Of a stretch of DNA of 64,000 nucleotides, positions 1 to 64,000 are shown one piece after another. Positions within the stretch are counted from its first letter, which is position 1. Each line of letters opens with the position of its first letter. The position numbers and the translations under genes are program-made. The notes under the pieces were generated by a model. It was not told where the DNA came from and did no database searches. It was given only the letters and a program-made list of their open reading frames with translations. Origin of the DNA: Ruditapes philippinarum (Eukaryota); NCBI RefSeq assembly GCF_026571515.1, contig NW_026856902.1:1-64000 (forward strand), written 5' to 3'.

Positions 1-1691
1 GGGAAATAAAATCAACGTGTACAAAAAAATTGAGTCGGTGACCCCCTAATTTTTTTTAGTTATTTTTGACTAAGTATACATTTTAAAGGACGTTTTAAGA
101 AAAAAAACAAAAATTTATTTCAGGAATTTTTTAATAAGCCGCTTTAAAAGCCGAAAATTGCGGCTAAACTGAAGTCAAATTTTACACCAAAATATTGGGA
201 CAATTTTCTTTCCATTTCTCAAACAATTTTAGGCGGAAAACAAAAATTTTAGTATCTGCTTAAAGGAAAAAATATTCCGTCGAAGCTTAGGATTTAAGAT
301 ATTTTGTCCGCCGAATGGCGTTTGAAATACCCGTAACAGTTGCCAAGATACGCAACGACGCCATGTTCAAAAACGGGGCTTTGATGGCTCAAACTTTGAC
401 GTCATTGTGTACAAAAAATTGGGCTGAAACTATTGAAAAAAAAAATCAACGAAATTTCCAATCAGAAAGATGGTCAATTTTTTGCATGCCAATTTTCAAG
501 ACGCTCCTCGAAAGTTCGCAAAGATGTCGCGTTTCTACCTTAAGGAACAATAATAACACGTAAATTATGCAAATACTGTCGTCCCCACTCTTTTAAAACA
601 TGAAGTAACTTTTAAAAAAATTGAAATTACGCGTAACGTTCCAAACAACATTTATATAAATTTTCGAGGGTCATTTGGATGAATGATAATATCAATTTAA
701 CAAGTGTTTGTCTATGTGACCATTTCATTCAAGAAAACAATGTGATTGTCCAATAAAAATCTTTTGCCTTAGAAATTAAGGTAATATAACACTATAATAT
801 AAGACTGATTGCTTTTTTCTATTTTTTGTGAAAAAATTAAATTTTTGATGTTCAGAATTATTATAATTTTATTCAGTTTCACAATTTATTTCATTATTTC
901 AGTCAAGCAAGTTGCGCAAGTAGTTAAATCTTAGTGATGGTGGGGATCGCTTTTTGCCATTCATTTTCCCCAAGAAGTCAATGTTACACGTCGCAAATTT
1001 CCAGTATATGTTGTCCTTGGTTTGGTTTTTGCTTAGTGGGAAAGGACCCCTTTGTTATTTGTGTTTCAATAGATGGGAACGAAAATGGTAGACCGAAAAG
1101 AAATGTTTGTACATATTTGGCCGGAAAGGGGGTTTAGCTGATGGAATTGCGAAATTCGGGTTCACATCAAAAGAAATTTTGACTTTGGATTAATTTTTTG
1201 GCGTTTTTGACCTGGACCCCTATGGGTTTGTTATGGACTGTTTGCTTTTACCTGAATTGTCGGGAAACTCCGAAAACACAAAAATTGTTGGGAAGCTTTT
1301 GGGCTTCAATAATTCAACCAAAGAAAGAAATAAAACGGAAGGGTATGATAACATTTATGTAACTTTCCTCTGATTATGAACGATTTAAAAAAAAAACAAC
1401 ATAAGTATACATGATAAAAAGCTAAAATAATGATAATAAGCATTGTGTAAATAATGGTTTTCTTGCACAAAAATTACCGCACTGTAATGTCGTTTCTGAT
1501 GAAAAAGGCCGTGAAATGCATTGTACTTAAAGCAGTATTTTTTTAAATGCGAATGCCTTGCAAAAGTACAAATAATACCATTTGAACAAGTACAATACAA
1601 GCGTTATGTAAGTGCCTGTCAGCATATATACTTTACGACTGTTACTGTTAATATATATATACTCTTATTGACTGCGCTATATATTTATAAA

Positions 1692-1934
1692 TGAGCCGCG
1701 TCATGACAAAACCAACATAATTGCGTTTGCGACCAGCATGGATCCAGACCAGCCTGCGCATCCGCGAAGTCTGATCAGGATTCCATTGCTGTTCTGCTAT
1801 CAATTTCTTTACTTGTCATAGGGTCTGTAAGCGAACAGCATGGATCCTGATCAGACTGAAGCGGATGCGCAGGCTGGTCCTGGATCCATGCTGGTCGCAA
1901 ACCCATTATGTTGGTTTTGTCATGACGCGGCTCA
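1692..1934. mobile_element. Palindromic ~240-bp MITE (TGAGCCGCG family), full copy
   Basis: Near-perfect hairpin tgagccgcgtcatgacaaaaccaacata ... tatgttggttttgtcatgacgcggctca, with internal atggatccagaccagcctgcgcatccgc. At least 7 copies in the window. Confidence 0.85.
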
Positions 1935-2883
1935 ACTGAATACGATTATATTTATTTTAGGTAGTGCTAATGCTGTTTTCAGTGCTGATTGCATTTATTG
2001 TGTGCGCTGTACCGTTTCAGACGATTCGAATATACTTCCTGTTCACATCAACACCACAGGGATATACGGTTCGTTTGATATGATTAATTTTTTTATCTTA
2101 ATTTATGTTTGAATGCACTAGTTAATGGCTTTTTTTTAAATCACTGTTGAAGTCATAATTTTTTTATATAAAATTGACTTCAATACAGCTTCATACAGTA
2201 TCACTCACATAAGCAGGCAGCTAAAAAAAAAACATTTACCTTCCGTACGTCTGTACGCTTAAACAGTACATTCCTGGAACTCGAATCTATATTATTTTAT
2301 GGAGATGTACGCCTTAAGGAGAGCAACATATTTGTAGAGTTAAACAATTATCCTTCCTTCTTCCGAATCTTATTGTACATACTTGCAACCGTGAACTAGT
2401 TTTGTAGATACTGTTACAAAATAGTAACAGAATTAACTACCAAATTAATTTTAAAAGAGGATATTGGATGAGGCGTACTACTTATTGAAATTGCTGAACG
2501 GGTTAAATCAAATAAAACAAGCATATGTCGAGTTCAATAAATATTATACATAACCCGTAATATAATCTAATCTAATCTAACATTATATTAATGCAAAGGT
2601 CCTAAGTGGATGTCATTTTCCTATGTTATGTAATTTATTAAGAAATACATATCTTACATTGATTCGCATAAAACACGTGCTTTTATACTATTTCTGTCAA
2701 AATTATTAAAGGAGTCATTAGGCCATTTTAACTGAACTACTAGTAGGTCGAATAAGTTAAGAAAATCAGAAGTACGTCACACGTGGCAGTAGAAACAGAA
2801 TTTAACGATACTTTGTTTGAACCTTTTTATTTAAATGGGAATAAAAGTGACGGTAATAGTTTGTTATTTATTTGCTCTTTAAG

Positions 2884-3381
2884 CTGCCTGACTGGTACTC
2901 AACGCTAGACTTTGGGGCCGTCCTGCTCCTGTACACCAATGCCGCTGTAAATCCAGTAATCTACGCCGGCTTGAACGAAAACTTCCGAAAGGGATTTAAA
3001 GATCTGATAAATTGTGTAGCCAATAGAAATTCACCAAATGCATCAGCTGACTTTGAATCCGAATATAAGAAAAGGTCTACATTACGCGCACGTGAGAGTC
3101 GCGTTGCACTCGTCGCGAGATGTGAAACTATTGGTTCATTTGTGCCAAACGCGCTCGAAACCGAATTCGAATGTGAAGTTGCGGATGAAGGTAGGAATGG
3201 CGTTTCTGCAGTAGAAAATGGACTTACAAATGTAAATTATTTCCTTTTTGGGGATGGAAATGTTGTGAATGACAATAAACCGGACAATGGTACAATTGAA
3301 ACTGACGATAAAAAAGACACGGATTCAGGCTTAGGTGAAGGGCTAGTGATGGAGACAACAGACTATACATCCAAATTCTGA
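2884..3381 (+). CDS. Terminal coding exon of a rhodopsin-class (class A) GPCR, probably a peptide/neuropeptide receptor (TM7, helix 8, C-tail)
   Basis: After a pyrimidine tract and AAG acceptor (2881-2883) the frame reads LPDWYSTLDFGAVLLLYTNAAVNPVIYAGLNENFRKGFKDLINC. This contains the TM7 NPxxY motif, a helix-8 FRxxF motif and a Cys, then an acidic tail ending at TGA 3379-3381. Upstream exons are not clearly intact in the window. Confidence 0.88.
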   Translation: MPDWYSTLDFGAVLLLYTNAAVNPVIYAGLNENFRKGFKDLINCVANRNSPNASADFESEYKKRSTLRARESRVALVARCETIGSFVPNALETEFECEVADEGRNGVSAVENGLTNVNYFLFGDGNVVNDNKPDNGTIETDDKKDTDSGLGEGLVMETTDYTSKF

Positions 3382-3749
3382 TAACTAAACTTTCGCAGTT
3401 CAAAGACAGACTATATTACAATATTCTGAAAACAAAAGAGATTAATGCAGGATTGAGATGTCAGAAAAAAATTTTGTTACCGTTCTGGAAATAATGTTAG
3501 AATAAATAAATGACATTTGAAAGACTCACAAAGCCCCTGTATTTAGATACAAATCTGTCAATTATTATCAGATGAAGAAAAATCATCACATTATGTCCCT
3601 TTGTCTTTGACATTATATCATTATCACAACGTATTTCTTTATATTACATTTCAACAATTAACGCGTGGCGTTCATTGATCATTATAGTTTTACGATATGA
3701 CCACAAACTTTATAACGTGCAAAATACATTATTACGTGACGCAGGTTAA

Positions 3750-4119
3750 AGATATCCTATGCTCATCCTTGAGAAAAATATTTTAATAACAGAAATTTGT
3801 TTAAATCTATGAATTTCTTACTGATTATGCATAATTTGAATAGCAGAATGTATAAACTATATATGGGAAGCTGCGTTCCCAATTACAGATCAAGTAAAGT
3901 TGGTATTTTCTGGGAAAAAAAAATAAACAAACAACAACAAAAAAAAAACTGCCAGTTTTTTTAACAACACTATATAATATTATTGTGACTACCTATAGTG
4001 TGTTGAATTTTTAACATATTTACTTTGTTTGGAGTCAAAACATGTTTATTTTTATGTACAAAGGGACTGTTTAGCAATTAACAATATTTTCTAATATCAA
4101 ATTTGAGCATAGTATATCT
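3750..4119. mobile_element. TTAA-flanked MITE (second family) downstream of the GPCR stop codon
   Basis: ttaa|agatatcctatgctca ... tgagcatagtatatct|ttaa. The right half recurs at about 23153-23332. Confidence 0.6.
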
Positions 4120-5939
4120 TTAATATTCAGCAGAAAATAAAGTTTATTTCGACGTATACAAAGTACATTATTGTTAATTACATACACACATATATAAACA
4201 TAAATCACATAATCATTCGAGAGTTTATATAAGTCTTGAACGTGAATAATATAAAACTATATTTTATCATTCTGAACAAAGATTTAGTAATACAGTATTG
4301 TTGACTTAAAACAATAGCAGCATAAAACGTACATTATTATAATCATACTAAATTTTTTTAGCGTTTTTTTTAAGATTTTTTTTCTGACTCTCATTTGAGT
4401 GTGTCTTAGATAATACATTTTTACAGTATAATGCTTATTTAAAAAGCCCAGTTCTATATCCTGATTGAATCATATCTAAGAATGTAAACACACTTGGTTT
4501 ATCATTATAATTTTTATAATACTTTGCAATATAGACCTTTTAACTTGGGAATATGGTTACAAAGAAACATATTGATATTGAGACACTACTCTCCGTACCG
4601 ATACATTTCGAATAATATTTTTATTAATATGCTCAACTTAGAACAGTAATAAATCTGCTACATTTTGTTGTTTACCTGCCGGTCTTTATGGTTGTCTCAA
4701 AACTTTATTGGTGTTGATATGGTTACATCATATAAAGCTGCAAGTAATATGTTATCTCAACCCAAAATATAATTTAGGCAGGTCTGGATCCATGCTGGTC
4801 ACAAACGCATTATGTTGGTATTGTCATGGGGTGACTCTATATAATGAACAAAAGTAATGCCAGATTATATACAAGTAAAATGGTTTCCTGCGGTGAACAT
4901 TTTAATGATATAAAGATATTTCATTTAACTATTTTCAACATTGTTTGGGGGGGGGGATAAATAAACGTTTGTAACAGGAATATAGTTGACAATAATCGAA
5001 CAATATAGAAGAAGGTCTTTGGAAACTGCATGTGACCGTTGTAGACCGGAGAAGGTCGAACATAAAACAATTATTAATTATTTCTTTTTAAGAAAATGAT
5101 TAAACAGGCCTACCATTTTATGAATAATTCCGAGCAAAAAATAAATAAAGTAAACACACAAGTTTATGCAGAAAATAACTCTATTTATTATGGCAGAAAA
5201 TTAGAAATATCACGTAATAGATTTTTGTTCTCAATTAGGAATAATTCGGACTAATTCCCTACAGGTAAATCCGTAACGTAACGGCAAACGGTATTTAGCT
5301 GGGTTTTCGAAAAGGTCAATTAACCAATCATATACGGTTTACAGATCACATGCTCCTCCATGTACCGAAAACAGGTCACGTGCTCCTCCATGCCTCAAAA
5401 GTTAAACGCGTACCAATACCCTGCGGTCTCCAGACCGCAGGGAATAAATGTATGATGATTACATTAATCATGTCATGTTCTCTTAATTTCTCTTCATTTT
5501 ATAAAACAAATCATGTTAAAAACAACAGTGTTTATTGTTCATGTTGTCTTGGGTTTCTTGTCACTATGAATAGCTCTATATTATCATCATCTTACAAATT
5601 ATTTTTGTGACAATGTTAAAGCTGTTTATGAGTAATACTCATCACGTTTTTAATCATTGTTCTGTTGTATTATTTCAACTGTTATTGTGTTTATCTAAAA
5701 CCTATGCTCTTCATTGTTAACATAAATTTTAACAATACATGATTGTGTATAATCATTTCCATCTTCCCATTATGCTATTTTTTATCATGCTTCAAATCGT
5801 CATGATCACTGTCACCATTATCATATGACATAAAAATATGTTTTCACGTTGTGTCTATATTTTTCATCAAAACACTATGGTAATTATCTCATGAAATAAG
5901 AATGTTAATCTTATTTATGCATTTCAATGTGTCAGAGAC

Positions 5940-6118
5940 CGCCACCGTGGTAGATAATCCAGTTACCTCTCTGGCGTGGGTTCGAACCCCGGGAGATGCT
6001 TTGGTAGTTAAACACGGAGGAAGGTAGTCTAGTACTGGTGTGACTCTCCAGGAACGATGGTTAGGAAATATGACTGAAATACTGCTGGGAAAAGGCGTAA
6101 AATGAAGCAAACAAACAA
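5940..6118 (+). mobile_element. tRNA-derived SINE (second family), internally deleted
   Basis: B box GGGTTCGAACCCC and tail tatgactgaaatactg...ggcgtaaaatgaa(caaa)n. A homologous copy lies at 15727-15932 on the - strand. Confidence 0.7.
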
Positions 6119-6399
6119 TGTGTCAGAGAAACAACAACTTTCGAATATGTAATTTATTACGTTGTTGTTTTATTTTTATAAATATTGCAACAATTTTGTC
6201 CACGTTAGCTGATCAAGCTGGACAATCAAAAAACATGTGTCAGCGGTTGTTTTGAACTGAAGTATGCTTATTGCCAACATTAATTTACTTAGCTTAGATT
6301 TTTTCTGACTAACGAGAAAGAAGAAGTACATTCGAGAACAGCTCTAAATACTTTTTAAATTATTTTCTTTGGACAAGAATCGTATTTCCTTAACATTAT

Positions 6400-6659
6400 G
6401 TAGTTTTTACATTTCTGACACAGTATAGGTCATATCGCGACGTTCCAGCTTTACTGATGGAGGAAGACCTCAGGTGCCCTTCCGTGCATTATTTCAGGCA
6501 CGAACAGGCACCTGAGTAGAACCACCGACGTTCCGTAAGCTAGCTGGATAGCTTCCTCACATGAAAGAATCCAAAGTCCCTGTCGGGATTCGAACCCACA
6601 GCGGTGAGGGGAAAGTGGTTTGAAGTCAACGACCTTAACCACTCGGCCACGGACACCCC
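6400..6659 (-). mobile_element. tRNA-derived SINE
   Basis: On the - strand: GGGGTGTCCGTGGCCGAGTGGTTAAGG (A box) and GGGTTCGAATCCC (B box), followed by ~170 bp of non-tRNA body and an A-rich tail. Confidence 0.8.
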
Positions 6660-7204
6660 ATTGGTCAATCTTACGAGAGTTAAATTTTGAACATTTGCTT
6701 AAACTGTTTTTAAATGTAAATGCATCCAAATGTAGTTAAAAGCGATGTGTTTCTTATATATTGCTCTTCCTTACATACCTTTACTTAAATCTTTACTTTG
6801 AAATCACAACAATGAGTTGCATCAAATACAAAAAACTTCTATGCCTACATAAACCCTTTGTATTGTACTGTATACAGCGTCTGATATTTCTTATAAATTC
6901 ATTTGTACCTGTAAAACTACTGAAAGAAGCTGTTGAAATATTAAGCATTATTTCATTGTTGTAAGTTGATTAAGTGTTTTTATTTAAGTTTAAAACAGCA
7001 AACAACTACAAAACAATCAAACATACCTATCACGAGACTATTTGATATTGTTTAAAATATACAAACCCGGATAAAGACACTGTTAAACATAATAAAAAAT
7101 AGCCCCCATTATTTTCAAAAGTGTGAATTCATGAAATTGTTAAAACACAATTGTTCAATCGATTGAACAGGATTTCTTTCAAGTAGCATTTGTCTAAATA
7201 TGCC

Positions 7205-7286
7205 TATAAAAAGAGTCAGACAAAGTCATCTAATGTTAACGGACGGCTAGAGAAGGGCTCGAGAGGTAACATTGACAAAGGTAATG
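7205..7286 (+). promoter_or_regulatory. Putative TATA box and short non-coding first exon of EPDR-1
   Basis: TATAAAAAG at 7205, followed by candidate donors GAG|GTAAC (7266) and AAG|GTAATG (7281). The ATG exon begins with a TTTTGCAG acceptor (8592-8599), which implies an upstream UTR exon. Confidence 0.45.
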
Positions 7287-8032
7287 CTACAATTAATATT
7301 TTTCTTAATGTATCGTTAGTTAAATAAAATACTTTATGCATTGATGCTTTATTCTTTTCTATTTTATAATAAATGTTTTACTTAGCTGTTAAATATAAAA
7401 TTGATATGTTGACATGAGAGTACCAAAAAAATAAAAAAATAAATAAATAAATATAATAAAAAAAATAGATTCTGTTTACCGGCAAGTACCACACATATTG
7501 TACAATATAAATGTAAAATATTGATGCACGTTTTGGGTAAACGGGAGAATATGGGAATGGGATCTAATTTACCTCGATGCTATAGCTGAAAATTAAATAG
7601 GTAACAACTATAGCTGGATTAAGAATTCGTTAAATAAACAAATTACAATATTATTAGTACATATCATGCTCAAAATTTGAAAAATTATGATTATTCCTAT
7701 ACAGTTTCTAAAGTTAAATAAATATATATTAAGTAAACAGGCAGATAATATATTTTAACATTTTAAACTTAAAACACTGTACGTAACACAATTTAAATAA
7801 AATATACAATGTCATTCAAACAACTTGTATTTGTTTTGCGGCCAAATCCAGTAAAAATGTTTATAAATTTCTGCTACATGTATAAAAGATTAGCTTAGTA
7901 AATCTTAAATCTTTAGATTGGCACTTTTAAGGGCATATACATTGTTTTTTTATCCTAAAAGCATACATATCATGCTTATGCTCGTATATAATAATTATGT
8001 TGTATCTTGGAAAACTCATGACTGTTATTTAA

Positions 8033-8384
8033 TGCTGCATGTCTCTATGTGATTAAAAGGTAATTTAGAAAAAAGGTATTTTCGAAAGAAATACTGAGAT
8101 TTAAGGAAAAGTAAAAATATTTCACATGATAGTAATAATGTCTATGTAATATGCGATATATGACCGATTTTACAGTACGAGTATTTCTAACTTTATTTCT
8201 ACTGTGTTACTATCGCAGTTAGGGCTATCTTCGCATATTGTGACCTTTTTTTGGTTATTTAAATGGAATGTAAGTAACGTTGGTAATATGATTTTTTTTC
8301 TTGTTCACTTTAACAATATTTTACTTTTTTACATCATTTTCAAAATTTTCATAAATATTAGCATGAATCTGGAGGCGTCCTGCT
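8033..8384. mobile_element. Degenerate copy of the ~350-bp TTAA MITE family
   Basis: Ends ttaa|tgctgcatg and gaatctggaggcgtcctgct|ttaa. Internal sequence is similar to 39705-40051. Confidence 0.6.
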
Positions 8385-8604
8385 TTAAGTTTTATTGTAA
8401 AATGGTCAAAATATAAATAAGGAACATACAATTAAAGTAATGGACATCTAGAATGTCACTACAGTCTAATAACATTACTCTTCCCCTCACCAAAAAAAGA
8501 TAGAAACGTTGATTTGTTTATACATTTATACATTTTAATATTCATATAATTAAAAACTTTCTTAACTATTGCCACAATGATAGTGTTCATATTTTGCAGA
8601 AACC

Positions 8605-11600
8605 ATGATGCTCAAAGTTGCATACTTAATTGGAATTATATGTACAATCGCGTGGTGCGAGTGTCCACCGCCGAGGAAACATTTCTGTTTTCCGGAACAT
8701 TGGCAAAGTGATTTAAGCGCTGTAAACGTGTCGAGTGATGGACACGGAAAAGTGCAGATAAGTCAAGTATGTATATTGTTTGAAAAATAGATATATAATT
8801 GAATGCTTTTTTTTAGAAAAAAAAGACAATAAATTTAGAGCAAGTTATATTACATTTTGTTTAGCGGAAACTATTGTAGATTTCATCGGTTTTAAAACTG
8901 TTATATAACTATTAAACAATCGTTTCAAGTAAAATATTTTTTTATTTTGTAACAACTTATCCGCTCTAAGTGGTCACCGTCATTTGTTGAACAACAAGGA
9001 TACATTTGCCTTTCATCAAAGTCATCATTAGTGTCACCTTTTTATTTCTTTTCTCTACCATGTCGCTGTTTTCTATTATCCTATCCAATCTTTTTTGCTT
9101 CATTTATTGTACTCTCATCTCTTATTCTTTATCGTGCACTTCCGTCTTTATCTTGCCATTACGTTTTAATGAGTATATTAAAGAGCCTTTGTTCTCTATA
9201 AATTCTTCGAGGGTTTATTCATAATTATTTTTTTTATTCTTAGTTGTTTTTTTTATTTAAAGACGGAGAGGGACTTAGATTCATTTTCTAATGCTCTGCT
9301 CCTCACTGTCATAAAAATGTTATTTTTCCGTGCTATTTTTAAATGCCAATACATAAACTTCATCATGGCACCTCACATGATCAAAGAGGAACACTGGTTT
9401 GTATCCTGATTAAGCGGCACGTTTTGAAAATGTTTGCAATGCTTTTCATTTGCGATAACCTAGCCGGGCTAAAAGGCCAGCGTCATTCCAACTGTTGTAC
9501 TACATGGTTTTGCAGACATATTTTCATTATAAGTCTTTCATTGCTTTCTTTATCTATGCACATTTCATAATATTCTCGATGAGAAAATAGCAAATGTTCT
9601 TTATGCCTGATTCGAATTAATTCAGTGGAATTGATTACCGCATTTAACTTAGATCATGATGTCTTTTTGTTAAGTTTATAGCGAAGCGAAACGATAAATA
9701 ATCTTTCGTGTTGTTTCCAATGAACAATTAAAACATGTACTCGTATTGTTCAATAAAGACATAAAGGGTCTGTAGTTATGGTTTATTTTCAAGATGGTAA
9801 AACCTTTTTTTAATCTACAGGAAGCAGGTCGTATTTATGTTGACCGAACAGTCCACAAAATGCGTATGGATATAGTCCTACCGTCTGGAGAGCTGACCTA
9901 TCTGGCTCTCTTTAAACAGGTAAGATATGCTCATAACAATTCCAAGCTGGTCAAGCGGTTATAAAAGTAGGTTCTGAGTTCTGTCTGGATTTATAGACAG
10001 TATTTCATTTAGCCAATGAATATTGAAATACCTGAGATTTGAATTCAGGTATCTTACAAAAAACAAAACGGAGCGACATATAAGGAATCACCTCTCTATC
10101 GAATGTCTGTATGTCCGTCGTTTACAAAACTTGTCCGGATCTACTTACATAAAGTTAAGTACCACGTCTCGCTGTGCATATTGACGGCATTATAAGAATC
10201 ACTGATTTTTGTCAGAGTTATGGCCCTTTTATAATTTTTTATTTTTGAGATTTCACCGAAGTACTTTTCTTATATCTTTTGATGAAATTTGAATGAAATG
10301 TTACAAGACTGATTCGTTCCTCAAGTACTTGCGAACGTTTAACTGGTTTACTGGTTGAATGAATTTTGACTGGGAAATTGCCTTTGAATAAAAATGCGTT
10401 CTTATCTGCTAATGAGTTGTGTGTCTCTTGCTACACAGTAGCTGCAACATGCAATTGGCTATCATGGGGCGACACATGTGATCACTGATCGCTCTTGTTG
10501 AATCTGTATATAAAAATGCATCAGAGCAGCTGAAAATCATTTAAGTCAACGTCTATGTTATAATTAAAAAATAGCGACATTGAAAGCAGGAAACTAAATA
10601 TAAAAAATGGATAAAAAGAAGAAAGATAGTAATTTAACAACAAAAAGGAGTATGCCTTCATACAAAAGATAGATGATTGTAAAATTTGTTTAAGCATCTG
10701 CCACATGTGTATGCTAATGATAGAAAAGCCCTGCACGATTTTAAAATATATAATATCATTTTCTTGTTCATATTGCCTTTCTTTCAGAAAGTCCTATACG
10801 TTATCTTGAATGGTAAGAACTGCACAAAAATTCATATTGGAAAGGAAATGAAGTGGTGCACTCCAGGTAATTGAAATTTATTGCAATAACTAGCTCTTTG
10901 AAATAAATTTGTGAACATTGATAAACTCTGTGCAACAAATAGTTAGTTAGTTATGTTACTAGATTAATTTATTCTAGCTTTTAGAAGATAAATCCAAGAT
11001 GAACATATATTTCTAGTTTCACTTCCAGCTCCCAAAAGCGATTTGATTTCATGCTTGAAACATTAATATGAGTCAGATTTAAAAGCCAGAAATTTGAGTT
11101 CTGACCCTTTTTTGAGTTCAACATCTTATGATTAATTTTTATAAGGTAGTTCTGAATTTCAAGTAAACGCTAAAAGGCCAATGTTAACCCCTGCCGAATA
11201 TTGGAGGTACTTGCGTAATTTAGCGTTAATTGATATATATTGATATGTTATTAAGTATCTTAATCTTGTCACATAGCATTGCTAGCTCTTTGGTTTTCAC
11301 GAAACTACCTTCTTTGAAATGATTTTCGATTAGAGATGTGTTATAAGTCAAAGTAAACTTGTAATTTGATTTTCTTTTCACCGAAATTTTGACGTCCAAA
11401 CCAAATAGAAGCCAATTTGATGAAACTTATTCAATGTTGTATTGAAAATAAGATATATCGCTAGTTACAAGTAAAGTAAAAAGTATTGATACTTGCAGAA
11501 TTGCCAGCAACAATTCACATTTCTTTAGCTGTTTGATAATTCGACTACATAACTTAAGTTTTGTGAACAATAATTTCTTGATGTATCACGGTTAAAAACT

Positions 11601-13684
11601 TTGCTTTATTTGTATGGTTTGTTTTCCGATTGTAACAAATTTTGTCAAATCTTTGCGCCACCTAACCGGCTCTCCTGGAAAATTAACCAGACTACTAATA
11701 TCCCATGATGTCTGAAACAGCGATGTGAGCAAACGACCATTAAACTATATTTCAATGATAAATTGTGACTGACGGATATTCGCCTCGTCCGAGAATCGAT
11801 CTAGCGAACCTTGGATTGCAAACTTAAGATGTTCTGCCTAATGAGCTAAGCGAACGGGCCAGTAGTACAAAATTACAGCTTAAATACAATGTTGTAGAAA
11901 CACCCGTACAGATAAGACAAACAAACGATTTTCTTTTAAATTAATACATCAGTTGTTGTTGTTTTATCTTATAAATGCTCTGAAATTGTTCAGTTACATC
12001 CTGGTCTACATGTTTACCGAGTCAAAACGAGTCGTGTCACGACAAAACCAACATAATGGGTTTGCGACCAACATGGATCCAGACCAGCCTGCGCATCCGC
12101 GCAGTCTGATCAGGATCCATGCTGTTCGCTTTTAAACCTTTTAACAAGTAGAGAAACTGATAGCGAACAGCATGGAATGAGTTGATCACATGTTTATGCT
12201 GTGCATGCAAGTTAAAATGTTTATTTTTGTTTTTGCCTGCAGATAATGCAAATGTCTCTAAACCGTATCGTCTTGGGTACAAACCAAGTATCAGTGTGGT
12301 GGACTTTGAGTATTATTTCTCCGGTATGAAATTCGTGCTTAGTGCTTCCGGCAAATCTCCGGTTTCGTTTAGGATGTTTGCAACAGAGTCTGGAGGTATG
12401 ATATATACACTCACGGAATAAAACTAGTATTTTCTTAAGTCTGTTTATATTTCATCGTTAGAATTAGGTAGAGTAATTCTAAATGAGTCACAGTTCTAGA
12501 CTTAAATGTAATTGTCAACATAACTATAATTTATGTTGTTGACTTCATTGCACATAATTGTGTATAATCAGTAAAATGTTCTAAAATTCCAAAAAACTAA
12601 TGTTATATTTCTTTACATTGTCTCAACATTTTTGTTTTTGAAAATTAATATATGCTAATCTTTAAGTGACAAAATGTGATATTTGCAGCGTTTTCGGCAT
12701 GGGTAACTACATTCTTTCAGAACTACCTACCGATAAAACCGAATCCAAAAGTCTTCATCGTCCCGAAAATATGTAAACCGCACAACGAGGTATGAACAGT
12801 ATAAATATTTTTTTTCTTGTATTATTCATTGGATAAGAGCAGTCACATTGTGGCAGGTCACCTTTTATGATATAAAGAAACTTATTTTCCTTGTAGACCT
12901 TAACCATGTCAATTACAGACAACTTTAACAGATATTGTACGAATAAACAAGCCCATGTATCGATAATTTAACATAGTATAGAAGTATGTTTCATAAATGA
13001 GTTATATCCAATCCATCTCGTCAGAGTCAAATATCCTTAGTTATGGAATATGGTCGATGAAAGAAATCAGTTACTGTGTTTGCCACTGATCAACTATGAA
13101 AATTTAAGAAGGAAACCCTCTTTTAATTCCTTTAGACCCCATATAGTTTCATATTGGGTCTGTGAAAACCTTATAATCAATATTCTTTATCCCGTGTTCA
13201 TTACTCGTCACCAAAAGGATAATTGAACAGATGATACATTAAAATCAAGATTAAGCCTACGACATAAAACACAATGTTGTTAAAAATAATAGCTATTTTA
13301 AATGTACATGTATATGAATAACTCCGTGAAACATTCTTTTCTGATAGGAAACATTTACAAACATTTAGTTCGTTTCCAAATTATGCAATTGTTTAGTGAA
13401 CTTTCAACTCGGACTGTCCTTTATCAATTATCACAGTAATATATAAACAATATAAGGTTATTGCATATGACATAGTTAATGATCACACCCTATAAATTTA
13501 ACATACGAGGCTGACTCTCTACTAGTAAGTCAGCTTTTCAACTTTGATATCAATCAAAATTTTCGGCGAAATTAAAGATTTAATTATTTCATATCTTTCT
13601 TTACAATTGCAGGAAAACGATGACGCATGGATGACATTGGGTCAAAGACCGATCTGGGAAATGATGACAGAACAAGAAAACTAG
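8605..13684 (+). CDS. Ependymin-related (EPDR-like) secreted protein, paralogue 1 (221 aa)
   Basis: join(8605-8766,9821-9919,10788-10866,12243-12395,12689-12789,13613-13684). All introns are GT-AG, phases 0,0,1,1,0, with a continuous ORF. Hydrophobic signal peptide, then FCFPEHW, YVDRTVHKMR, YLALFKQKVLYVILNGKNC, WCTP, YRLG, FQNYLPIKPNPKVFIVPKIC, i.e. the ependymin family motif order. Confidence 0.85.
10065..10499 (+). mobile_element. Probable Helentron-associated/DINE-like non-autonomous element relic in EPDR-1 intron 2
   Basis: Short (tgtc/gtcc)-type microsatellite near the 5' end, internal gagttatggcccttt and terminal gctcttgtt, an architecture recalled from mollusc HINE-type repeats. Confidence 0.4.
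12029..12175. mobile_element. Truncated copy of the palindromic MITE in EPDR-1 intron 3
   Basis: Left arm and loop only. Other partial copies at about 4778-4837, 14396-14490 and 63927-64000. Confidence 0.75.
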
Positions 13685-15726
13685 AAGCTATTATAAACGA
13701 ACAGTCTGAATTATTTAAACATGATCAGTACAGATGATAAAACAATATTATATATATGACATAAACCATAATGTAGTTTAAGATGATAGCTATTATAAAT
13801 ATATATAAATTTCAATAGGAAATTACTCCGTGAAACCTTCATTTCTTCTTTAAAAGATCTACAGTTTGATCAAGTATAATTTTGTTTTTAACTTTGCAAT
13901 TATTTTGTTTAATTCAGATTGTCCTTTATGAACAATATATTTATTGCATATTCTCATATTGTTGTCTTCCCTTTGTATATTTGTCCTTGTAAGTGTGTTT
14001 GACCTTTTCCATGTAACGAAAATGATGAAAGCCGTAAACGACAACATTATCCGAATGAATTTTACTGAAAGCGTTGAAAGCGCCTCACAAAAACGAGTAC
14101 GACTCCTGTCAAACCATAATAATATAATTATATAAGGTCTTATTCTGTGTTTCCGCTATAACTAACTTTAAGATATAAAATAAACAGGTTATTAACAATT
14201 GAGCGGGCACAATACGGCAATATATTTGGACTAGTACACAGTTTGAGAAATCGTTGGCAAACGTCTTCGCTAGTATATACTTTTACTTCCACATAGAGAT
14301 AAGATAAAATTGGATGATGGCAATCATACAAATATCAGGACTACTGAGTTTGAGGCAGTAGGCGTAGTATATTGTATTAAACAACGTAACGTATATGAGC
14401 CGCGTCACGACAAAACCAACATAATGGGTTTGCGACCAGCATGGATCCAGACCAGCCTGCGCTATCACTTTTTACTTGTAATAGAGTTGGTACGCGACTC
14501 ATATTATTCCTTTTGATTCGATTGTAAAAACCGACATCTGATGATAAAGATCAGGACACAAGTTGTGATGAACAATGTCTGTTTAACAATCATATGAATG
14601 TATCATAATATCATTTTAATGACGTGCTTTATTAAAAAAGTATGTATTTTCCATTAAACAATATTTTCTAAAAACACATTGGAAAGTCCAAACAAAAACG
14701 CAACACTTTAATAATTCATCAGTTTAATTCACATTCGGGATTTCCTGTATATTTAACAATGATATCTTTACAATTATTAAACAATTGTTGTACTTTAATA
14801 TTGTTGTAGACAGCTCAATTCTAAGTGTCTTTATCCGCAGTTTATTATTATTATTATTATTATTTAGTACTCTCATATTATGATTGATCTAAATCCGTTT
14901 TGTATACATCCTGGTCTATATAATTTAAATAATATAGATAACAAAAGACTATCCGGGGGATGTTCAAGACGTTTGATTTACAATTTCGTTACATTGCATA
15001 AATTCTAACATTTTTGCTGAAAAGTACAAAAACCCCAACATGTTAATTTTAATTTACTAAGATTTAAACAAAAAACAACCCAAAAGGAGTTAACGATTTG
15101 TTTTGATATCATTTGTATTAGGTATAAACTAATGAGTTACACTCCTAAATATTTGATCATTAAATACCAAGAACTTCTTAAGAAATCCTAAAAAATCATA
15201 TCATATATATAGCGTACATCATGAACACATTTACACCTTAGTTTTTTTTTTACTTCAATCGCATTTCATAGTAATAGTAATGAATGACGTAAATAAGTTT
15301 CACACGCTTTACACGTGCTTCACTTTATCTCCTATAGAAATTAGACAGTTAAAAATCGCTGTCCCCATACCTAATTTTATGTTAAGTTTTAAGGTTTAAA
15401 AATGTTTCTAGTGTTTTATATGTAATATTTTCGCTTGATTATCTATCATACTTGACGTAAAACATGTAACTGTTTTCTATTTGATACCCACATATGTATT
15501 TATTTACTTGATTATTGTATTGTCTGTTGTATTGACGAAATAAAAGAATGTTGTATTGTATTGTATAATTGTATTATTCTATGATGTAATATTCGTGACA
15601 AACTGTCAATCATCCTATCTTATAAAGTCTAACTACATGTATATTCATTATAGTGATACTAAATATGTTGAATTTCAGGTATATGATCGCTTAGTAAATT
15701 TATCATATTCAAATTTAAAAAAAAGT

Positions 15727-15932
15727 TGTGTTTGTTTGTTTCATTTTACGCCTTTTCCCAACAGTATTTCAGTCATATAGGCGGGTAGTTTCCTAACCAT
15801 TGTTCCTGGAGAGTCACAAGTACTAGCTTTCTCCGTTCTAAACTACCAAAGCATCTCCCGGAGATCGAACCCACGCCAGAAAGGTAACTGGATTAGAAGT
15901 CATCGACTCTAACCCCTCGACCACGGAGGCGG
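15727..15932 (-). mobile_element. tRNA-derived SINE (second family)
   Basis: Reverse complement begins gccgcctccgtggtcgaggggttagag (A box) ... gggttcgatctcc (B box) and shares body and tail with 5940-6118. Confidence 0.75.
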
Positions 15933-16213
15933 TTAAATTTTAAAAAGAATCTTATTTAAGAAACAGTGCTTAAATTTTGTTCTTCACTACCAATCAGACA
16001 ATATAATGTCAAATTTTAAAATAAAATTAATTTATCATTTTCTTGCTTGTACTGCGAATTTGTTTTCATATAAAAATGCACTGTTTTACAAATAACCGAA
16101 GGACCCAATGGCTGTTATTACTGAATGAATTTAGAAGAAATTAGGAACATAGATTTATGAGGTATCTTCAAAAGCACAAATAAAACAATTTGCACATGTT
16201 TGCTTAAAATAAA

Positions 16214-16450
16214 TAAGCCGCGCCATGAGAAAACCAACATAGTGCGTTTGCGACCAGCATGGATCCAGACCAGCCTGCGCATTCGCGCAGCTTGAACAGG
16301 ATCCATGCTGTTCGCTTACCAACCCTTTTACAAGTAGAGAAAATTATAGCGAATAACATGGATCCTGATCAGACTGCGGGGATGCGCAGGCTGGTCTGGA
16401 TCCATGCTGGTCGCAAACCAATTATGTTGGTTTTGTCGTGACGCGGCTCA
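16214..16450. mobile_element. Palindromic ~240-bp MITE (TGAGCCGCG family), full copy
   Basis: Same TIRs and internal sequence as 1692-1934. Confidence 0.85.
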
Positions 16451-16537
16451 AATGATATTGTTTTAAATTAAATCATTGTTAATTATAAAAAAATACATAA
16501 GTAGCTAGAATGTTTTCTAATATAACAGTATAAACAT

Positions 16538-16715
16538 GTACATTCTGACCAATCCCCTTATGTTTCATACATGCATCTTTAACAATGAACAATATGCACG
16601 TGATTGGTTTTCCATGTATTTATATCTATACATGTATATATAAACTTATAAATGTGCTGATATGCAAAGCGGATTCAAATCTTGACTAAACATAGAGTAT
16701 CGAACAATCGTAAGT
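16538..16715 (+). promoter_or_regulatory. Putative promoter and non-coding first exon of EPDR-2 (CCAAT, E-box CACGTG at 16597, TATA-like run, donor GTAAGT at 16710)
   Basis: Block is homologous to 29681-29873 upstream of EPDR-3, with CACGTG and the AATC|GTAAGT donor conserved in both. Confidence 0.55.
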
Positions 16716-17424
16716 AATCAGTATTTTCATGTTGTTTAATATGGGGGTTTATAGTATAAATATATTGTGATTGTGATGTAAACTCTCAATATTTCATGCA
16801 GTAAAAATCTAAATCTTAATTAAATTGTATGCTAATATGCTAACAAATAACTAAATACAAAGTACTTAGTTTGTTTATAGTATTAAAACTATGTTAAGGG
16901 TTTTTGTAAATTTATATAGTTTATTTTACTTTTTCCCAAGTAGAGGAAGATTGCTATGTTCCATGTTCGTTATGAAGATTTTTGACATGTTACATGGGCG
17001 TAAATAAATATGTTATGCGGTATATGCCAAAAAAAAACAAAAAAACTAACAAATATAAATATATATATCTATAGGGCCATATAACCTGCCGTCAAAATCT
17101 TTAAACGAGATACATATTGTTGTTAAATCTGGCTGTTAAAACACAAACCACTAATTTTTACACTTTTCTTAATAATTTCGTATGACTTTATAGTTTTTCA
17201 AATAAAATAAACTATTTAAGCGATAATGCATAAACTTTGATTTTCACTTATTATTGGTTCATATTTCTTTACCAAGTTTAATCTTGAAAACCTATATAGT
17301 AAACAAAATAAACGAAATAATAACATAGATTTTAATATGATCTTATTGCTTATATCTAAATTAGTTCTTGTTCTTCTATTTAATTTGCCACTTCGCATCT
17401 GTTTAGGCCGTGATCCAGCCAACA

Positions 17425-20400
17425 ATGATGCTGAAAGGATTTTGTCTTCTTGTCTTGGTGACTGTTGTCCACTGTAAGGCAAAGAAGTGCTGCTTCCCAC
17501 AAAACTGGCAGTTACGAGAATCATCGATAAGTGCTTACGCTAACAACAAAACAAAGGAATTACAAATGGTAACATATATTTATTTTTACATTATATTACA
17601 TTGTTTAATGGCATTCTTTGTTCTTTATTTTCACTCATGACATATGAATATGATACAAGTACCTACTTATATTGTAATTTGCACTTATGCATAAGTTTCA
17701 TGTATTGAAATATGCAGAATGCTAAAAATAAAATCACAAGTAGGCATATAGATAATCATGTACAATGTTAAGCATTTTTGCAGTGCTAAAATTCAAATTG
17801 CAAACAAACATGAATCTAGGCTCATCCGTTGATTTCTTTGAGTATTTCATTTTCTCATTCAGTTCACCGTTGACATATTCTTTGACAGTGTGGAACAGAA
17901 AATAAGACAAGATTTCTTTACGTCTAAAGATAATTTAACAATACTTGAGCTCTACAATGCGGTAAGTAAACATAAATTGTTAATTTCGTTTATTTATTTG
18001 TTTTTCTCTAATCATCGATACATTTACTTTATTTTTATTGTATTTAAAGTCACAAGGTTAAGGCCAGGTGGTAAATTTCCAGCTTTTCTTCTGGGAGAGA
18101 CCTTCAGGTTTTGCATCAAATACGAGCTTTCACCTAAAAAAACAAAACAAACAAAAACCGATGCAAGGTGGCTGGATAATGCCATAAAATGAAAGAATTC
18201 GAAGTCTCTGATGTCATGATATGTGAATGAGCCCTTGCATTAGAAATTTTTAACAATAAAAATAATTGCGTCTTTAATTGTGTGAACAATTAATTGTCCT
18301 TGTAACTTCATACTGTAATGGTATCTAAACAGAATACAGGACGTGCAATTTATAAATTTGTTCAAATACAATATAACTACATTTGTATTATAAACGTTTA
18401 ATTAAGGGGTTAAAATGCGAGTAATTTATTGAAAATTAATCTTTTTTGTTTTCCTATCACATTGTTAAGATTTATGTCATTTCCGATAACACATACTTCG
18501 ATGTCTGTTTTGATTTTTAACCATCATAAAAACCGTACGTACAAACATTTTCTCGTCTTTAATATTTGATATTATTATTTCTTACAGCATGTTGGTTTCA
18601 AGATTTTAAACAATAAAAAGTGCACACTCTTTGAGCCAGGACATTTTCCACCGACACCAATTTGCATCCCTGGTAAGAACATTTCTCTTAAATATCCGAA
18701 ACTAAAAAAGTCTTATTACATATACTTCAAAATGAACCGTATTTCTTACTTTTAAAGTACCGAATGAACTTCCAACGTAAGCACAATACGATCATTATTT
18801 GATCTAATTTTTATAATTTTTCAGAAGTACAAAAATGCATATAAATATCCCTATCATACTCTAAGTACATATATTTTAATGCAGTACAACATACTATTCA
18901 TTTTGGATGTTTGTCTAATTATATGTTTGTCCCTATAAGGCCGCATTAAACAATGATGTTGTTATAAATCGTTGAGTACAATATTGATTCAATTACGTTC
19001 ATAGCTGCAAAACCAAACTTAAATTAGACTCGGATACTGTCCTCCTATGTGCAAAACCAAACTTAAATTAGACTCGGATACTGTCCTCCTATGTGCAAAA
19101 CCAAACTTAAATTAGACTCGGATACTGTCCTCCTATGTGCAAAACCAAACTTAAATTAGACTCGGATACTGTCCTCCTATGTGCAAAACCAAACTTAAAT
19201 TAGACTCGGATACTGTCCTCCTATGTGCAAAACCAAACTTAAATTAGACTCGGATACTGTCCTCCTATGTGCAAAACCAAACTTAAATTAGACTCGGATA
19301 CTGTCCTCCTATGTGCAAAACCAAACTTAAATTAGACTCGGATACTGTCCTCCTATGTGCAAAACCAAACTTAAATTAGACTCGGATACTGTCCTCCTAT
19401 GTGCAAAACCAAACTTAAATTAGACTCGGATACTGTCCTCCTATGTGCAAAACCAAACTTAAATTAAACTTTGATACTGTCCTCCTATGTGCAAAACCAA
19501 ACTTAAATTAGACTCGGATACTGTCCTCCTATGTGCAAAACCAAACTTAAATTAAACTTTGATACTGTCCTCCTATGTGCAAAACCAAACTTAAATTAAA
19601 CTTTGATACTGTCCTCCTATGTAGATTCTCATCTGGTACTCAACAATGCATAATAACTATAATTAACAAGAAGGATTGTCCCAAGATAAAAAAAAACAAA
19701 AACAAAAGTGGTCCACTTTTAAGATAACAAAGTAGTAAGCTGGCATGCTTTTATCCTTGTAGTTGATGCATGTAACAAATCCAAAGGAAGTTATTATGTA
19801 TTGTACTTGAAAAAATACTTTGAATTGTCAAAAGTTTCAAAAAATTCTACAATAGATACATGGAAAAGGGTCGACCAATACAGACTCGGACTCAAACCAA
19901 GCATTAACGTTGCCGAGTACGGATACAGTGCAAAAGTCTCCACTTACGTCGGCGTAACTGACAACTGTGTTCCGGTCAGCGTAACGTCATTTGGATTTCC
20001 AACCACAGGTACACTTTTACAATAATTACAAAAATATTATCATGAGCAATTTATAAATGTTTTAAATATAAAGAAACAAAAGAATTAACGAAACGACAAA
20101 ACAATTCCATTATTAAAATGTTTGTCAGCTACCTGATGATATGGTTTTCAAGATACGTAAATAAGAAACTCGAAAAATCTTCAGAGGTTTTTGTAATTAT
20201 ATAGTTATTATTTTTTTAATTATTTACACTAAGACTGGTTTTTATATAAAGTAAAGAAGCTTTGTATTGTTCTAATAATAAAGGATGACCATGAATCATT
20301 TTGATGATGTTTCACATTCGATACTATGCCATATTGTTTCAGGTACAATGTCCCTGTATGCAGCTAGTTTCGAAAACTATCTACCAGATATACCAGATCC

Positions 20401-20720
20401 ATCAGTGTTCCATGTTCCTGCAATCTGCAAACATGCCTTGAGGGTAAATATTGCAACAAACAATAGTATACTGTATAACCTTTTTCTGGATCGTATAACA
20501 GAGTGTTTTTGTTGCTTGATTTGACAATTATATATAGCGTTACTTAATTATTTCTTATCGTCAATAATGTCAACGCAAATTGTAACTGATAACATACACT
20601 TTCCTCCATATCGTAATAAAAAGAAAGATGAATTTAAAATTTCTTTTACAGGACTACGAATTCATTAAAGAACCATTGCACGAAAAGATGTTCTGGAGAG
20701 AAATGTTTGCCGAATATTGA
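17425..20720 (+). CDS. Ependymin-related (EPDR-like) secreted protein, paralogue 2 (216 aa)
   Basis: join(17425-17568,17863-17961,18588-18672,19856-20008,20343-20443,20652-20720). GT-AG, phases 0,0,1,1,0. Signal peptide, CCFPQNW, FDSVEQKIR, KKC, ICIP, YRLG, TDNCVPV, FENYLPDIPDPSVFHVPAIC (compare the ependymin C-terminal motif GIxDPSVFxPPxxC). Confidence 0.9.
19007..19622 (+). repeat. Minisatellite, 14 x 44 bp, in intron 3 of EPDR-2
   Basis: Unit gcaaaaccaaacttaaattagactcggatactgtcctcctatgt. Copies 11, 13 and 14 carry the variant aaactttgat. Confidence 0.95.
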
Positions 20721-21093
20721 TCTTATATCTATTTCAACTGGAATGACTGGACAGTTTGAGTGTCACAAATTATAATTATGAAGGCTTTAACAGTTCTGAT
20801 ATTGCAACATACAGTAAATTACAAATCAATCATGTACTAAACATTCTCTGTGCTACATCATCGTACAGTAATAAATTATTGAAACAATCATATTTTTGCC
20901 ACAGTTATAGCATATGTTTTGAAAATTTGTAACTTTATGCTTCGATCATTACTTTGTTAACATGTTTAGATCGTTATAAAAAATCAAATATATATTTACA
21001 ATTTACTTTCTAATCAAACACAATTTCATCTATCAAACTTACTATATTGATCATAATTGAATCTGTAACTGACACTTTGAAAAACATAACCAT

Positions 21094-21099
21094 AATAAA
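21094..21099 (+). terminator. Candidate polyadenylation signal of EPDR-2
   Basis: AATAAA in the context aataaaactaaagatg, conserved in the EPDR-3 3' region as aataaaaccaaagatg (41446). Confidence 0.4.
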
Positions 21100-21894
21100 A
21101 CTAAAGATGAATTTAACCTAATAGTTTCTGTTTTCTATCTTGTTTAAATAGTCAGAAGAAAACAAAAGTATATGTGCAAGTAACCTTGCTTAGTGGACAA
21201 TCAAATACCATTAGCTTAATAGTCACCATTATGAGCTTGAATCTCGTCAGTGGCGATATTTGTGTCATGCAGTTACAAGAGGAATATGAACTTGTATATC
21301 GCTTATTTCAGAGTCATGTTCATGCCTGAAACGCACAGAGTGTTAAAAGTATTACGGTCTATTGCGACGGCAAGCAAATTTGCAAATTTTACATTTTAAA
21401 CATATTTAAGGATTCTCTTTATTAGTGTTTTCTTTAACTTATTAACATTTTTTAATTATTACATAACAAAGATAAAAGCATCAAAATAGATTTAATAAAA
21501 CCTCCAGCTATTCACCCATCATCATTCGTTTATGAAATCATATTTACAAATTTTCGTATCTCATAAAAAACCTTATTTACCCTCCTGCAGAGTCATACGA
21601 ATAATATCATATATACACATAACATAATAGTTCGATGCCATTCGAATAAATCATAGTAAGAAACTTCCAAATCATTTCAAAAACATTTGTCATAAGCATT
21701 TTGAAGAAGAAAAAAAACACCACCCCCCAGAAAAAAAAGAACAACAACATTTTTTTTGTATTAGACGAAAACACTTTTATATAGAATTGTGTACTATAAA
21801 AATTTCTTATTTTTGTTATCCCCCACAGCAGTTGCTTCCACTGAAAAGTACAGCCGCAATATGTGACGTCGTCTCCGTGATGATTTGTGCTTGA

Positions 21895-22400
21895 ATGTAT
21901 TGACCTTTTTGAAAACTTAGCGAAACACCGTTTTCCGGTACGTTACGAATTTAGCTCTGGTAAATTACACCCAATTAAGTATATAACACTGTTATGTGAT
22001 ATTTCCCTTTTCTATTATTATTTTACCGTCTATGGTAGGAAAATTTGATGTGTTCGAAAATTAACTATGTTCCAGTACTATCTTTCGCAAATTTTCCCAA
22101 AACAAAAGTTATTTGTAATAAAAATCAGTAATTAAAACAGTCGTTGTTGCATCTGCCATGAAAATAGAGATATTTTCTGCATTAACTTATGTATTTACTT
22201 TATTTTTTACATTGAATTATTCATACAGTGATATTTAATTAGTTTCTTACAAAGAAATAATTGTTTAATAACACTTTAATCCAAAACAATGCCAAAAACC
22301 TACAGATCGTTACTACACGCCCTTTAGGTAAATTCCCCAGAGCTGTGTACAGAAAGTACCAGAAAACGGCGTTTAGCTAGGTTTTCGAATTCGTGAATAT
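21895..22400. repeat. Imperfect ~70-bp inverted repeat pair (MITE relic); related fragment at about 5262-5340
   Basis: gaaaacttagcgaaacaccgttttccggtac (21911) is inverted relative to gtaccagaaaacggcgtttagctaggttttc (about 22356-22386). Confidence 0.55.
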
Positions 22401-22505
22401 ATGATTAGCTTGATGACGTAACTCGAACCTATCCGCATTCTCAATGAAATATTCATATCTTTATATCAGACAGAAATGCATAAATAAATATTCTTGCAAA
22501 ACATA

Positions 22506-22646
22506 TGTCACGGTTCAAAACTGTCCACTCTTTAGGGGTGATGCGTAAGCAGCCGGAAACCTCAGTTGTAAGAGTCGCGGTATGGTATTCCGATGGTCCC
22601 GGGTTCAAATCCTGGTCAGGCTACACATTTTTCTCACCGGGTGACA
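22506..22646 (+). mobile_element. 141-bp solo-LTR-like element with an internal tRNA-like Pol III promoter
   Basis: TGTCAC...GTGACA termini, CATA direct flanks (22502-22505, 22647-22650), a degenerate A box (cctcagttgtaaga) and B box GGTTCAAATCC (22602-22612). Confidence 0.6.
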
Positions 22647-24924
22647 CATACAAAATAGAAAAAAATATTCATGGTTTTATAAAGATAGTTATTGTTACCC
22701 ATCAAGCATTTACCCACATACCATGTACGCGTTGACAACACAGCCTTATATTTCGTGCTAGTAATCAGTCACAGCTAAACTACAGTTTTTTGGAGTTTTG
22801 TCATGCTGTTTTTATTTGATGAATGCTTAGTGTGTTGAGCTAAGCTGAAAGTCGCTTTCTTGCATATCAGACTGGCGTTTCCATGCCGGAAATTTCATCT
22901 GCTATGGGGGTTCCAGATGAGTCGCGTACTGTACAATGGCACGATTAGGATGACGTCATTTTACCGTTATGAATGAAGTTGTAATTCATACGCTGTTGTA
23001 AGAAAGTAGTTACGGTTGTAATGATATTAATTTTCATTGAAAATAAAGATAAAGAATTTAAAGTATAATGGAATATGGTAGAATATGCAAGAAAAAATAT
23101 CTGACATATGTTTGCGGTTCGGATCGGCATATCCGTCCCTCGGTCTTTTCTTAAAAAAACTGCCAGTTTTTTAATGATACTATATATTCATATTGTGACC
23201 TACTATAGTTTGTAGAATTTTAATACAACTACTTTGTATGAAGTGAAAACCTGTTTATTTTATGTTTACAAAAAGACTGTGTAACAGTTATCAATATTTT
23301 CGAATATCAAATTTGAGCATAGTAGATCTTAAAACACTTCATCCGTTATAAGGAAACGTACACACTTAATTAAATATCTGATTTATGAACAGAAGTATTT
23401 GATATAAGTTGTAACCGGATTACATTATAGTACATGTATTCCTGCATAAAATAGATTATTGTACCCCTTTGCAGATTAAATCTCGAGACTTGAACGCTCC
23501 TAACCACTACGCTACTTGGACTTATAATAACTTGACATTTTGTCTTAATTGGTTCAATTTTACATTTTAATAAGAAAAAATAATCAATAACCAATAATCA
23601 ATAATCCACATAACCAACGGAATTGTCTATAAATATTGGTAATGTGCAATTCTGAAAAAGAGTGGCGCAGTATTTTTATAATTTAGATCGTTTATATATT
23701 GTATCATAAACAATTTTCTTTATCAGTCGTTGGTCAATTATCTTTTTAAAAGTCAATCTTTGGAAAAATATTAATTATTCAACTCAAATTGACAGTGAAA
23801 AAATGAGCACAATGTCACTTTAATCAACGGAACTGCTACTATCGATCAGTATTGCACAGGCATATTATTTTATACGCCTAAGACCTTCATCACGTATTAT
23901 GTTATGGTATTGTTTGTCCGCCTGTCCGTCTTTCAATGGAACAAACCTTAATTTAGGTTAAAAAAACGCTAGAGTAGAATTTAAATAATATTGTTTTAAG
24001 CGGTCTTTAACACTGATGTGACCGATATTAATTCTCAAATATATCATTTGTACATTTGAAAAAAGCTTATTATAAGTGTTGGACAATTGAAATGAAATAA
24101 GAAAAAGCTCTATTCACTTTATAAACAAAAGAAATTGCCAAAGGCTTATGTAATATCATTTTCTTTTTCACGTAAATTGTTTACCTTACTTTTATATCTT
24201 CTTTCATAAAGTAACATTTATTTATTTCAGAAACGCCGAATATCGATTTACCTTTATATCAATCAAAGAAATGAAAATAAGGTTTCACAATGATGTAGAA
24301 TACATGTATATCCTTGAGTGACCAGTTTCTACACCTTTAAGGATTGTTTTGCCTGTGTTATGTAAAATCACGTTATAGTTTCTGTACATACTGTCTTAAC
24401 TAGTTATGACATAGGTTCATTTAACCCGTTATTCCAGTTTATCTTTTCCGGAACCGTTAAAGTACCACTTCACCCGGAAGCGGTCATTTTTTTAAAGGAG
24501 TGCCCTCAAACGACGCTAGTGATCGACTAATTTATTTTCACACTATTGGTGACTGCACATGTAAATAGTGTACTTACATTAACCAATAATAATAGTAACA
24601 TGGACCAACAATTTATTAACAAAAATAAATAAATAAACCTGGTCAACTGTAGACTCCTCAGTTATTACATTGCCACTGACAATAGTACTTATGTACCTTG
24701 TAATTTTGTTGTGATAAATGCTTGCGAGGGATCACTTTGTTTCCAGATTTTTATACTTCACAACAGCAGGTGCCAAGTGTTGTGTGACAGCTGTTGAAAG
24801 TTGCCCTGTACTTCACTTCAGTGTTGTAATATTTTTCTGGTCCTGCGGGATCATTGATGCCAGCGCTGTTATGTTTTAAGAATTGAGTACCGCTCAAATA
24901 GAGAGAAAATAAAAGAATCCCTAA

Positions 24925-25185
24925 TGAAAGCCCAACAAGACAAAATTGAAAATGTTGCAGGCTTGGTTTGATTGAGCCTGTTCATGGACGATAATGGAAA
25001 AGTACAAGTTACAGCCCACGCCCCCTAGCACTGCTTCAAGCAGAATTCAATATTAAATCATGGTAATAGTGAAATTTTGAATTTAGAAACATCCGCAGAT
25101 GTATTCATACGGCGGTTATCATGGAATCTTCAATGCGACACTTTCGTGTCATTCCATGAAAAGCGGCGTATGGTCCCCAAGTAAA
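24925..25185 (+). repeat. Dispersed repeat family member (other fragments at about 27990-28075, 29035-29190, and inverted at 42985-43210 and 54730-54790)
   Basis: Shared core caaaattgaaaatgttgcaggcttggtttgattgagcctgttc and aaacatccgcagatgtattcatac. Confidence 0.6.
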
Positions 25186-25989
25186 AGAATGTGTGTGCAC
25201 AATGGGCGGAACTAAATAAAATGGAATTTTGAAAGGGGAACAGAGGTTATGAAGCCTGTAAATCACAGATATGACGTCAAAAGACAAATTTAAAAAGCAG
25301 GCAACATAACCTAAGGGTGAAATATTGGAACCACCCAACTAGAGAAATGTCAAAAAAGTAAAAACTAAACGTACCACAAACACAACAATAATGTCGTGCT
25401 GAACTATCTTTAAGGATCGAAAATTTAACATCCCTGATTGAAGCCAGTGCTAGAAGGCGTGAGGGATGTTGCACTTTTTCATTATCTCTCATTCTCAGAC
25501 TCAATCAAACCGAGTCTGCAATTTTCATGTAATTTTGATGTGATTAATGCTTCCAAGGGATCAGTTTGTTTCCAGATTTTTCTTTTCTTGGTTGATGTTG
25601 TTTATGGCAGTGATATTTGTTGCTTTGTTGATGAAAAATTGTAGAGGGGACCTTTGAAACATATTAGCTACAGGTATCTAAAATATTTACACTGACGTAT
25701 TGTTGTAAGACCTAAGAATCTTCAAAAGTATGGTTATATAAATAGATGCCCGTTTTGCGGAAATCCGACTGTAAATTGTTCACTAGAAATGCTTTCTCAT
25801 ATGCTGAACGTCTAAGTGAACAAACGTTATAAGGTGTAATGCTCTATCGACAGTCCTCCTGTGCTCTTTGCCACTGATTCTTCTTGCTCGGTCGTTTGGG
25901 GGTTGCGTTCATCGAACGTCACATGTCCTTGTTGATCTTGTATATCATAATATTTCACGCATAAACGATTATTCACAGAATTACAAAAT

Positions 25990-26720
25990 TGTTTCAAACG
26001 GTCAAAAGCACCCAACATCTAAGGGCTGTAACACAGGACTCGTATGATAAACGTTCTATCAACTCAACATTCATATAAATCTTGTGCAATATAACAGTAG
26101 CATTGAACTCAGGTGAACGTTCCTGCAGGAACTTTATGATTTTCAATGTAATGGCAGATAACACCATCAACACGAGTACTTCCACCATTTAGGAGTTCTA
26201 GTCTTATCTTCTAGATTACTTTTGCCGTGTTGGGTCTTCTTCAGGGATTCTTATTTTCTCTATTTTCTTGCGTCCGGAAAACAAAATCTCTAGCACATTA
26301 TAATCAATTACTATTATCACAAACCTGAATCAAAGGTGACAATTTGAGGTTTACACTCACATGTGACAACAGCTGGTGGGAAATTGGAAGTAGACAAACC
26401 TTTTTCACCAACATTGTATATGCGTTCTAGTCTGGCCTTAAGAATATATTTGTCAAAAAATGAACCCAGTTCTTCACATAACTTGGTGACACAGTTCAAA
26501 GGTCTTTGTAAAATGAGCACGAAGTTTGAACAGCTTATGTTCCGGCCAACTTGACATGAAATATCAAAAACAAGATCAACAAGGAAAGGAGGCGTTCAAG
26601 AAACCACCGGAGGCATTAACTGCTACTGGTGTAATAGTCAACTTTAAGTTCTACTCTTCCACTAATTTGTGGCTAAGAAAATCTAAAGTAAAAATGCCAA
26701 ACTACCTTGCAAGGGTTTGA
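25990..26720 (-). pseudogene. Degenerate pogo/Tigger-like (DDE_1) transposase relic
   Basis: EELGSFFDKYILKARLERIYNVGEKGLSTSNFPPAVV resembles the pogo-family RIYNxDExG first catalytic motif. Downstream KFLQERSP..MLLLY resembles the approach to the LLLxDGH motif. Many stops and frameshifts. Confidence 0.55.
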
Positions 26721-29680
26721 TGTGCCCCTTTCTGGATGATCTTCTTCAAGTCTTACACCAAGGAGGTTGGTGAAAAGCACCAGCACTTCCTTTGTGGAAG
26801 CTGCAAACCAAACATGATCCATTTAGCAGAGCTTGTAATAAAATGCTGGCCTTTCATCATACCAAATCAAGATGTACATATCTTATTATTTTCAATAATA
26901 ACTTGAATTAATCGATAACGACAATATTATATAACGCGTACAGGTTACAACAGTCTGAAAATCTTCTGCAACAAAAATAACACGATTAATGGAAATAAGA
27001 ACAGTAGACGGTAAAGGAATATGTGACACAATGCTTGCTATCATGTTATCTTTGGTGTGGTCAGCATGTCATGCATAGGTTTGCTGTTTGCTTTCTTCCA
27101 AAATAGCTTGCAGGAAAGCGAATACTGCTGTATCCAAGTGTGACCGGTTCTGACTTTCTGACGTAATCGATTGATCAAATTTAATAATTATAAATGACCA
27201 TAATTTTGAATATAAACGCTTGCTTTTTTAACTTGATCGCATATTTAATACAGATGCTTATTTCCTAGCCCGAGAGAAAGTAAAAAAGACCAAAGAAGTC
27301 CTAACACAAATACTATGGCAATTATATTGGTTCTAGAGGAAAAAGTTTTTAAGTTTCTTTCTATTATTTCCTTTGGTTAAACCAGTTTCTGCATGGAATC
27401 AAATTATTTGAACATTTTTAAAGACAGACACCTAAAGAAACAATACTGGCACGTTTTGTAGAAATCGGACCTGTGTTTTTGTTAAAGGATTTTTTTCATT
27501 CACTATGTATTCTATATTACAGAAGCACACACATCCCTGTTCACTGTTTTGTAAATAACAAACACTTATATTAAAGGAAAACAATTCAAGAGGTTCTGAA
27601 GCGTTTTGGTTTGAAAATCTACTATAATAATAGGATATTTATAGCTTATTGCTTTATTAAGATATATCAATTGATAACATTGATTTCTATCATTATCGTT
27701 ATAAAGAAAACGTTTTATATATTCAATCACATTGGTGATTTACATGAAACGGATAAAGTTTGCAAAACTGGCAAATACTTGTTAGGTAAGTATTTTACTT
27801 ACAATTAAAAAGAACTTACACGAATTTCATTAATTTAGTTAAAAGATAAACTCCAACGACTTTTATTTATCTAGGTAAAAGAAATATCTTCTGATTTATT
27901 CGTATAAACATTGCCATTGGTAAATGTCAATGACTTCTATGAATTCACTTATTGTAGCGAATAAAATAAAGAAAAACTGAATTGCTAAAGAACGCCCAAA
28001 AAGACAAAATTGAAAATGTTCCAGGCCCGGTTCGGTTTGATTGAGCCTGTTCTTTGACAGAACTGGAAAGTGAGACATAAAAGGATATATTATTCAGTTT
28101 ATATTATATAAAAAAAGAAAAGAAAAAAATACAACAACAACAAACCAACAACAAAAACAAGAAAAAAACAGCGCCTTTCAAAAAAAAACAAACAAAAAAA
28201 ACCAAAAAAACAAACAAACTTTTAAATTTACATTGTACAGGTTTTAAACGTTTCATAACGTATTATAGATTTTCTAGACATTAGTCTATATACATATAAA
28301 AGTAGGAAGTGAATAAAATGTATCAAAAAAATATCCACAGAAATTAAATCTCCATTTCGTTAATATTTTACAAAACATGGAGCGAAATGATTTGCAATTT
28401 ATTTTAAAATGTGAGACAATTTATTCGTGTTACTAATCAATAATTGACAATAAAACGCCAGTTTATAACATTTGTATTTGGTTTCAACCACCTTACCTTG
28501 AGTGGAGTTAAAATGGATGATGGTCATCTCGTGAACGTCAGAATGAATGAGTTTGAGTCATTGTGCGTATTTTATTGTGTAAAATAACATATCGATTTGA
28601 CTAATAATATAAATCGCATGATTAAGATACAAAAAGGAAAAAGAAAGAATAAAAAGTTTTACAATGTATGTTTAAGATTCACGTGAATTGTATCATATCT
28701 CTTTAACAACACGCCTTTTTACATTTTTTTAGAAATAAGTTTATTGGCGCAACACTTAAACTATTTATTTGATGTATTTATAAGCATATTTTATCTTTAT
28801 TATTATCAAGCAATTGTTGTAATTATATCATGTGACAGACAGCTCAATTTCTAAGTGTCTTTATCCTCAATTAATCTTATAATTAAGTGCTTAAATTTGA
28901 TTAGTTGATCTTAATCAGACTTTTATGCGTCAATTCTTTATTGTTTAAATATTTCAGTAATAACATACAGTCTATGGGGTTTTCAGGAAGTTTCATTAAC
29001 ATCTTTCTAAATGGCACAAAATAGAGAAAAACAGAATCCCAAAACAAAGCCCAACACGTCAAAATTGAAACTTCTGCAGCCTCCTGTTCATGAACGTTAG
29101 TGGTAATTGTACGCAACAGTCCACACCCTCTAACACCGGTTTATGCAGAATTGAACATCTAACATGAACTATTTTTTGAAACATCCGCCATATTGCATTC
29201 CTGTTGAAAAGTAGCAAATCAGGTATTTGTTACTAATAATATATTGCTGTTGAGATATAAAAGGACAACTAACCGAGTAACAGAAATTAAACACTACCAG
29301 CTTTATAACGTAGGGGCATATGAGATGCATAATTAAGGATTGTTCCCCTCAGTATGTTTTACATTTTTCTTGCTATGCATGTATGTAAACTTTAATCTAC
29401 AGTCAGTCATCCATTCTTACATATTTCATTATAGTTATAATGGATGTGATAATATAAATGATCGACTGTATTTCATTTGAATGCGTTTAGAAATACAGAT
29501 CATATTAATTGATTCTAAACTCATAAATAGATTAAAATGAGGAAAAATATCGTTAGAAAATCGGTTAAAGTACAATTAAAACAGTATTTGCTTGAAATTA
29601 TTGTATTGCAATACAGTTCTAAAAACTTTATCTAGGTAACTATAATGTTTTCTATTATATATTTTTATTAAGTTTAATTT

Positions 29681-29873
29681 ATACATTCTGACCACCCCCT
29701 TCATAATGTTTTAATTTTATATCCACATCGTAATGAGTGGACAATATACACGTGATTGTGTTCCCATGTATAAATATCTATCTCTCTGGCACTATATATC
29801 CATTTTGAATGCGCTGTTGTTCAAAGCGGTTCAAACCCAGACTGGACGTAAAGTATCAAGTGAAATCGTAAGT
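29681..29873 (+). promoter_or_regulatory. Putative promoter and non-coding first exon of EPDR-3 (E-box CACGTG at 29749, TATAAA at 29768, donor GTAAGT at 29868)
   Basis: Conserved with 16538-16715 upstream of EPDR-2. Confidence 0.55.
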
Positions 29874-30462
29874 TTTCATTTTTTTATTTTGTTACATATG
29901 GAAGTTGTCGGTCTACATATAAATATATCTGCGTAAATGATAAAAAATCACAATATTTCATCTAGTACAGATCAAATTAAATGCCAAAAAATTGGTTTGA
30001 TTTCTATCAAAAAATGAAATGTTGCTAAATTATTCATACTTATATTAATTATAATGATATCGATTCATCGGAATTTTACATTATATGAATGAAAATCATA
30101 ATTTAATATCTAACATAGATAAAAATCTTAGAATCTTATTTATAATAGAATTTATAGCATGAAAAATGACAAACTGTATAGTTTAACTGTATCTGTTGTA
30201 TGTTAGTAAAATCTCTAATAATACCGAACATTAACTTTGCTGTCTGCATTATATACTTGTGATGTTTATATTAACTATTTAAACGGTTGTTGTTAATTCA
30301 TAAAATATTTCATTTGTATCTAAAGTGAAGGAAGTTTGCTGCATCGCATAAACGAATTTATCATATCAGTCAAAAAATCTTAATGATTTTACTTAATAAA
30401 CAACTCCTTGTTATTATTTGATCTCTTCTCGCATCTTTTACTTACTCCTGATCCAGCCAACA

Positions 30463-33400
30463 ATGATGTTGAAAGGCTTTTATCTTCTCGTCTTGGTGGC
30501 TGTTGTCCACTGTAAGACAAAAAGGTGCTGTTTCCCACAAAACTGGCAGTTACAACAAACATCAGTAAATGCTTATGCTTATAACACAACAAAGGAATTA
30601 GAAATGGTAAGTTATATTTTATTCAATATTATTACATTGTTAAATTATATGATTTTGGTCTTTTTGCGTTTGTTAATTAAAACTCTAATATCAAATTATA
30701 GTATTTGCAAAGAAGGGGTAAATAAGTTATAATTAAATTTTAATCTCATATATGGAAACAAATAAACAAGTTGACCTATCGATATACTGTAAAATCATTA
30801 TTATTCGTGGGGCACGAATTTTCGTGGTTTTCGTGGGTAGGTCAATCCACGAATTTAAGATCCGACGAATTTTTATCCCAACAAATACTTCTTACCCTGT
30901 CTCTGTTCTATATATTACAAACATGCGTCGGCTCTTTTCCGGCCTATATTTCGTGAAATGGATGTAAGTACAGACAGATAACCAGGTTAGTGACATATTA
31001 AATCCGAGTGCAATATTTAAGAAACTTAAAAGAAAACTCGATTATATGTCCTCAATTTACTGTCACAAATGTCGCATATACATACTTGATCGTTGTAGTC
31101 TACTAAGACTTGATTGTGTTAAGGTGACAACGGAGTCAATTATCACTGAAAATACCTAAAATGAGTTTTTTTGCTAAGTAGATTTATCAACCTTTTCTGA
31201 ACACATTCGTGATTTAATTTTGGAAGCAGTTAGTCCAAAAAATGTGTTTTTAAACGTTTTAAAACGGTACCTATACTATTTGTAACTGCTACTCGCGTAA
31301 CCTGTCGATTATCGATAACGCTCCGCCCCCTGTTGAGGCATCAATGAGGGAAATCGGTAGTTCCATATATCCGTGAATTACAGGTCCATACTTCTCGTAA
31401 TACATGTATTGTACAACTACCGTACATCTTTTATGAATATCTCAACATTTAGCCTTTTTTATAAATTAAGAAATTGTCGGCCAATGTACGTAACATAAAT
31501 AATTAAGCATAGCGGCAAATCGCACAACCACGGGGTTGAATAAAAATGTAGTTGCTAAAATATCCATAATGTGTGAAAATAATTTGTCTGTCCCGTTAAT
31601 CTGATACATATTACATTGAGTTGATAGACTTTTGTACGGATTCAAGGGCTTACTTTACATTCAACCTCGTTTTCTAACAATGTTGAGTAAAACAACAACA
31701 AAAACAGACAACATTTTTTATGTGAACGCCTATATGACTTGTGGTAAGGTGTCCCTGACAAATTTCTAAACCATTTTAGATTGTGTAAGGATGATTATTT
31801 CTCTCTGAATAAAAAAAGATATTAAAATATATTTTCAGTGAAAATAAATTGTTCGCCAGTAAATCGGGCACAGTACTAATATATCTGGGACAAAGTATGA
31901 AATTTATTGTCTATCCCGGTAGAAACTGAATCTCTATGCCGTGCATAGATGATATTCATAATAGAAGTCAAGAAGGCCATATCATAATGATGGAGTAATA
32001 CCTTTTATTTCTATTAAAATATGTGAAGCATTATCAATTTGGTGGAAAAAATATATAATATCCTGTTCTTATTTGTACATCTACCATGGACTTTAAAAGA
32101 CTGTCAGAAGCTCAGTTTTTTGTTATTTTATTTTATATTTTAACGGAATTTCATACACGAATACACAGGCAGAGTGACACTGGTATAATACAATAATAAT
32201 GCTGATGATAATAATAATAAACTTCAAAAAGGAAACAATTAAATACCCCGCTAGCGGTGCGCAAATGCGTTCCATTTCCCCCCACTGAGTGCCTCAAATT
32301 TTACCGATAGTCACGTGACATGTGCGAAAGATACCAGACGAACAGTAAATCACGTTAAGAATTGAAGAAATTTCGGCTATAAACTGATATTAATCAGCAG
32401 CTTTTTAATTGGTCAGATGTCACTGGGTCATAAAATGTTGTTAGAGTATGTTACCGCAACTTGTGACCCTCTCTGGTGCGATATTTGTGTATTATGCAAT
32501 TATTTAGCGTGAAACGTAGGGGTCCGAGAGAGAACAGCCGATTTATGACACTTCGTTTGATGCGGGTCGGACTAACTTTGAATCGGCATAACTTTTTTAA
32601 TAATCAAGCAATTAACATGCGGTTTAAAGCACATGAAAGGAAATTCATTTACGGAGGGAACCGTGTCAGAGATTTTTGTTTGCTCAATCAGCGACTTAAT
32701 TATCTTTAATTACGTAATATGTATGGTGAAAAAAGTCGCATAAAATGTTTGACGTTACGTAATATTTTTTTGAGAAAAGATAGAAAAAATTTGAGACACG
32801 GTTCCCCAGATAATATAAGTAAGGTTATTTTCCAAAAGTTTGATGACAAAAAAATAAAAAATGACTTTGATATGACGATTTAAAATTTTAGGATTTTTAT
32901 TCAAAATCAATCATTTACAAAAACATTTTTTTCAAATATGTTATTTTTTATGCTGATCAGCGACATTTAATGCATAAAGATTAAATAAATAACAATTATT
33001 ACTAAAATAACTTGGTTTAAATTACATTTATGTGAGTACCACGGAAAGTGTCTGTTGTCACCTTAACAATAATACTTGAAATAATCGAGTAAATATGGGA
33101 ACCCAGGCAGTGCAATAATTAGCGCTAATAAAAATTGTCAGTTTGCTCTTATTAATTAGAAAAATAGACTTTGATATTAATGTCGTAAGTACACAAAACT
33201 ATAAAAAAATACGATCGCTAAAACAGATTTATTGTACTTTCCTTTGTCGTTTTTAAATGATCCAGTTTATATGAATTTTAATCGGTAATTGTGCGAATGC
33301 TATTCCGTAAACATCAAAGACGGCCACCGACTTTTACAAGATCCACATATACTCCTGTTATTTACCGAGAATTATTTATATGCATGTAAATTTACACAGT

Positions 33401-36400
33401 CGCTGTGACGTTACGTGTAGTTACTGTCAAATATGTTAAGGCCAATTCTACGGAATGCCGTTAGGGCCATTGCCTATTAATGTGTTGATCTGAAACGCGA
33501 TAGTCGATAGTACGATGGTGAAAACGCGAAATTACGAAACTACGATGGTGAAAACGCGAAAGTACGATGATGAAAACGCGAAAGTACGATGATGAAAACG
33601 CGACAGTACGATACTACGATGATGAAAACGCGATAAACTATCGTGTTTTCACCATCGTACTGTCGCGTTTTCACCATCGTAGTTTCGTGATTTCGCGTTT
33701 TCATCATCGTACTGTCGTATTTTCATCATCGTACTATCGCGTTTTCACCATCGCACTATCGCGTTTTCATCATCGTACTGTCGTGTTTTCATCATCGTAC
33801 TATCGCGTTTTCACCATCGTACTGTCGTGTTTTCATCATCGTACTATCGCGTTTTCATCATCGTACTATCGCGTTTTCATCATCGTACTATCGTGTTTTC
33901 ACCATCGTAGTTTCGTGATTTCGTGTTTTCACCATCGTACTATCGACTATCGCGTTTCAGATTAACACATTCATAGGCGATGGCCCTAACGGCATTCCGT
34001 ACAATTCAGGGTATAAACGTTTAAACTCGCTGGTTAAAACGGCCAGGTGTCGTATAAATTATGCGATGTTTTTTTACATCGGCGAATTATAGGGGCAGTG
34101 TGTCCAATGGAGGTGCATATCATGTCACATAAATGTGTTAATTGCAGTCAATTATCGGCAGTAACTGTGCTATATTAGAGTTATGCCCAGAGGCAAGGAT
34201 TAAATTTATTGACAACCGCTGTGCGAAGTAAAGATATTTCCTTTATACCATTCCTTCCCTTACATAAGAGTATGACTATACCTAAAACTGTTTTAATATA
34301 AAACAACAACTAGTTGCAATACAAATTCTGTATTTGAGTAAGCGTCTAGACAGTCAGATGAACCAAAAAGAACGGGCATGTATTAATTATTTATTGTGGA
34401 CCAACTTATATTTCAAAATGCATATTAAATGAAAATTATTAACATAACACAACGAATTAATGGAAGTGTACAAATTGTCTATAACATAATTCAATTCACA
34501 AGCCGAGATTTAAAGACACTGACAGACGCTCATGAACGCTGTCTTTAATGTACATATCCTTAGCACCTTCACTAACCCAACGTCCGTGTCTCTTAAAAAT
34601 CCTGTCTTTAATACCTTTATTTGCTGCAGCACTCACTGCTCCTGAACGTAGTGAATGCAAACAATAATTACTAACATTATCAACATGAGGTTTTAACACT
34701 TCAATAAAAATATCTCGTAGATTAGAATACGACATTGGCTTATTTATTTTCCTTCTTCTGTATCCAGTTTTTGTTGCACATATATTACAGAATAGAAAAT
34801 GATCATCCAGAAATTCTCCCCACAATATTAATTTCTGAACATTTGCAACTGGGCATAACTTTGTACCCGTTTTTGCGATCAATACCCAAGCCCCATCTCT
34901 GTATTTATCTGTCTTGCTACTTTCAATGAAAACAGACATATAAGTAGAATTAAACACTATGTCTCTAACACGAATTTTTTAAAAGTTCAGAACTTCTTAA
35001 AAAACCTGCATATGCAATCAAAATAGCGCAGATAATTCGTTGACTTTTTATATTATACTCTACATACAATCTGTCATAAATACTATTAATAATTTCTACA
35101 TTAATAGGTTCTTTCCTTTTAACTGGCTTTGACAGAAGTCGTTTACTAGCTTCAAGAACATTTAAAACCAATTTTGATTCTGTAGGCGAAATTAATCCAT
35201 ACATTTCGTGAAACCATTTAATAGAAATAAAAAGCTGAAACGGTGGGGCTTTGCAAATTTACAGTCTGAATAAGAGATGCTAGATAAATTGCAACTGTCA
35301 GTATTTAAGCTGTCAAAGTATCCCTACTCCCCAACCCATTACACAGAGCCCATTTTTGAAAACGTAAAAGTATACTTTTTGTCCGTTCCTCGTGCTCTTG
35401 AATTACGCAACAGGTCCGGGAGCAAGTCCACTTTTCCCGCCAAAACATCCGGCAGTTCTTCAATATCTTCAGCGTAAATTTGAAGAAATAAATGTAAAAA
35501 AGAAAAATGACAATAATATAAATCAGCGCAAACTCAAATTGTTGCATTGTTATTATTATCTATTGTTATTGTTGTAATTTTTATGTAACAAAAAATGCTA
35601 TACAGCATTATGTTCTTGTAACAAGCAATACAAAAGGCGATCCCGCCGTATAAAGCAATACTGCAATGTGCGATACCGCATTTTTCTTTTGCAAGGGAGA
35701 CCATCCGGTTATTACTTAATAGAAATACAAACTTAATTATTTCCCTTGAGTAAACTGTAATTTTAAAGCTAACATTCTAAATTTTAAATCGGTATTTCCA
35801 AAGATACCTTTTCCATTTTTACACTTAATATAAAAATGTCTTTCCGTAGGTAAATCAAACCAATCTACAACTTCTTTTATGAAACACCCATTCGGGCATA
35901 TAAACGGCCAAAATAAGGCGGACTTCCAACAAGGAATAACTAATACTCCATGTGCATGATCACAAGCCAATTTCATAATTACTCTATGAATAACAGATAT
36001 AGGAGGTACAAATAACCCAAACTGCCCTTCCCAGCTTTCCGAAAAGGCGTCAATCCCAAAACAATCTGGGTTCCAAAATCTTGAATAAAACTTAGTCAGT
36101 TTAGCATTATAATATGACGCAAACCAATCAACATCTAATTGACCGAAACGATCAGTTATCATTTGTAATATATCAAACGAAATTCCCCAGTCATCAAAAT
36201 CAGACAACCTCGATAAAAAATCTGCCTTTTCATTTTGTGTTCTGGGGACCCACTCTACTTCTAAGGAAATAGCATTCTTCATGCAATACTGAAAAATTTC
36301 TTGAAGTTCTTGCCTCATAGAACCCTTTAAAACTATCACCTTAACCCCTTGATTATCAGTAAACCACTTAACACATTGACTTTTAAGGAAATGTCCTAGA

Positions 36401-39400
36401 GCCAACAATACTCTGTAGACAGCAACCAATTCCCTCCAAGTGGAAGATTTGGTGCGTTCTGTTTCTGACCAGACGCCATGGGATACCCCATTTAAGGTAT
36501 TAACCTCATACCCAGCGTAAGCTGTGTCACTTGCATCAGAATACACTACTTTTGTACAGATATGAGATCGTTCAAGATCTTTCTTGTCTATACACGACAA
36601 GTAACCTTTCCAGAATAAAAGCTGTTCATAACTCTCTGCACTGAGTAAAATGCGCTCATCCCAATACCGTGCATTTAATACATCTAAAGTTAAATATCTA
36701 GTCATAATTTGAGATATATGCCCAATGACTGTCGTCATAGAAATAAACTGACCAACTGCACTAGTAACTTTTCTTACGGGAACTTTAAACTTCTTGTCAA
36801 TAAGGCCAATCAAAAAATCAATAGTTTCTTGTGCTTTTAACAATCTTCGATCGGGAATGGAAATAGTACCATTGATTGTATTCAAATCACACCCAAGATA
36901 CTCTATATCTGTACATCTTATTCGCTACTCTCAAACAAAGAAAATTACATGTACATGTTGTAAGTAAAAATGTTCGACGATTAAGTTTAAGATTACTTTG
37001 CATTAGGTCACTGATTTTTTTAACAAGAAAACGAAAATCCACGAATTAAAAAACCCACGAAAATGCCCGTTTTGATAAAACCACGAAATTTCATGCCCAC
37101 GAATATAAGTGAATTTGCAATGTTGGACAAGTTTGCAGTTCTTTTATTCGAAATGCAAATAATAATAAAACCTTGCTCATCTGTTGGTAACTTTGTATGG
37201 AAAATGCTTAAAACATGCTTCATTTATACTTTCAGTTTACCATTGATATATTCTTTGACAGCGTGGAGAAAAAAATAAGGCAAGATACATTTTCCTCCAA
37301 GGATAATGTTACACTTCTTCAGCTATTCAATGCGGTAAGTAAACACGAACCATGGCAATATATTTATTTGTTGTTTTTTCTCCAACATACGAACGGTTAC
37401 TATATTTTTGGTTGAGTTACATGTCACACCAAATGGTGAGTAGTGGAGAAAAACTTCGTGTACCCCTTTATCCTTAGGACAGCCAGCCTTCCAAAATTTA
37501 CCTGGATTCCGTCATAAAAATAAGTTATTCCAAAGTCCCTGACATTGGTAATTGTACACCAGATATGTAAATGAACCAATTAGAATTTATTAACGTGAAC
37601 AAATAATAGCGTCTGTGATGATATAATTATCTATTTTACCGTTTTACTTCACGCTGTTGAGATTTGTAAAATGTGCACACAATGTGTAAACAATCTGCAT
37701 ACCAGTGCAGACACAAACATTATATGTGTGTACAAACCTTCCTTGAGTTTAACACTTGATATTATCATTTCTTTCAGAACGTTGGTTTCAGGATTTTGAA
37801 CAATAGACAATGTACACTGTTTGAACCAGGCCATTTTCCGCCGGAACCGATTTGCATCCCGGGTGAGAAAATCTCTCTTATGAAAACAAATCTTATAACG
37901 GATAACAAACAAACCGTATTATTTCACACTTAATAAAATGTTATCAATAAACTTGTTTCACTGTATGCACAATATGAACTGCTTATACAAATTATTATTT
38001 TTTCTTTCTTAGAGTCCTGAAAATCTGTGAAAAAGAAGTCTTTAATTATAATCGTTGACAGTAACATTGACTCTGTTGGACCCGTTCGCAGCCGCAAAAC
38101 TTAACCCATATTAGACTTGGCAAGCACCTCGTCATATATAGGTTTGACAACTGAGTACTTTATATTGTACTCATCAACGCAAAATAACCTCACGTTTTTT
38201 TGTTGTTTTTTTTCTTTTGTTTTTTTGTTTGTTAAATAGAAACGTCAAAAAGTACAAAAATATAATTTGAGAAGCGGATATACAGAAAATAAGCTTACAT
38301 GTCACATCCTTCGTAATGATTCATTGAATGAGTTACCATTAGCAAAGGTTTGTTAAATTTCTACAATAGATACATGGAAAAGATACGACGAATACAGACT
38401 CGGATTCAAGCCCAGCATTAATGTTGCTGATTACGGACACAGTGAACATTCCGTATCCGTTTACGTCAGCTTAACTGACAACTGTACTCCTGTCAGCATA
38501 ACATCATTTGGATTCCCGAGTAAAGGTAACGTCTTACAATAATTTTAACGCAATTTATAAATGGTTAAATATTATAAAGAAAAAAATAGCATTAGCGGAC
38601 CAACAAATCATTTTCATTATATTGTCTTCCATGTAAAATGGATTTTGACACACTTGAAAAACCTTCTAAGCATAGCATTGTTCAATCAAGTATACTCCTT
38701 TTTTGATTGATACCTTCAAACGTGTTATTCTAAGCTAAATATTTTCTCGAATATTCAAAGAGTTATTTTATTTGTTTTTAAACTATGTTTCTGGAGTAAT
38801 AGTGATTCTACATAGTTACTGTTTACGTAATTCTACATCATAATTGTTTACATAATTCTCCATAATAGCTATTTACATACATCATCATACAAGGTAAAAA
38901 AACAAGTTGACATTTTGATTTTCTACTTGAAAGGCAAGGAAAAAATGTGTTTAATGTTTTCCTCTTACAAATGAAGTTCTTGTTCGAGTTTCATCACAGC
39001 GATAATGTTAAATAGGAAATACCTCATACACTCTGCCATCGAGTCATCATAAAAAGTAAGAGGTGTAACAAGAATTAAAATTGTTACCTAACTGCTGGCT
39101 GCTTAGGGGCGTCTATGGCCAAGCTTTTTACGTCAAACAACTTGTCCCTCAACGCTGTGAGTTCGAATTCCTCAGTGGAACAAAAAAGTCGATAACGTCA
39201 CATTCGATATTATTTGTTCGTTTCAGACACAATGACCCTGTTTGCAGCACATTTTGAAAACTATTTACCAGATATACCGGATCCATCGGTGTTCCATGTT
39301 CCTGCAATCTGCAAACATGCATTGAGGGTAAATATTGAACGAGATTTTCATTGTAGATTTGCATCAAACAATATTACACTGTATAATCTCTTAATTGTTC

Positions 39401-41067
39401 TGTTTACTTGAACAATGTTTTTGCTTGATTTAATGAATATGAATAACCGTAATCAGAGCTGCATCAGTACTAAGGGTGTAGTACTTAAGTACCAGTACCA
39501 GTACTTGGCAAATTATGCAGTACCATTACCAGTACCAGTACTAGATTTTAGCTCGGTACTGCAGTACCAGTACTTTTTTTGGTGAAGTAATTAAGTATCA
39601 GTACCATTACTTTTATATATTCATCAAAGTTTGAATAAATACAGTGTCAAACAAATAATTGCAAATATTATTCAGCAAAGAAATAAAATCATAATTTACT
39701 TTAAAGCTGCATGCCTCCAGATGACCCAAAATATTTCAAGAAAATTAAACTTGGAAAAAAATTACTAAAACTTTGAGAAAAGTAAACAAATTAAAGATTC
39801 AAGTGATAATTTATATCTTATGTGCAATTAATGACTGTATTTTGTAGTATTTATCACTATATTTCTACTGCGTTACTAACGCAGTAGGGGCTATTTATGC
39901 ATGTTTTGACCTCTTTTTGGTAATTTACGTGGATTTTAAGTGCTGATTGTAATGTGTCAAGTACTTTCTTTGTTCATTTAACAATATTTTACCTTTAAAT
40001 ACATTTTCAAAATTTTCATGAAAATTAGGATGAATCTGGAGGCATGCTGCTTTAAAGTTAACATAACATATTTACAACTTTATAGTTTTAACATACTTTT
40101 TACAAACAATATTTACAACATATAATATTCATGTCATATCTAATTGTTTAGTAACCAGTCAACTGTAAATACAATGCAAACATCTTTCATTTAAAACACA
40201 ACAGTCTTTTGTTGCCTTTCACACCTTCACACCTCTGTTCAATTTATACCAAAGTAAATAACAACTTTTTATGGTGCAAACAATAGGATAAAACCCCACC
40301 AGTTAAAATTTTATATAAAATTTTGAGTGGTGGGGTTTTAACTGGTGGGGTTTTGTCCATCTTCCAATTCCACTTTTTTCACTTGAAATGGGATTTTTTT
40401 AGAATAGAAGAAATTAATTAGTGTTTATTTTGCTCTTTTACTAGTAAATACAAAGTAATAAAAGATTTTAATAAGGATATTTTAGGGTAAAGAGTTATTG
40501 AGTCTGTTTATCTTAATTTAATTTTTACTTAAAGTCTTTGGTGCTTTTTATGATGAATACTATGTTAACATTTGAAGGAATATTGCAGCAAATTATCTTT
40601 AGATTTGATAACTTACTGTTTCACAAAAATAAAATGTAGTTAATGTAATTTACAGCTTTATTTAATGAGAAAAATTGATGTTATTTTTAATTTTATCAAA
40701 ACCAAAAGTACTGGGTAATGCAGTAGCAGTACCACTTTTTAAGACAGTAATGCAGTACCAGTACCAGTAGTAGCAAAATTTTGTAAGAGTAATTCAGTAT
40801 CAGTACCAGTACTTGCAAAATCGCTGCAGTACGTACTGCAGTACCAGTACCAGTACCAGTAATGCAGCTCTGACCGTAATTTATACTCTCTGTTCATCAT
40901 TAATATCAGCGTGAACTTGATCTAATATGTTATCATTTGAATCATATCGTAACATCAAGACATATAAATTGATACTCATTGTAAACTTTCTGTTACAGGA
41001 CTACGAACTCACAAAAGAACCATTGCATGAAAAGATGTTCTGGAGAGAAATGTTTGCCGAATATTGA
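30463..41067 (+). CDS. Ependymin-related (EPDR-like) secreted protein, paralogue 3 (217 aa), closest to paralogue 2
   Basis: join(30463-30606,37236-37334,37778-37862,38370-38525,39227-39327,40999-41067). GT-AG, phases 0,0,1,1,0. The ORF stays intact despite TE-expanded introns 1 and 5. Motifs CCFPQNW, RQC, ICIP, TDNCTPV, DIPDPSVFHVPAIC. Confidence 0.9.
31123..33062. mobile_element. Non-autonomous TTAA-targeting DNA transposon (Kolobok/piggyBac-like), ~1.9 kb
   Basis: TTAA|GGTGACAAC (31119-31131) and GTTGTCACC|TTAA (33054-33066): a 9-bp TIR with TTAA flanks and no transposase ORF. Confidence 0.65.
33449..34001. mobile_element. Foldback/palindromic MITE with internal ~22-bp tandem subrepeats and a 6-bp TSD
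   Basis: Long TIRs (tacggaatgccgttagggccat ... atggccctaacggcattccgta). Arms are built of (gttttcatcatcgtactatcgc)-like units. Direct CAATTC flanks lie at 33443-33448 and 34002-34007. Confidence 0.85.
34496..35480 (-). pseudogene. Frameshifted tyrosine recombinase of the DIRS-like element
   Basis: Pieces in different frames: LLRNSRA..FQKW (35305-35480), YAGFLRSSEL (34965-35204), SKTD..CPV..HSLRSG..HGRW..Y (34496-34957). Together they give the R-K-HxxR-W-Y catalytic set, interrupted by frameshifts. Confidence 0.88.
35737..36885 (-). CDS. DIRS-like pol fragment: RT C-terminus, RNase H and DNA adenine methyltransferase-like domain
   Basis: RNase H motifs YSDAS, SSTWRELVAV, WFTDNQ, EWVPRTQNEKADFLSR. 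Downstream DWFAS...FYSRFWNP...IDAF...W...FVPP...GVLVIPCW...FWP is the MT-like domain typical of DIRS1-type elements. Confidence 0.88.
   Translation of the reverse strand: MNTINGTISIPDRRLLKAQETIDFLIGLIDKKFKVPVRKVTSAVGQFISMTTVIGHISQIMTRYLTLDVLNARYWDERILLSAESYEQLLFWKGYLSCIDKKDLERSHICTKVVYSDASDTAYAGYEVNTLNGVSHGVWSETERTKSSTWRELVAVYRVLLALGHFLKSQCVKWFTDNQGVKVIVLKGSMRQELQEIFQYCMKNAISLEVEWVPRTQNEKADFLSRLSDFDDWGISFDILQMITDRFGQLDVDWFASYYNAKLTKFYSRFWNPDCFGIDAFSESWEGQFGLFVPPISVIHRVIMKLACDHAHGVLVIPCWKSALFWPFICPNGCFIKEVVDWFDLPTERHFYIKCKNGKGIFGNTDLKFRMLALKLQFTQGK
39454..40872. mobile_element. Non-autonomous hAT-like DNA transposon in intron 5 of EPDR-3
   Basis: 11-bp TIR CAGAGCTGCAT, perfect 8-bp TSD ACCGTAAT (39446-39453, 40873-40880) and subterminal (CAGTAC)n arrays. 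It is absent from the homologous 208-bp intron of EPDR-2. Confidence 0.88.
39705..40051. mobile_element. TTAA-flanked MITE (Kolobok-like) nested in the hAT-like element
   Basis: TTAA|AGCTGCATGCCTCCAGAT ... ATCTGGAGGCATGCTGCT|TTAA. Related copies at 8033-8384 and 48556-48876. Confidence 0.75.
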
Positions 41068-41445
41068 CCTGATATCCTATCAAACTGATTGAAACTGTTG
41101 GACAGTTTGGATGTTACAGATCAGAATTATGAAGTCTTGACTAAACACAATTGTCAATTTCGATATTGCTACAAACAGTAAAATACAAATCAATAACAAT
41201 TAAACATAAAATGTGCAACTCCAACGTACAATAATTTAACTTGTTACGGTAAATATTGCAGCACGTTTTTCTGCCGTATCACATTTAAATTACTTTGATA
41301 ACAAAACTAGAATATGATTTGCAAATTTGTTACTATTTTCTACACAAACTAGTTATATGTTATTATCATATACATTATGAAGTTCCAAACTTACTCTTCT
41401 TAACATAATATGATTTGTAACTACCTACAACATGATGATGTCACT

Positions 41446-41451
41446 AATAAA
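41446..41451 (+). terminator. Candidate polyadenylation signal of EPDR-3
   Basis: AATAAA at the position homologous to 21094 of EPDR-2, within an alignable 3' UTR. Confidence 0.4.
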
Positions 41452-44400
41452 ACCAAAGATGCATTACCAATTGTTTTCCTTTTATCCATATTGTTTACGT
41501 TGTCAGAAGATTATGTTCTAGTAGCAGTCAATGCCAAGTAGTAATGATGTGTAAGTACATTGCGACAACAGCTGGTAAAATATATTTTTCTGATAAATTC
41601 GAATAAAGTTAGGAATAAATAAAAGTGTTACTTATCAGAAATACAAATTATATAGAAAAATATGTTAAACAATATAGTTATGATTTGCCCAATACAAATA
41701 TTTAGGTTGGGTTTATGAAGTTTTCTTTGAATCTGCCGACAAATCACTATCAAGTTCACTCGAAGTCGGCCAATGGCAGTAGAATCGTGCGATAAATTGT
41801 TTGAAGAAAGTGATGTTCATTCTCCACTTGCCTCATATTGCATGATTTACAAATTTGTTGTCCAAGAGGTACGTTATTATATCTGCTAGTTTCTAGAGGA
41901 AGTTTAAAATCAAGTTACATCATTTCTGAATTTCTTTTCTAGGACACAGTAAATACTTTTCCATTTCAAAAGAAAGTTTTAAAAAGTAGATTGTATGCAG
42001 TATTAATAAAATGTCAGAATGGATAACACCTTCGTATAAAAGTATTTTGTTTAATAACAATATATGGTATATTTTCCCGTTATATGGTCGAGCAACATCT
42101 GTTCTGACTGAAGAAATATAATAATAATATATAGCGGATAACGACACAGGAAAGAAAATCAAGCAAATTATATTATTTTTCAAAAGAATGTCCTAATAAT
42201 TGATAGTTATATTTGTTTGAAAACTTGAAAACAAGTAATGAATAACTAATGGGTTATGTTTAGCAATGCGATAGTGTGTTCTAAACCAAATGAAACTCTT
42301 AAAGATAATAATTTCAAGTTATTTAAATGAATCTTAGATCCAATGGTGTGCTCTATACATAGCAATGTACTGAGTATGTCTACATCTTATATTGATTTTG
42401 TTTGAGACGTTTTCATTTTCTACCCTTATGTATCACCACGTCCTTTAATGTAACATAGCCTTGCCTTTCGAATTTCAGGGGATTTAGCAAAAAATACACG
42501 ATAGTATGCAAAAAAAGAGGAAAGAATCGTAGTTAAAAGTCTGGGTTTATATTGCCTATAAGGTCATTGCCAAAGAACAAAAAGGTCAGATGTGAGCTCA
42601 GATTCACCTAGTTCAAGCCTATGTGAGAATAAAAAGATTATGTGCAGTTATACATTATACATATTTGTCGTCGTGTACATCTTTCTGGTTGAATAAATCG
42701 TGTGCCAATATTTTCTGCAATAAGCTTTTGCCATATAACGATCTTTCTAAACATTTGTCTTCACAATCACGCTTATTTTTAAACAATCTTTTTTTCTACT
42801 TTGGGTAGTTACAGTTTTCCTACTTGAATATGTATAATAAACTGTTAGATATGTTGTCTGCGTTTTAAATTTGTCTTTTGAGGTCTTGTCTGTGATATGC
42901 AGGCTCTATAACCTTTTATCTTCTTTAACATTCCATTTTATTTAGTTCCGCCCATTGTTTACTTGTTAAGGTTACACGCTATTGTTGTTTGGGAAACATA
43001 CGCCAATTTTCATGGAATGGCACGAACGTCTCACATTAAAGATTCCGCTGTATGAACACATCTGCAGATGTTTTTAAATTCAAATTTCACCATTTTCATT
43101 AAATGTTGAATTATGCTTAAGTCGGTGCTATGGGTCGTGGACCTTTGCTGGAAATACCATGAACAGCCTCAATAAACCCGAGCCTGCAACATTTTCCATT
43201 TTGCTGTTGTAACCAGTTAGTGTTTTTGCTCTTTTCGTTTATTTTAAACTTTTTGCATTTTATTTTTGCAGAGTTTTCTATAATCTCCCTTTAGTCAAGC
43301 ATTTGATTTACCGCTGTTTTCGAACCAATTATTGTGGTCATGTGACATTTTGTTCACTCGTGCACAAGTCTTGTTACTGAGCAGTTAAAAGTGTATCAAC
43401 TTTGCTAAACTTTACTTTATTAATTTTAACTATTTTGGTGTTCTTAATAATTAAAGGTTGAGGTTGGTTGGTCTTATTTATTATTATTATTAATATTGAT
43501 TCATCTTCTTTTGAGTCACAAATGAGCAATGCTTTATTTGTATTAATTCAGTATTTGTGTACAAATATATATTGGTACAATCAGGATTTACTATCTTATA
43601 TAATCACCTGTCATTTAACCATTTACAGTTAATAGAGCACAGTAAGAATCAGAGCAGAGTGACAGTGGTGTATTATATATAAAAGACCTGATCCACAATT
43701 GGTATGTAAATATATGTATTGTTTGTGTAATTTCGTTTTAGTTTGTCAATATGTTTATTAATTATTTTAAGTAAGGACTAAGGATATTTCTAGGCTGGCT
43801 GACCTGACCACAGTGGAAATTTATAGCATAATATTGTTATATGTGTTTAAACTCATATATCATACATATATGCATTATACTTTTGTTGTATATTAATATG
43901 TTGTATTTGTTTAATTTAATATATAAATATAATCAATTACAACTGGACTTTGTTGTATTGGACCATGCTGCTTCGACTGCTGCTTGTGCCAGTGTGGTTG
44001 CCCATTATTATCTTTAAAAATGGGTTGGAGCCCACCTGGTCACACTGTTTCGGGCTTTCTTTGTGAATTTCTGTTATTCTTTATTTTCTATTTCGATTGG
44101 GCATTGTTCAGTAAATAATGATTTAAAAATGGTCGTTAAATTTTTCAACATTAACGTAACTATCAGCTTTTAATTTTATTATTTTCCCCTTCTGTTTTGA
44201 CAAAAGTTCAGGGTTGAGTAGCTACAATGTTTATTCATAAATGTTCTAGACATTAGACTACCGCACCCCTCAATCACTAGAGTGAATTATGTAATTATGC
44301 ACACGACGATATTTTGAAAACATAAAAGTACTACAAATGTAAACTTAAATATTTAAATGCATTTACCAATGAAAGACTGATTTATTATTACAAAAGATAA

Positions 44401-45548
44401 AGCGACTATTTTAAAATATTCTACATTTATGTTTCGATCTCTCCTTAGTTCTTCTTTTTGCCTTTAGTTATGAAACATTACTATAGGAAAATCTGCCATT
44501 CATCTTTAAAAGTTATAAAATGCATATAGATTGCCTTTTATATCAGAATACATTAAGAGTGCTAAGAAAAGTCTAAAACAAACCCCTCGCGCCTGTAACA
44601 CCCCATTCATTACTAGACGTTACCCTACAAATATTTGACCAATTTAACCGCTTCTATAGTAAATTATATTTTTCAGATAATTACTGTGTTTATTTAGTTT
44701 TTATACTTGAATAATGATAATAAATATAAACATAAAACTTTTGGAACGTTTCCGATTTTTTTCTGATTCTCAAAATATCTGTGCAAAAAGGGAGAATATC
44801 TTCAAGCCGACTGGAACAGCTACCAAGACGTAAACAATATCAACACCAATAATAAAGCCCAGAAATATTGTTTCGTAATGTGAATCTTTTGAATGAGTGA
44901 TTTATAATTTTGCACGGTATTTCGTTCAGATATTATCTTATTCGCTATTATGAACTCCATAACGTGCATTATAAAGGGTATAAAGCTATATACGATGCAA
45001 CATTTTTATTGAAAAACAGTTAATTTAAGTAATTTCCATATTCTTATGCTAGAACGTTGAACGAGTTTTAACATAATTTTAAGAACATGAGAAATAATTG
45101 AAATAAATGTTTTAAATAAGTGGAGTAAAGAAGATAAACATGACTTAATAATGTACAGTATATGTATCAGCTTGTGTGCGTATATTAATTAAAGACGAAA
45201 TAGAAGTAGAAGTTTCAAAAGCTTTCATATTTAAATCAATAAATGTTTGGTGCCAAAGCACTGTCCACAGGAAGGCGTTTTGATCTTTCTTTTGTAATTT
45301 TAATTACACGCATATCTATTAAAATTACAAATTACATCTCTCACTTCAAGTTGCAATTTTAATGATGGTCTTGTGTGACTGGATGCTTTTGAAGAGTGAA
45401 TTCATTTAACGTGGCTGTCCTTTATTTATCTTTTCATTCCTATTTTTGAATAAAGTATGTGATTAAAAGTATGGTTACTATATCTTACTTTTGTGATAAT
45501 GTCATTACAGCATTATATTCATCACCTGTGTTTCTATAACCAGCCGAA

Positions 45549-48251
45549 ATGAGTACTTCACTGCGAACATCATTATCTCTCGCCATTGTGTTATTGATGT
45601 TGAGAGCATATCATGCAGATGTATGCTGTTTTCCAAGCCAATTTGAATGTCATGCCAATCATTTCATGCCAAATGAAAAAGCAAAAATATATAGGCCTTA
45701 TATAGAGGTAATTTAGTTCCAAAATTTAAAATCTGATTTCAAAAAGAAATATAACAAAAAAAAAAAAAAAAAAACGTTTAAATGAAAATTTTAAGAATGA
45801 TTAATATACATGGAATTTTGATTGCGAGTATACTCCTTGCGGAGTGATGCAATTACTTCAGATGATGATGATGAATTTTATATATCACCAGTACAAAAGT
45901 CACTTTTCTGTATAAATGTGAAAAACTGAAATGAATTGAGCAAGATATATAACTATACCTGAAAAAAATCGATGACATGTATTCTTCAAAATTTTACAGA
46001 GAGATTTTGACATATCGTTTGACTGGACCAAAAAACGCTTGAGACAGTACTCTCCAGCTACAGGTTATGTAGAATTGCTGTTTTTCGAAAAGGTATTATT
46101 AAAAAAAAAAATATCGTAACTACATTGTTTAGACAAGCCACTGTTCTCCGATTTTATTCAAAGGTTCATTATTAACAGTAGGTTTGGTAAATAAAGTGAA
46201 GTATACATACTGTAAGATTATTTATATATTATACAGAAAATTATAATTATTTAATATATATTAAAAGAATATACACAAAGATAACAATATAGTTCTTATA
46301 ATAAAAATAGAACGTTGGTATAGCTTATATTAGATTTATCTTCAACAATTATTAATGAAACTTGTAGACAGAATTGCTATCTTAAACTTTAATGTTTTGC
46401 AATTTTCTTAAGCCTAAATCATTTAAATGTTTTGATTGGCAGGCTGTCGTTTATTTCATCCGGAATTCAACTTGCAGTATCAAACTACTTGAGCCTCCTA
46501 AAATTGGAGCATTCTGTGTTCCAGGTATGTATGAAAAAAATGAATTTCATGACATTTGTCAGAGAGTATCTTTGTAAATAAGCTTTCTAAACATGTCTAT
46601 CTCACCAGCACCTTCATCAGCAAAACATATAAACCACTTTGAAGATCTTCATTAACGCCATCCGTTGTTGCAGAATTTTGAATATGTTTTAGCTATTTAA
46701 AATTATATTTGCTCAGTCCATCAAGAACAAAGTCATAGAGTACATTAAAGTTATAATAAGAGTTAATCTTATTGATCTGGTTATATTTTGCAAAAACTAT
46801 TTGCGGATTTAGTCCAGTTTCAATGTTGTTTTTATTCCAGTCCTATTTTTATACAATTAGTTCAATTAATGTATTTCAATTAACGGTGAACTTCATTTAT
46901 TATCGGTAAATTATTGAACTCACTAATATGTAGAGGAAATAATTGATTTTCAGATAATGCTAAACGTATGAAAAGTTACACACTTGGTGTGAAAGAGCAG
47001 ATAAATGTCACTGATTATTTGTATAAAATTGACCAAACGCAGATGTTGCGGACAATTTCTGACAACTGTGTGCCGGTGTTTGATTTAATTTTCCATGCGA
47101 AGTGTAAGCATTATATAACTTATTACTGTACCTTATCAATAAATCTACGTATCTCTTAGCTCCAGCAGATGAGGTGGTTCTCTTTCCTGATGATGTTTTT
47201 ATTTTTTAACACCCGAGGTTAACCAAAATCTTGCCTGTTTTGGCGCCGTATGACCTAAATTGTTTTGGTGCGTTGTGAAACGAAAAAAAAATAGCATGAG
47301 ATTTTGAATTTTGCAATATAAATTGTTTATAATTTATTTTTCAAACTCGTAGAACATGTTTTTTTTATAATAATGAAATAAGGTCTACCTTATGAATCTT
47401 TATCAAAACAAAATTTTATACATTTATGTACAATTTCTTTCTTTCGTGCATTAAATTATTGAGCCAAAAAAAATGTCATATCTTAACCATGAAACAAATA
47501 ATATCTTAAAAGTAAGTTATGATAAGGTAGTATTGCAAATCTTAAATAATGGTATTTTGTATTTAGATACTATGCTTCTTTGAAATTATTGTTTATTATA
47601 TACATGTACTTATATTAACTATTATACACATCTTATCATTTCTTATCATTTTTAAAATATATTCTGAAATATTTTGTTATTCTTCTAGCAAACTTTAAAA
47701 ACTTTAACACAATTTTGGCCACATATCAGAACTTGACTCTTGGAATTAAAGACGAAAAGGTGTTTGATGTACCAAGTTTCTGCAAATCAAGCGCCAAGAA
47801 GGTATTCATTTCCAAATAAGATAGTGATCGTTATCAAATGTTCAAAATATGAAAGTGTCATACTGTCAAAATGTAGCATATAGTAAAAATTGTCTAAGAA
47901 CTATTTTGATCCAAGCAATCCTCAAGATTTTCATTTTGCAAAATAGTTTTTATGGTTCTTATCACATGATTCTAGTTTATTATCTAAGATTATATAAATG
48001 TATTAGGAATATATGTCGTCGGTAACCGACAGTGGTGATTAATCCCGCTTTATCAATCATTAGTCGCACATAACATGTAAATTATTACTTGATCTTGAAT
48101 ATATTTACTGTTTTTAAAATCTTTTGAATTCTTTTGGAGGCATGTAATATTTGGTTGAACTTGTTTTTATCGCTGATGTTTATTCTTTTTATTTTAGGAA
48201 ATAAACTCAAAAGTAGAGGGCACCAGTTTGTTCTGGAATGTCTTTGTTTAA
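45549..48251 (+). CDS. Ependymin-related (EPDR-like) secreted protein, paralogue 4 (216 aa)
   Basis: join(45549-45707,46000-46092,46443-46524,46954-47103,47689-47801,48198-48251). GT-AG, phases 0,0,1,1,0. Signal peptide ending AYHA, then DVCCFPSQFE, SFDWTKKRLR, NSTC, FCVP, YTLG, SDNCVPV, YQNLTLGIKDEKVFDVPSFC. Most of its exons are missed by the ORF track. Confidence 0.9.
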
Positions 48252-48555
48252 AGCGCAGTGATTAGATCAGCACTTTCGACAATGTGAAATATATAAAGAT
48301 ATGTTTCTATGTGCAAGGAATATAAATGACTAAATGAGATTTACATAACTTTTTGAAAGACTAAAGTGAAAGCAAAATGTGTATTAAGAGTTTAGAAAAA
48401 AAAATGTATTAACAGTATAGAAAAAAAACAACAAAAATAACCTGAACATATTTAACAACTAGCTGTTTTCATAGTATGATCAATAGTCAGAAGCTTGAAA
48501 ATATGGGACATATCTGATATTGAAATTATTAATGACACTTTTCTAAAACATTTAA

Positions 48556-48876
48556 AGCAGCACTCCTCCAGATTCATGCTAATTATATATATATAATATA
48601 ACGGTATTGTAAAGTTACCATAAGAATGCTATTTACACATTATCAATGGCATTTCAGCCTATATAACTTACTATAAAGAGGTCAAAATATGCAAAAATAG
48701 CTCTTTCTGCGTTAGTAACGCAGTAGAAATATAGTTATAAATACTGAAAAATTCGGTCATTAATATGTAAATTTTTACTAGAATTTTGAATCTTTATACC
48801 TTTCCTAAAATTTAAGTACATTTTTCTCAGGTTTGATTTTATCGAAATATTTTTGCTTATCTTGAGGCGTGCAGCT
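48556..48876. mobile_element. Copy of the ~350-bp TTAA MITE family (opposite orientation)
   Basis: ttaa|agcagcactcctccagattcat ... ttgaggcgtgcagct|ttaa. It shares the internal ctgcgttagtaacgcagtagaaatatag hairpin with 39705-40051. Confidence 0.65.
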
Positions 48877-50545
48877 TTAAGTGTGAACTCACGCCTTAAA
48901 GTAGTTTGTACACTATATATATTACGAAATTCATATATCATGCATGTAAAGGTTTTAAAGAAGTCTAAATCCGGACATGATTTAAAAAGTTTATGATACA
49001 AGGTATCTATAACTTGACAACATTATGTTCTTTTTCCTTGGAAAAAATCACACGTCACTTTAAACTGGTTCCGAAATAGTTTTGCCATTACAAACTGTTT
49101 TTAAAATGACCATTCTGTCATGTTCTAGCTCACAACTTTATAAATATGTTACACTGCATGTGCTAGTGCCGATTCATTTCTACAAATCTGCTGATAAAAT
49201 ATATGTCTACTAATCATCCAAACCTATGTATACTATACAATAAACTGTAAACTGAATGGTTCGTCAGTTATTTGTTTGTTTTTTAAAGATGTAAGGTGGT
49301 TAAAGCTACATTAAAGTAATTTCTTAAAAACAAAAATAGCGACATTTCATTAGTAAATTTGGTTTCATGAGAAACTCTGCCTTCGAGTCATCCGTACATC
49401 AATATTAAATCAACAAACATACGAACTTTAGTGTTACCGTGGGGTTTTCCGTTTAAAATCGTAATTTATGAACAATATTTAATGAGATTTACAACAATAC
49501 TGTTAAAAAGGTTAATAAAACAGTAGAATGCTTGGTTATCAGGCCGACGGCAAAATATTTTTACATATCTATTTAATGTAACTTTAAGGTAATAGAAACT
49601 TGAATTTTAAAATACTGATAATATTGAAAATCGATATAGGATATAAAACAAACACAAGCAAAATCCCATTTATCTTGAAAGGTAGGTATAATCTTTATCT
49701 GCATGTAGTTATTTCTCGGACAAGCTTGAAGTTGTTATGTTTACGTTGATCGGTCAACATATGCCCGTATACAATTTTCCTTTCATGTTTGTTTTTTCAG
49801 AACTCAGTTTTCAAACTAGCTTAACGAGACAGACTCAATCAAACCGAGTCTGCAATTCTCTTGTAGTTTTGTTGTGATTAATGCTTCCGAGGGATCACTA
49901 TGCTTCCAGATTTTTTTACGTACGGACGAACCCCTATCGCAATAAGCTGCCAACTATACAAATGGAGACATAAAAAACTCATATACGACAATCAGCTAAT
50001 ATAATAATTTCCTTCTCGAACATCACATCAATATCACCACTATCATCAATTCAGCTGCTGTTTACGGATAATGTACTTGTGTAAGCTTCCCGTAGAGATA
50101 TATCATAAGAAGTTTATAAGTTTTATATTTACAAACCTTAAGGAAGAAAGGAAGAGATTTGTTATCTTTTATCTGTGATATTTTGACAAGACAATTATAA
50201 CTCTGTAAGGAAGATATTGTAATATGAGGGTCTATAGCAAAATATTCTGTTCTGTGTTTAATTTTGTAACATCTAAAGTTTTCACTGCTGTGGTAGTCTG
50301 GGTTTGTCAGGGGCTGCGTCCTGTGAACGTTGCCTTTGCCTTGCCGATCTTTATTTTCGTTTTTTTTTAAATAATGGTATTTGTAAAACAAATATCAAGA
50401 GTATTTGGTCTTAATGAATCACATATTCAATTACTAAGAAGAAAAAAAGATTTACAATTTAGTCTGTTTGACGAATAGGAAATGAAGTTTTGACTGACTG
50501 TTCGTTAAAGAATGCAAAACATTATCGAATGTTAGAAGTAACACA

Positions 50546-50782
50546 TGAGCCGCGTCACGACAAAACCAACATAGTGCGTTTGCGACCAGCATGGATCCAG
50601 ACAAACCTGCGCATCTGCGCAGTCTGATCAGGATCCATGCTGTTCGCTTACCAACTCTATTACAAGAAGAGAAACTGATAGCGAACAGCATGGATCCTGC
50701 TCAGTCTGTGCGGATGCGCAGGCTGGTCTGGATCCATGCTGGTAGCAAACGCATTACCTTGGTTTTGCCGTGACGCGGCTCA
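50546..50782. mobile_element. Palindromic ~240-bp MITE (TGAGCCGCG family), full copy
   Basis: Same TIRs and internal sequence as 1692-1934. Confidence 0.85.
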
Positions 50783-51438
50783 TATTACTCAGGGTCGTCA
50801 AACGAATAAGCTGCAGAATCAAACTCATTATGACCTGGTGGAGCAGCTGGCACTCTAAAGATGAACAAAAATCAATCTAAAAGGTAACAACTCTATCACA
50901 ATCTGTGTATCTTTACTAAGATTTTTTAATGACAAATCTAATTATTGAAGCGACCAATGCGTATTCTGTCTGACCACAAGAAAGATTGCTGCCTTCGTAT
51001 ATGGCGACCAAAAGTGTTATGAATTTCAACATATAATGTCCAAGCTCTTACAGTCTTGATGAATGCCTCCTCGCTATGCTAATCTAACTTTTTATATTAG
51101 AAAAAGCTAAACAGTTTTGAAAGGACAATTTTCTATGTAATTTACCAAATATCAGCTTTGCATGGGCTTTAATTTAGCTACGATCTTTCCTTAAAATAGA
51201 CTTCTTGCGATTGAAGTAAACAACTCAATTAAGAAAGGCATACTTTTCAATTTCTGTTAGAATATTTTGGTCACTATTTTGTACAAATAATTTTCAAGAA
51301 GTGTCATGCATAGTGGCACCTATACATAAAAACAATTAGTGACATAAATTTTGCAAGACCCTTGTTTTCAAGCTGTGTTGATTCATAAAGCTAACTACTT
51401 TGTTTAACTTCCGGGAAGTTTACGTAACTTTGAAGGGC

Positions 51439-51543
51439 TATAAATGGAGATGTGTTGGAGTTTATTTAAATAGAAAAAGATAACATTTTAAGAAGTACTT
51501 AATAGCTAAGTGAGCAGTACATTTTAAGTCGATAAAGGTAAGT
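51439..51543 (+). promoter_or_regulatory. Putative TATA box and non-coding first exon of EPDR-5
   Basis: TATAAATG at 51439 and a consensus donor AAG|GTAAGT at 51538. The ATG exon has a TTGCAG acceptor (52474-52479). Confidence 0.45.
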
Positions 51544-52488
51544 CATTAAATATTGTATGTTGTATTGTTATTTTATATCGAATGTTCAACAATGTCTTTC
51601 TTATGATTAGCATTACTGTAACACTGCCATATAAACATTGAACAAAATCAAACACTGTTTTTCTTTTGTGAGAAGGCGTTATCATATACTACATGGGTCT
51701 ATGACAATACTGGTACTATTTTATGGACATTGTTTCACTGCTATATAAAATTGACGGTTTTGTTTTATAGGAAAATTCATTATTTCACAAAGAATTTACT
51801 GACATATTACATTTAACATTATGTCAGAATAATTAAACACCGAGTACGGACTCAGCTTTCATATATCGTTATCAACGAATATGTTCTACATTCGTTTTGA
51901 TCGTTAACTTGCCACCGAAACCTTTTCTAATACTGTACTCTTGATAATGGATAGGTATTGTACATTGCACTTTGTTTTTCTGGCAAAAGTATAAAATAAA
52001 GAGTCATTTGTATAACAAAGCAGAGCAATCGATTAATAAACGGAAAATGTATGTAATACTTTCTGCACAAACGTTAACATTGTATGTAAAAAGGTACTTA
52101 ACAAAGATAGATATATTGATATATTGTCTTCACATTTGAACATGTGGACATGTTCATGTACCATTCAAAGCACATTTAATTCAACAAAATATGGCAAAAT
52201 TACATGAAATGGCAAACAAGAAGAAAGAAAAACTTTAAAAGACAAAGATGATCGTAATTAAGTAATGGAAAGAAATCATGAAATAATAAAGTCAATAGTA
52301 TTTAATATTCGCAAATACTCATATGCTTGCTTTCTTTATAACAATATTTAATACAACAACATAATATCGTATATATGGCAAGTTAATTTAACAAATACGT
52401 ATTATAATTTTGTGACGATTTCACCTATAACACTTTAGACTTGACAAACAATGGTCTACTCGTATAAGACTTATTGCAGGAAACAATC

Positions 52489-55400
52489 ATGGGAATAATC
52501 GTTCCAGTCCGTGACTCATTGCTAGTTATCATACTGTTTGTTATGTGGCCATCATGTCATGCAGATGTTTGCTGTTTTCCAAAACAGCTTGAAGGACAAC
52601 TAAGTATGCTTTATTCAAGAGCGACTGGTTCTGACTTATTTACTGAGGTAATCAATAGATCAAACATAATTTTCTATCTTGTTATTTGCATTTTAAATAG
52701 AATCAGAAAAAATAAATTTCTCTTTCAACCTTTTAATATAATTCTTACAAGATGCATTAATTTTTACCCCAATTTATTGTCATTACACAAAAAATCTTAA
52801 TATTAATCAAAAGCAAAGATTGCATTGAATTCCTTTACATATGATTGAAATGGTGAACTTAAAAGTTCATTGATTTTTTTCAAAATAACATTTTGTCTTC
52901 CTTTACAAAATAGACAAAAATATGATCTAAGTCTACTTTTTGCTTGCTGTTAATATATTTAACAGATAAATATGGATGGTTCGTTCGACTGGACAAATAA
53001 GAGAATACGTGAATATATTCCTGCCACTGGTTATTTACAATTACTCTTCTTCGGAAAGGTTTGCATAATTATCTAACGTTAAAGTGTTACGTCTATTTTT
53101 TGTGTGTTATCTTATTTTAATTTGTTTGAAAGTGTCAAAATGTTTATGTTTAATTTTTCATGTCTAAGGTAAATCTATAGTATTGTCATTGCTTTTCAAA
53201 CTGAAAATATAAACGTAAAAGACATTTAATGAATATACAAAATAAACAGTGTAAAATAGTTTCATGTTTTACAGGGAGTTGGCTATTTCATCAAAAATTC
53301 AACCTGCCAGGTGCAAAAACTTTCGCCATTGTCAGACAGCGAGTTTTGTGTCCCTGGTAATATTTTTCCTATTTTATCTAAAAGAAAATTTTCATCATTA
53401 TTCTTGTAATTGTCATCGTTCCATATCTGCCATTGACATCATATCATTATTTTTCATTTATTGACTTTCATTGCCTTACTTAGCAATTGTGAAATCTAGT
53501 CTTATTTCTTTCTGCAAAACTTTATTGTTGTTTGATTCCTTCATGTCATAAGAACAATAATTAATCAATTTCAGATCCTTATGATTGTTTTTGTGTGTGT
53601 TTGACAAACTGAGGTTAAGTACACATAATTCTCTTATTAGAAAAAAAACTTTTGCTTAATAAAGTGACTGTAGGTAGCGTTGTTTCTTTAACAGGGACAA
53701 CAATTATCTTATGATTATAATTTGGTCGGTTTGGAAGTGTTTGAGCATGTCTCGTGTTGAAGTCATCAAAGTCAAATACAATGTATTATTTTTTTTATAT
53801 AAAAGACAGAGCTAAACGTATGAAGAGTTACAAAATTGGACTGAAAGAGAAGATGACCTTTACTGACTACGTGTTTTCACCAGTGAAGAAGGGAAACATA
53901 GGTCAACAAATACGGACAATTACTGATGATTGCGTGCCTGTTGTGGATATCTATTTCATGAACCGTAAGTTTTATACTAACATTATCTTATGTAATGCAC
54001 TTGAAGGTACAATATCATTATAAGCACAAAACATATCTTACTAGGATGTTTCAATGTTTCTACTTTGTTAAATGTATTAGATATGATACTAACAGATATT
54101 ATACAAGTTAAAAAAGTTTTTTTTCTCTATCATTCTAGGGAACAACTACTTTGAAATGGTGACGTATTCATATCAGAATATAACACCTGGTATCAAAGAC
54201 GAGAAGGTGTTTAATGTACCTAGTTTCTGTAAATCAAGTGTTCAGAGGGTAAGAATGATAAACATTTTGTATACAAAATGTATATGTCACTACTTTCAAC
54301 TCTATAAATAAAGAATAAGAAATAAAAAATCATGTGTTTGTTTAGAACAAATGTCTTGTTTGGTGTTCTGCTAGGCTCCTTGCCGGTGGTCCCGTGTTGC
54401 TGAGTTGTGTTTATTGAATTCCGCCCTTCCTTATTGATCCTGTTTTTAACATTTAGTTCATTTTTTTAAAATTATGTTGTGTTCAATAATAGAAATAAAT
54501 AAAATAAAGGACCTTCACAATGAAAACTAACTCATTCTGGAAAGACAGGTGCATTTGCATAACAGTTGTTTAAATTTAAATTAGACTTCTATGTTTCTTA
54601 CTAATTGCCAATTTTACAGTTATCAAATTCTTATGTTGAAACATGCTTTAGCCGGTACGGGTAGGGTGGGGTTGAATATTGGGGAAGGTGAGCAGTAGCT
54701 TGCACTTTCCAATACCGTCCGTATCAGGCCACACCAAGCCTGCAACACTTCAGTTTGGTGGTTTTATGTGTGTTTGGGATTCCGTTTTCTCTATGTTAGT
54801 TATGGTATGAAATTTTGAAAAATACACACGTGAATTTGTGTAAGTACTGTGTACCTTATGACACTTACATGACATAATCATTAGTTTTAGGGGTTTTAAA
54901 TGTGTCTCATTTTGCCTGAAATAACATTAAGTGAAAATTAACTTAGTTATAAAGTAAAACTAGAACTAGAAATGATCATTGGAATTAAACAGTTGCTGAT
55001 AGTCCTGTGTTTGGGGTGGGTTAATTGAATGCCGCACTTCTTTGTTGATTTTGTATTATTTTCATATTTTATTTTCAATAGAATTTTTTAATGAAAAACG
55101 GCCTTTTTTCTTTATGTTTCGACGAATTTAAATGTTTTTACTTGCAAATATGCATGTAACTGAAATACACTGTATACAATTGTTGTTTTATTTTGCGGAA
55201 AATCATGCCTTCTATTTGGTATCGTGCATGACTTTTAATGAACTGCTTTATTTATTATTTGCTGCACTGTTGTGCTTATTTCCGGTGGCGAAGCGTTCAT
55301 TGAATGTAACTCTTCCTTGTTGATATTGTTTTCATGTTTTGTAAGCGGGAGCGTTTATTGAATGCCTCCTTTCCTTATTGATCTTTGGTTTTCAAATTCT

Positions 55401-55520
55401 GTTTAAAACATATATGTTCAATGACTTTATTTGTCTTTTTTTCAGATGGGCAACACACATGCTAAAGAGAAAACAGTTTTCTGGAACTCGTTTGGTTTCA
55501 AGGATAATTCTTTAGTGTAG
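52489..55520 (+). CDS. Ependymin-related (EPDR-like) secreted protein, paralogue 5 (225 aa), closest to paralogue 4
   Basis: join(52489-52647,52966-53058,53275-53356,53806-53964,54139-54248,55446-55520). GT-AG, phases 0,0,1,1,0. Signal peptide ending SCHA, then DVCCFPKQLEG, SFDWTNKRIR, NSTC, FCVP, YKIG, TDDCVPV, YQNITPGIKDEKVFNVPSFC. Confidence 0.9.
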
Positions 55521-58114
55521 AGCTCTCTTTTAAATTTATAACGTTTTTTGTCACATTTTTATCACAATTTTAAGCTGTCTTATAATGTATTATCAAGCAA
55601 AAGATAAGTAGAAAACAATCTTCCTAAATTATCAACATATGATTCATGTTTGAAGTTTTATCAGCTCTGATACACATGCAACTTTGTTTCCTATTTGTTA
55701 TTGTATCATTTTTTTTGTTTTGCTTCCTTGTGGTTGTAAAAATGACATGCAACCTAATATTTTCCTGATGCATTCAAACACTTCATAAGACTAGCTTAAT
55801 CAGCTTCCCCTGCAAATATTAGCAATCTTTGAAAGATTATTTCATTTTCCTGTGTTAGTGTATAAATGATGAAGTGTCACTAAGCACCATCAGTTAAAAT
55901 GGTAAAGAATAAGCGACGTAAAACATACGAAGAATAGCGCACTGACAATTGAAGCACTAAAGACACACTTTGATTTCTAAGCATACAACAATGTGTTGTT
56001 TATTTTACTAAAACAATATGCGACAAAAAATTAAAACTATTAACTAATGATCAAGCATTTATATTAACCTCTATCCTTAAGACAACAACGATAGCATGTC
56101 AGTGAACCTTAAAGAATATGGGAACATAAATCAACTAGGAAGTGCGGGATTCAACCGAATAAAAACATAAACAGGCACAAAGACAAAGCAAAGACGAAGT
56201 TCATTGTTATTAACAATAAAACAAAGAACTCGATAAGTCTTCATTAATAAGGGATATAGTAACTATACAGAGGATATTTGTTTGTTATGCATTAAGATCA
56301 AAATATATTTCACAGAGTAAACACCAAATGTATTATTTTGACGAGTGACGTAGCTTCGAGTGAAAATACATGTATTAAAGCTTGTCTTAAATAAAATCTT
56401 ACATACAAAACAATTTTTGTTCTGTTTATTGCATGCTTTTAGGGGTTTTAACTCTCATTATTGAGGTCATCAAATCATAACGTTACCGTGTTCTTATTAA
56501 AAATACTTCTGTAAACGTCTTCGAAATAACGTTATATTTTTAAAAGGATATGTGCACATATGCATGTGCTTCTCCTAAAACTGCACATTTTACATACAGG
56601 GGCGTGTATATCTGACGATATTTCTACTTATTTAAGATATAATTCTTTTCATCCGCATTCAGATATAGGCTACTTTGAAAATTATATTTATAAATGCGAA
56701 ACAATAACCAACAAATCCTAGCATCAAACTCCGAAACAGTGCTATTAAGCCGATAAACACCTGTTACTTACCTCACAGACCTCCTGATTTTGCCACTGAA
56801 CACATAGAAGAAAGAAAACCGGTGTAAAACAACCAATAAACACTGGTTATGGACATGCAGCTGTTCTTTTTCCTCCCTCGAGCAGCACTGACATAAAACA
56901 ATACAATCCAGTCCGACACATTATTTTCAACTGTTGAAAAATTGATAAAATAATTATTTAACACTGAAGTGAAACAATTTTCCTCAATGTCATTATCTTT
57001 TTTTAAAATTTTGTTATACATTAGTGACAGTACGGTGCAAAATACAACAGCCTTATATGAAAATCGGCATAAACACCGCCGAGACCGAAATAACTTCATA
57101 AATGGCAAGCCAAGCTATCTATGTATCATACATGTAACATGTAATACATGTAAATGCAAAATAGTATGCTATTTCTTTTACATTGACTTCTGGTAAAGTT
57201 AGGGAACATGCTTCGGTATTTTCCGGTTGCATGAATGAATAAACAGGATATATAATTCTGATAAAAGAGTATCCTTTTCATAAAAAAGTTTCATGTCTTA
57301 ACTCAACTAACGCCAGGCTACTTTCATTCTTCTCGATTTAAAGAACTCGAAAATTAATGCAGAATAAATCTTGTTTAATTGTTGAGAAAGAAGGTATTTG
57401 TTTTGTCACATAAAAAACTAAAATTGCCATAAATTACTCAGGTTCCCTAGCGCAACCAATAAATCAGGATGAGAATGTTCTAAAAAATAAAGTAATAAGA
57501 GTTATCCGAAATTGGAGTTAAGAAACATCAGGGAATTTACTGATTCATTGTGACACATTCATTTCATTTATCAGGATTTACTTCCGTGCTCAATATTGTC
57601 CACCAATTTCGTTTTAAATTCATTCTGATTTGTTTAAAACTGTTACTTTTTTATATAGACCGGAATTGATTATCTCAAAAATGGACAAAGTCTTGAAAGA
57701 TAAATATGTAGAGTATACATAAATTCTTCAGCTTCGGTACATTTGAATTTTTGTGAAACTTATATTTCAAAGTCGGTAGATATCACCGCGTTAAGATAGC
57801 ATAATAAAATATTAATAGATAAAAAGTCAAGGTTGCTCCCATCTGATGTTTAGGCTTAAAGTTAATACCATGTTATGCGACTTAAAGTTATAACATATGA
57901 TTAATACATGAAATGAATGTATGGTGAATTGTTGAGGACGAATCATTAAACAAAATCTCGTGTCAAATATAGATAATTAAAGGCGACACCGTGCAGTAAA
58001 CCAAAGACATAGAAACCACTTTTTCCTACCATTATGAATATTAGATTGATCAAGAAGAGAAGTATGTAAATATAAATGCATATACAACGTTTTTTTGTTG
58101 TTCAATATTGTGAA

Positions 58115-58198
58115 AACACACACACGCACGCACGTACGCACGCACGCACGCACGTACGCACCAACGCACGCACCAACACACGCACCAACACACACACA
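58115..58198 (+). repeat. Compound (CA)n/(CACG)n microsatellite
   Basis: acacacacacgcacgcacgtacgcacgcacg...acacacac. Confidence 0.9.
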
Positions 58199-58289
58199 AA
58201 TGAAGGTAATCGTGTAAATATACATTTTAACTTTACATTGAAAATCATTTAAAATCTGTGTTTATAGGTCACTCTACATTGTCTATTCG

Positions 58290-59040
58290 AATACTGTATG
58301 CGTAGGTAAATAAATTCAAATGTTGGTTTATATCGACTGAAGATGCACCTTGCCGTCAGCCTAATACAGCAACGTCTGCCAAAATGATTGCCAAAGTGAA
58401 AGAAATACTTGATACCGAGGCAAGATACACCACAATGCAAATGGCCAATATCGTATGTATTTAATTTGGAGTAGCTCCTACCGTTCTCAAGCGTGATTTG
58501 AAAATGAGAAAGATCTGCACTACTAATTTTCTGACCGATGAGCAGTTAAAGGATCGCGTGCAGTGCGCTCAGTTGTTGCTTAAATAGAACCAAATTACAA
58601 TGCACGGTCTTTAGCAAACATGTCTTCATTTTTATGAGCCAAACCGAAAACACAAAAACAAGATTTGGGTTACAAAATATGACAAAAAAGGCCATGCATT
58701 GTTAATAGGAGAAAGAAATGTATTAATTTTTCTTTACAACTCAGAGACCCATCTTTGAGGTTGCTGTTTCCAAAACCTAACAATACGTCATGGCACAATG
58801 CTTCTTTAGTGCAAGATTTTCTGAAACAGATAAAAGTCATTATGCTCCCCCAACCTTTCTATTCACCTGGCCTTACCCTTAGAGACTTGTTTTGTTGTCA
58901 AAACTAAATAGAAAAATACTTTTTAAGTCTGAAATTTATTCAATGCAAACTCCTCGGTTCAGCAATATTCTAGTGTCTTTATAGTAAACTTCCTAAAGAA
59001 AACTATGAAAATGGCTTTCAAGATCTATACAAATTAAGAT
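58290..59040 (+). pseudogene. Degenerate mariner transposase relic
   Basis: Hand translation from about 58333: STEDAP..PNTATSAKMIAKVKEILDTEARYT...LKRDLKMRKIC...LTDEQLKDRVQCAQLLL. Later come HFYEPNRKHKNKIW and a decayed LPxPxYSPxL..DLF...KL motif (about 58842-58907). Stops and deletions are present. Confidence 0.8.
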
Positions 59041-59425
59041 TAAAATACAAATATAAGAACGTAATTATACACGTGCACACCTTTTAATTGATGATAGCCC
59101 ACTTTATAACATAATAACGAGTTTTCCCCCAGCTTTCTCACTGTATGTATTATATATTATCCGCGCTTCCGATATACACTATCAAATATATAAGTGCAAT
59201 GTGTATGACTAAATTAAATATATAAATGCCAGTGCAAATACTTAAGTTGCACTTGGATACTTGAATCAGTTGACAGGGAATTACGTCATCATCATTATTA
59301 TTATTAATTTATTTATTTACTGGATTCAATATATTAATATACAGAATTGAGATACCCTTTTTACGATATTGGAACTTCATTATATTCAAGGTAGAATGCA
59401 CACTTTTAATTTATTATAATTAATT

Positions 59426-59540
59426 ACATATACAAGTGCCGTGTGTATGTTTAAATTAAATATACAAGTGCCTTGTGTATGATTTAATTAAATATACAAG
59501 TGTTACGTGCATGATAAAATCAGATACACAAGTGGCACGT
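59426..59540 (+). repeat. Short 32-bp tandem repeat (~3.5 copies; related unit near 59185)
   Basis: aaatatacaagtgcc[g/t]tgtgtatg..taaatt repeated. Confidence 0.65.
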
Positions 59541-59986
59541 CGAAACTTTAATAAGTTGACTGTATTTATAGCAAAAAAGATTTTTTTTTACAAATCTATA
59601 AAGATACTGAATTTAAAATACCTTTTATAAGTTACAATAACTTTATGATATGCATGGTAGGATGCAGACTTTCAAATTTATGACAGTTTTCTTAACGTCC
59701 ACTTTAACAGCAATTTAAGTTGTAAGTTGAAATTACTACCTAGCAATATCGTCTGCTTTTTCCCCTCTATGTATATTTTGTCAGCGATTTCCCAATATAT
59801 TTTATATTGTGCGACATATGCATATGTAAAGAGTCGCTATGTTTATGTGTGTGAACGTGTCCGTCGCACCTGTATATTTTGACTTCTTTTATCAACAACT
59901 GTTAAGTCAACTCAACTGTCCAAAAACTTAAAATATTAAATCATATAAAAACAAATGAGTGAATGGACCCCATCGATAGAAGAAAT

Positions 59987-60640
59987 AACATTTTAGTGAA
60001 CGCACCCAACTGTATAACGTAGGATTATTTTAGTGAATGCACTTAACTGTAAGACGTAGAATTATTTTAGTGAATGCACCCAACTGTGCGACGTAGAAAT
60101 ATTTTAATGAATGCACCCAACTGTACAACGTATTAACATTTTAGTGAACGCACCCAACTGTATGGCGTAGTATTATTTTAGTAAATGCCCCAAACTGTGC
60201 GACGTAGAAACATTTTAGTAAATGCCCCAAACTGTACGACGTAGAAACATTTTAGTGAACGCGCACAACTGCACGACGTAGAAACATTTTAGTGAACGCG
60301 CCCAACTGAACAACGAAGTAACATTTTAGTAAATGCCCCAAACTGTACGACGTAGAAACATTTTAGTGAATGCATCCAACTGTACAATGTAGTAACATTT
60401 AAGTTAATGCACCCAAATACACAACGTAGTAACATTTTAGCGAATGCATCAAGAAACACAAAGAGTAACATTGTAGTTAACCTCTCCGCCGAAGGAAGTG
60501 GCAACGGTGTTGTGAACGTATCCAACAGTAAGGTGAAGTTCATTGTTGGAATCGCACTCCATTGTAAGATGAAGTAACAATGTAGTAAATGCACCCACCT
60601 GAAGACGTAGTAACTGTGTAGTAAACGCACTCAACGTAAA
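59987..60640 (+). repeat. Minisatellite, ~17 x 37 bp, decaying toward the right
   Basis: Unit approximately aacattttagtgaatgcacccaactgtacgacgtaga. The 37-bp period is seen at 59991, 60028 and 60065. Confidence 0.9.
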
Positions 60641-62853
60641 AAACATCTAGATAAAACGTGATCCCTTTCAAGCATTAAAATCATCAAAATTACATGCAAA
60701 TTACAAGACATTTATATATTATACATCGTGGACTTAAGAGAAATTGTAAATATATAAATGTTACCATTAACAAATTCTTTATGTGTAAAGTCGTAAAAGT
60801 GATTTTCTCACACGTCTATAGTTTCAATATTTTGAATAAATTTTTTGTAAACCTGTTTTATGATTTCAAATAATATACCGTGTCTTCCGTGGTATAAAAC
60901 ATTCGTCAGGTAAACTAGATAGGCCAATTTAAATTATGCGCATATAGAGTAAATCTTGCACAATATCTTCTATTGAAGATGTAATGGAGTTGTATCTTAT
61001 TTCAGCAAGACTTAGTGTATTCATAAAATTACGATGATCTTAGATGTAAAGGTGTAAGTAAGATATAAAGGAACTGGTGTGTGCGTTACAGATTGGATCT
61101 CATGAGCATCTTACAGTTTGAGGATAGAATTAGTGGATTTAAAATGAAACGTATGTAATTCAGTAACATTAAAAAATAATGGACTGAACGATTTTTTTTT
61201 TACATAAATGGGCTTGAAAGAATTTTTTACTTTTTTATGCAGGTCTATACTAATTTGTGTGCAAAGTATTACAAATAATTTGTTCACGTATCTCTCGATT
61301 GTACAAAGTGACTATATTGTAACAACAAAAACATGTAGACTCATTTCTGTCTCATAGACTAAGCAATTTACCAAGCTGACCTGTGTTATGGAGCTCTTTT
61401 AATTCTCAAACAATGCATGAACTGTCTTTTCTTGGTTATTAGATTTAGGTTTTAAAACGGTACACGTTGCAAATTAAGCTTCACCATCTTTTGCTTGCTG
61501 GCTATTAATCAAGTAATACTGACTTAATTAGTTGATTTGTATGAAAGACAATATTCCCCTTTATTTACGAGGTTTTACTTTATTTCAAATTAGACACTGC
61601 TCCGCATCTAACAAACTTTAAATGTTTTTTCTTCTTCAGAAAAATGTCGCATTTATTCCGACGCTTAAAATATCTTTAATTCATTCTCAACATTTTAGAA
61701 CATGAACAAAATGCACTAATTGTAACATTTATAGAAATGTTTTATTATTGATACATTCGATTAGTTTATTTTGTTTGGCTTACCAACATAATTAAGGTCA
61801 TATGGTGCCTAAGCAAGAATTAAGATGATTTTTGGAAACCTCATCGATGAGTTTTTTTGTTGAATTTCCAAAAAACATGATATTTTTTCGTTTTCTGAAA
61901 AATTAAAACAAATCTTACAGTATAATATTTTGTTCTGTCTTAAAATTAGGAGTTCAGACATAAAGAGCAGTACCTATCCGTTACATGTAAAGAGAAATAC
62001 GAGTGTGAAAAGTTGTCTTTACCAGTGCAGTCCGAATAAACATTTTTATATTTTGGGAACCGTGCTCCAGATCACGATATTTGTTCATGATTTTTTTGAC
62101 ATACTGCACTTGATAACGGAGATGATATACCACGATACTCATGCCGAATTAACAGAACTGCTTGTATTCTGTTTTTAGAATTAAGTACATATCTGGCGAT
62201 TAAAAAAAAGTAAGATTTTAAATTAGAAGTCAACTTTGATCTCAGTTATGTCATATAAACATATGTGATGTTTATATACAAGCCTATTATATACATAAAA
62301 TCCCTTCTTCATACGAACATTTTCCAACATTTGCCTATCTATTCAAAATATTGTTTATGCTATGTGTTGGTGAATACTTGTAACAAAAGCTGCTAGCTGG
62401 TGAATTTGTGATAGATCACATCCGTGATGGGCCTCTAGGTAAACCAGTTAAAGGGTGAAATAACCTTGTATATTGTAAATTCGATGAAGCGAAATGGGAC
62501 ACTCTTTGTACGCAGAGGTAAGAATTTAAATACCATGCATGTTTATCACGATTATAAGGTTACATGAAAGAGGTGTAATACAGTAGTTTAGACTGGATTC
62601 GCATATTCAATGATTGAGATATACAGATATTTTCAAATAATGTGATTGTGTTAATTGAACCGTGTCTTAAACAAATTTTGCATGGCACGATCATACATCA
62701 AAAATTAAATTGATAATCAATATTGAAAGGCATTGTTAGCCCGGTTTGGGAAAGATGCGTTTAAACGCTTGTCAGAACAGAACAGAACATATACTTTATT
62801 TAGAATGACACAGATTACAATATACAAGTATAAAGTTACAGCCTCACCTACAT

Positions 62854-63002
62854 CCCGGCAGAGCCCCGATAGACGTCCGGGGTGATCCAGGGCATGATAT
62901 AGCCGGTAGAGCTACGGCAGAGCCCAGGTGAATGCCGGCAGAACCCTGGAAGATGACGATGGAGCTATGGTTGATCCCGGTAGAGCCCCGGCAAAGCCCG
63001 GT
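62854..63002 (+). repeat. GC-rich degenerate tandem repeat (ccggcagagccccgg-like units)
   Basis: Several imperfect ccgg[c/t]agagcccc units in an otherwise AT-rich background, probably TE-derived. Confidence 0.55.
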
Positions 63003-63372
63003 TCATTTCAAAAGAATCACGACAATTTGCGATGATTTCGCTTTGTATTAAAACCCTTCCCATATCCCTTTTATCCAAACTGTAAAAGCATAAGAAAACA
63101 AGTATAGAGATTTGAACGAAAATTTCCTTTTGTTGACGAATGTATAATATAGCCGCGAGATTTTATTGCATAGGGAAAATCATGATTTGCGTTTCTATTT
63201 CAGTCATGATAAAACACAAACAAAATCTAAGAACTGCGACAAAAAGTCATCGAACTCAACAAAACCTGTAAGTGAGATGTTGGGCATTCGCATTACCAGT
63301 TATCAACAAACAATCACATTGGCTACGTTAAACAGATATTTCATAAGGCATATTTTGTATTTTTCAGGATAT

Positions 63373-63630
63373 ATGGTTGTGCTATGTATGACTTTTATAT
63401 GGACGTTACTTCTGCTTTGTCCTATATCAAAAGCGGAAGAAGAATATGATCTTCCGAAGATACAAGATGTCCAAAAATTGTCTGTTAACCTGTTGATGAA
63501 CTATAGTAAACATATTATACCGTCGAGGAAGATGCCATTCAATATCTCAATTGTAACTTATCTTGATACACTCGGAAATATTGACGAACTAGAAGAAATG
63601 TTATCCTATGTCTTTTGGCTAGGCTTTTCC
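63373..63630 (+). CDS. First coding exon of a Cys-loop ligand-gated ion channel (nicotinic acetylcholine receptor-like) subunit; the gene continues beyond the window
   Basis: CAG acceptor 63365-63367, ATG 63373, donor GTATGT 63631. Signal peptide MVVLCMTFIWTLLLLCPISKA, then KLSVNLLMNYSKHIIP...FNISIVTYLDTLGNIDELEEMLSYVFWL. This matches the N-terminal helix, NYxKxxxP, IDE and WL pattern of Cys-loop extracellular domains. Confidence 0.78.
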
Positions 63631-63926
63631 GTATGTATTTCGTTACAAATTTTTAATTCATTTTTATGAAATTATGATATCATTAAACTTAAATGGATCT
63701 TACTCAGGTCATAAATAACATCCCGTAACTTTCCTTTATTTATTAATGTAACCAATACATGTTACATGGAACTTGCAGTGAATTTTGTCCAAATTGTTTG
63801 TAAACATTAAAGAAAAACACATGTGTTTTTTACATATTTATAACAGATAAGAACATTTTTGATTTCAGGAATGTCTCAATATTATATATTAAAAATCATT
63901 TTGAACCAGTACAAGAATTAATATAA

Positions 63927-64000
63927 GAGCCGCGCCATGACAAAATTGCGACCAGCATGGATCCAGACCAAACTTCCGCGCAGTCTGATCAGGATCCATG
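63927..64000. mobile_element. Partial copy of the palindromic MITE at the window edge
   Basis: gagccgcgccatgacaaaa...gcgaccagcatggatccagacc...gcagtctgatcaggatccatg. Confidence 0.75.

What the first reader, a model, noticed from the sequence alone, without database searches (positions are those of the whole stretch)
8605..55520. Hidden five-gene tandem array of divergent ependymin-related secreted proteins
Seen: five intact head-to-tail genes, none apparent as a whole in the ORF track. Each has a signal peptide, six coding exons, phases 0,0,1,1,0 and near-identical exon sizes. They form three lineages: paralogue 1, pair 2/3 and pair 4/5. Established: EPDR proteins have a LolA-like fold with a hydrophobic lipid-binding groove, and the family is expanded in molluscs (shell matrix, secretions) and echinoderms (secreted cues). 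Inference: this is a lineage-specific, diversified battery of secreted hydrophobic-ligand carriers, kept intact despite heavy TE insertion, and possibly unannotated or labelled uncharacterized.
Basis: partly seen in the sequence, partly recalled or inferred. Interest (0 to 1): 0.8.

Follow-up and report, generated by a model that had tools for sequence, protein, structure and literature searches.

The report
Five tandem ependymin-related genes in clam

Summary
Window 8605-55520 (+) holds five genes. Each has six coding exons, canonical AG/GT splice sites, intron phases 0,0,1,1,0 and near-identical exon sizes. The proteins are 216-225 aa, counted from the conserved start codon.

The exon-wise translations match five NCBI proteins of Ruditapes philippinarum residue for residue. 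These are LOC132748078, -079, -080, -082 and -081, all named "uncharacterized protein". All five pass the Pfam Ependymin cut-off (33.0-58.8 bits against 32.3).

AlphaFold models of g2 and g1 find EPDR1 (human, frog, mouse) and the sponge carotenoprotein EPD-BCP1 first, then VioE and LolA/LolB.

Transcript contigs show the g4 E4-E5-E6 and g5 E1-E2-E3-E4 junctions exactly as modelled.

There are three lineages: g1; g2/g3 (79% identical, dN/dS 0.21); g4/g5 (50% identical, dN/dS 0.26). g2-g5 carry the six-cysteine "profile 2" of McDougall et al. 2018. g1 and its Mercenaria orthologue lack both partners of one disulfide.

The function, as secreted carriers of hydrophobic ligands, is inferred from the fold and was not tested.

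Tandem EPDR expansions in molluscs are already published, so these are new members of a known kind and of low interest. Other notes of this scan report further EPDR loci elsewhere in the same genome.

The parts
8605..8766 (+). g1 (LOC132748078) coding exon 1: hydrophobic N-terminus, then FCFP motif
   Evidence: matches P0018 residues 13-66
9821..9919 (+). g1 exon 2
10788..10866 (+). g1 exon 3 (two Cys)
12243..12395 (+). g1 exon 4; lacks the Cys of the D-x-C-x-P motif
12689..12789 (+). g1 exon 5 (VF-x-VP-x-x-C)
13613..13684 (+). g1 exon 6, tail with I-W, includes stop
   Evidence: isoform X1, P0018
17425..17568 (+). g2 (LOC132748079) exon 1: hydrophobic N-terminus, CCFP
   Evidence: P0002 exact
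17863..17961 (+). g2 exon 2
18588..18672 (+). g2 exon 3
19856..20008 (+). g2 exon 4 (DNCVPV)
20343..20443 (+). g2 exon 5
   Evidence: (PF00811 13.7 bits)
20652..20720 (+). g2 exon 6, tail with F-W, includes stop
30463..30606 (+). g3 (LOC132748080) exon 1
   Evidence: P0023 residues 48-95
37236..37334 (+). g3 exon 2 (after the 6.6-kb intron 1)
37778..37862 (+). g3 exon 3
38370..38525 (+). g3 exon 4
39227..39327 (+). g3 exon 5
40999..41067 (+). g3 exon 6, includes stop
45549..45707 (+). g4 (LOC132748082) exon 1
   Evidence: P0001 exact
46000..46092 (+). g4 exon 2
46443..46524 (+). g4 exon 3
46954..47103 (+). g4 exon 4
   Evidence: its 3' end is the loose end joined before 47689 in X1 and X3 contigs
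47689..47801 (+). g4 exon 5
   Evidence: (PF00811 22.5 bits, E 1.4e-4)
48198..48251 (+). g4 exon 6, includes stop
   Evidence: joint 47801|48198, GT..AG, contig depth 1428 (X1) and 119 (X3)
52489..52647 (+). g5 (LOC132748081) exon 1
   Evidence: P0029 exact
52966..53058 (+). g5 exon 2
   Evidence: joint 52647|52966 in X1 and X3 contigs and one X23 read
53275..53356 (+). g5 exon 3
   Evidence: joint 53058|53275 in X1 and X3 contigs and one X23 read
53806..53964 (+). g5 exon 4
   Evidence: the X3 contig's loose end behind 53356 reads the start of this exon
54139..54248 (+). g5 exon 5
   Evidence: (PF00811 22.8 bits, E 1.1e-4)
55446..55520 (+). g5 exon 6, includes stop
   Evidence: also in the intron-free ORF P0028
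27010..27165 (+). Decayed exon-1-like relic of the g4/g5 lineage, with two stops and a frameshift: remnant of a sixth copy
   Evidence: tblastn with P0028, E 5e-8; frames; no further exons found up to 30400
34496..36885 (-). Retroelement fragment in g3 intron 1: one ORF with a motif I read as tyrosine-recombinase-like and one 382-aa ORF; DIRS-like by my reading
   Evidence: ORFs; weak Dam-methylase match, E 0.0016; motif reading from knowledge of DIRS elements

Best explanation
This is a tandem array of five functional ependymin-related (EPDR, Pfam PF00811) genes of the Manila clam Ruditapes philippinarum. Each gene encodes a protein of about 216-225 aa. The N-terminus is hydrophobic and looks like a signal peptide. 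A CCFP motif follows (FCFP in g1). The core is an 11-stranded, strongly curved beta-sheet of the LolA/EPDR1 type, stapled by disulfides. There are 2-3 N-glycosylation sequons, and a separate last mini-exon encodes a short tail with a conserved aromatic-Trp pair. Shown here: gene structure, family membership, predicted fold, purifying selection on both young pairs, and transcription with correct splicing for g4 and g5. Inferred: the proteins enter the secretory pathway and act as soluble binders or carriers of hydrophobic molecules (lipids, sterols or pigments) in the groove of the curved sheet, as human EPDR1 and sponge EPD-BCP1 do. The three old lineages and the younger duplicates probably differ in ligand or tissue. 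The array grew by repeated tandem duplication and left one dead exon-1 relic.
For: Exon models with canonical sites and identical phases. Exact agreement with RefSeq proteins XP_060593604.1, XP_060593606.1, XP_060593608.1, XP_060593610.1 and XP_060593609.1. Pfam Ependymin: g1 33.0, g2 40.2, g3 37.1, g4 58.8 and g5 allele 56.6 bits, against a cut-off of 32.3. Exon 5 alone hits PF00811 positions 102-128, and an exon-5 profile finds only EPDR1 chains at the top of the PDB list. P0001 against the PDB finds only EPDR1, E 0.005. AlphaFold models: g2 pLDDT 83.7, g1 77.6. Foldseek top hits are EPDR1 and EPD-BCP1 at E 3e-10 to 6e-9 with TM up to 0.73, then VioE and LolA/LolB. In P0002 the cysteines sit at 22, 23, 93, 107, 147 and 189 and a proline at 149. 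This matches 'profile 2' (23, 24, 94, 107, 148, 186; Pro150) of PMC6280359. dN/dS is 0.21 for g2/g3 and 0.26 for g4/g5. Spliced transcript contigs are seen for g4 and g5, with near-zero depth over the g5 introns. An intron-free 225-aa ORF on a 1088-nt Logan contig matches g5. Ligand binding by the fold is documented in PMC6363788 (EPDR1, hydrophobic groove) and PMC10470211 (EPD-BCP1, carotenoids).
Against: No ligand, tissue or localisation was tested. No signal-peptide predictor was available, and RefSeq models of g1 and g3 carry N-terminal extensions (12 and 47 aa) that would bury the signal if they are real. g1 is barely over the Pfam cut-off (33.0 against 32.3) and lacks the otherwise conserved Cys23/Cys148 pair. 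Transcription of g1-g3 was not checked with reads here. Depth in the two raw RNA runs was very low (0-3x over the exons). P0002 alone finds no EPDR1 by sequence in the PDB.
Confidence: 0.9

Rival explanations
1. The proteins are shell-matrix or mantle biomineralisation components, structural or calcium-binding, rather than soluble ligand carriers.
For: EPDRs occur in mollusc shell proteomes and mantle transcriptomes (PMC6280359 background; PMC3374290 and PMC6003135 listed). An EPDR gene lies in a cockle shell-colour QTL window (PMC9551087).
Against: The sequences have no repetitive, acidic or low-complexity regions of the kind typical of matrix proteins. The fold is a closed ligand-binding groove. 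The tissue of the expressing runs is unknown.
Confidence: 0.1
2. The paralogue pairs form heterodimers that bind carotenoids or other pigments and contribute to mantle or shell colour, as the sponge EPD-BCP1 heterodimer does.
For: EPD-BCP1 (8i34) is the best structural match of g1 and among the best of g2. EPD-BCP1 is a heterodimer of two EPDR chains with the pigments at the interface (PMC10470211). The array holds two co-located pairs.
Against: The structural match is to the shared family fold, at only 16-21% identity. There is no evidence of pigment binding, dimerisation or co-expression. Contig depths of g4 and g5 go in opposite directions in X1 and X3, though depth is a poor measure of expression.
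Confidence: 0.06
3. They are lysosomal lipid-processing cofactors like vertebrate EPDR1, not extracellular proteins.
For: Human EPDR1 is lysosomal as well as secreted and has the same fold (PMC6363788).
Against: The vertebrate-specific C88/C222 link is absent, and the tails here have no Cys. The relation to vertebrate EPDR1 is distant (17-24% identity). Five diversified copies fit poorly with a housekeeping role.
Confidence: 0.1
4. One or more copies are decaying pseudogenes that only look intact.
For: A dead exon-1 relic at 27010-27165 shows that copies do die here. g1 has lost two conserved cysteines. g3 carries a 6.6-kb intron with a retroelement.
Against: All five reading frames are open with canonical splice sites. 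dN/dS is 0.21-0.26. The g1 cysteine pattern is shared with its Mercenaria orthologue P0021, so it is old and maintained. g4 and g5 are transcribed and spliced.
Confidence: 0.05

Closest known systems
Ependymin-related proteins (EPDR, Pfam PF00811), cysteine 'profile 2' group of McDougall et al. 2018 (PMC6280359)
   Same: Length of about 213 aa, hydrophobic N-terminus, Cys at alignment positions 23, 24, 94, 107, 148 and 186, Pro150, and a Pfam domain above the cut-off. Tandem clusters and independent expansions in molluscs are described in that paper.
   Different: g1 and its Mercenaria orthologue lack Cys23 and Cys148 and have extra N-terminal Cys. This is close to, but not the same as, the paper's profile 3, which keeps 23 and lacks 24. 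g1-g3 score only just above the Pfam cut-off, and NCBI's naming did not recognise any of the five.
Vertebrate EPDR1 / MERP (PDB 6e7o, 6e8n, 6jld, 6jla, 6jl9; PMC6363788)
   Same: The same LolA-type curved-sheet fold by model comparison (E about 1e-9 to 1e-10). The C-terminal motif (I/L)-K-D-(P/E)-x-V-F-x-x-P-S-x-C is shared. The two core disulfides are conserved in g2-g5.
   Different: Identity is 17-24%. The MERP-specific C88-C222 link is absent; instead there is a Cys-free tail with a conserved aromatic-Trp pair, encoded by its own mini-exon. Profile-2 cysteines 24 and 107 are extra. Dimerisation and lysosomal targeting are unknown.
Sponge EPD-BCP1 blue carotenoprotein (PDB 8i34; PMC10470211)
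   Same: Secreted EPDR glycoprotein. It is the best structural match of g1 (TM 0.69) and gives the highest TM-score for g2 (0.73).
   Different: Identity is 16-21%. EPD-BCP1 binds astaxanthin and mytiloxanthin at a heterodimer interface; nothing of the kind is shown for the clam proteins.
Bacterial LolA/LolB and VioE (LolA superfamily)
   Same: Fold-level similarity (Foldseek E 1e-4 to 1e-6), with a hydrophobic cavity in a curved sheet.
   Different: No detectable sequence relation. The bacterial proteins have no disulfides or glycosylation, and their cellular context is different.

Membership tests
EPDR / Ependymin (PF00811) | Pfam Ependymin domain at or above the gathering score (32.3 bits) | tested here: met
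   g1 33.0, g2 40.2, g3 37.1, g4 58.8 and g5 (allele P0028) 56.6 bits. The scoring used public proteins whose sequence equals the exon-wise translation of the window.
EPDR / Ependymin (PF00811) | Core cysteines at alignment positions 23, 94 and 186 and Pro150 (PMC6280359) | tested here: met
   Met in g2-g5, where P0002 has C22/C23, C93, C107, C147, P149 and C189. Not met in full by g1: Cys23 and Cys148 are absent, while C94, C107, C186 and Pro150 are present. The paper itself records members that deviate in this way.
EPDR / Ependymin (PF00811) | N-terminal signal peptide (secreted glycoprotein) | tested here: inconclusive
   A hydrophobic stretch of 12-17 residues follows the conserved Met and ends a few residues before the CCFP motif. 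It forms a low-confidence helix in the models. There are 2-3 N-x-S/T sequons per protein. No signal-peptide predictor was available.
EPDR / Ependymin (PF00811) | LolA-like curved beta-sheet fold as in solved EPDR1 | tested here: met
   AlphaFold2 models of g2 (pLDDT 83.7) and g1 (77.6) have 11 strands. The top Foldseek PDB hits are EPDR1 and EPD-BCP1, probability 1.00, E 3e-10 to 6e-9. g3-g5 were not modelled.
EPDR / Ependymin (PF00811) | Binding of a hydrophobic ligand in the groove | not testable with these tools
   This needs purified protein. Model coordinates could not be inspected for groove lining.
Vertebrate MERP/EPDR1 subgroup | Third disulfide C88-C222 tying the C-terminal tail to the core (PMC6363788) | tested here: not met
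   The tails encoded by exon 6 contain no Cys in any of the five genes. The genes are therefore EPDRs but not MERP-type.
Mollusc shell-matrix EPDRs | Presence in a shell proteome or mantle-specific expression | not tested
   Run tissues are coded and no proteome data were searched. No paper mentions these LOC identifiers.

The most novel reading that the evidence does not exclude
The co-located paralogue pairs (g2/g3, g4/g5) might work as heterodimeric pigment or lipid carriers of the EPD-BCP1 type. Alternatively, the dedicated last mini-exon follows a basic site (KK, LR or QR at the exon 5/6 boundary in g2-g5) and encodes a conserved aromatic-Trp peptide. That tail might act as a removable lid or a released peptide controlling access to the groove. 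Either would give this EPDR subfamily a defined mechanism, which the family still lacks in molluscs.
Probability: 0.06. Interest if true: 0.55.

Novelty: new member of a known kind. Interest (0 to 1): 0.22.

Why it matters
The result gives a family name, a fold and a validated gene structure to five RefSeq "uncharacterized" clam genes. It shows within one array that a six-cysteine EPDR lineage gave rise to a lineage that lost both partners of one disulfide. This fits the published idea that EPDR cysteine profiles arise repeatedly. Beyond better annotation and a set of candidates for ligand-binding or shell, immune or colour studies in a farmed bivalve, it changes no general picture: tandem EPDR expansion in molluscs is already documented.

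Tried and rejected
1. My first model of g4 exon 6 was an acceptor at 49289 giving only 'M-stop', which would have made g4 truncated. Transcript contigs rejected it (joint 47801|48198), and there is no DNA similarity between that site and g5 exon 6.

2. Pfam on the exon-1 ORFs gave only noise.

3. PDB profile searches with exon 3 and exon 4 alignments gave no EPDR hit. Only the exon 5 profile did.

4. phmmer of P0002 (g2) against the PDB found no EPDR1. The fold comparison was needed for that lineage.

5. I looked for further exons of the relic copy between 21000 and 30400. None had convincing scores.

7. No paper mentions the five LOC identifiers.

Exons were searched one by one. Full-length work used public proteins returned by the tools, which were then shown exon by exon to equal the window's translation.

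Full report
**What is in the sequence**

The window is AT-rich (about 31% G+C). Between 8605 and 55520 its ORF list shows only short open frames. Five of them begin with a hydrophobic N-terminus followed by CCFP, or FCFP in the first.

A translated self-comparison of all + strand open segments finds paralogous pieces in five colinear sets, at E down to 1e-32. Reading the DNA around each piece gave five six-exon models. Every acceptor is a pyrimidine-rich ..AG, every donor is GT, and the phases are 0,0,1,1,0 throughout. Exon sizes differ by at most 18 nt between genes.

The coding sequence totals about 3.3 kb of the 46.9-kb span.

**Correction of one exon by transcripts**

For g4 I first took an acceptor at 49289, which would have ended the protein after one codon. 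Laying two transcriptome-like Logan contig sets (X1, X3) and two raw RNA runs on 47600-53400 gave a different answer.

- A GT..AG joint 47801|48198 appears at contig depth 1428 (X1) and 119 (X3).
- A loose end before 47689 reads the last 30 nt of g4 exon 4.

So g4 exon 6 is 48198-48251 and encodes a 17-aa tail with the same F-W motif as its paralogues.

The same call shows the g5 joints 52647|52966 and 53058|53275 in both contig sets, with one raw read each in X23. An X3 contig runs through exons 1-2-3 and continues into the first letters of exon 4. Depth over the g5 introns is near zero against 42-286 over the exons. X1 and X3 therefore behave as RNA, although their record does not say so. 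Only g4 and g5 were tested this way, because one read-laying run was allowed.

**Identity with public models**

A profile of the five exon-4 peptides was searched against 1.84 billion representative proteins. It returned 17 hits.

Exact look-ups name the organism, Ruditapes philippinarum, and the genes:

| Gene | NCBI locus | Protein(s) |
|---|---|---|
| g1 | LOC132748078 | isoform X1 XP_060593604.1, 233 aa; isoform X2 reads through intron 5 |
| g2 | LOC132748079 | XP_060593606.1 and XP_060593607.1 |
| g3 | LOC132748080 | XP_060593608.1 |
| g4 | LOC132748082 | XP_060593610.1 and XP_060593611.1 |
| g5 | LOC132748081 | XP_060593609.1 |

All are called "uncharacterized protein". A script confirmed that each exon peptide of the window occurs, in order and to the last residue, in the corresponding public protein.

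The RefSeq models of g1 and g3 add 12 and 47 N-terminal residues from an upstream exon. All five genes have a splice acceptor 5-9 nt before the conserved ATG, so a short leader exon is likely. The extensions may be artefacts that would bury the signal sequence.

**Family and fold**

- Single exons give only faint Pfam signals. Exon 5 of g4 and g5 scores 22.5 and 22.8 bits to Ependymin positions 102-128. A whole-genome six-frame scan barely sees the window.
- The full-length public proteins all pass the PF00811 cut-off of 32.3 bits: g1 33.0, g2 40.2, g3 37.1, g4 58.8, and the g5 allele P0028 56.6.
- An exon-5 profile puts four EPDR1 entries at the top of the PDB list. P0001 finds only EPDR1 (E 0.005). 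P0002 finds none by sequence.
- AlphaFold2 models built on a 15-16-row family alignment are confident: g2 pLDDT 83.7, g1 77.6, each with 11 strands.
- Foldseek ranks human, frog and mouse EPDR1 and sponge EPD-BCP1 first (E 3e-10 to 6e-9, TM up to 0.73). VioE and many LolA/LolB structures follow.

Both fail to refute.

**Cysteines**

McDougall et al. (PMC6280359) define core cysteines at alignment positions 23, 94 and 186. Their "profile 2" adds 24, 107 and 148, and Pro150 is conserved. P0002 has C22, C23, C93, C107, C147, P149 and C189, and g3-g5 follow the same pattern.

g1 has F-C-F-P and no Cys in exon 4, so it lacks positions 23 and 148. Those are the pair proposed to bond with each other; the equivalent in human EPDR1 is C42-C172 (PMC6363788). 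g1 has also gained Cys just before the motif. Its Mercenaria orthologue P0021 shares all of this, so the state is old and maintained rather than decay. This agrees with the scan's separate note s1-813902.

**History**

- Pairwise identity is 79% for g2/g3, 50% for g4/g5 and 26-33% for all other pairs.
- dN/dS is 0.21 for g2/g3 (dS 0.53) and 0.26 for g4/g5 (dS about 1.5, near saturation).
- Between g4 and g5 only the exons still align at DNA level. Between g2 and g3 the intron flanks and an upstream region also align.
- In a maximum-likelihood tree of 15 proteins, g1 pairs with a Mercenaria protein (support 100/97). g2 and g3 group (100/99) with a 59%-identical Logan protein of unknown species, which branches outside the g2/g3 pair (84/87). 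g5 is sister to g4 plus two further R. philippinarum genes on other contigs (LOC132738677 and "ependymin-2-like"), with Mercenaria "ependymin-related protein 1-like" outside.

The three lineages are therefore older than Ruditapes. Only the g4/g5 group is a recent, species-lineage expansion.

A profile search of the whole assembly finds the same subfamily on at least four other contigs (C236, C15807, C10506 and weaker ones). More typical EPDR exons lie on C9375 and elsewhere. A decayed exon-1 copy of the g4/g5 type at 27010-27165, with two stops and a frameshift, marks a lost sixth gene.

**How it most likely works**

Shown: the genes are intact, under purifying selection, of the EPDR family and fold, and at least two are transcribed and correctly spliced.

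Inferred from the family: the proteins enter the secretory pathway and are glycosylated (2-3 sequons each). They hold a hydrophobic molecule in the groove of the curved sheet, as EPDR1 does with lipids (PMC6363788) and EPD-BCP1 with carotenoids (PMC10470211).

The Cys-free tail, with its conserved aromatic-Trp pair and its own mini-exon, replaces the disulfide-tethered tail of vertebrate EPDR1, which forms part of the groove rim. Whether the clam tail acts as a lid is speculation. Ligand, tissue and any hetero-dimerisation are unknown.

**Novelty**

Tandem clusters and independent EPDR expansions in molluscs, including bivalves, are described in PMC6280359. All five genes are in RefSeq, and the protein collection carries a precomputed PF00811 hit for g2, g3 and g4 and for the 90% cluster that holds g5. 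No paper names these loci.

The finding is a correct and careful reading of raw sequence, but biologically these are new members of a known kind. The added value is better annotation and the g1 cysteine story. Other notes of this scan report further EPDR loci on other pieces of the same genome.

**Limits**

- Reads were laid on one stretch only.
- No signal-peptide predictor was available.
- Model coordinates could not be inspected.
- Run tissues are coded.

Noticed in passing
window 27010-27165 (+): A lone decayed exon-1 copy of the g4/g5 lineage lies between g2 and g3. It keeps the ...SACHA / VCC / ...TGSDFLT similarity but has two stop codons and a +1 frameshift. No other exons of that copy were found.
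   Followed up: partly
window 34496-36885 (-), inside g3 intron 1 (30607-37235): Retroelement fragment. One 153-aa ORF has a motif that I read as tyrosine-recombinase-like. One 382-aa ORF has a weak Dam-methylase match (E 0.0016). The combination is typical of DIRS-like elements, and it accounts for the 6.6-kb intron.
   Followed up: partly
window 1723, 4777, 12031, 14399, 16229, 50549, 63927: A short repeat with an open frame reading MDPDQPAH.RSLIRIHAVRL recurs in introns and spacers on both strands. RNA contig depth over the copy at 50510-50703 exceeds 270,000, so the family is very abundant in transcriptomes.
   Followed up: no
window 19006-19622 (g2 intron 3); 33500-33960 (g3 intron 1); 60037-60386: Tandem arrays show up in the self-comparison. 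The first has copies spaced 44 bp apart over about 600 bp.
   Followed up: no
window 8599-8604, 17419-17424, 30457-30462, 45544-45548, 52480-52488: All five genes have a splice acceptor 5-9 nt upstream of the conserved ATG, which implies a leader exon. RefSeq uses upstream exons to add 12 aa (g1) and 47 aa (g3, from the ORF at 29733) in front of the signal-like N-terminus, and these are probably mis-assigned starts. The X1 and X3 contigs of g5 both begin at 52478.
   Followed up: partly
window 2872-3381 (+): The ORF ends with a rhodopsin-type GPCR tail (..NPVIY..F.. motif). This is probably the last exon of a receptor gene upstream of the array. Pfam found nothing on this piece.
   Followed up: partly
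window 63166-63669 (+): An ORF has a weak match to the start of the neurotransmitter-gated ion-channel ligand-binding domain (PF02931, E 0.01). It may be a first exon of a Cys-loop receptor gene downstream of the array.
   Followed up: partly
G000:C9375:49210-71353 and other contigs: A cluster of more typical EPDR genes lies elsewhere in the genome (up to 46.8 bits per exon). There, Pfam positions 16-85 lie in one open frame, so the exon structure differs from the six-exon pattern of this window's subfamily.
   Followed up: no
window 49299-49584: X1 and X3 contigs at depth 566 and 76 skip 284 bp without splice signals (TT..CT) and carry 8-11 mismatches. This is most likely an insertion/deletion difference or a repeat copy from elsewhere, not an intron.
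   Followed up: no
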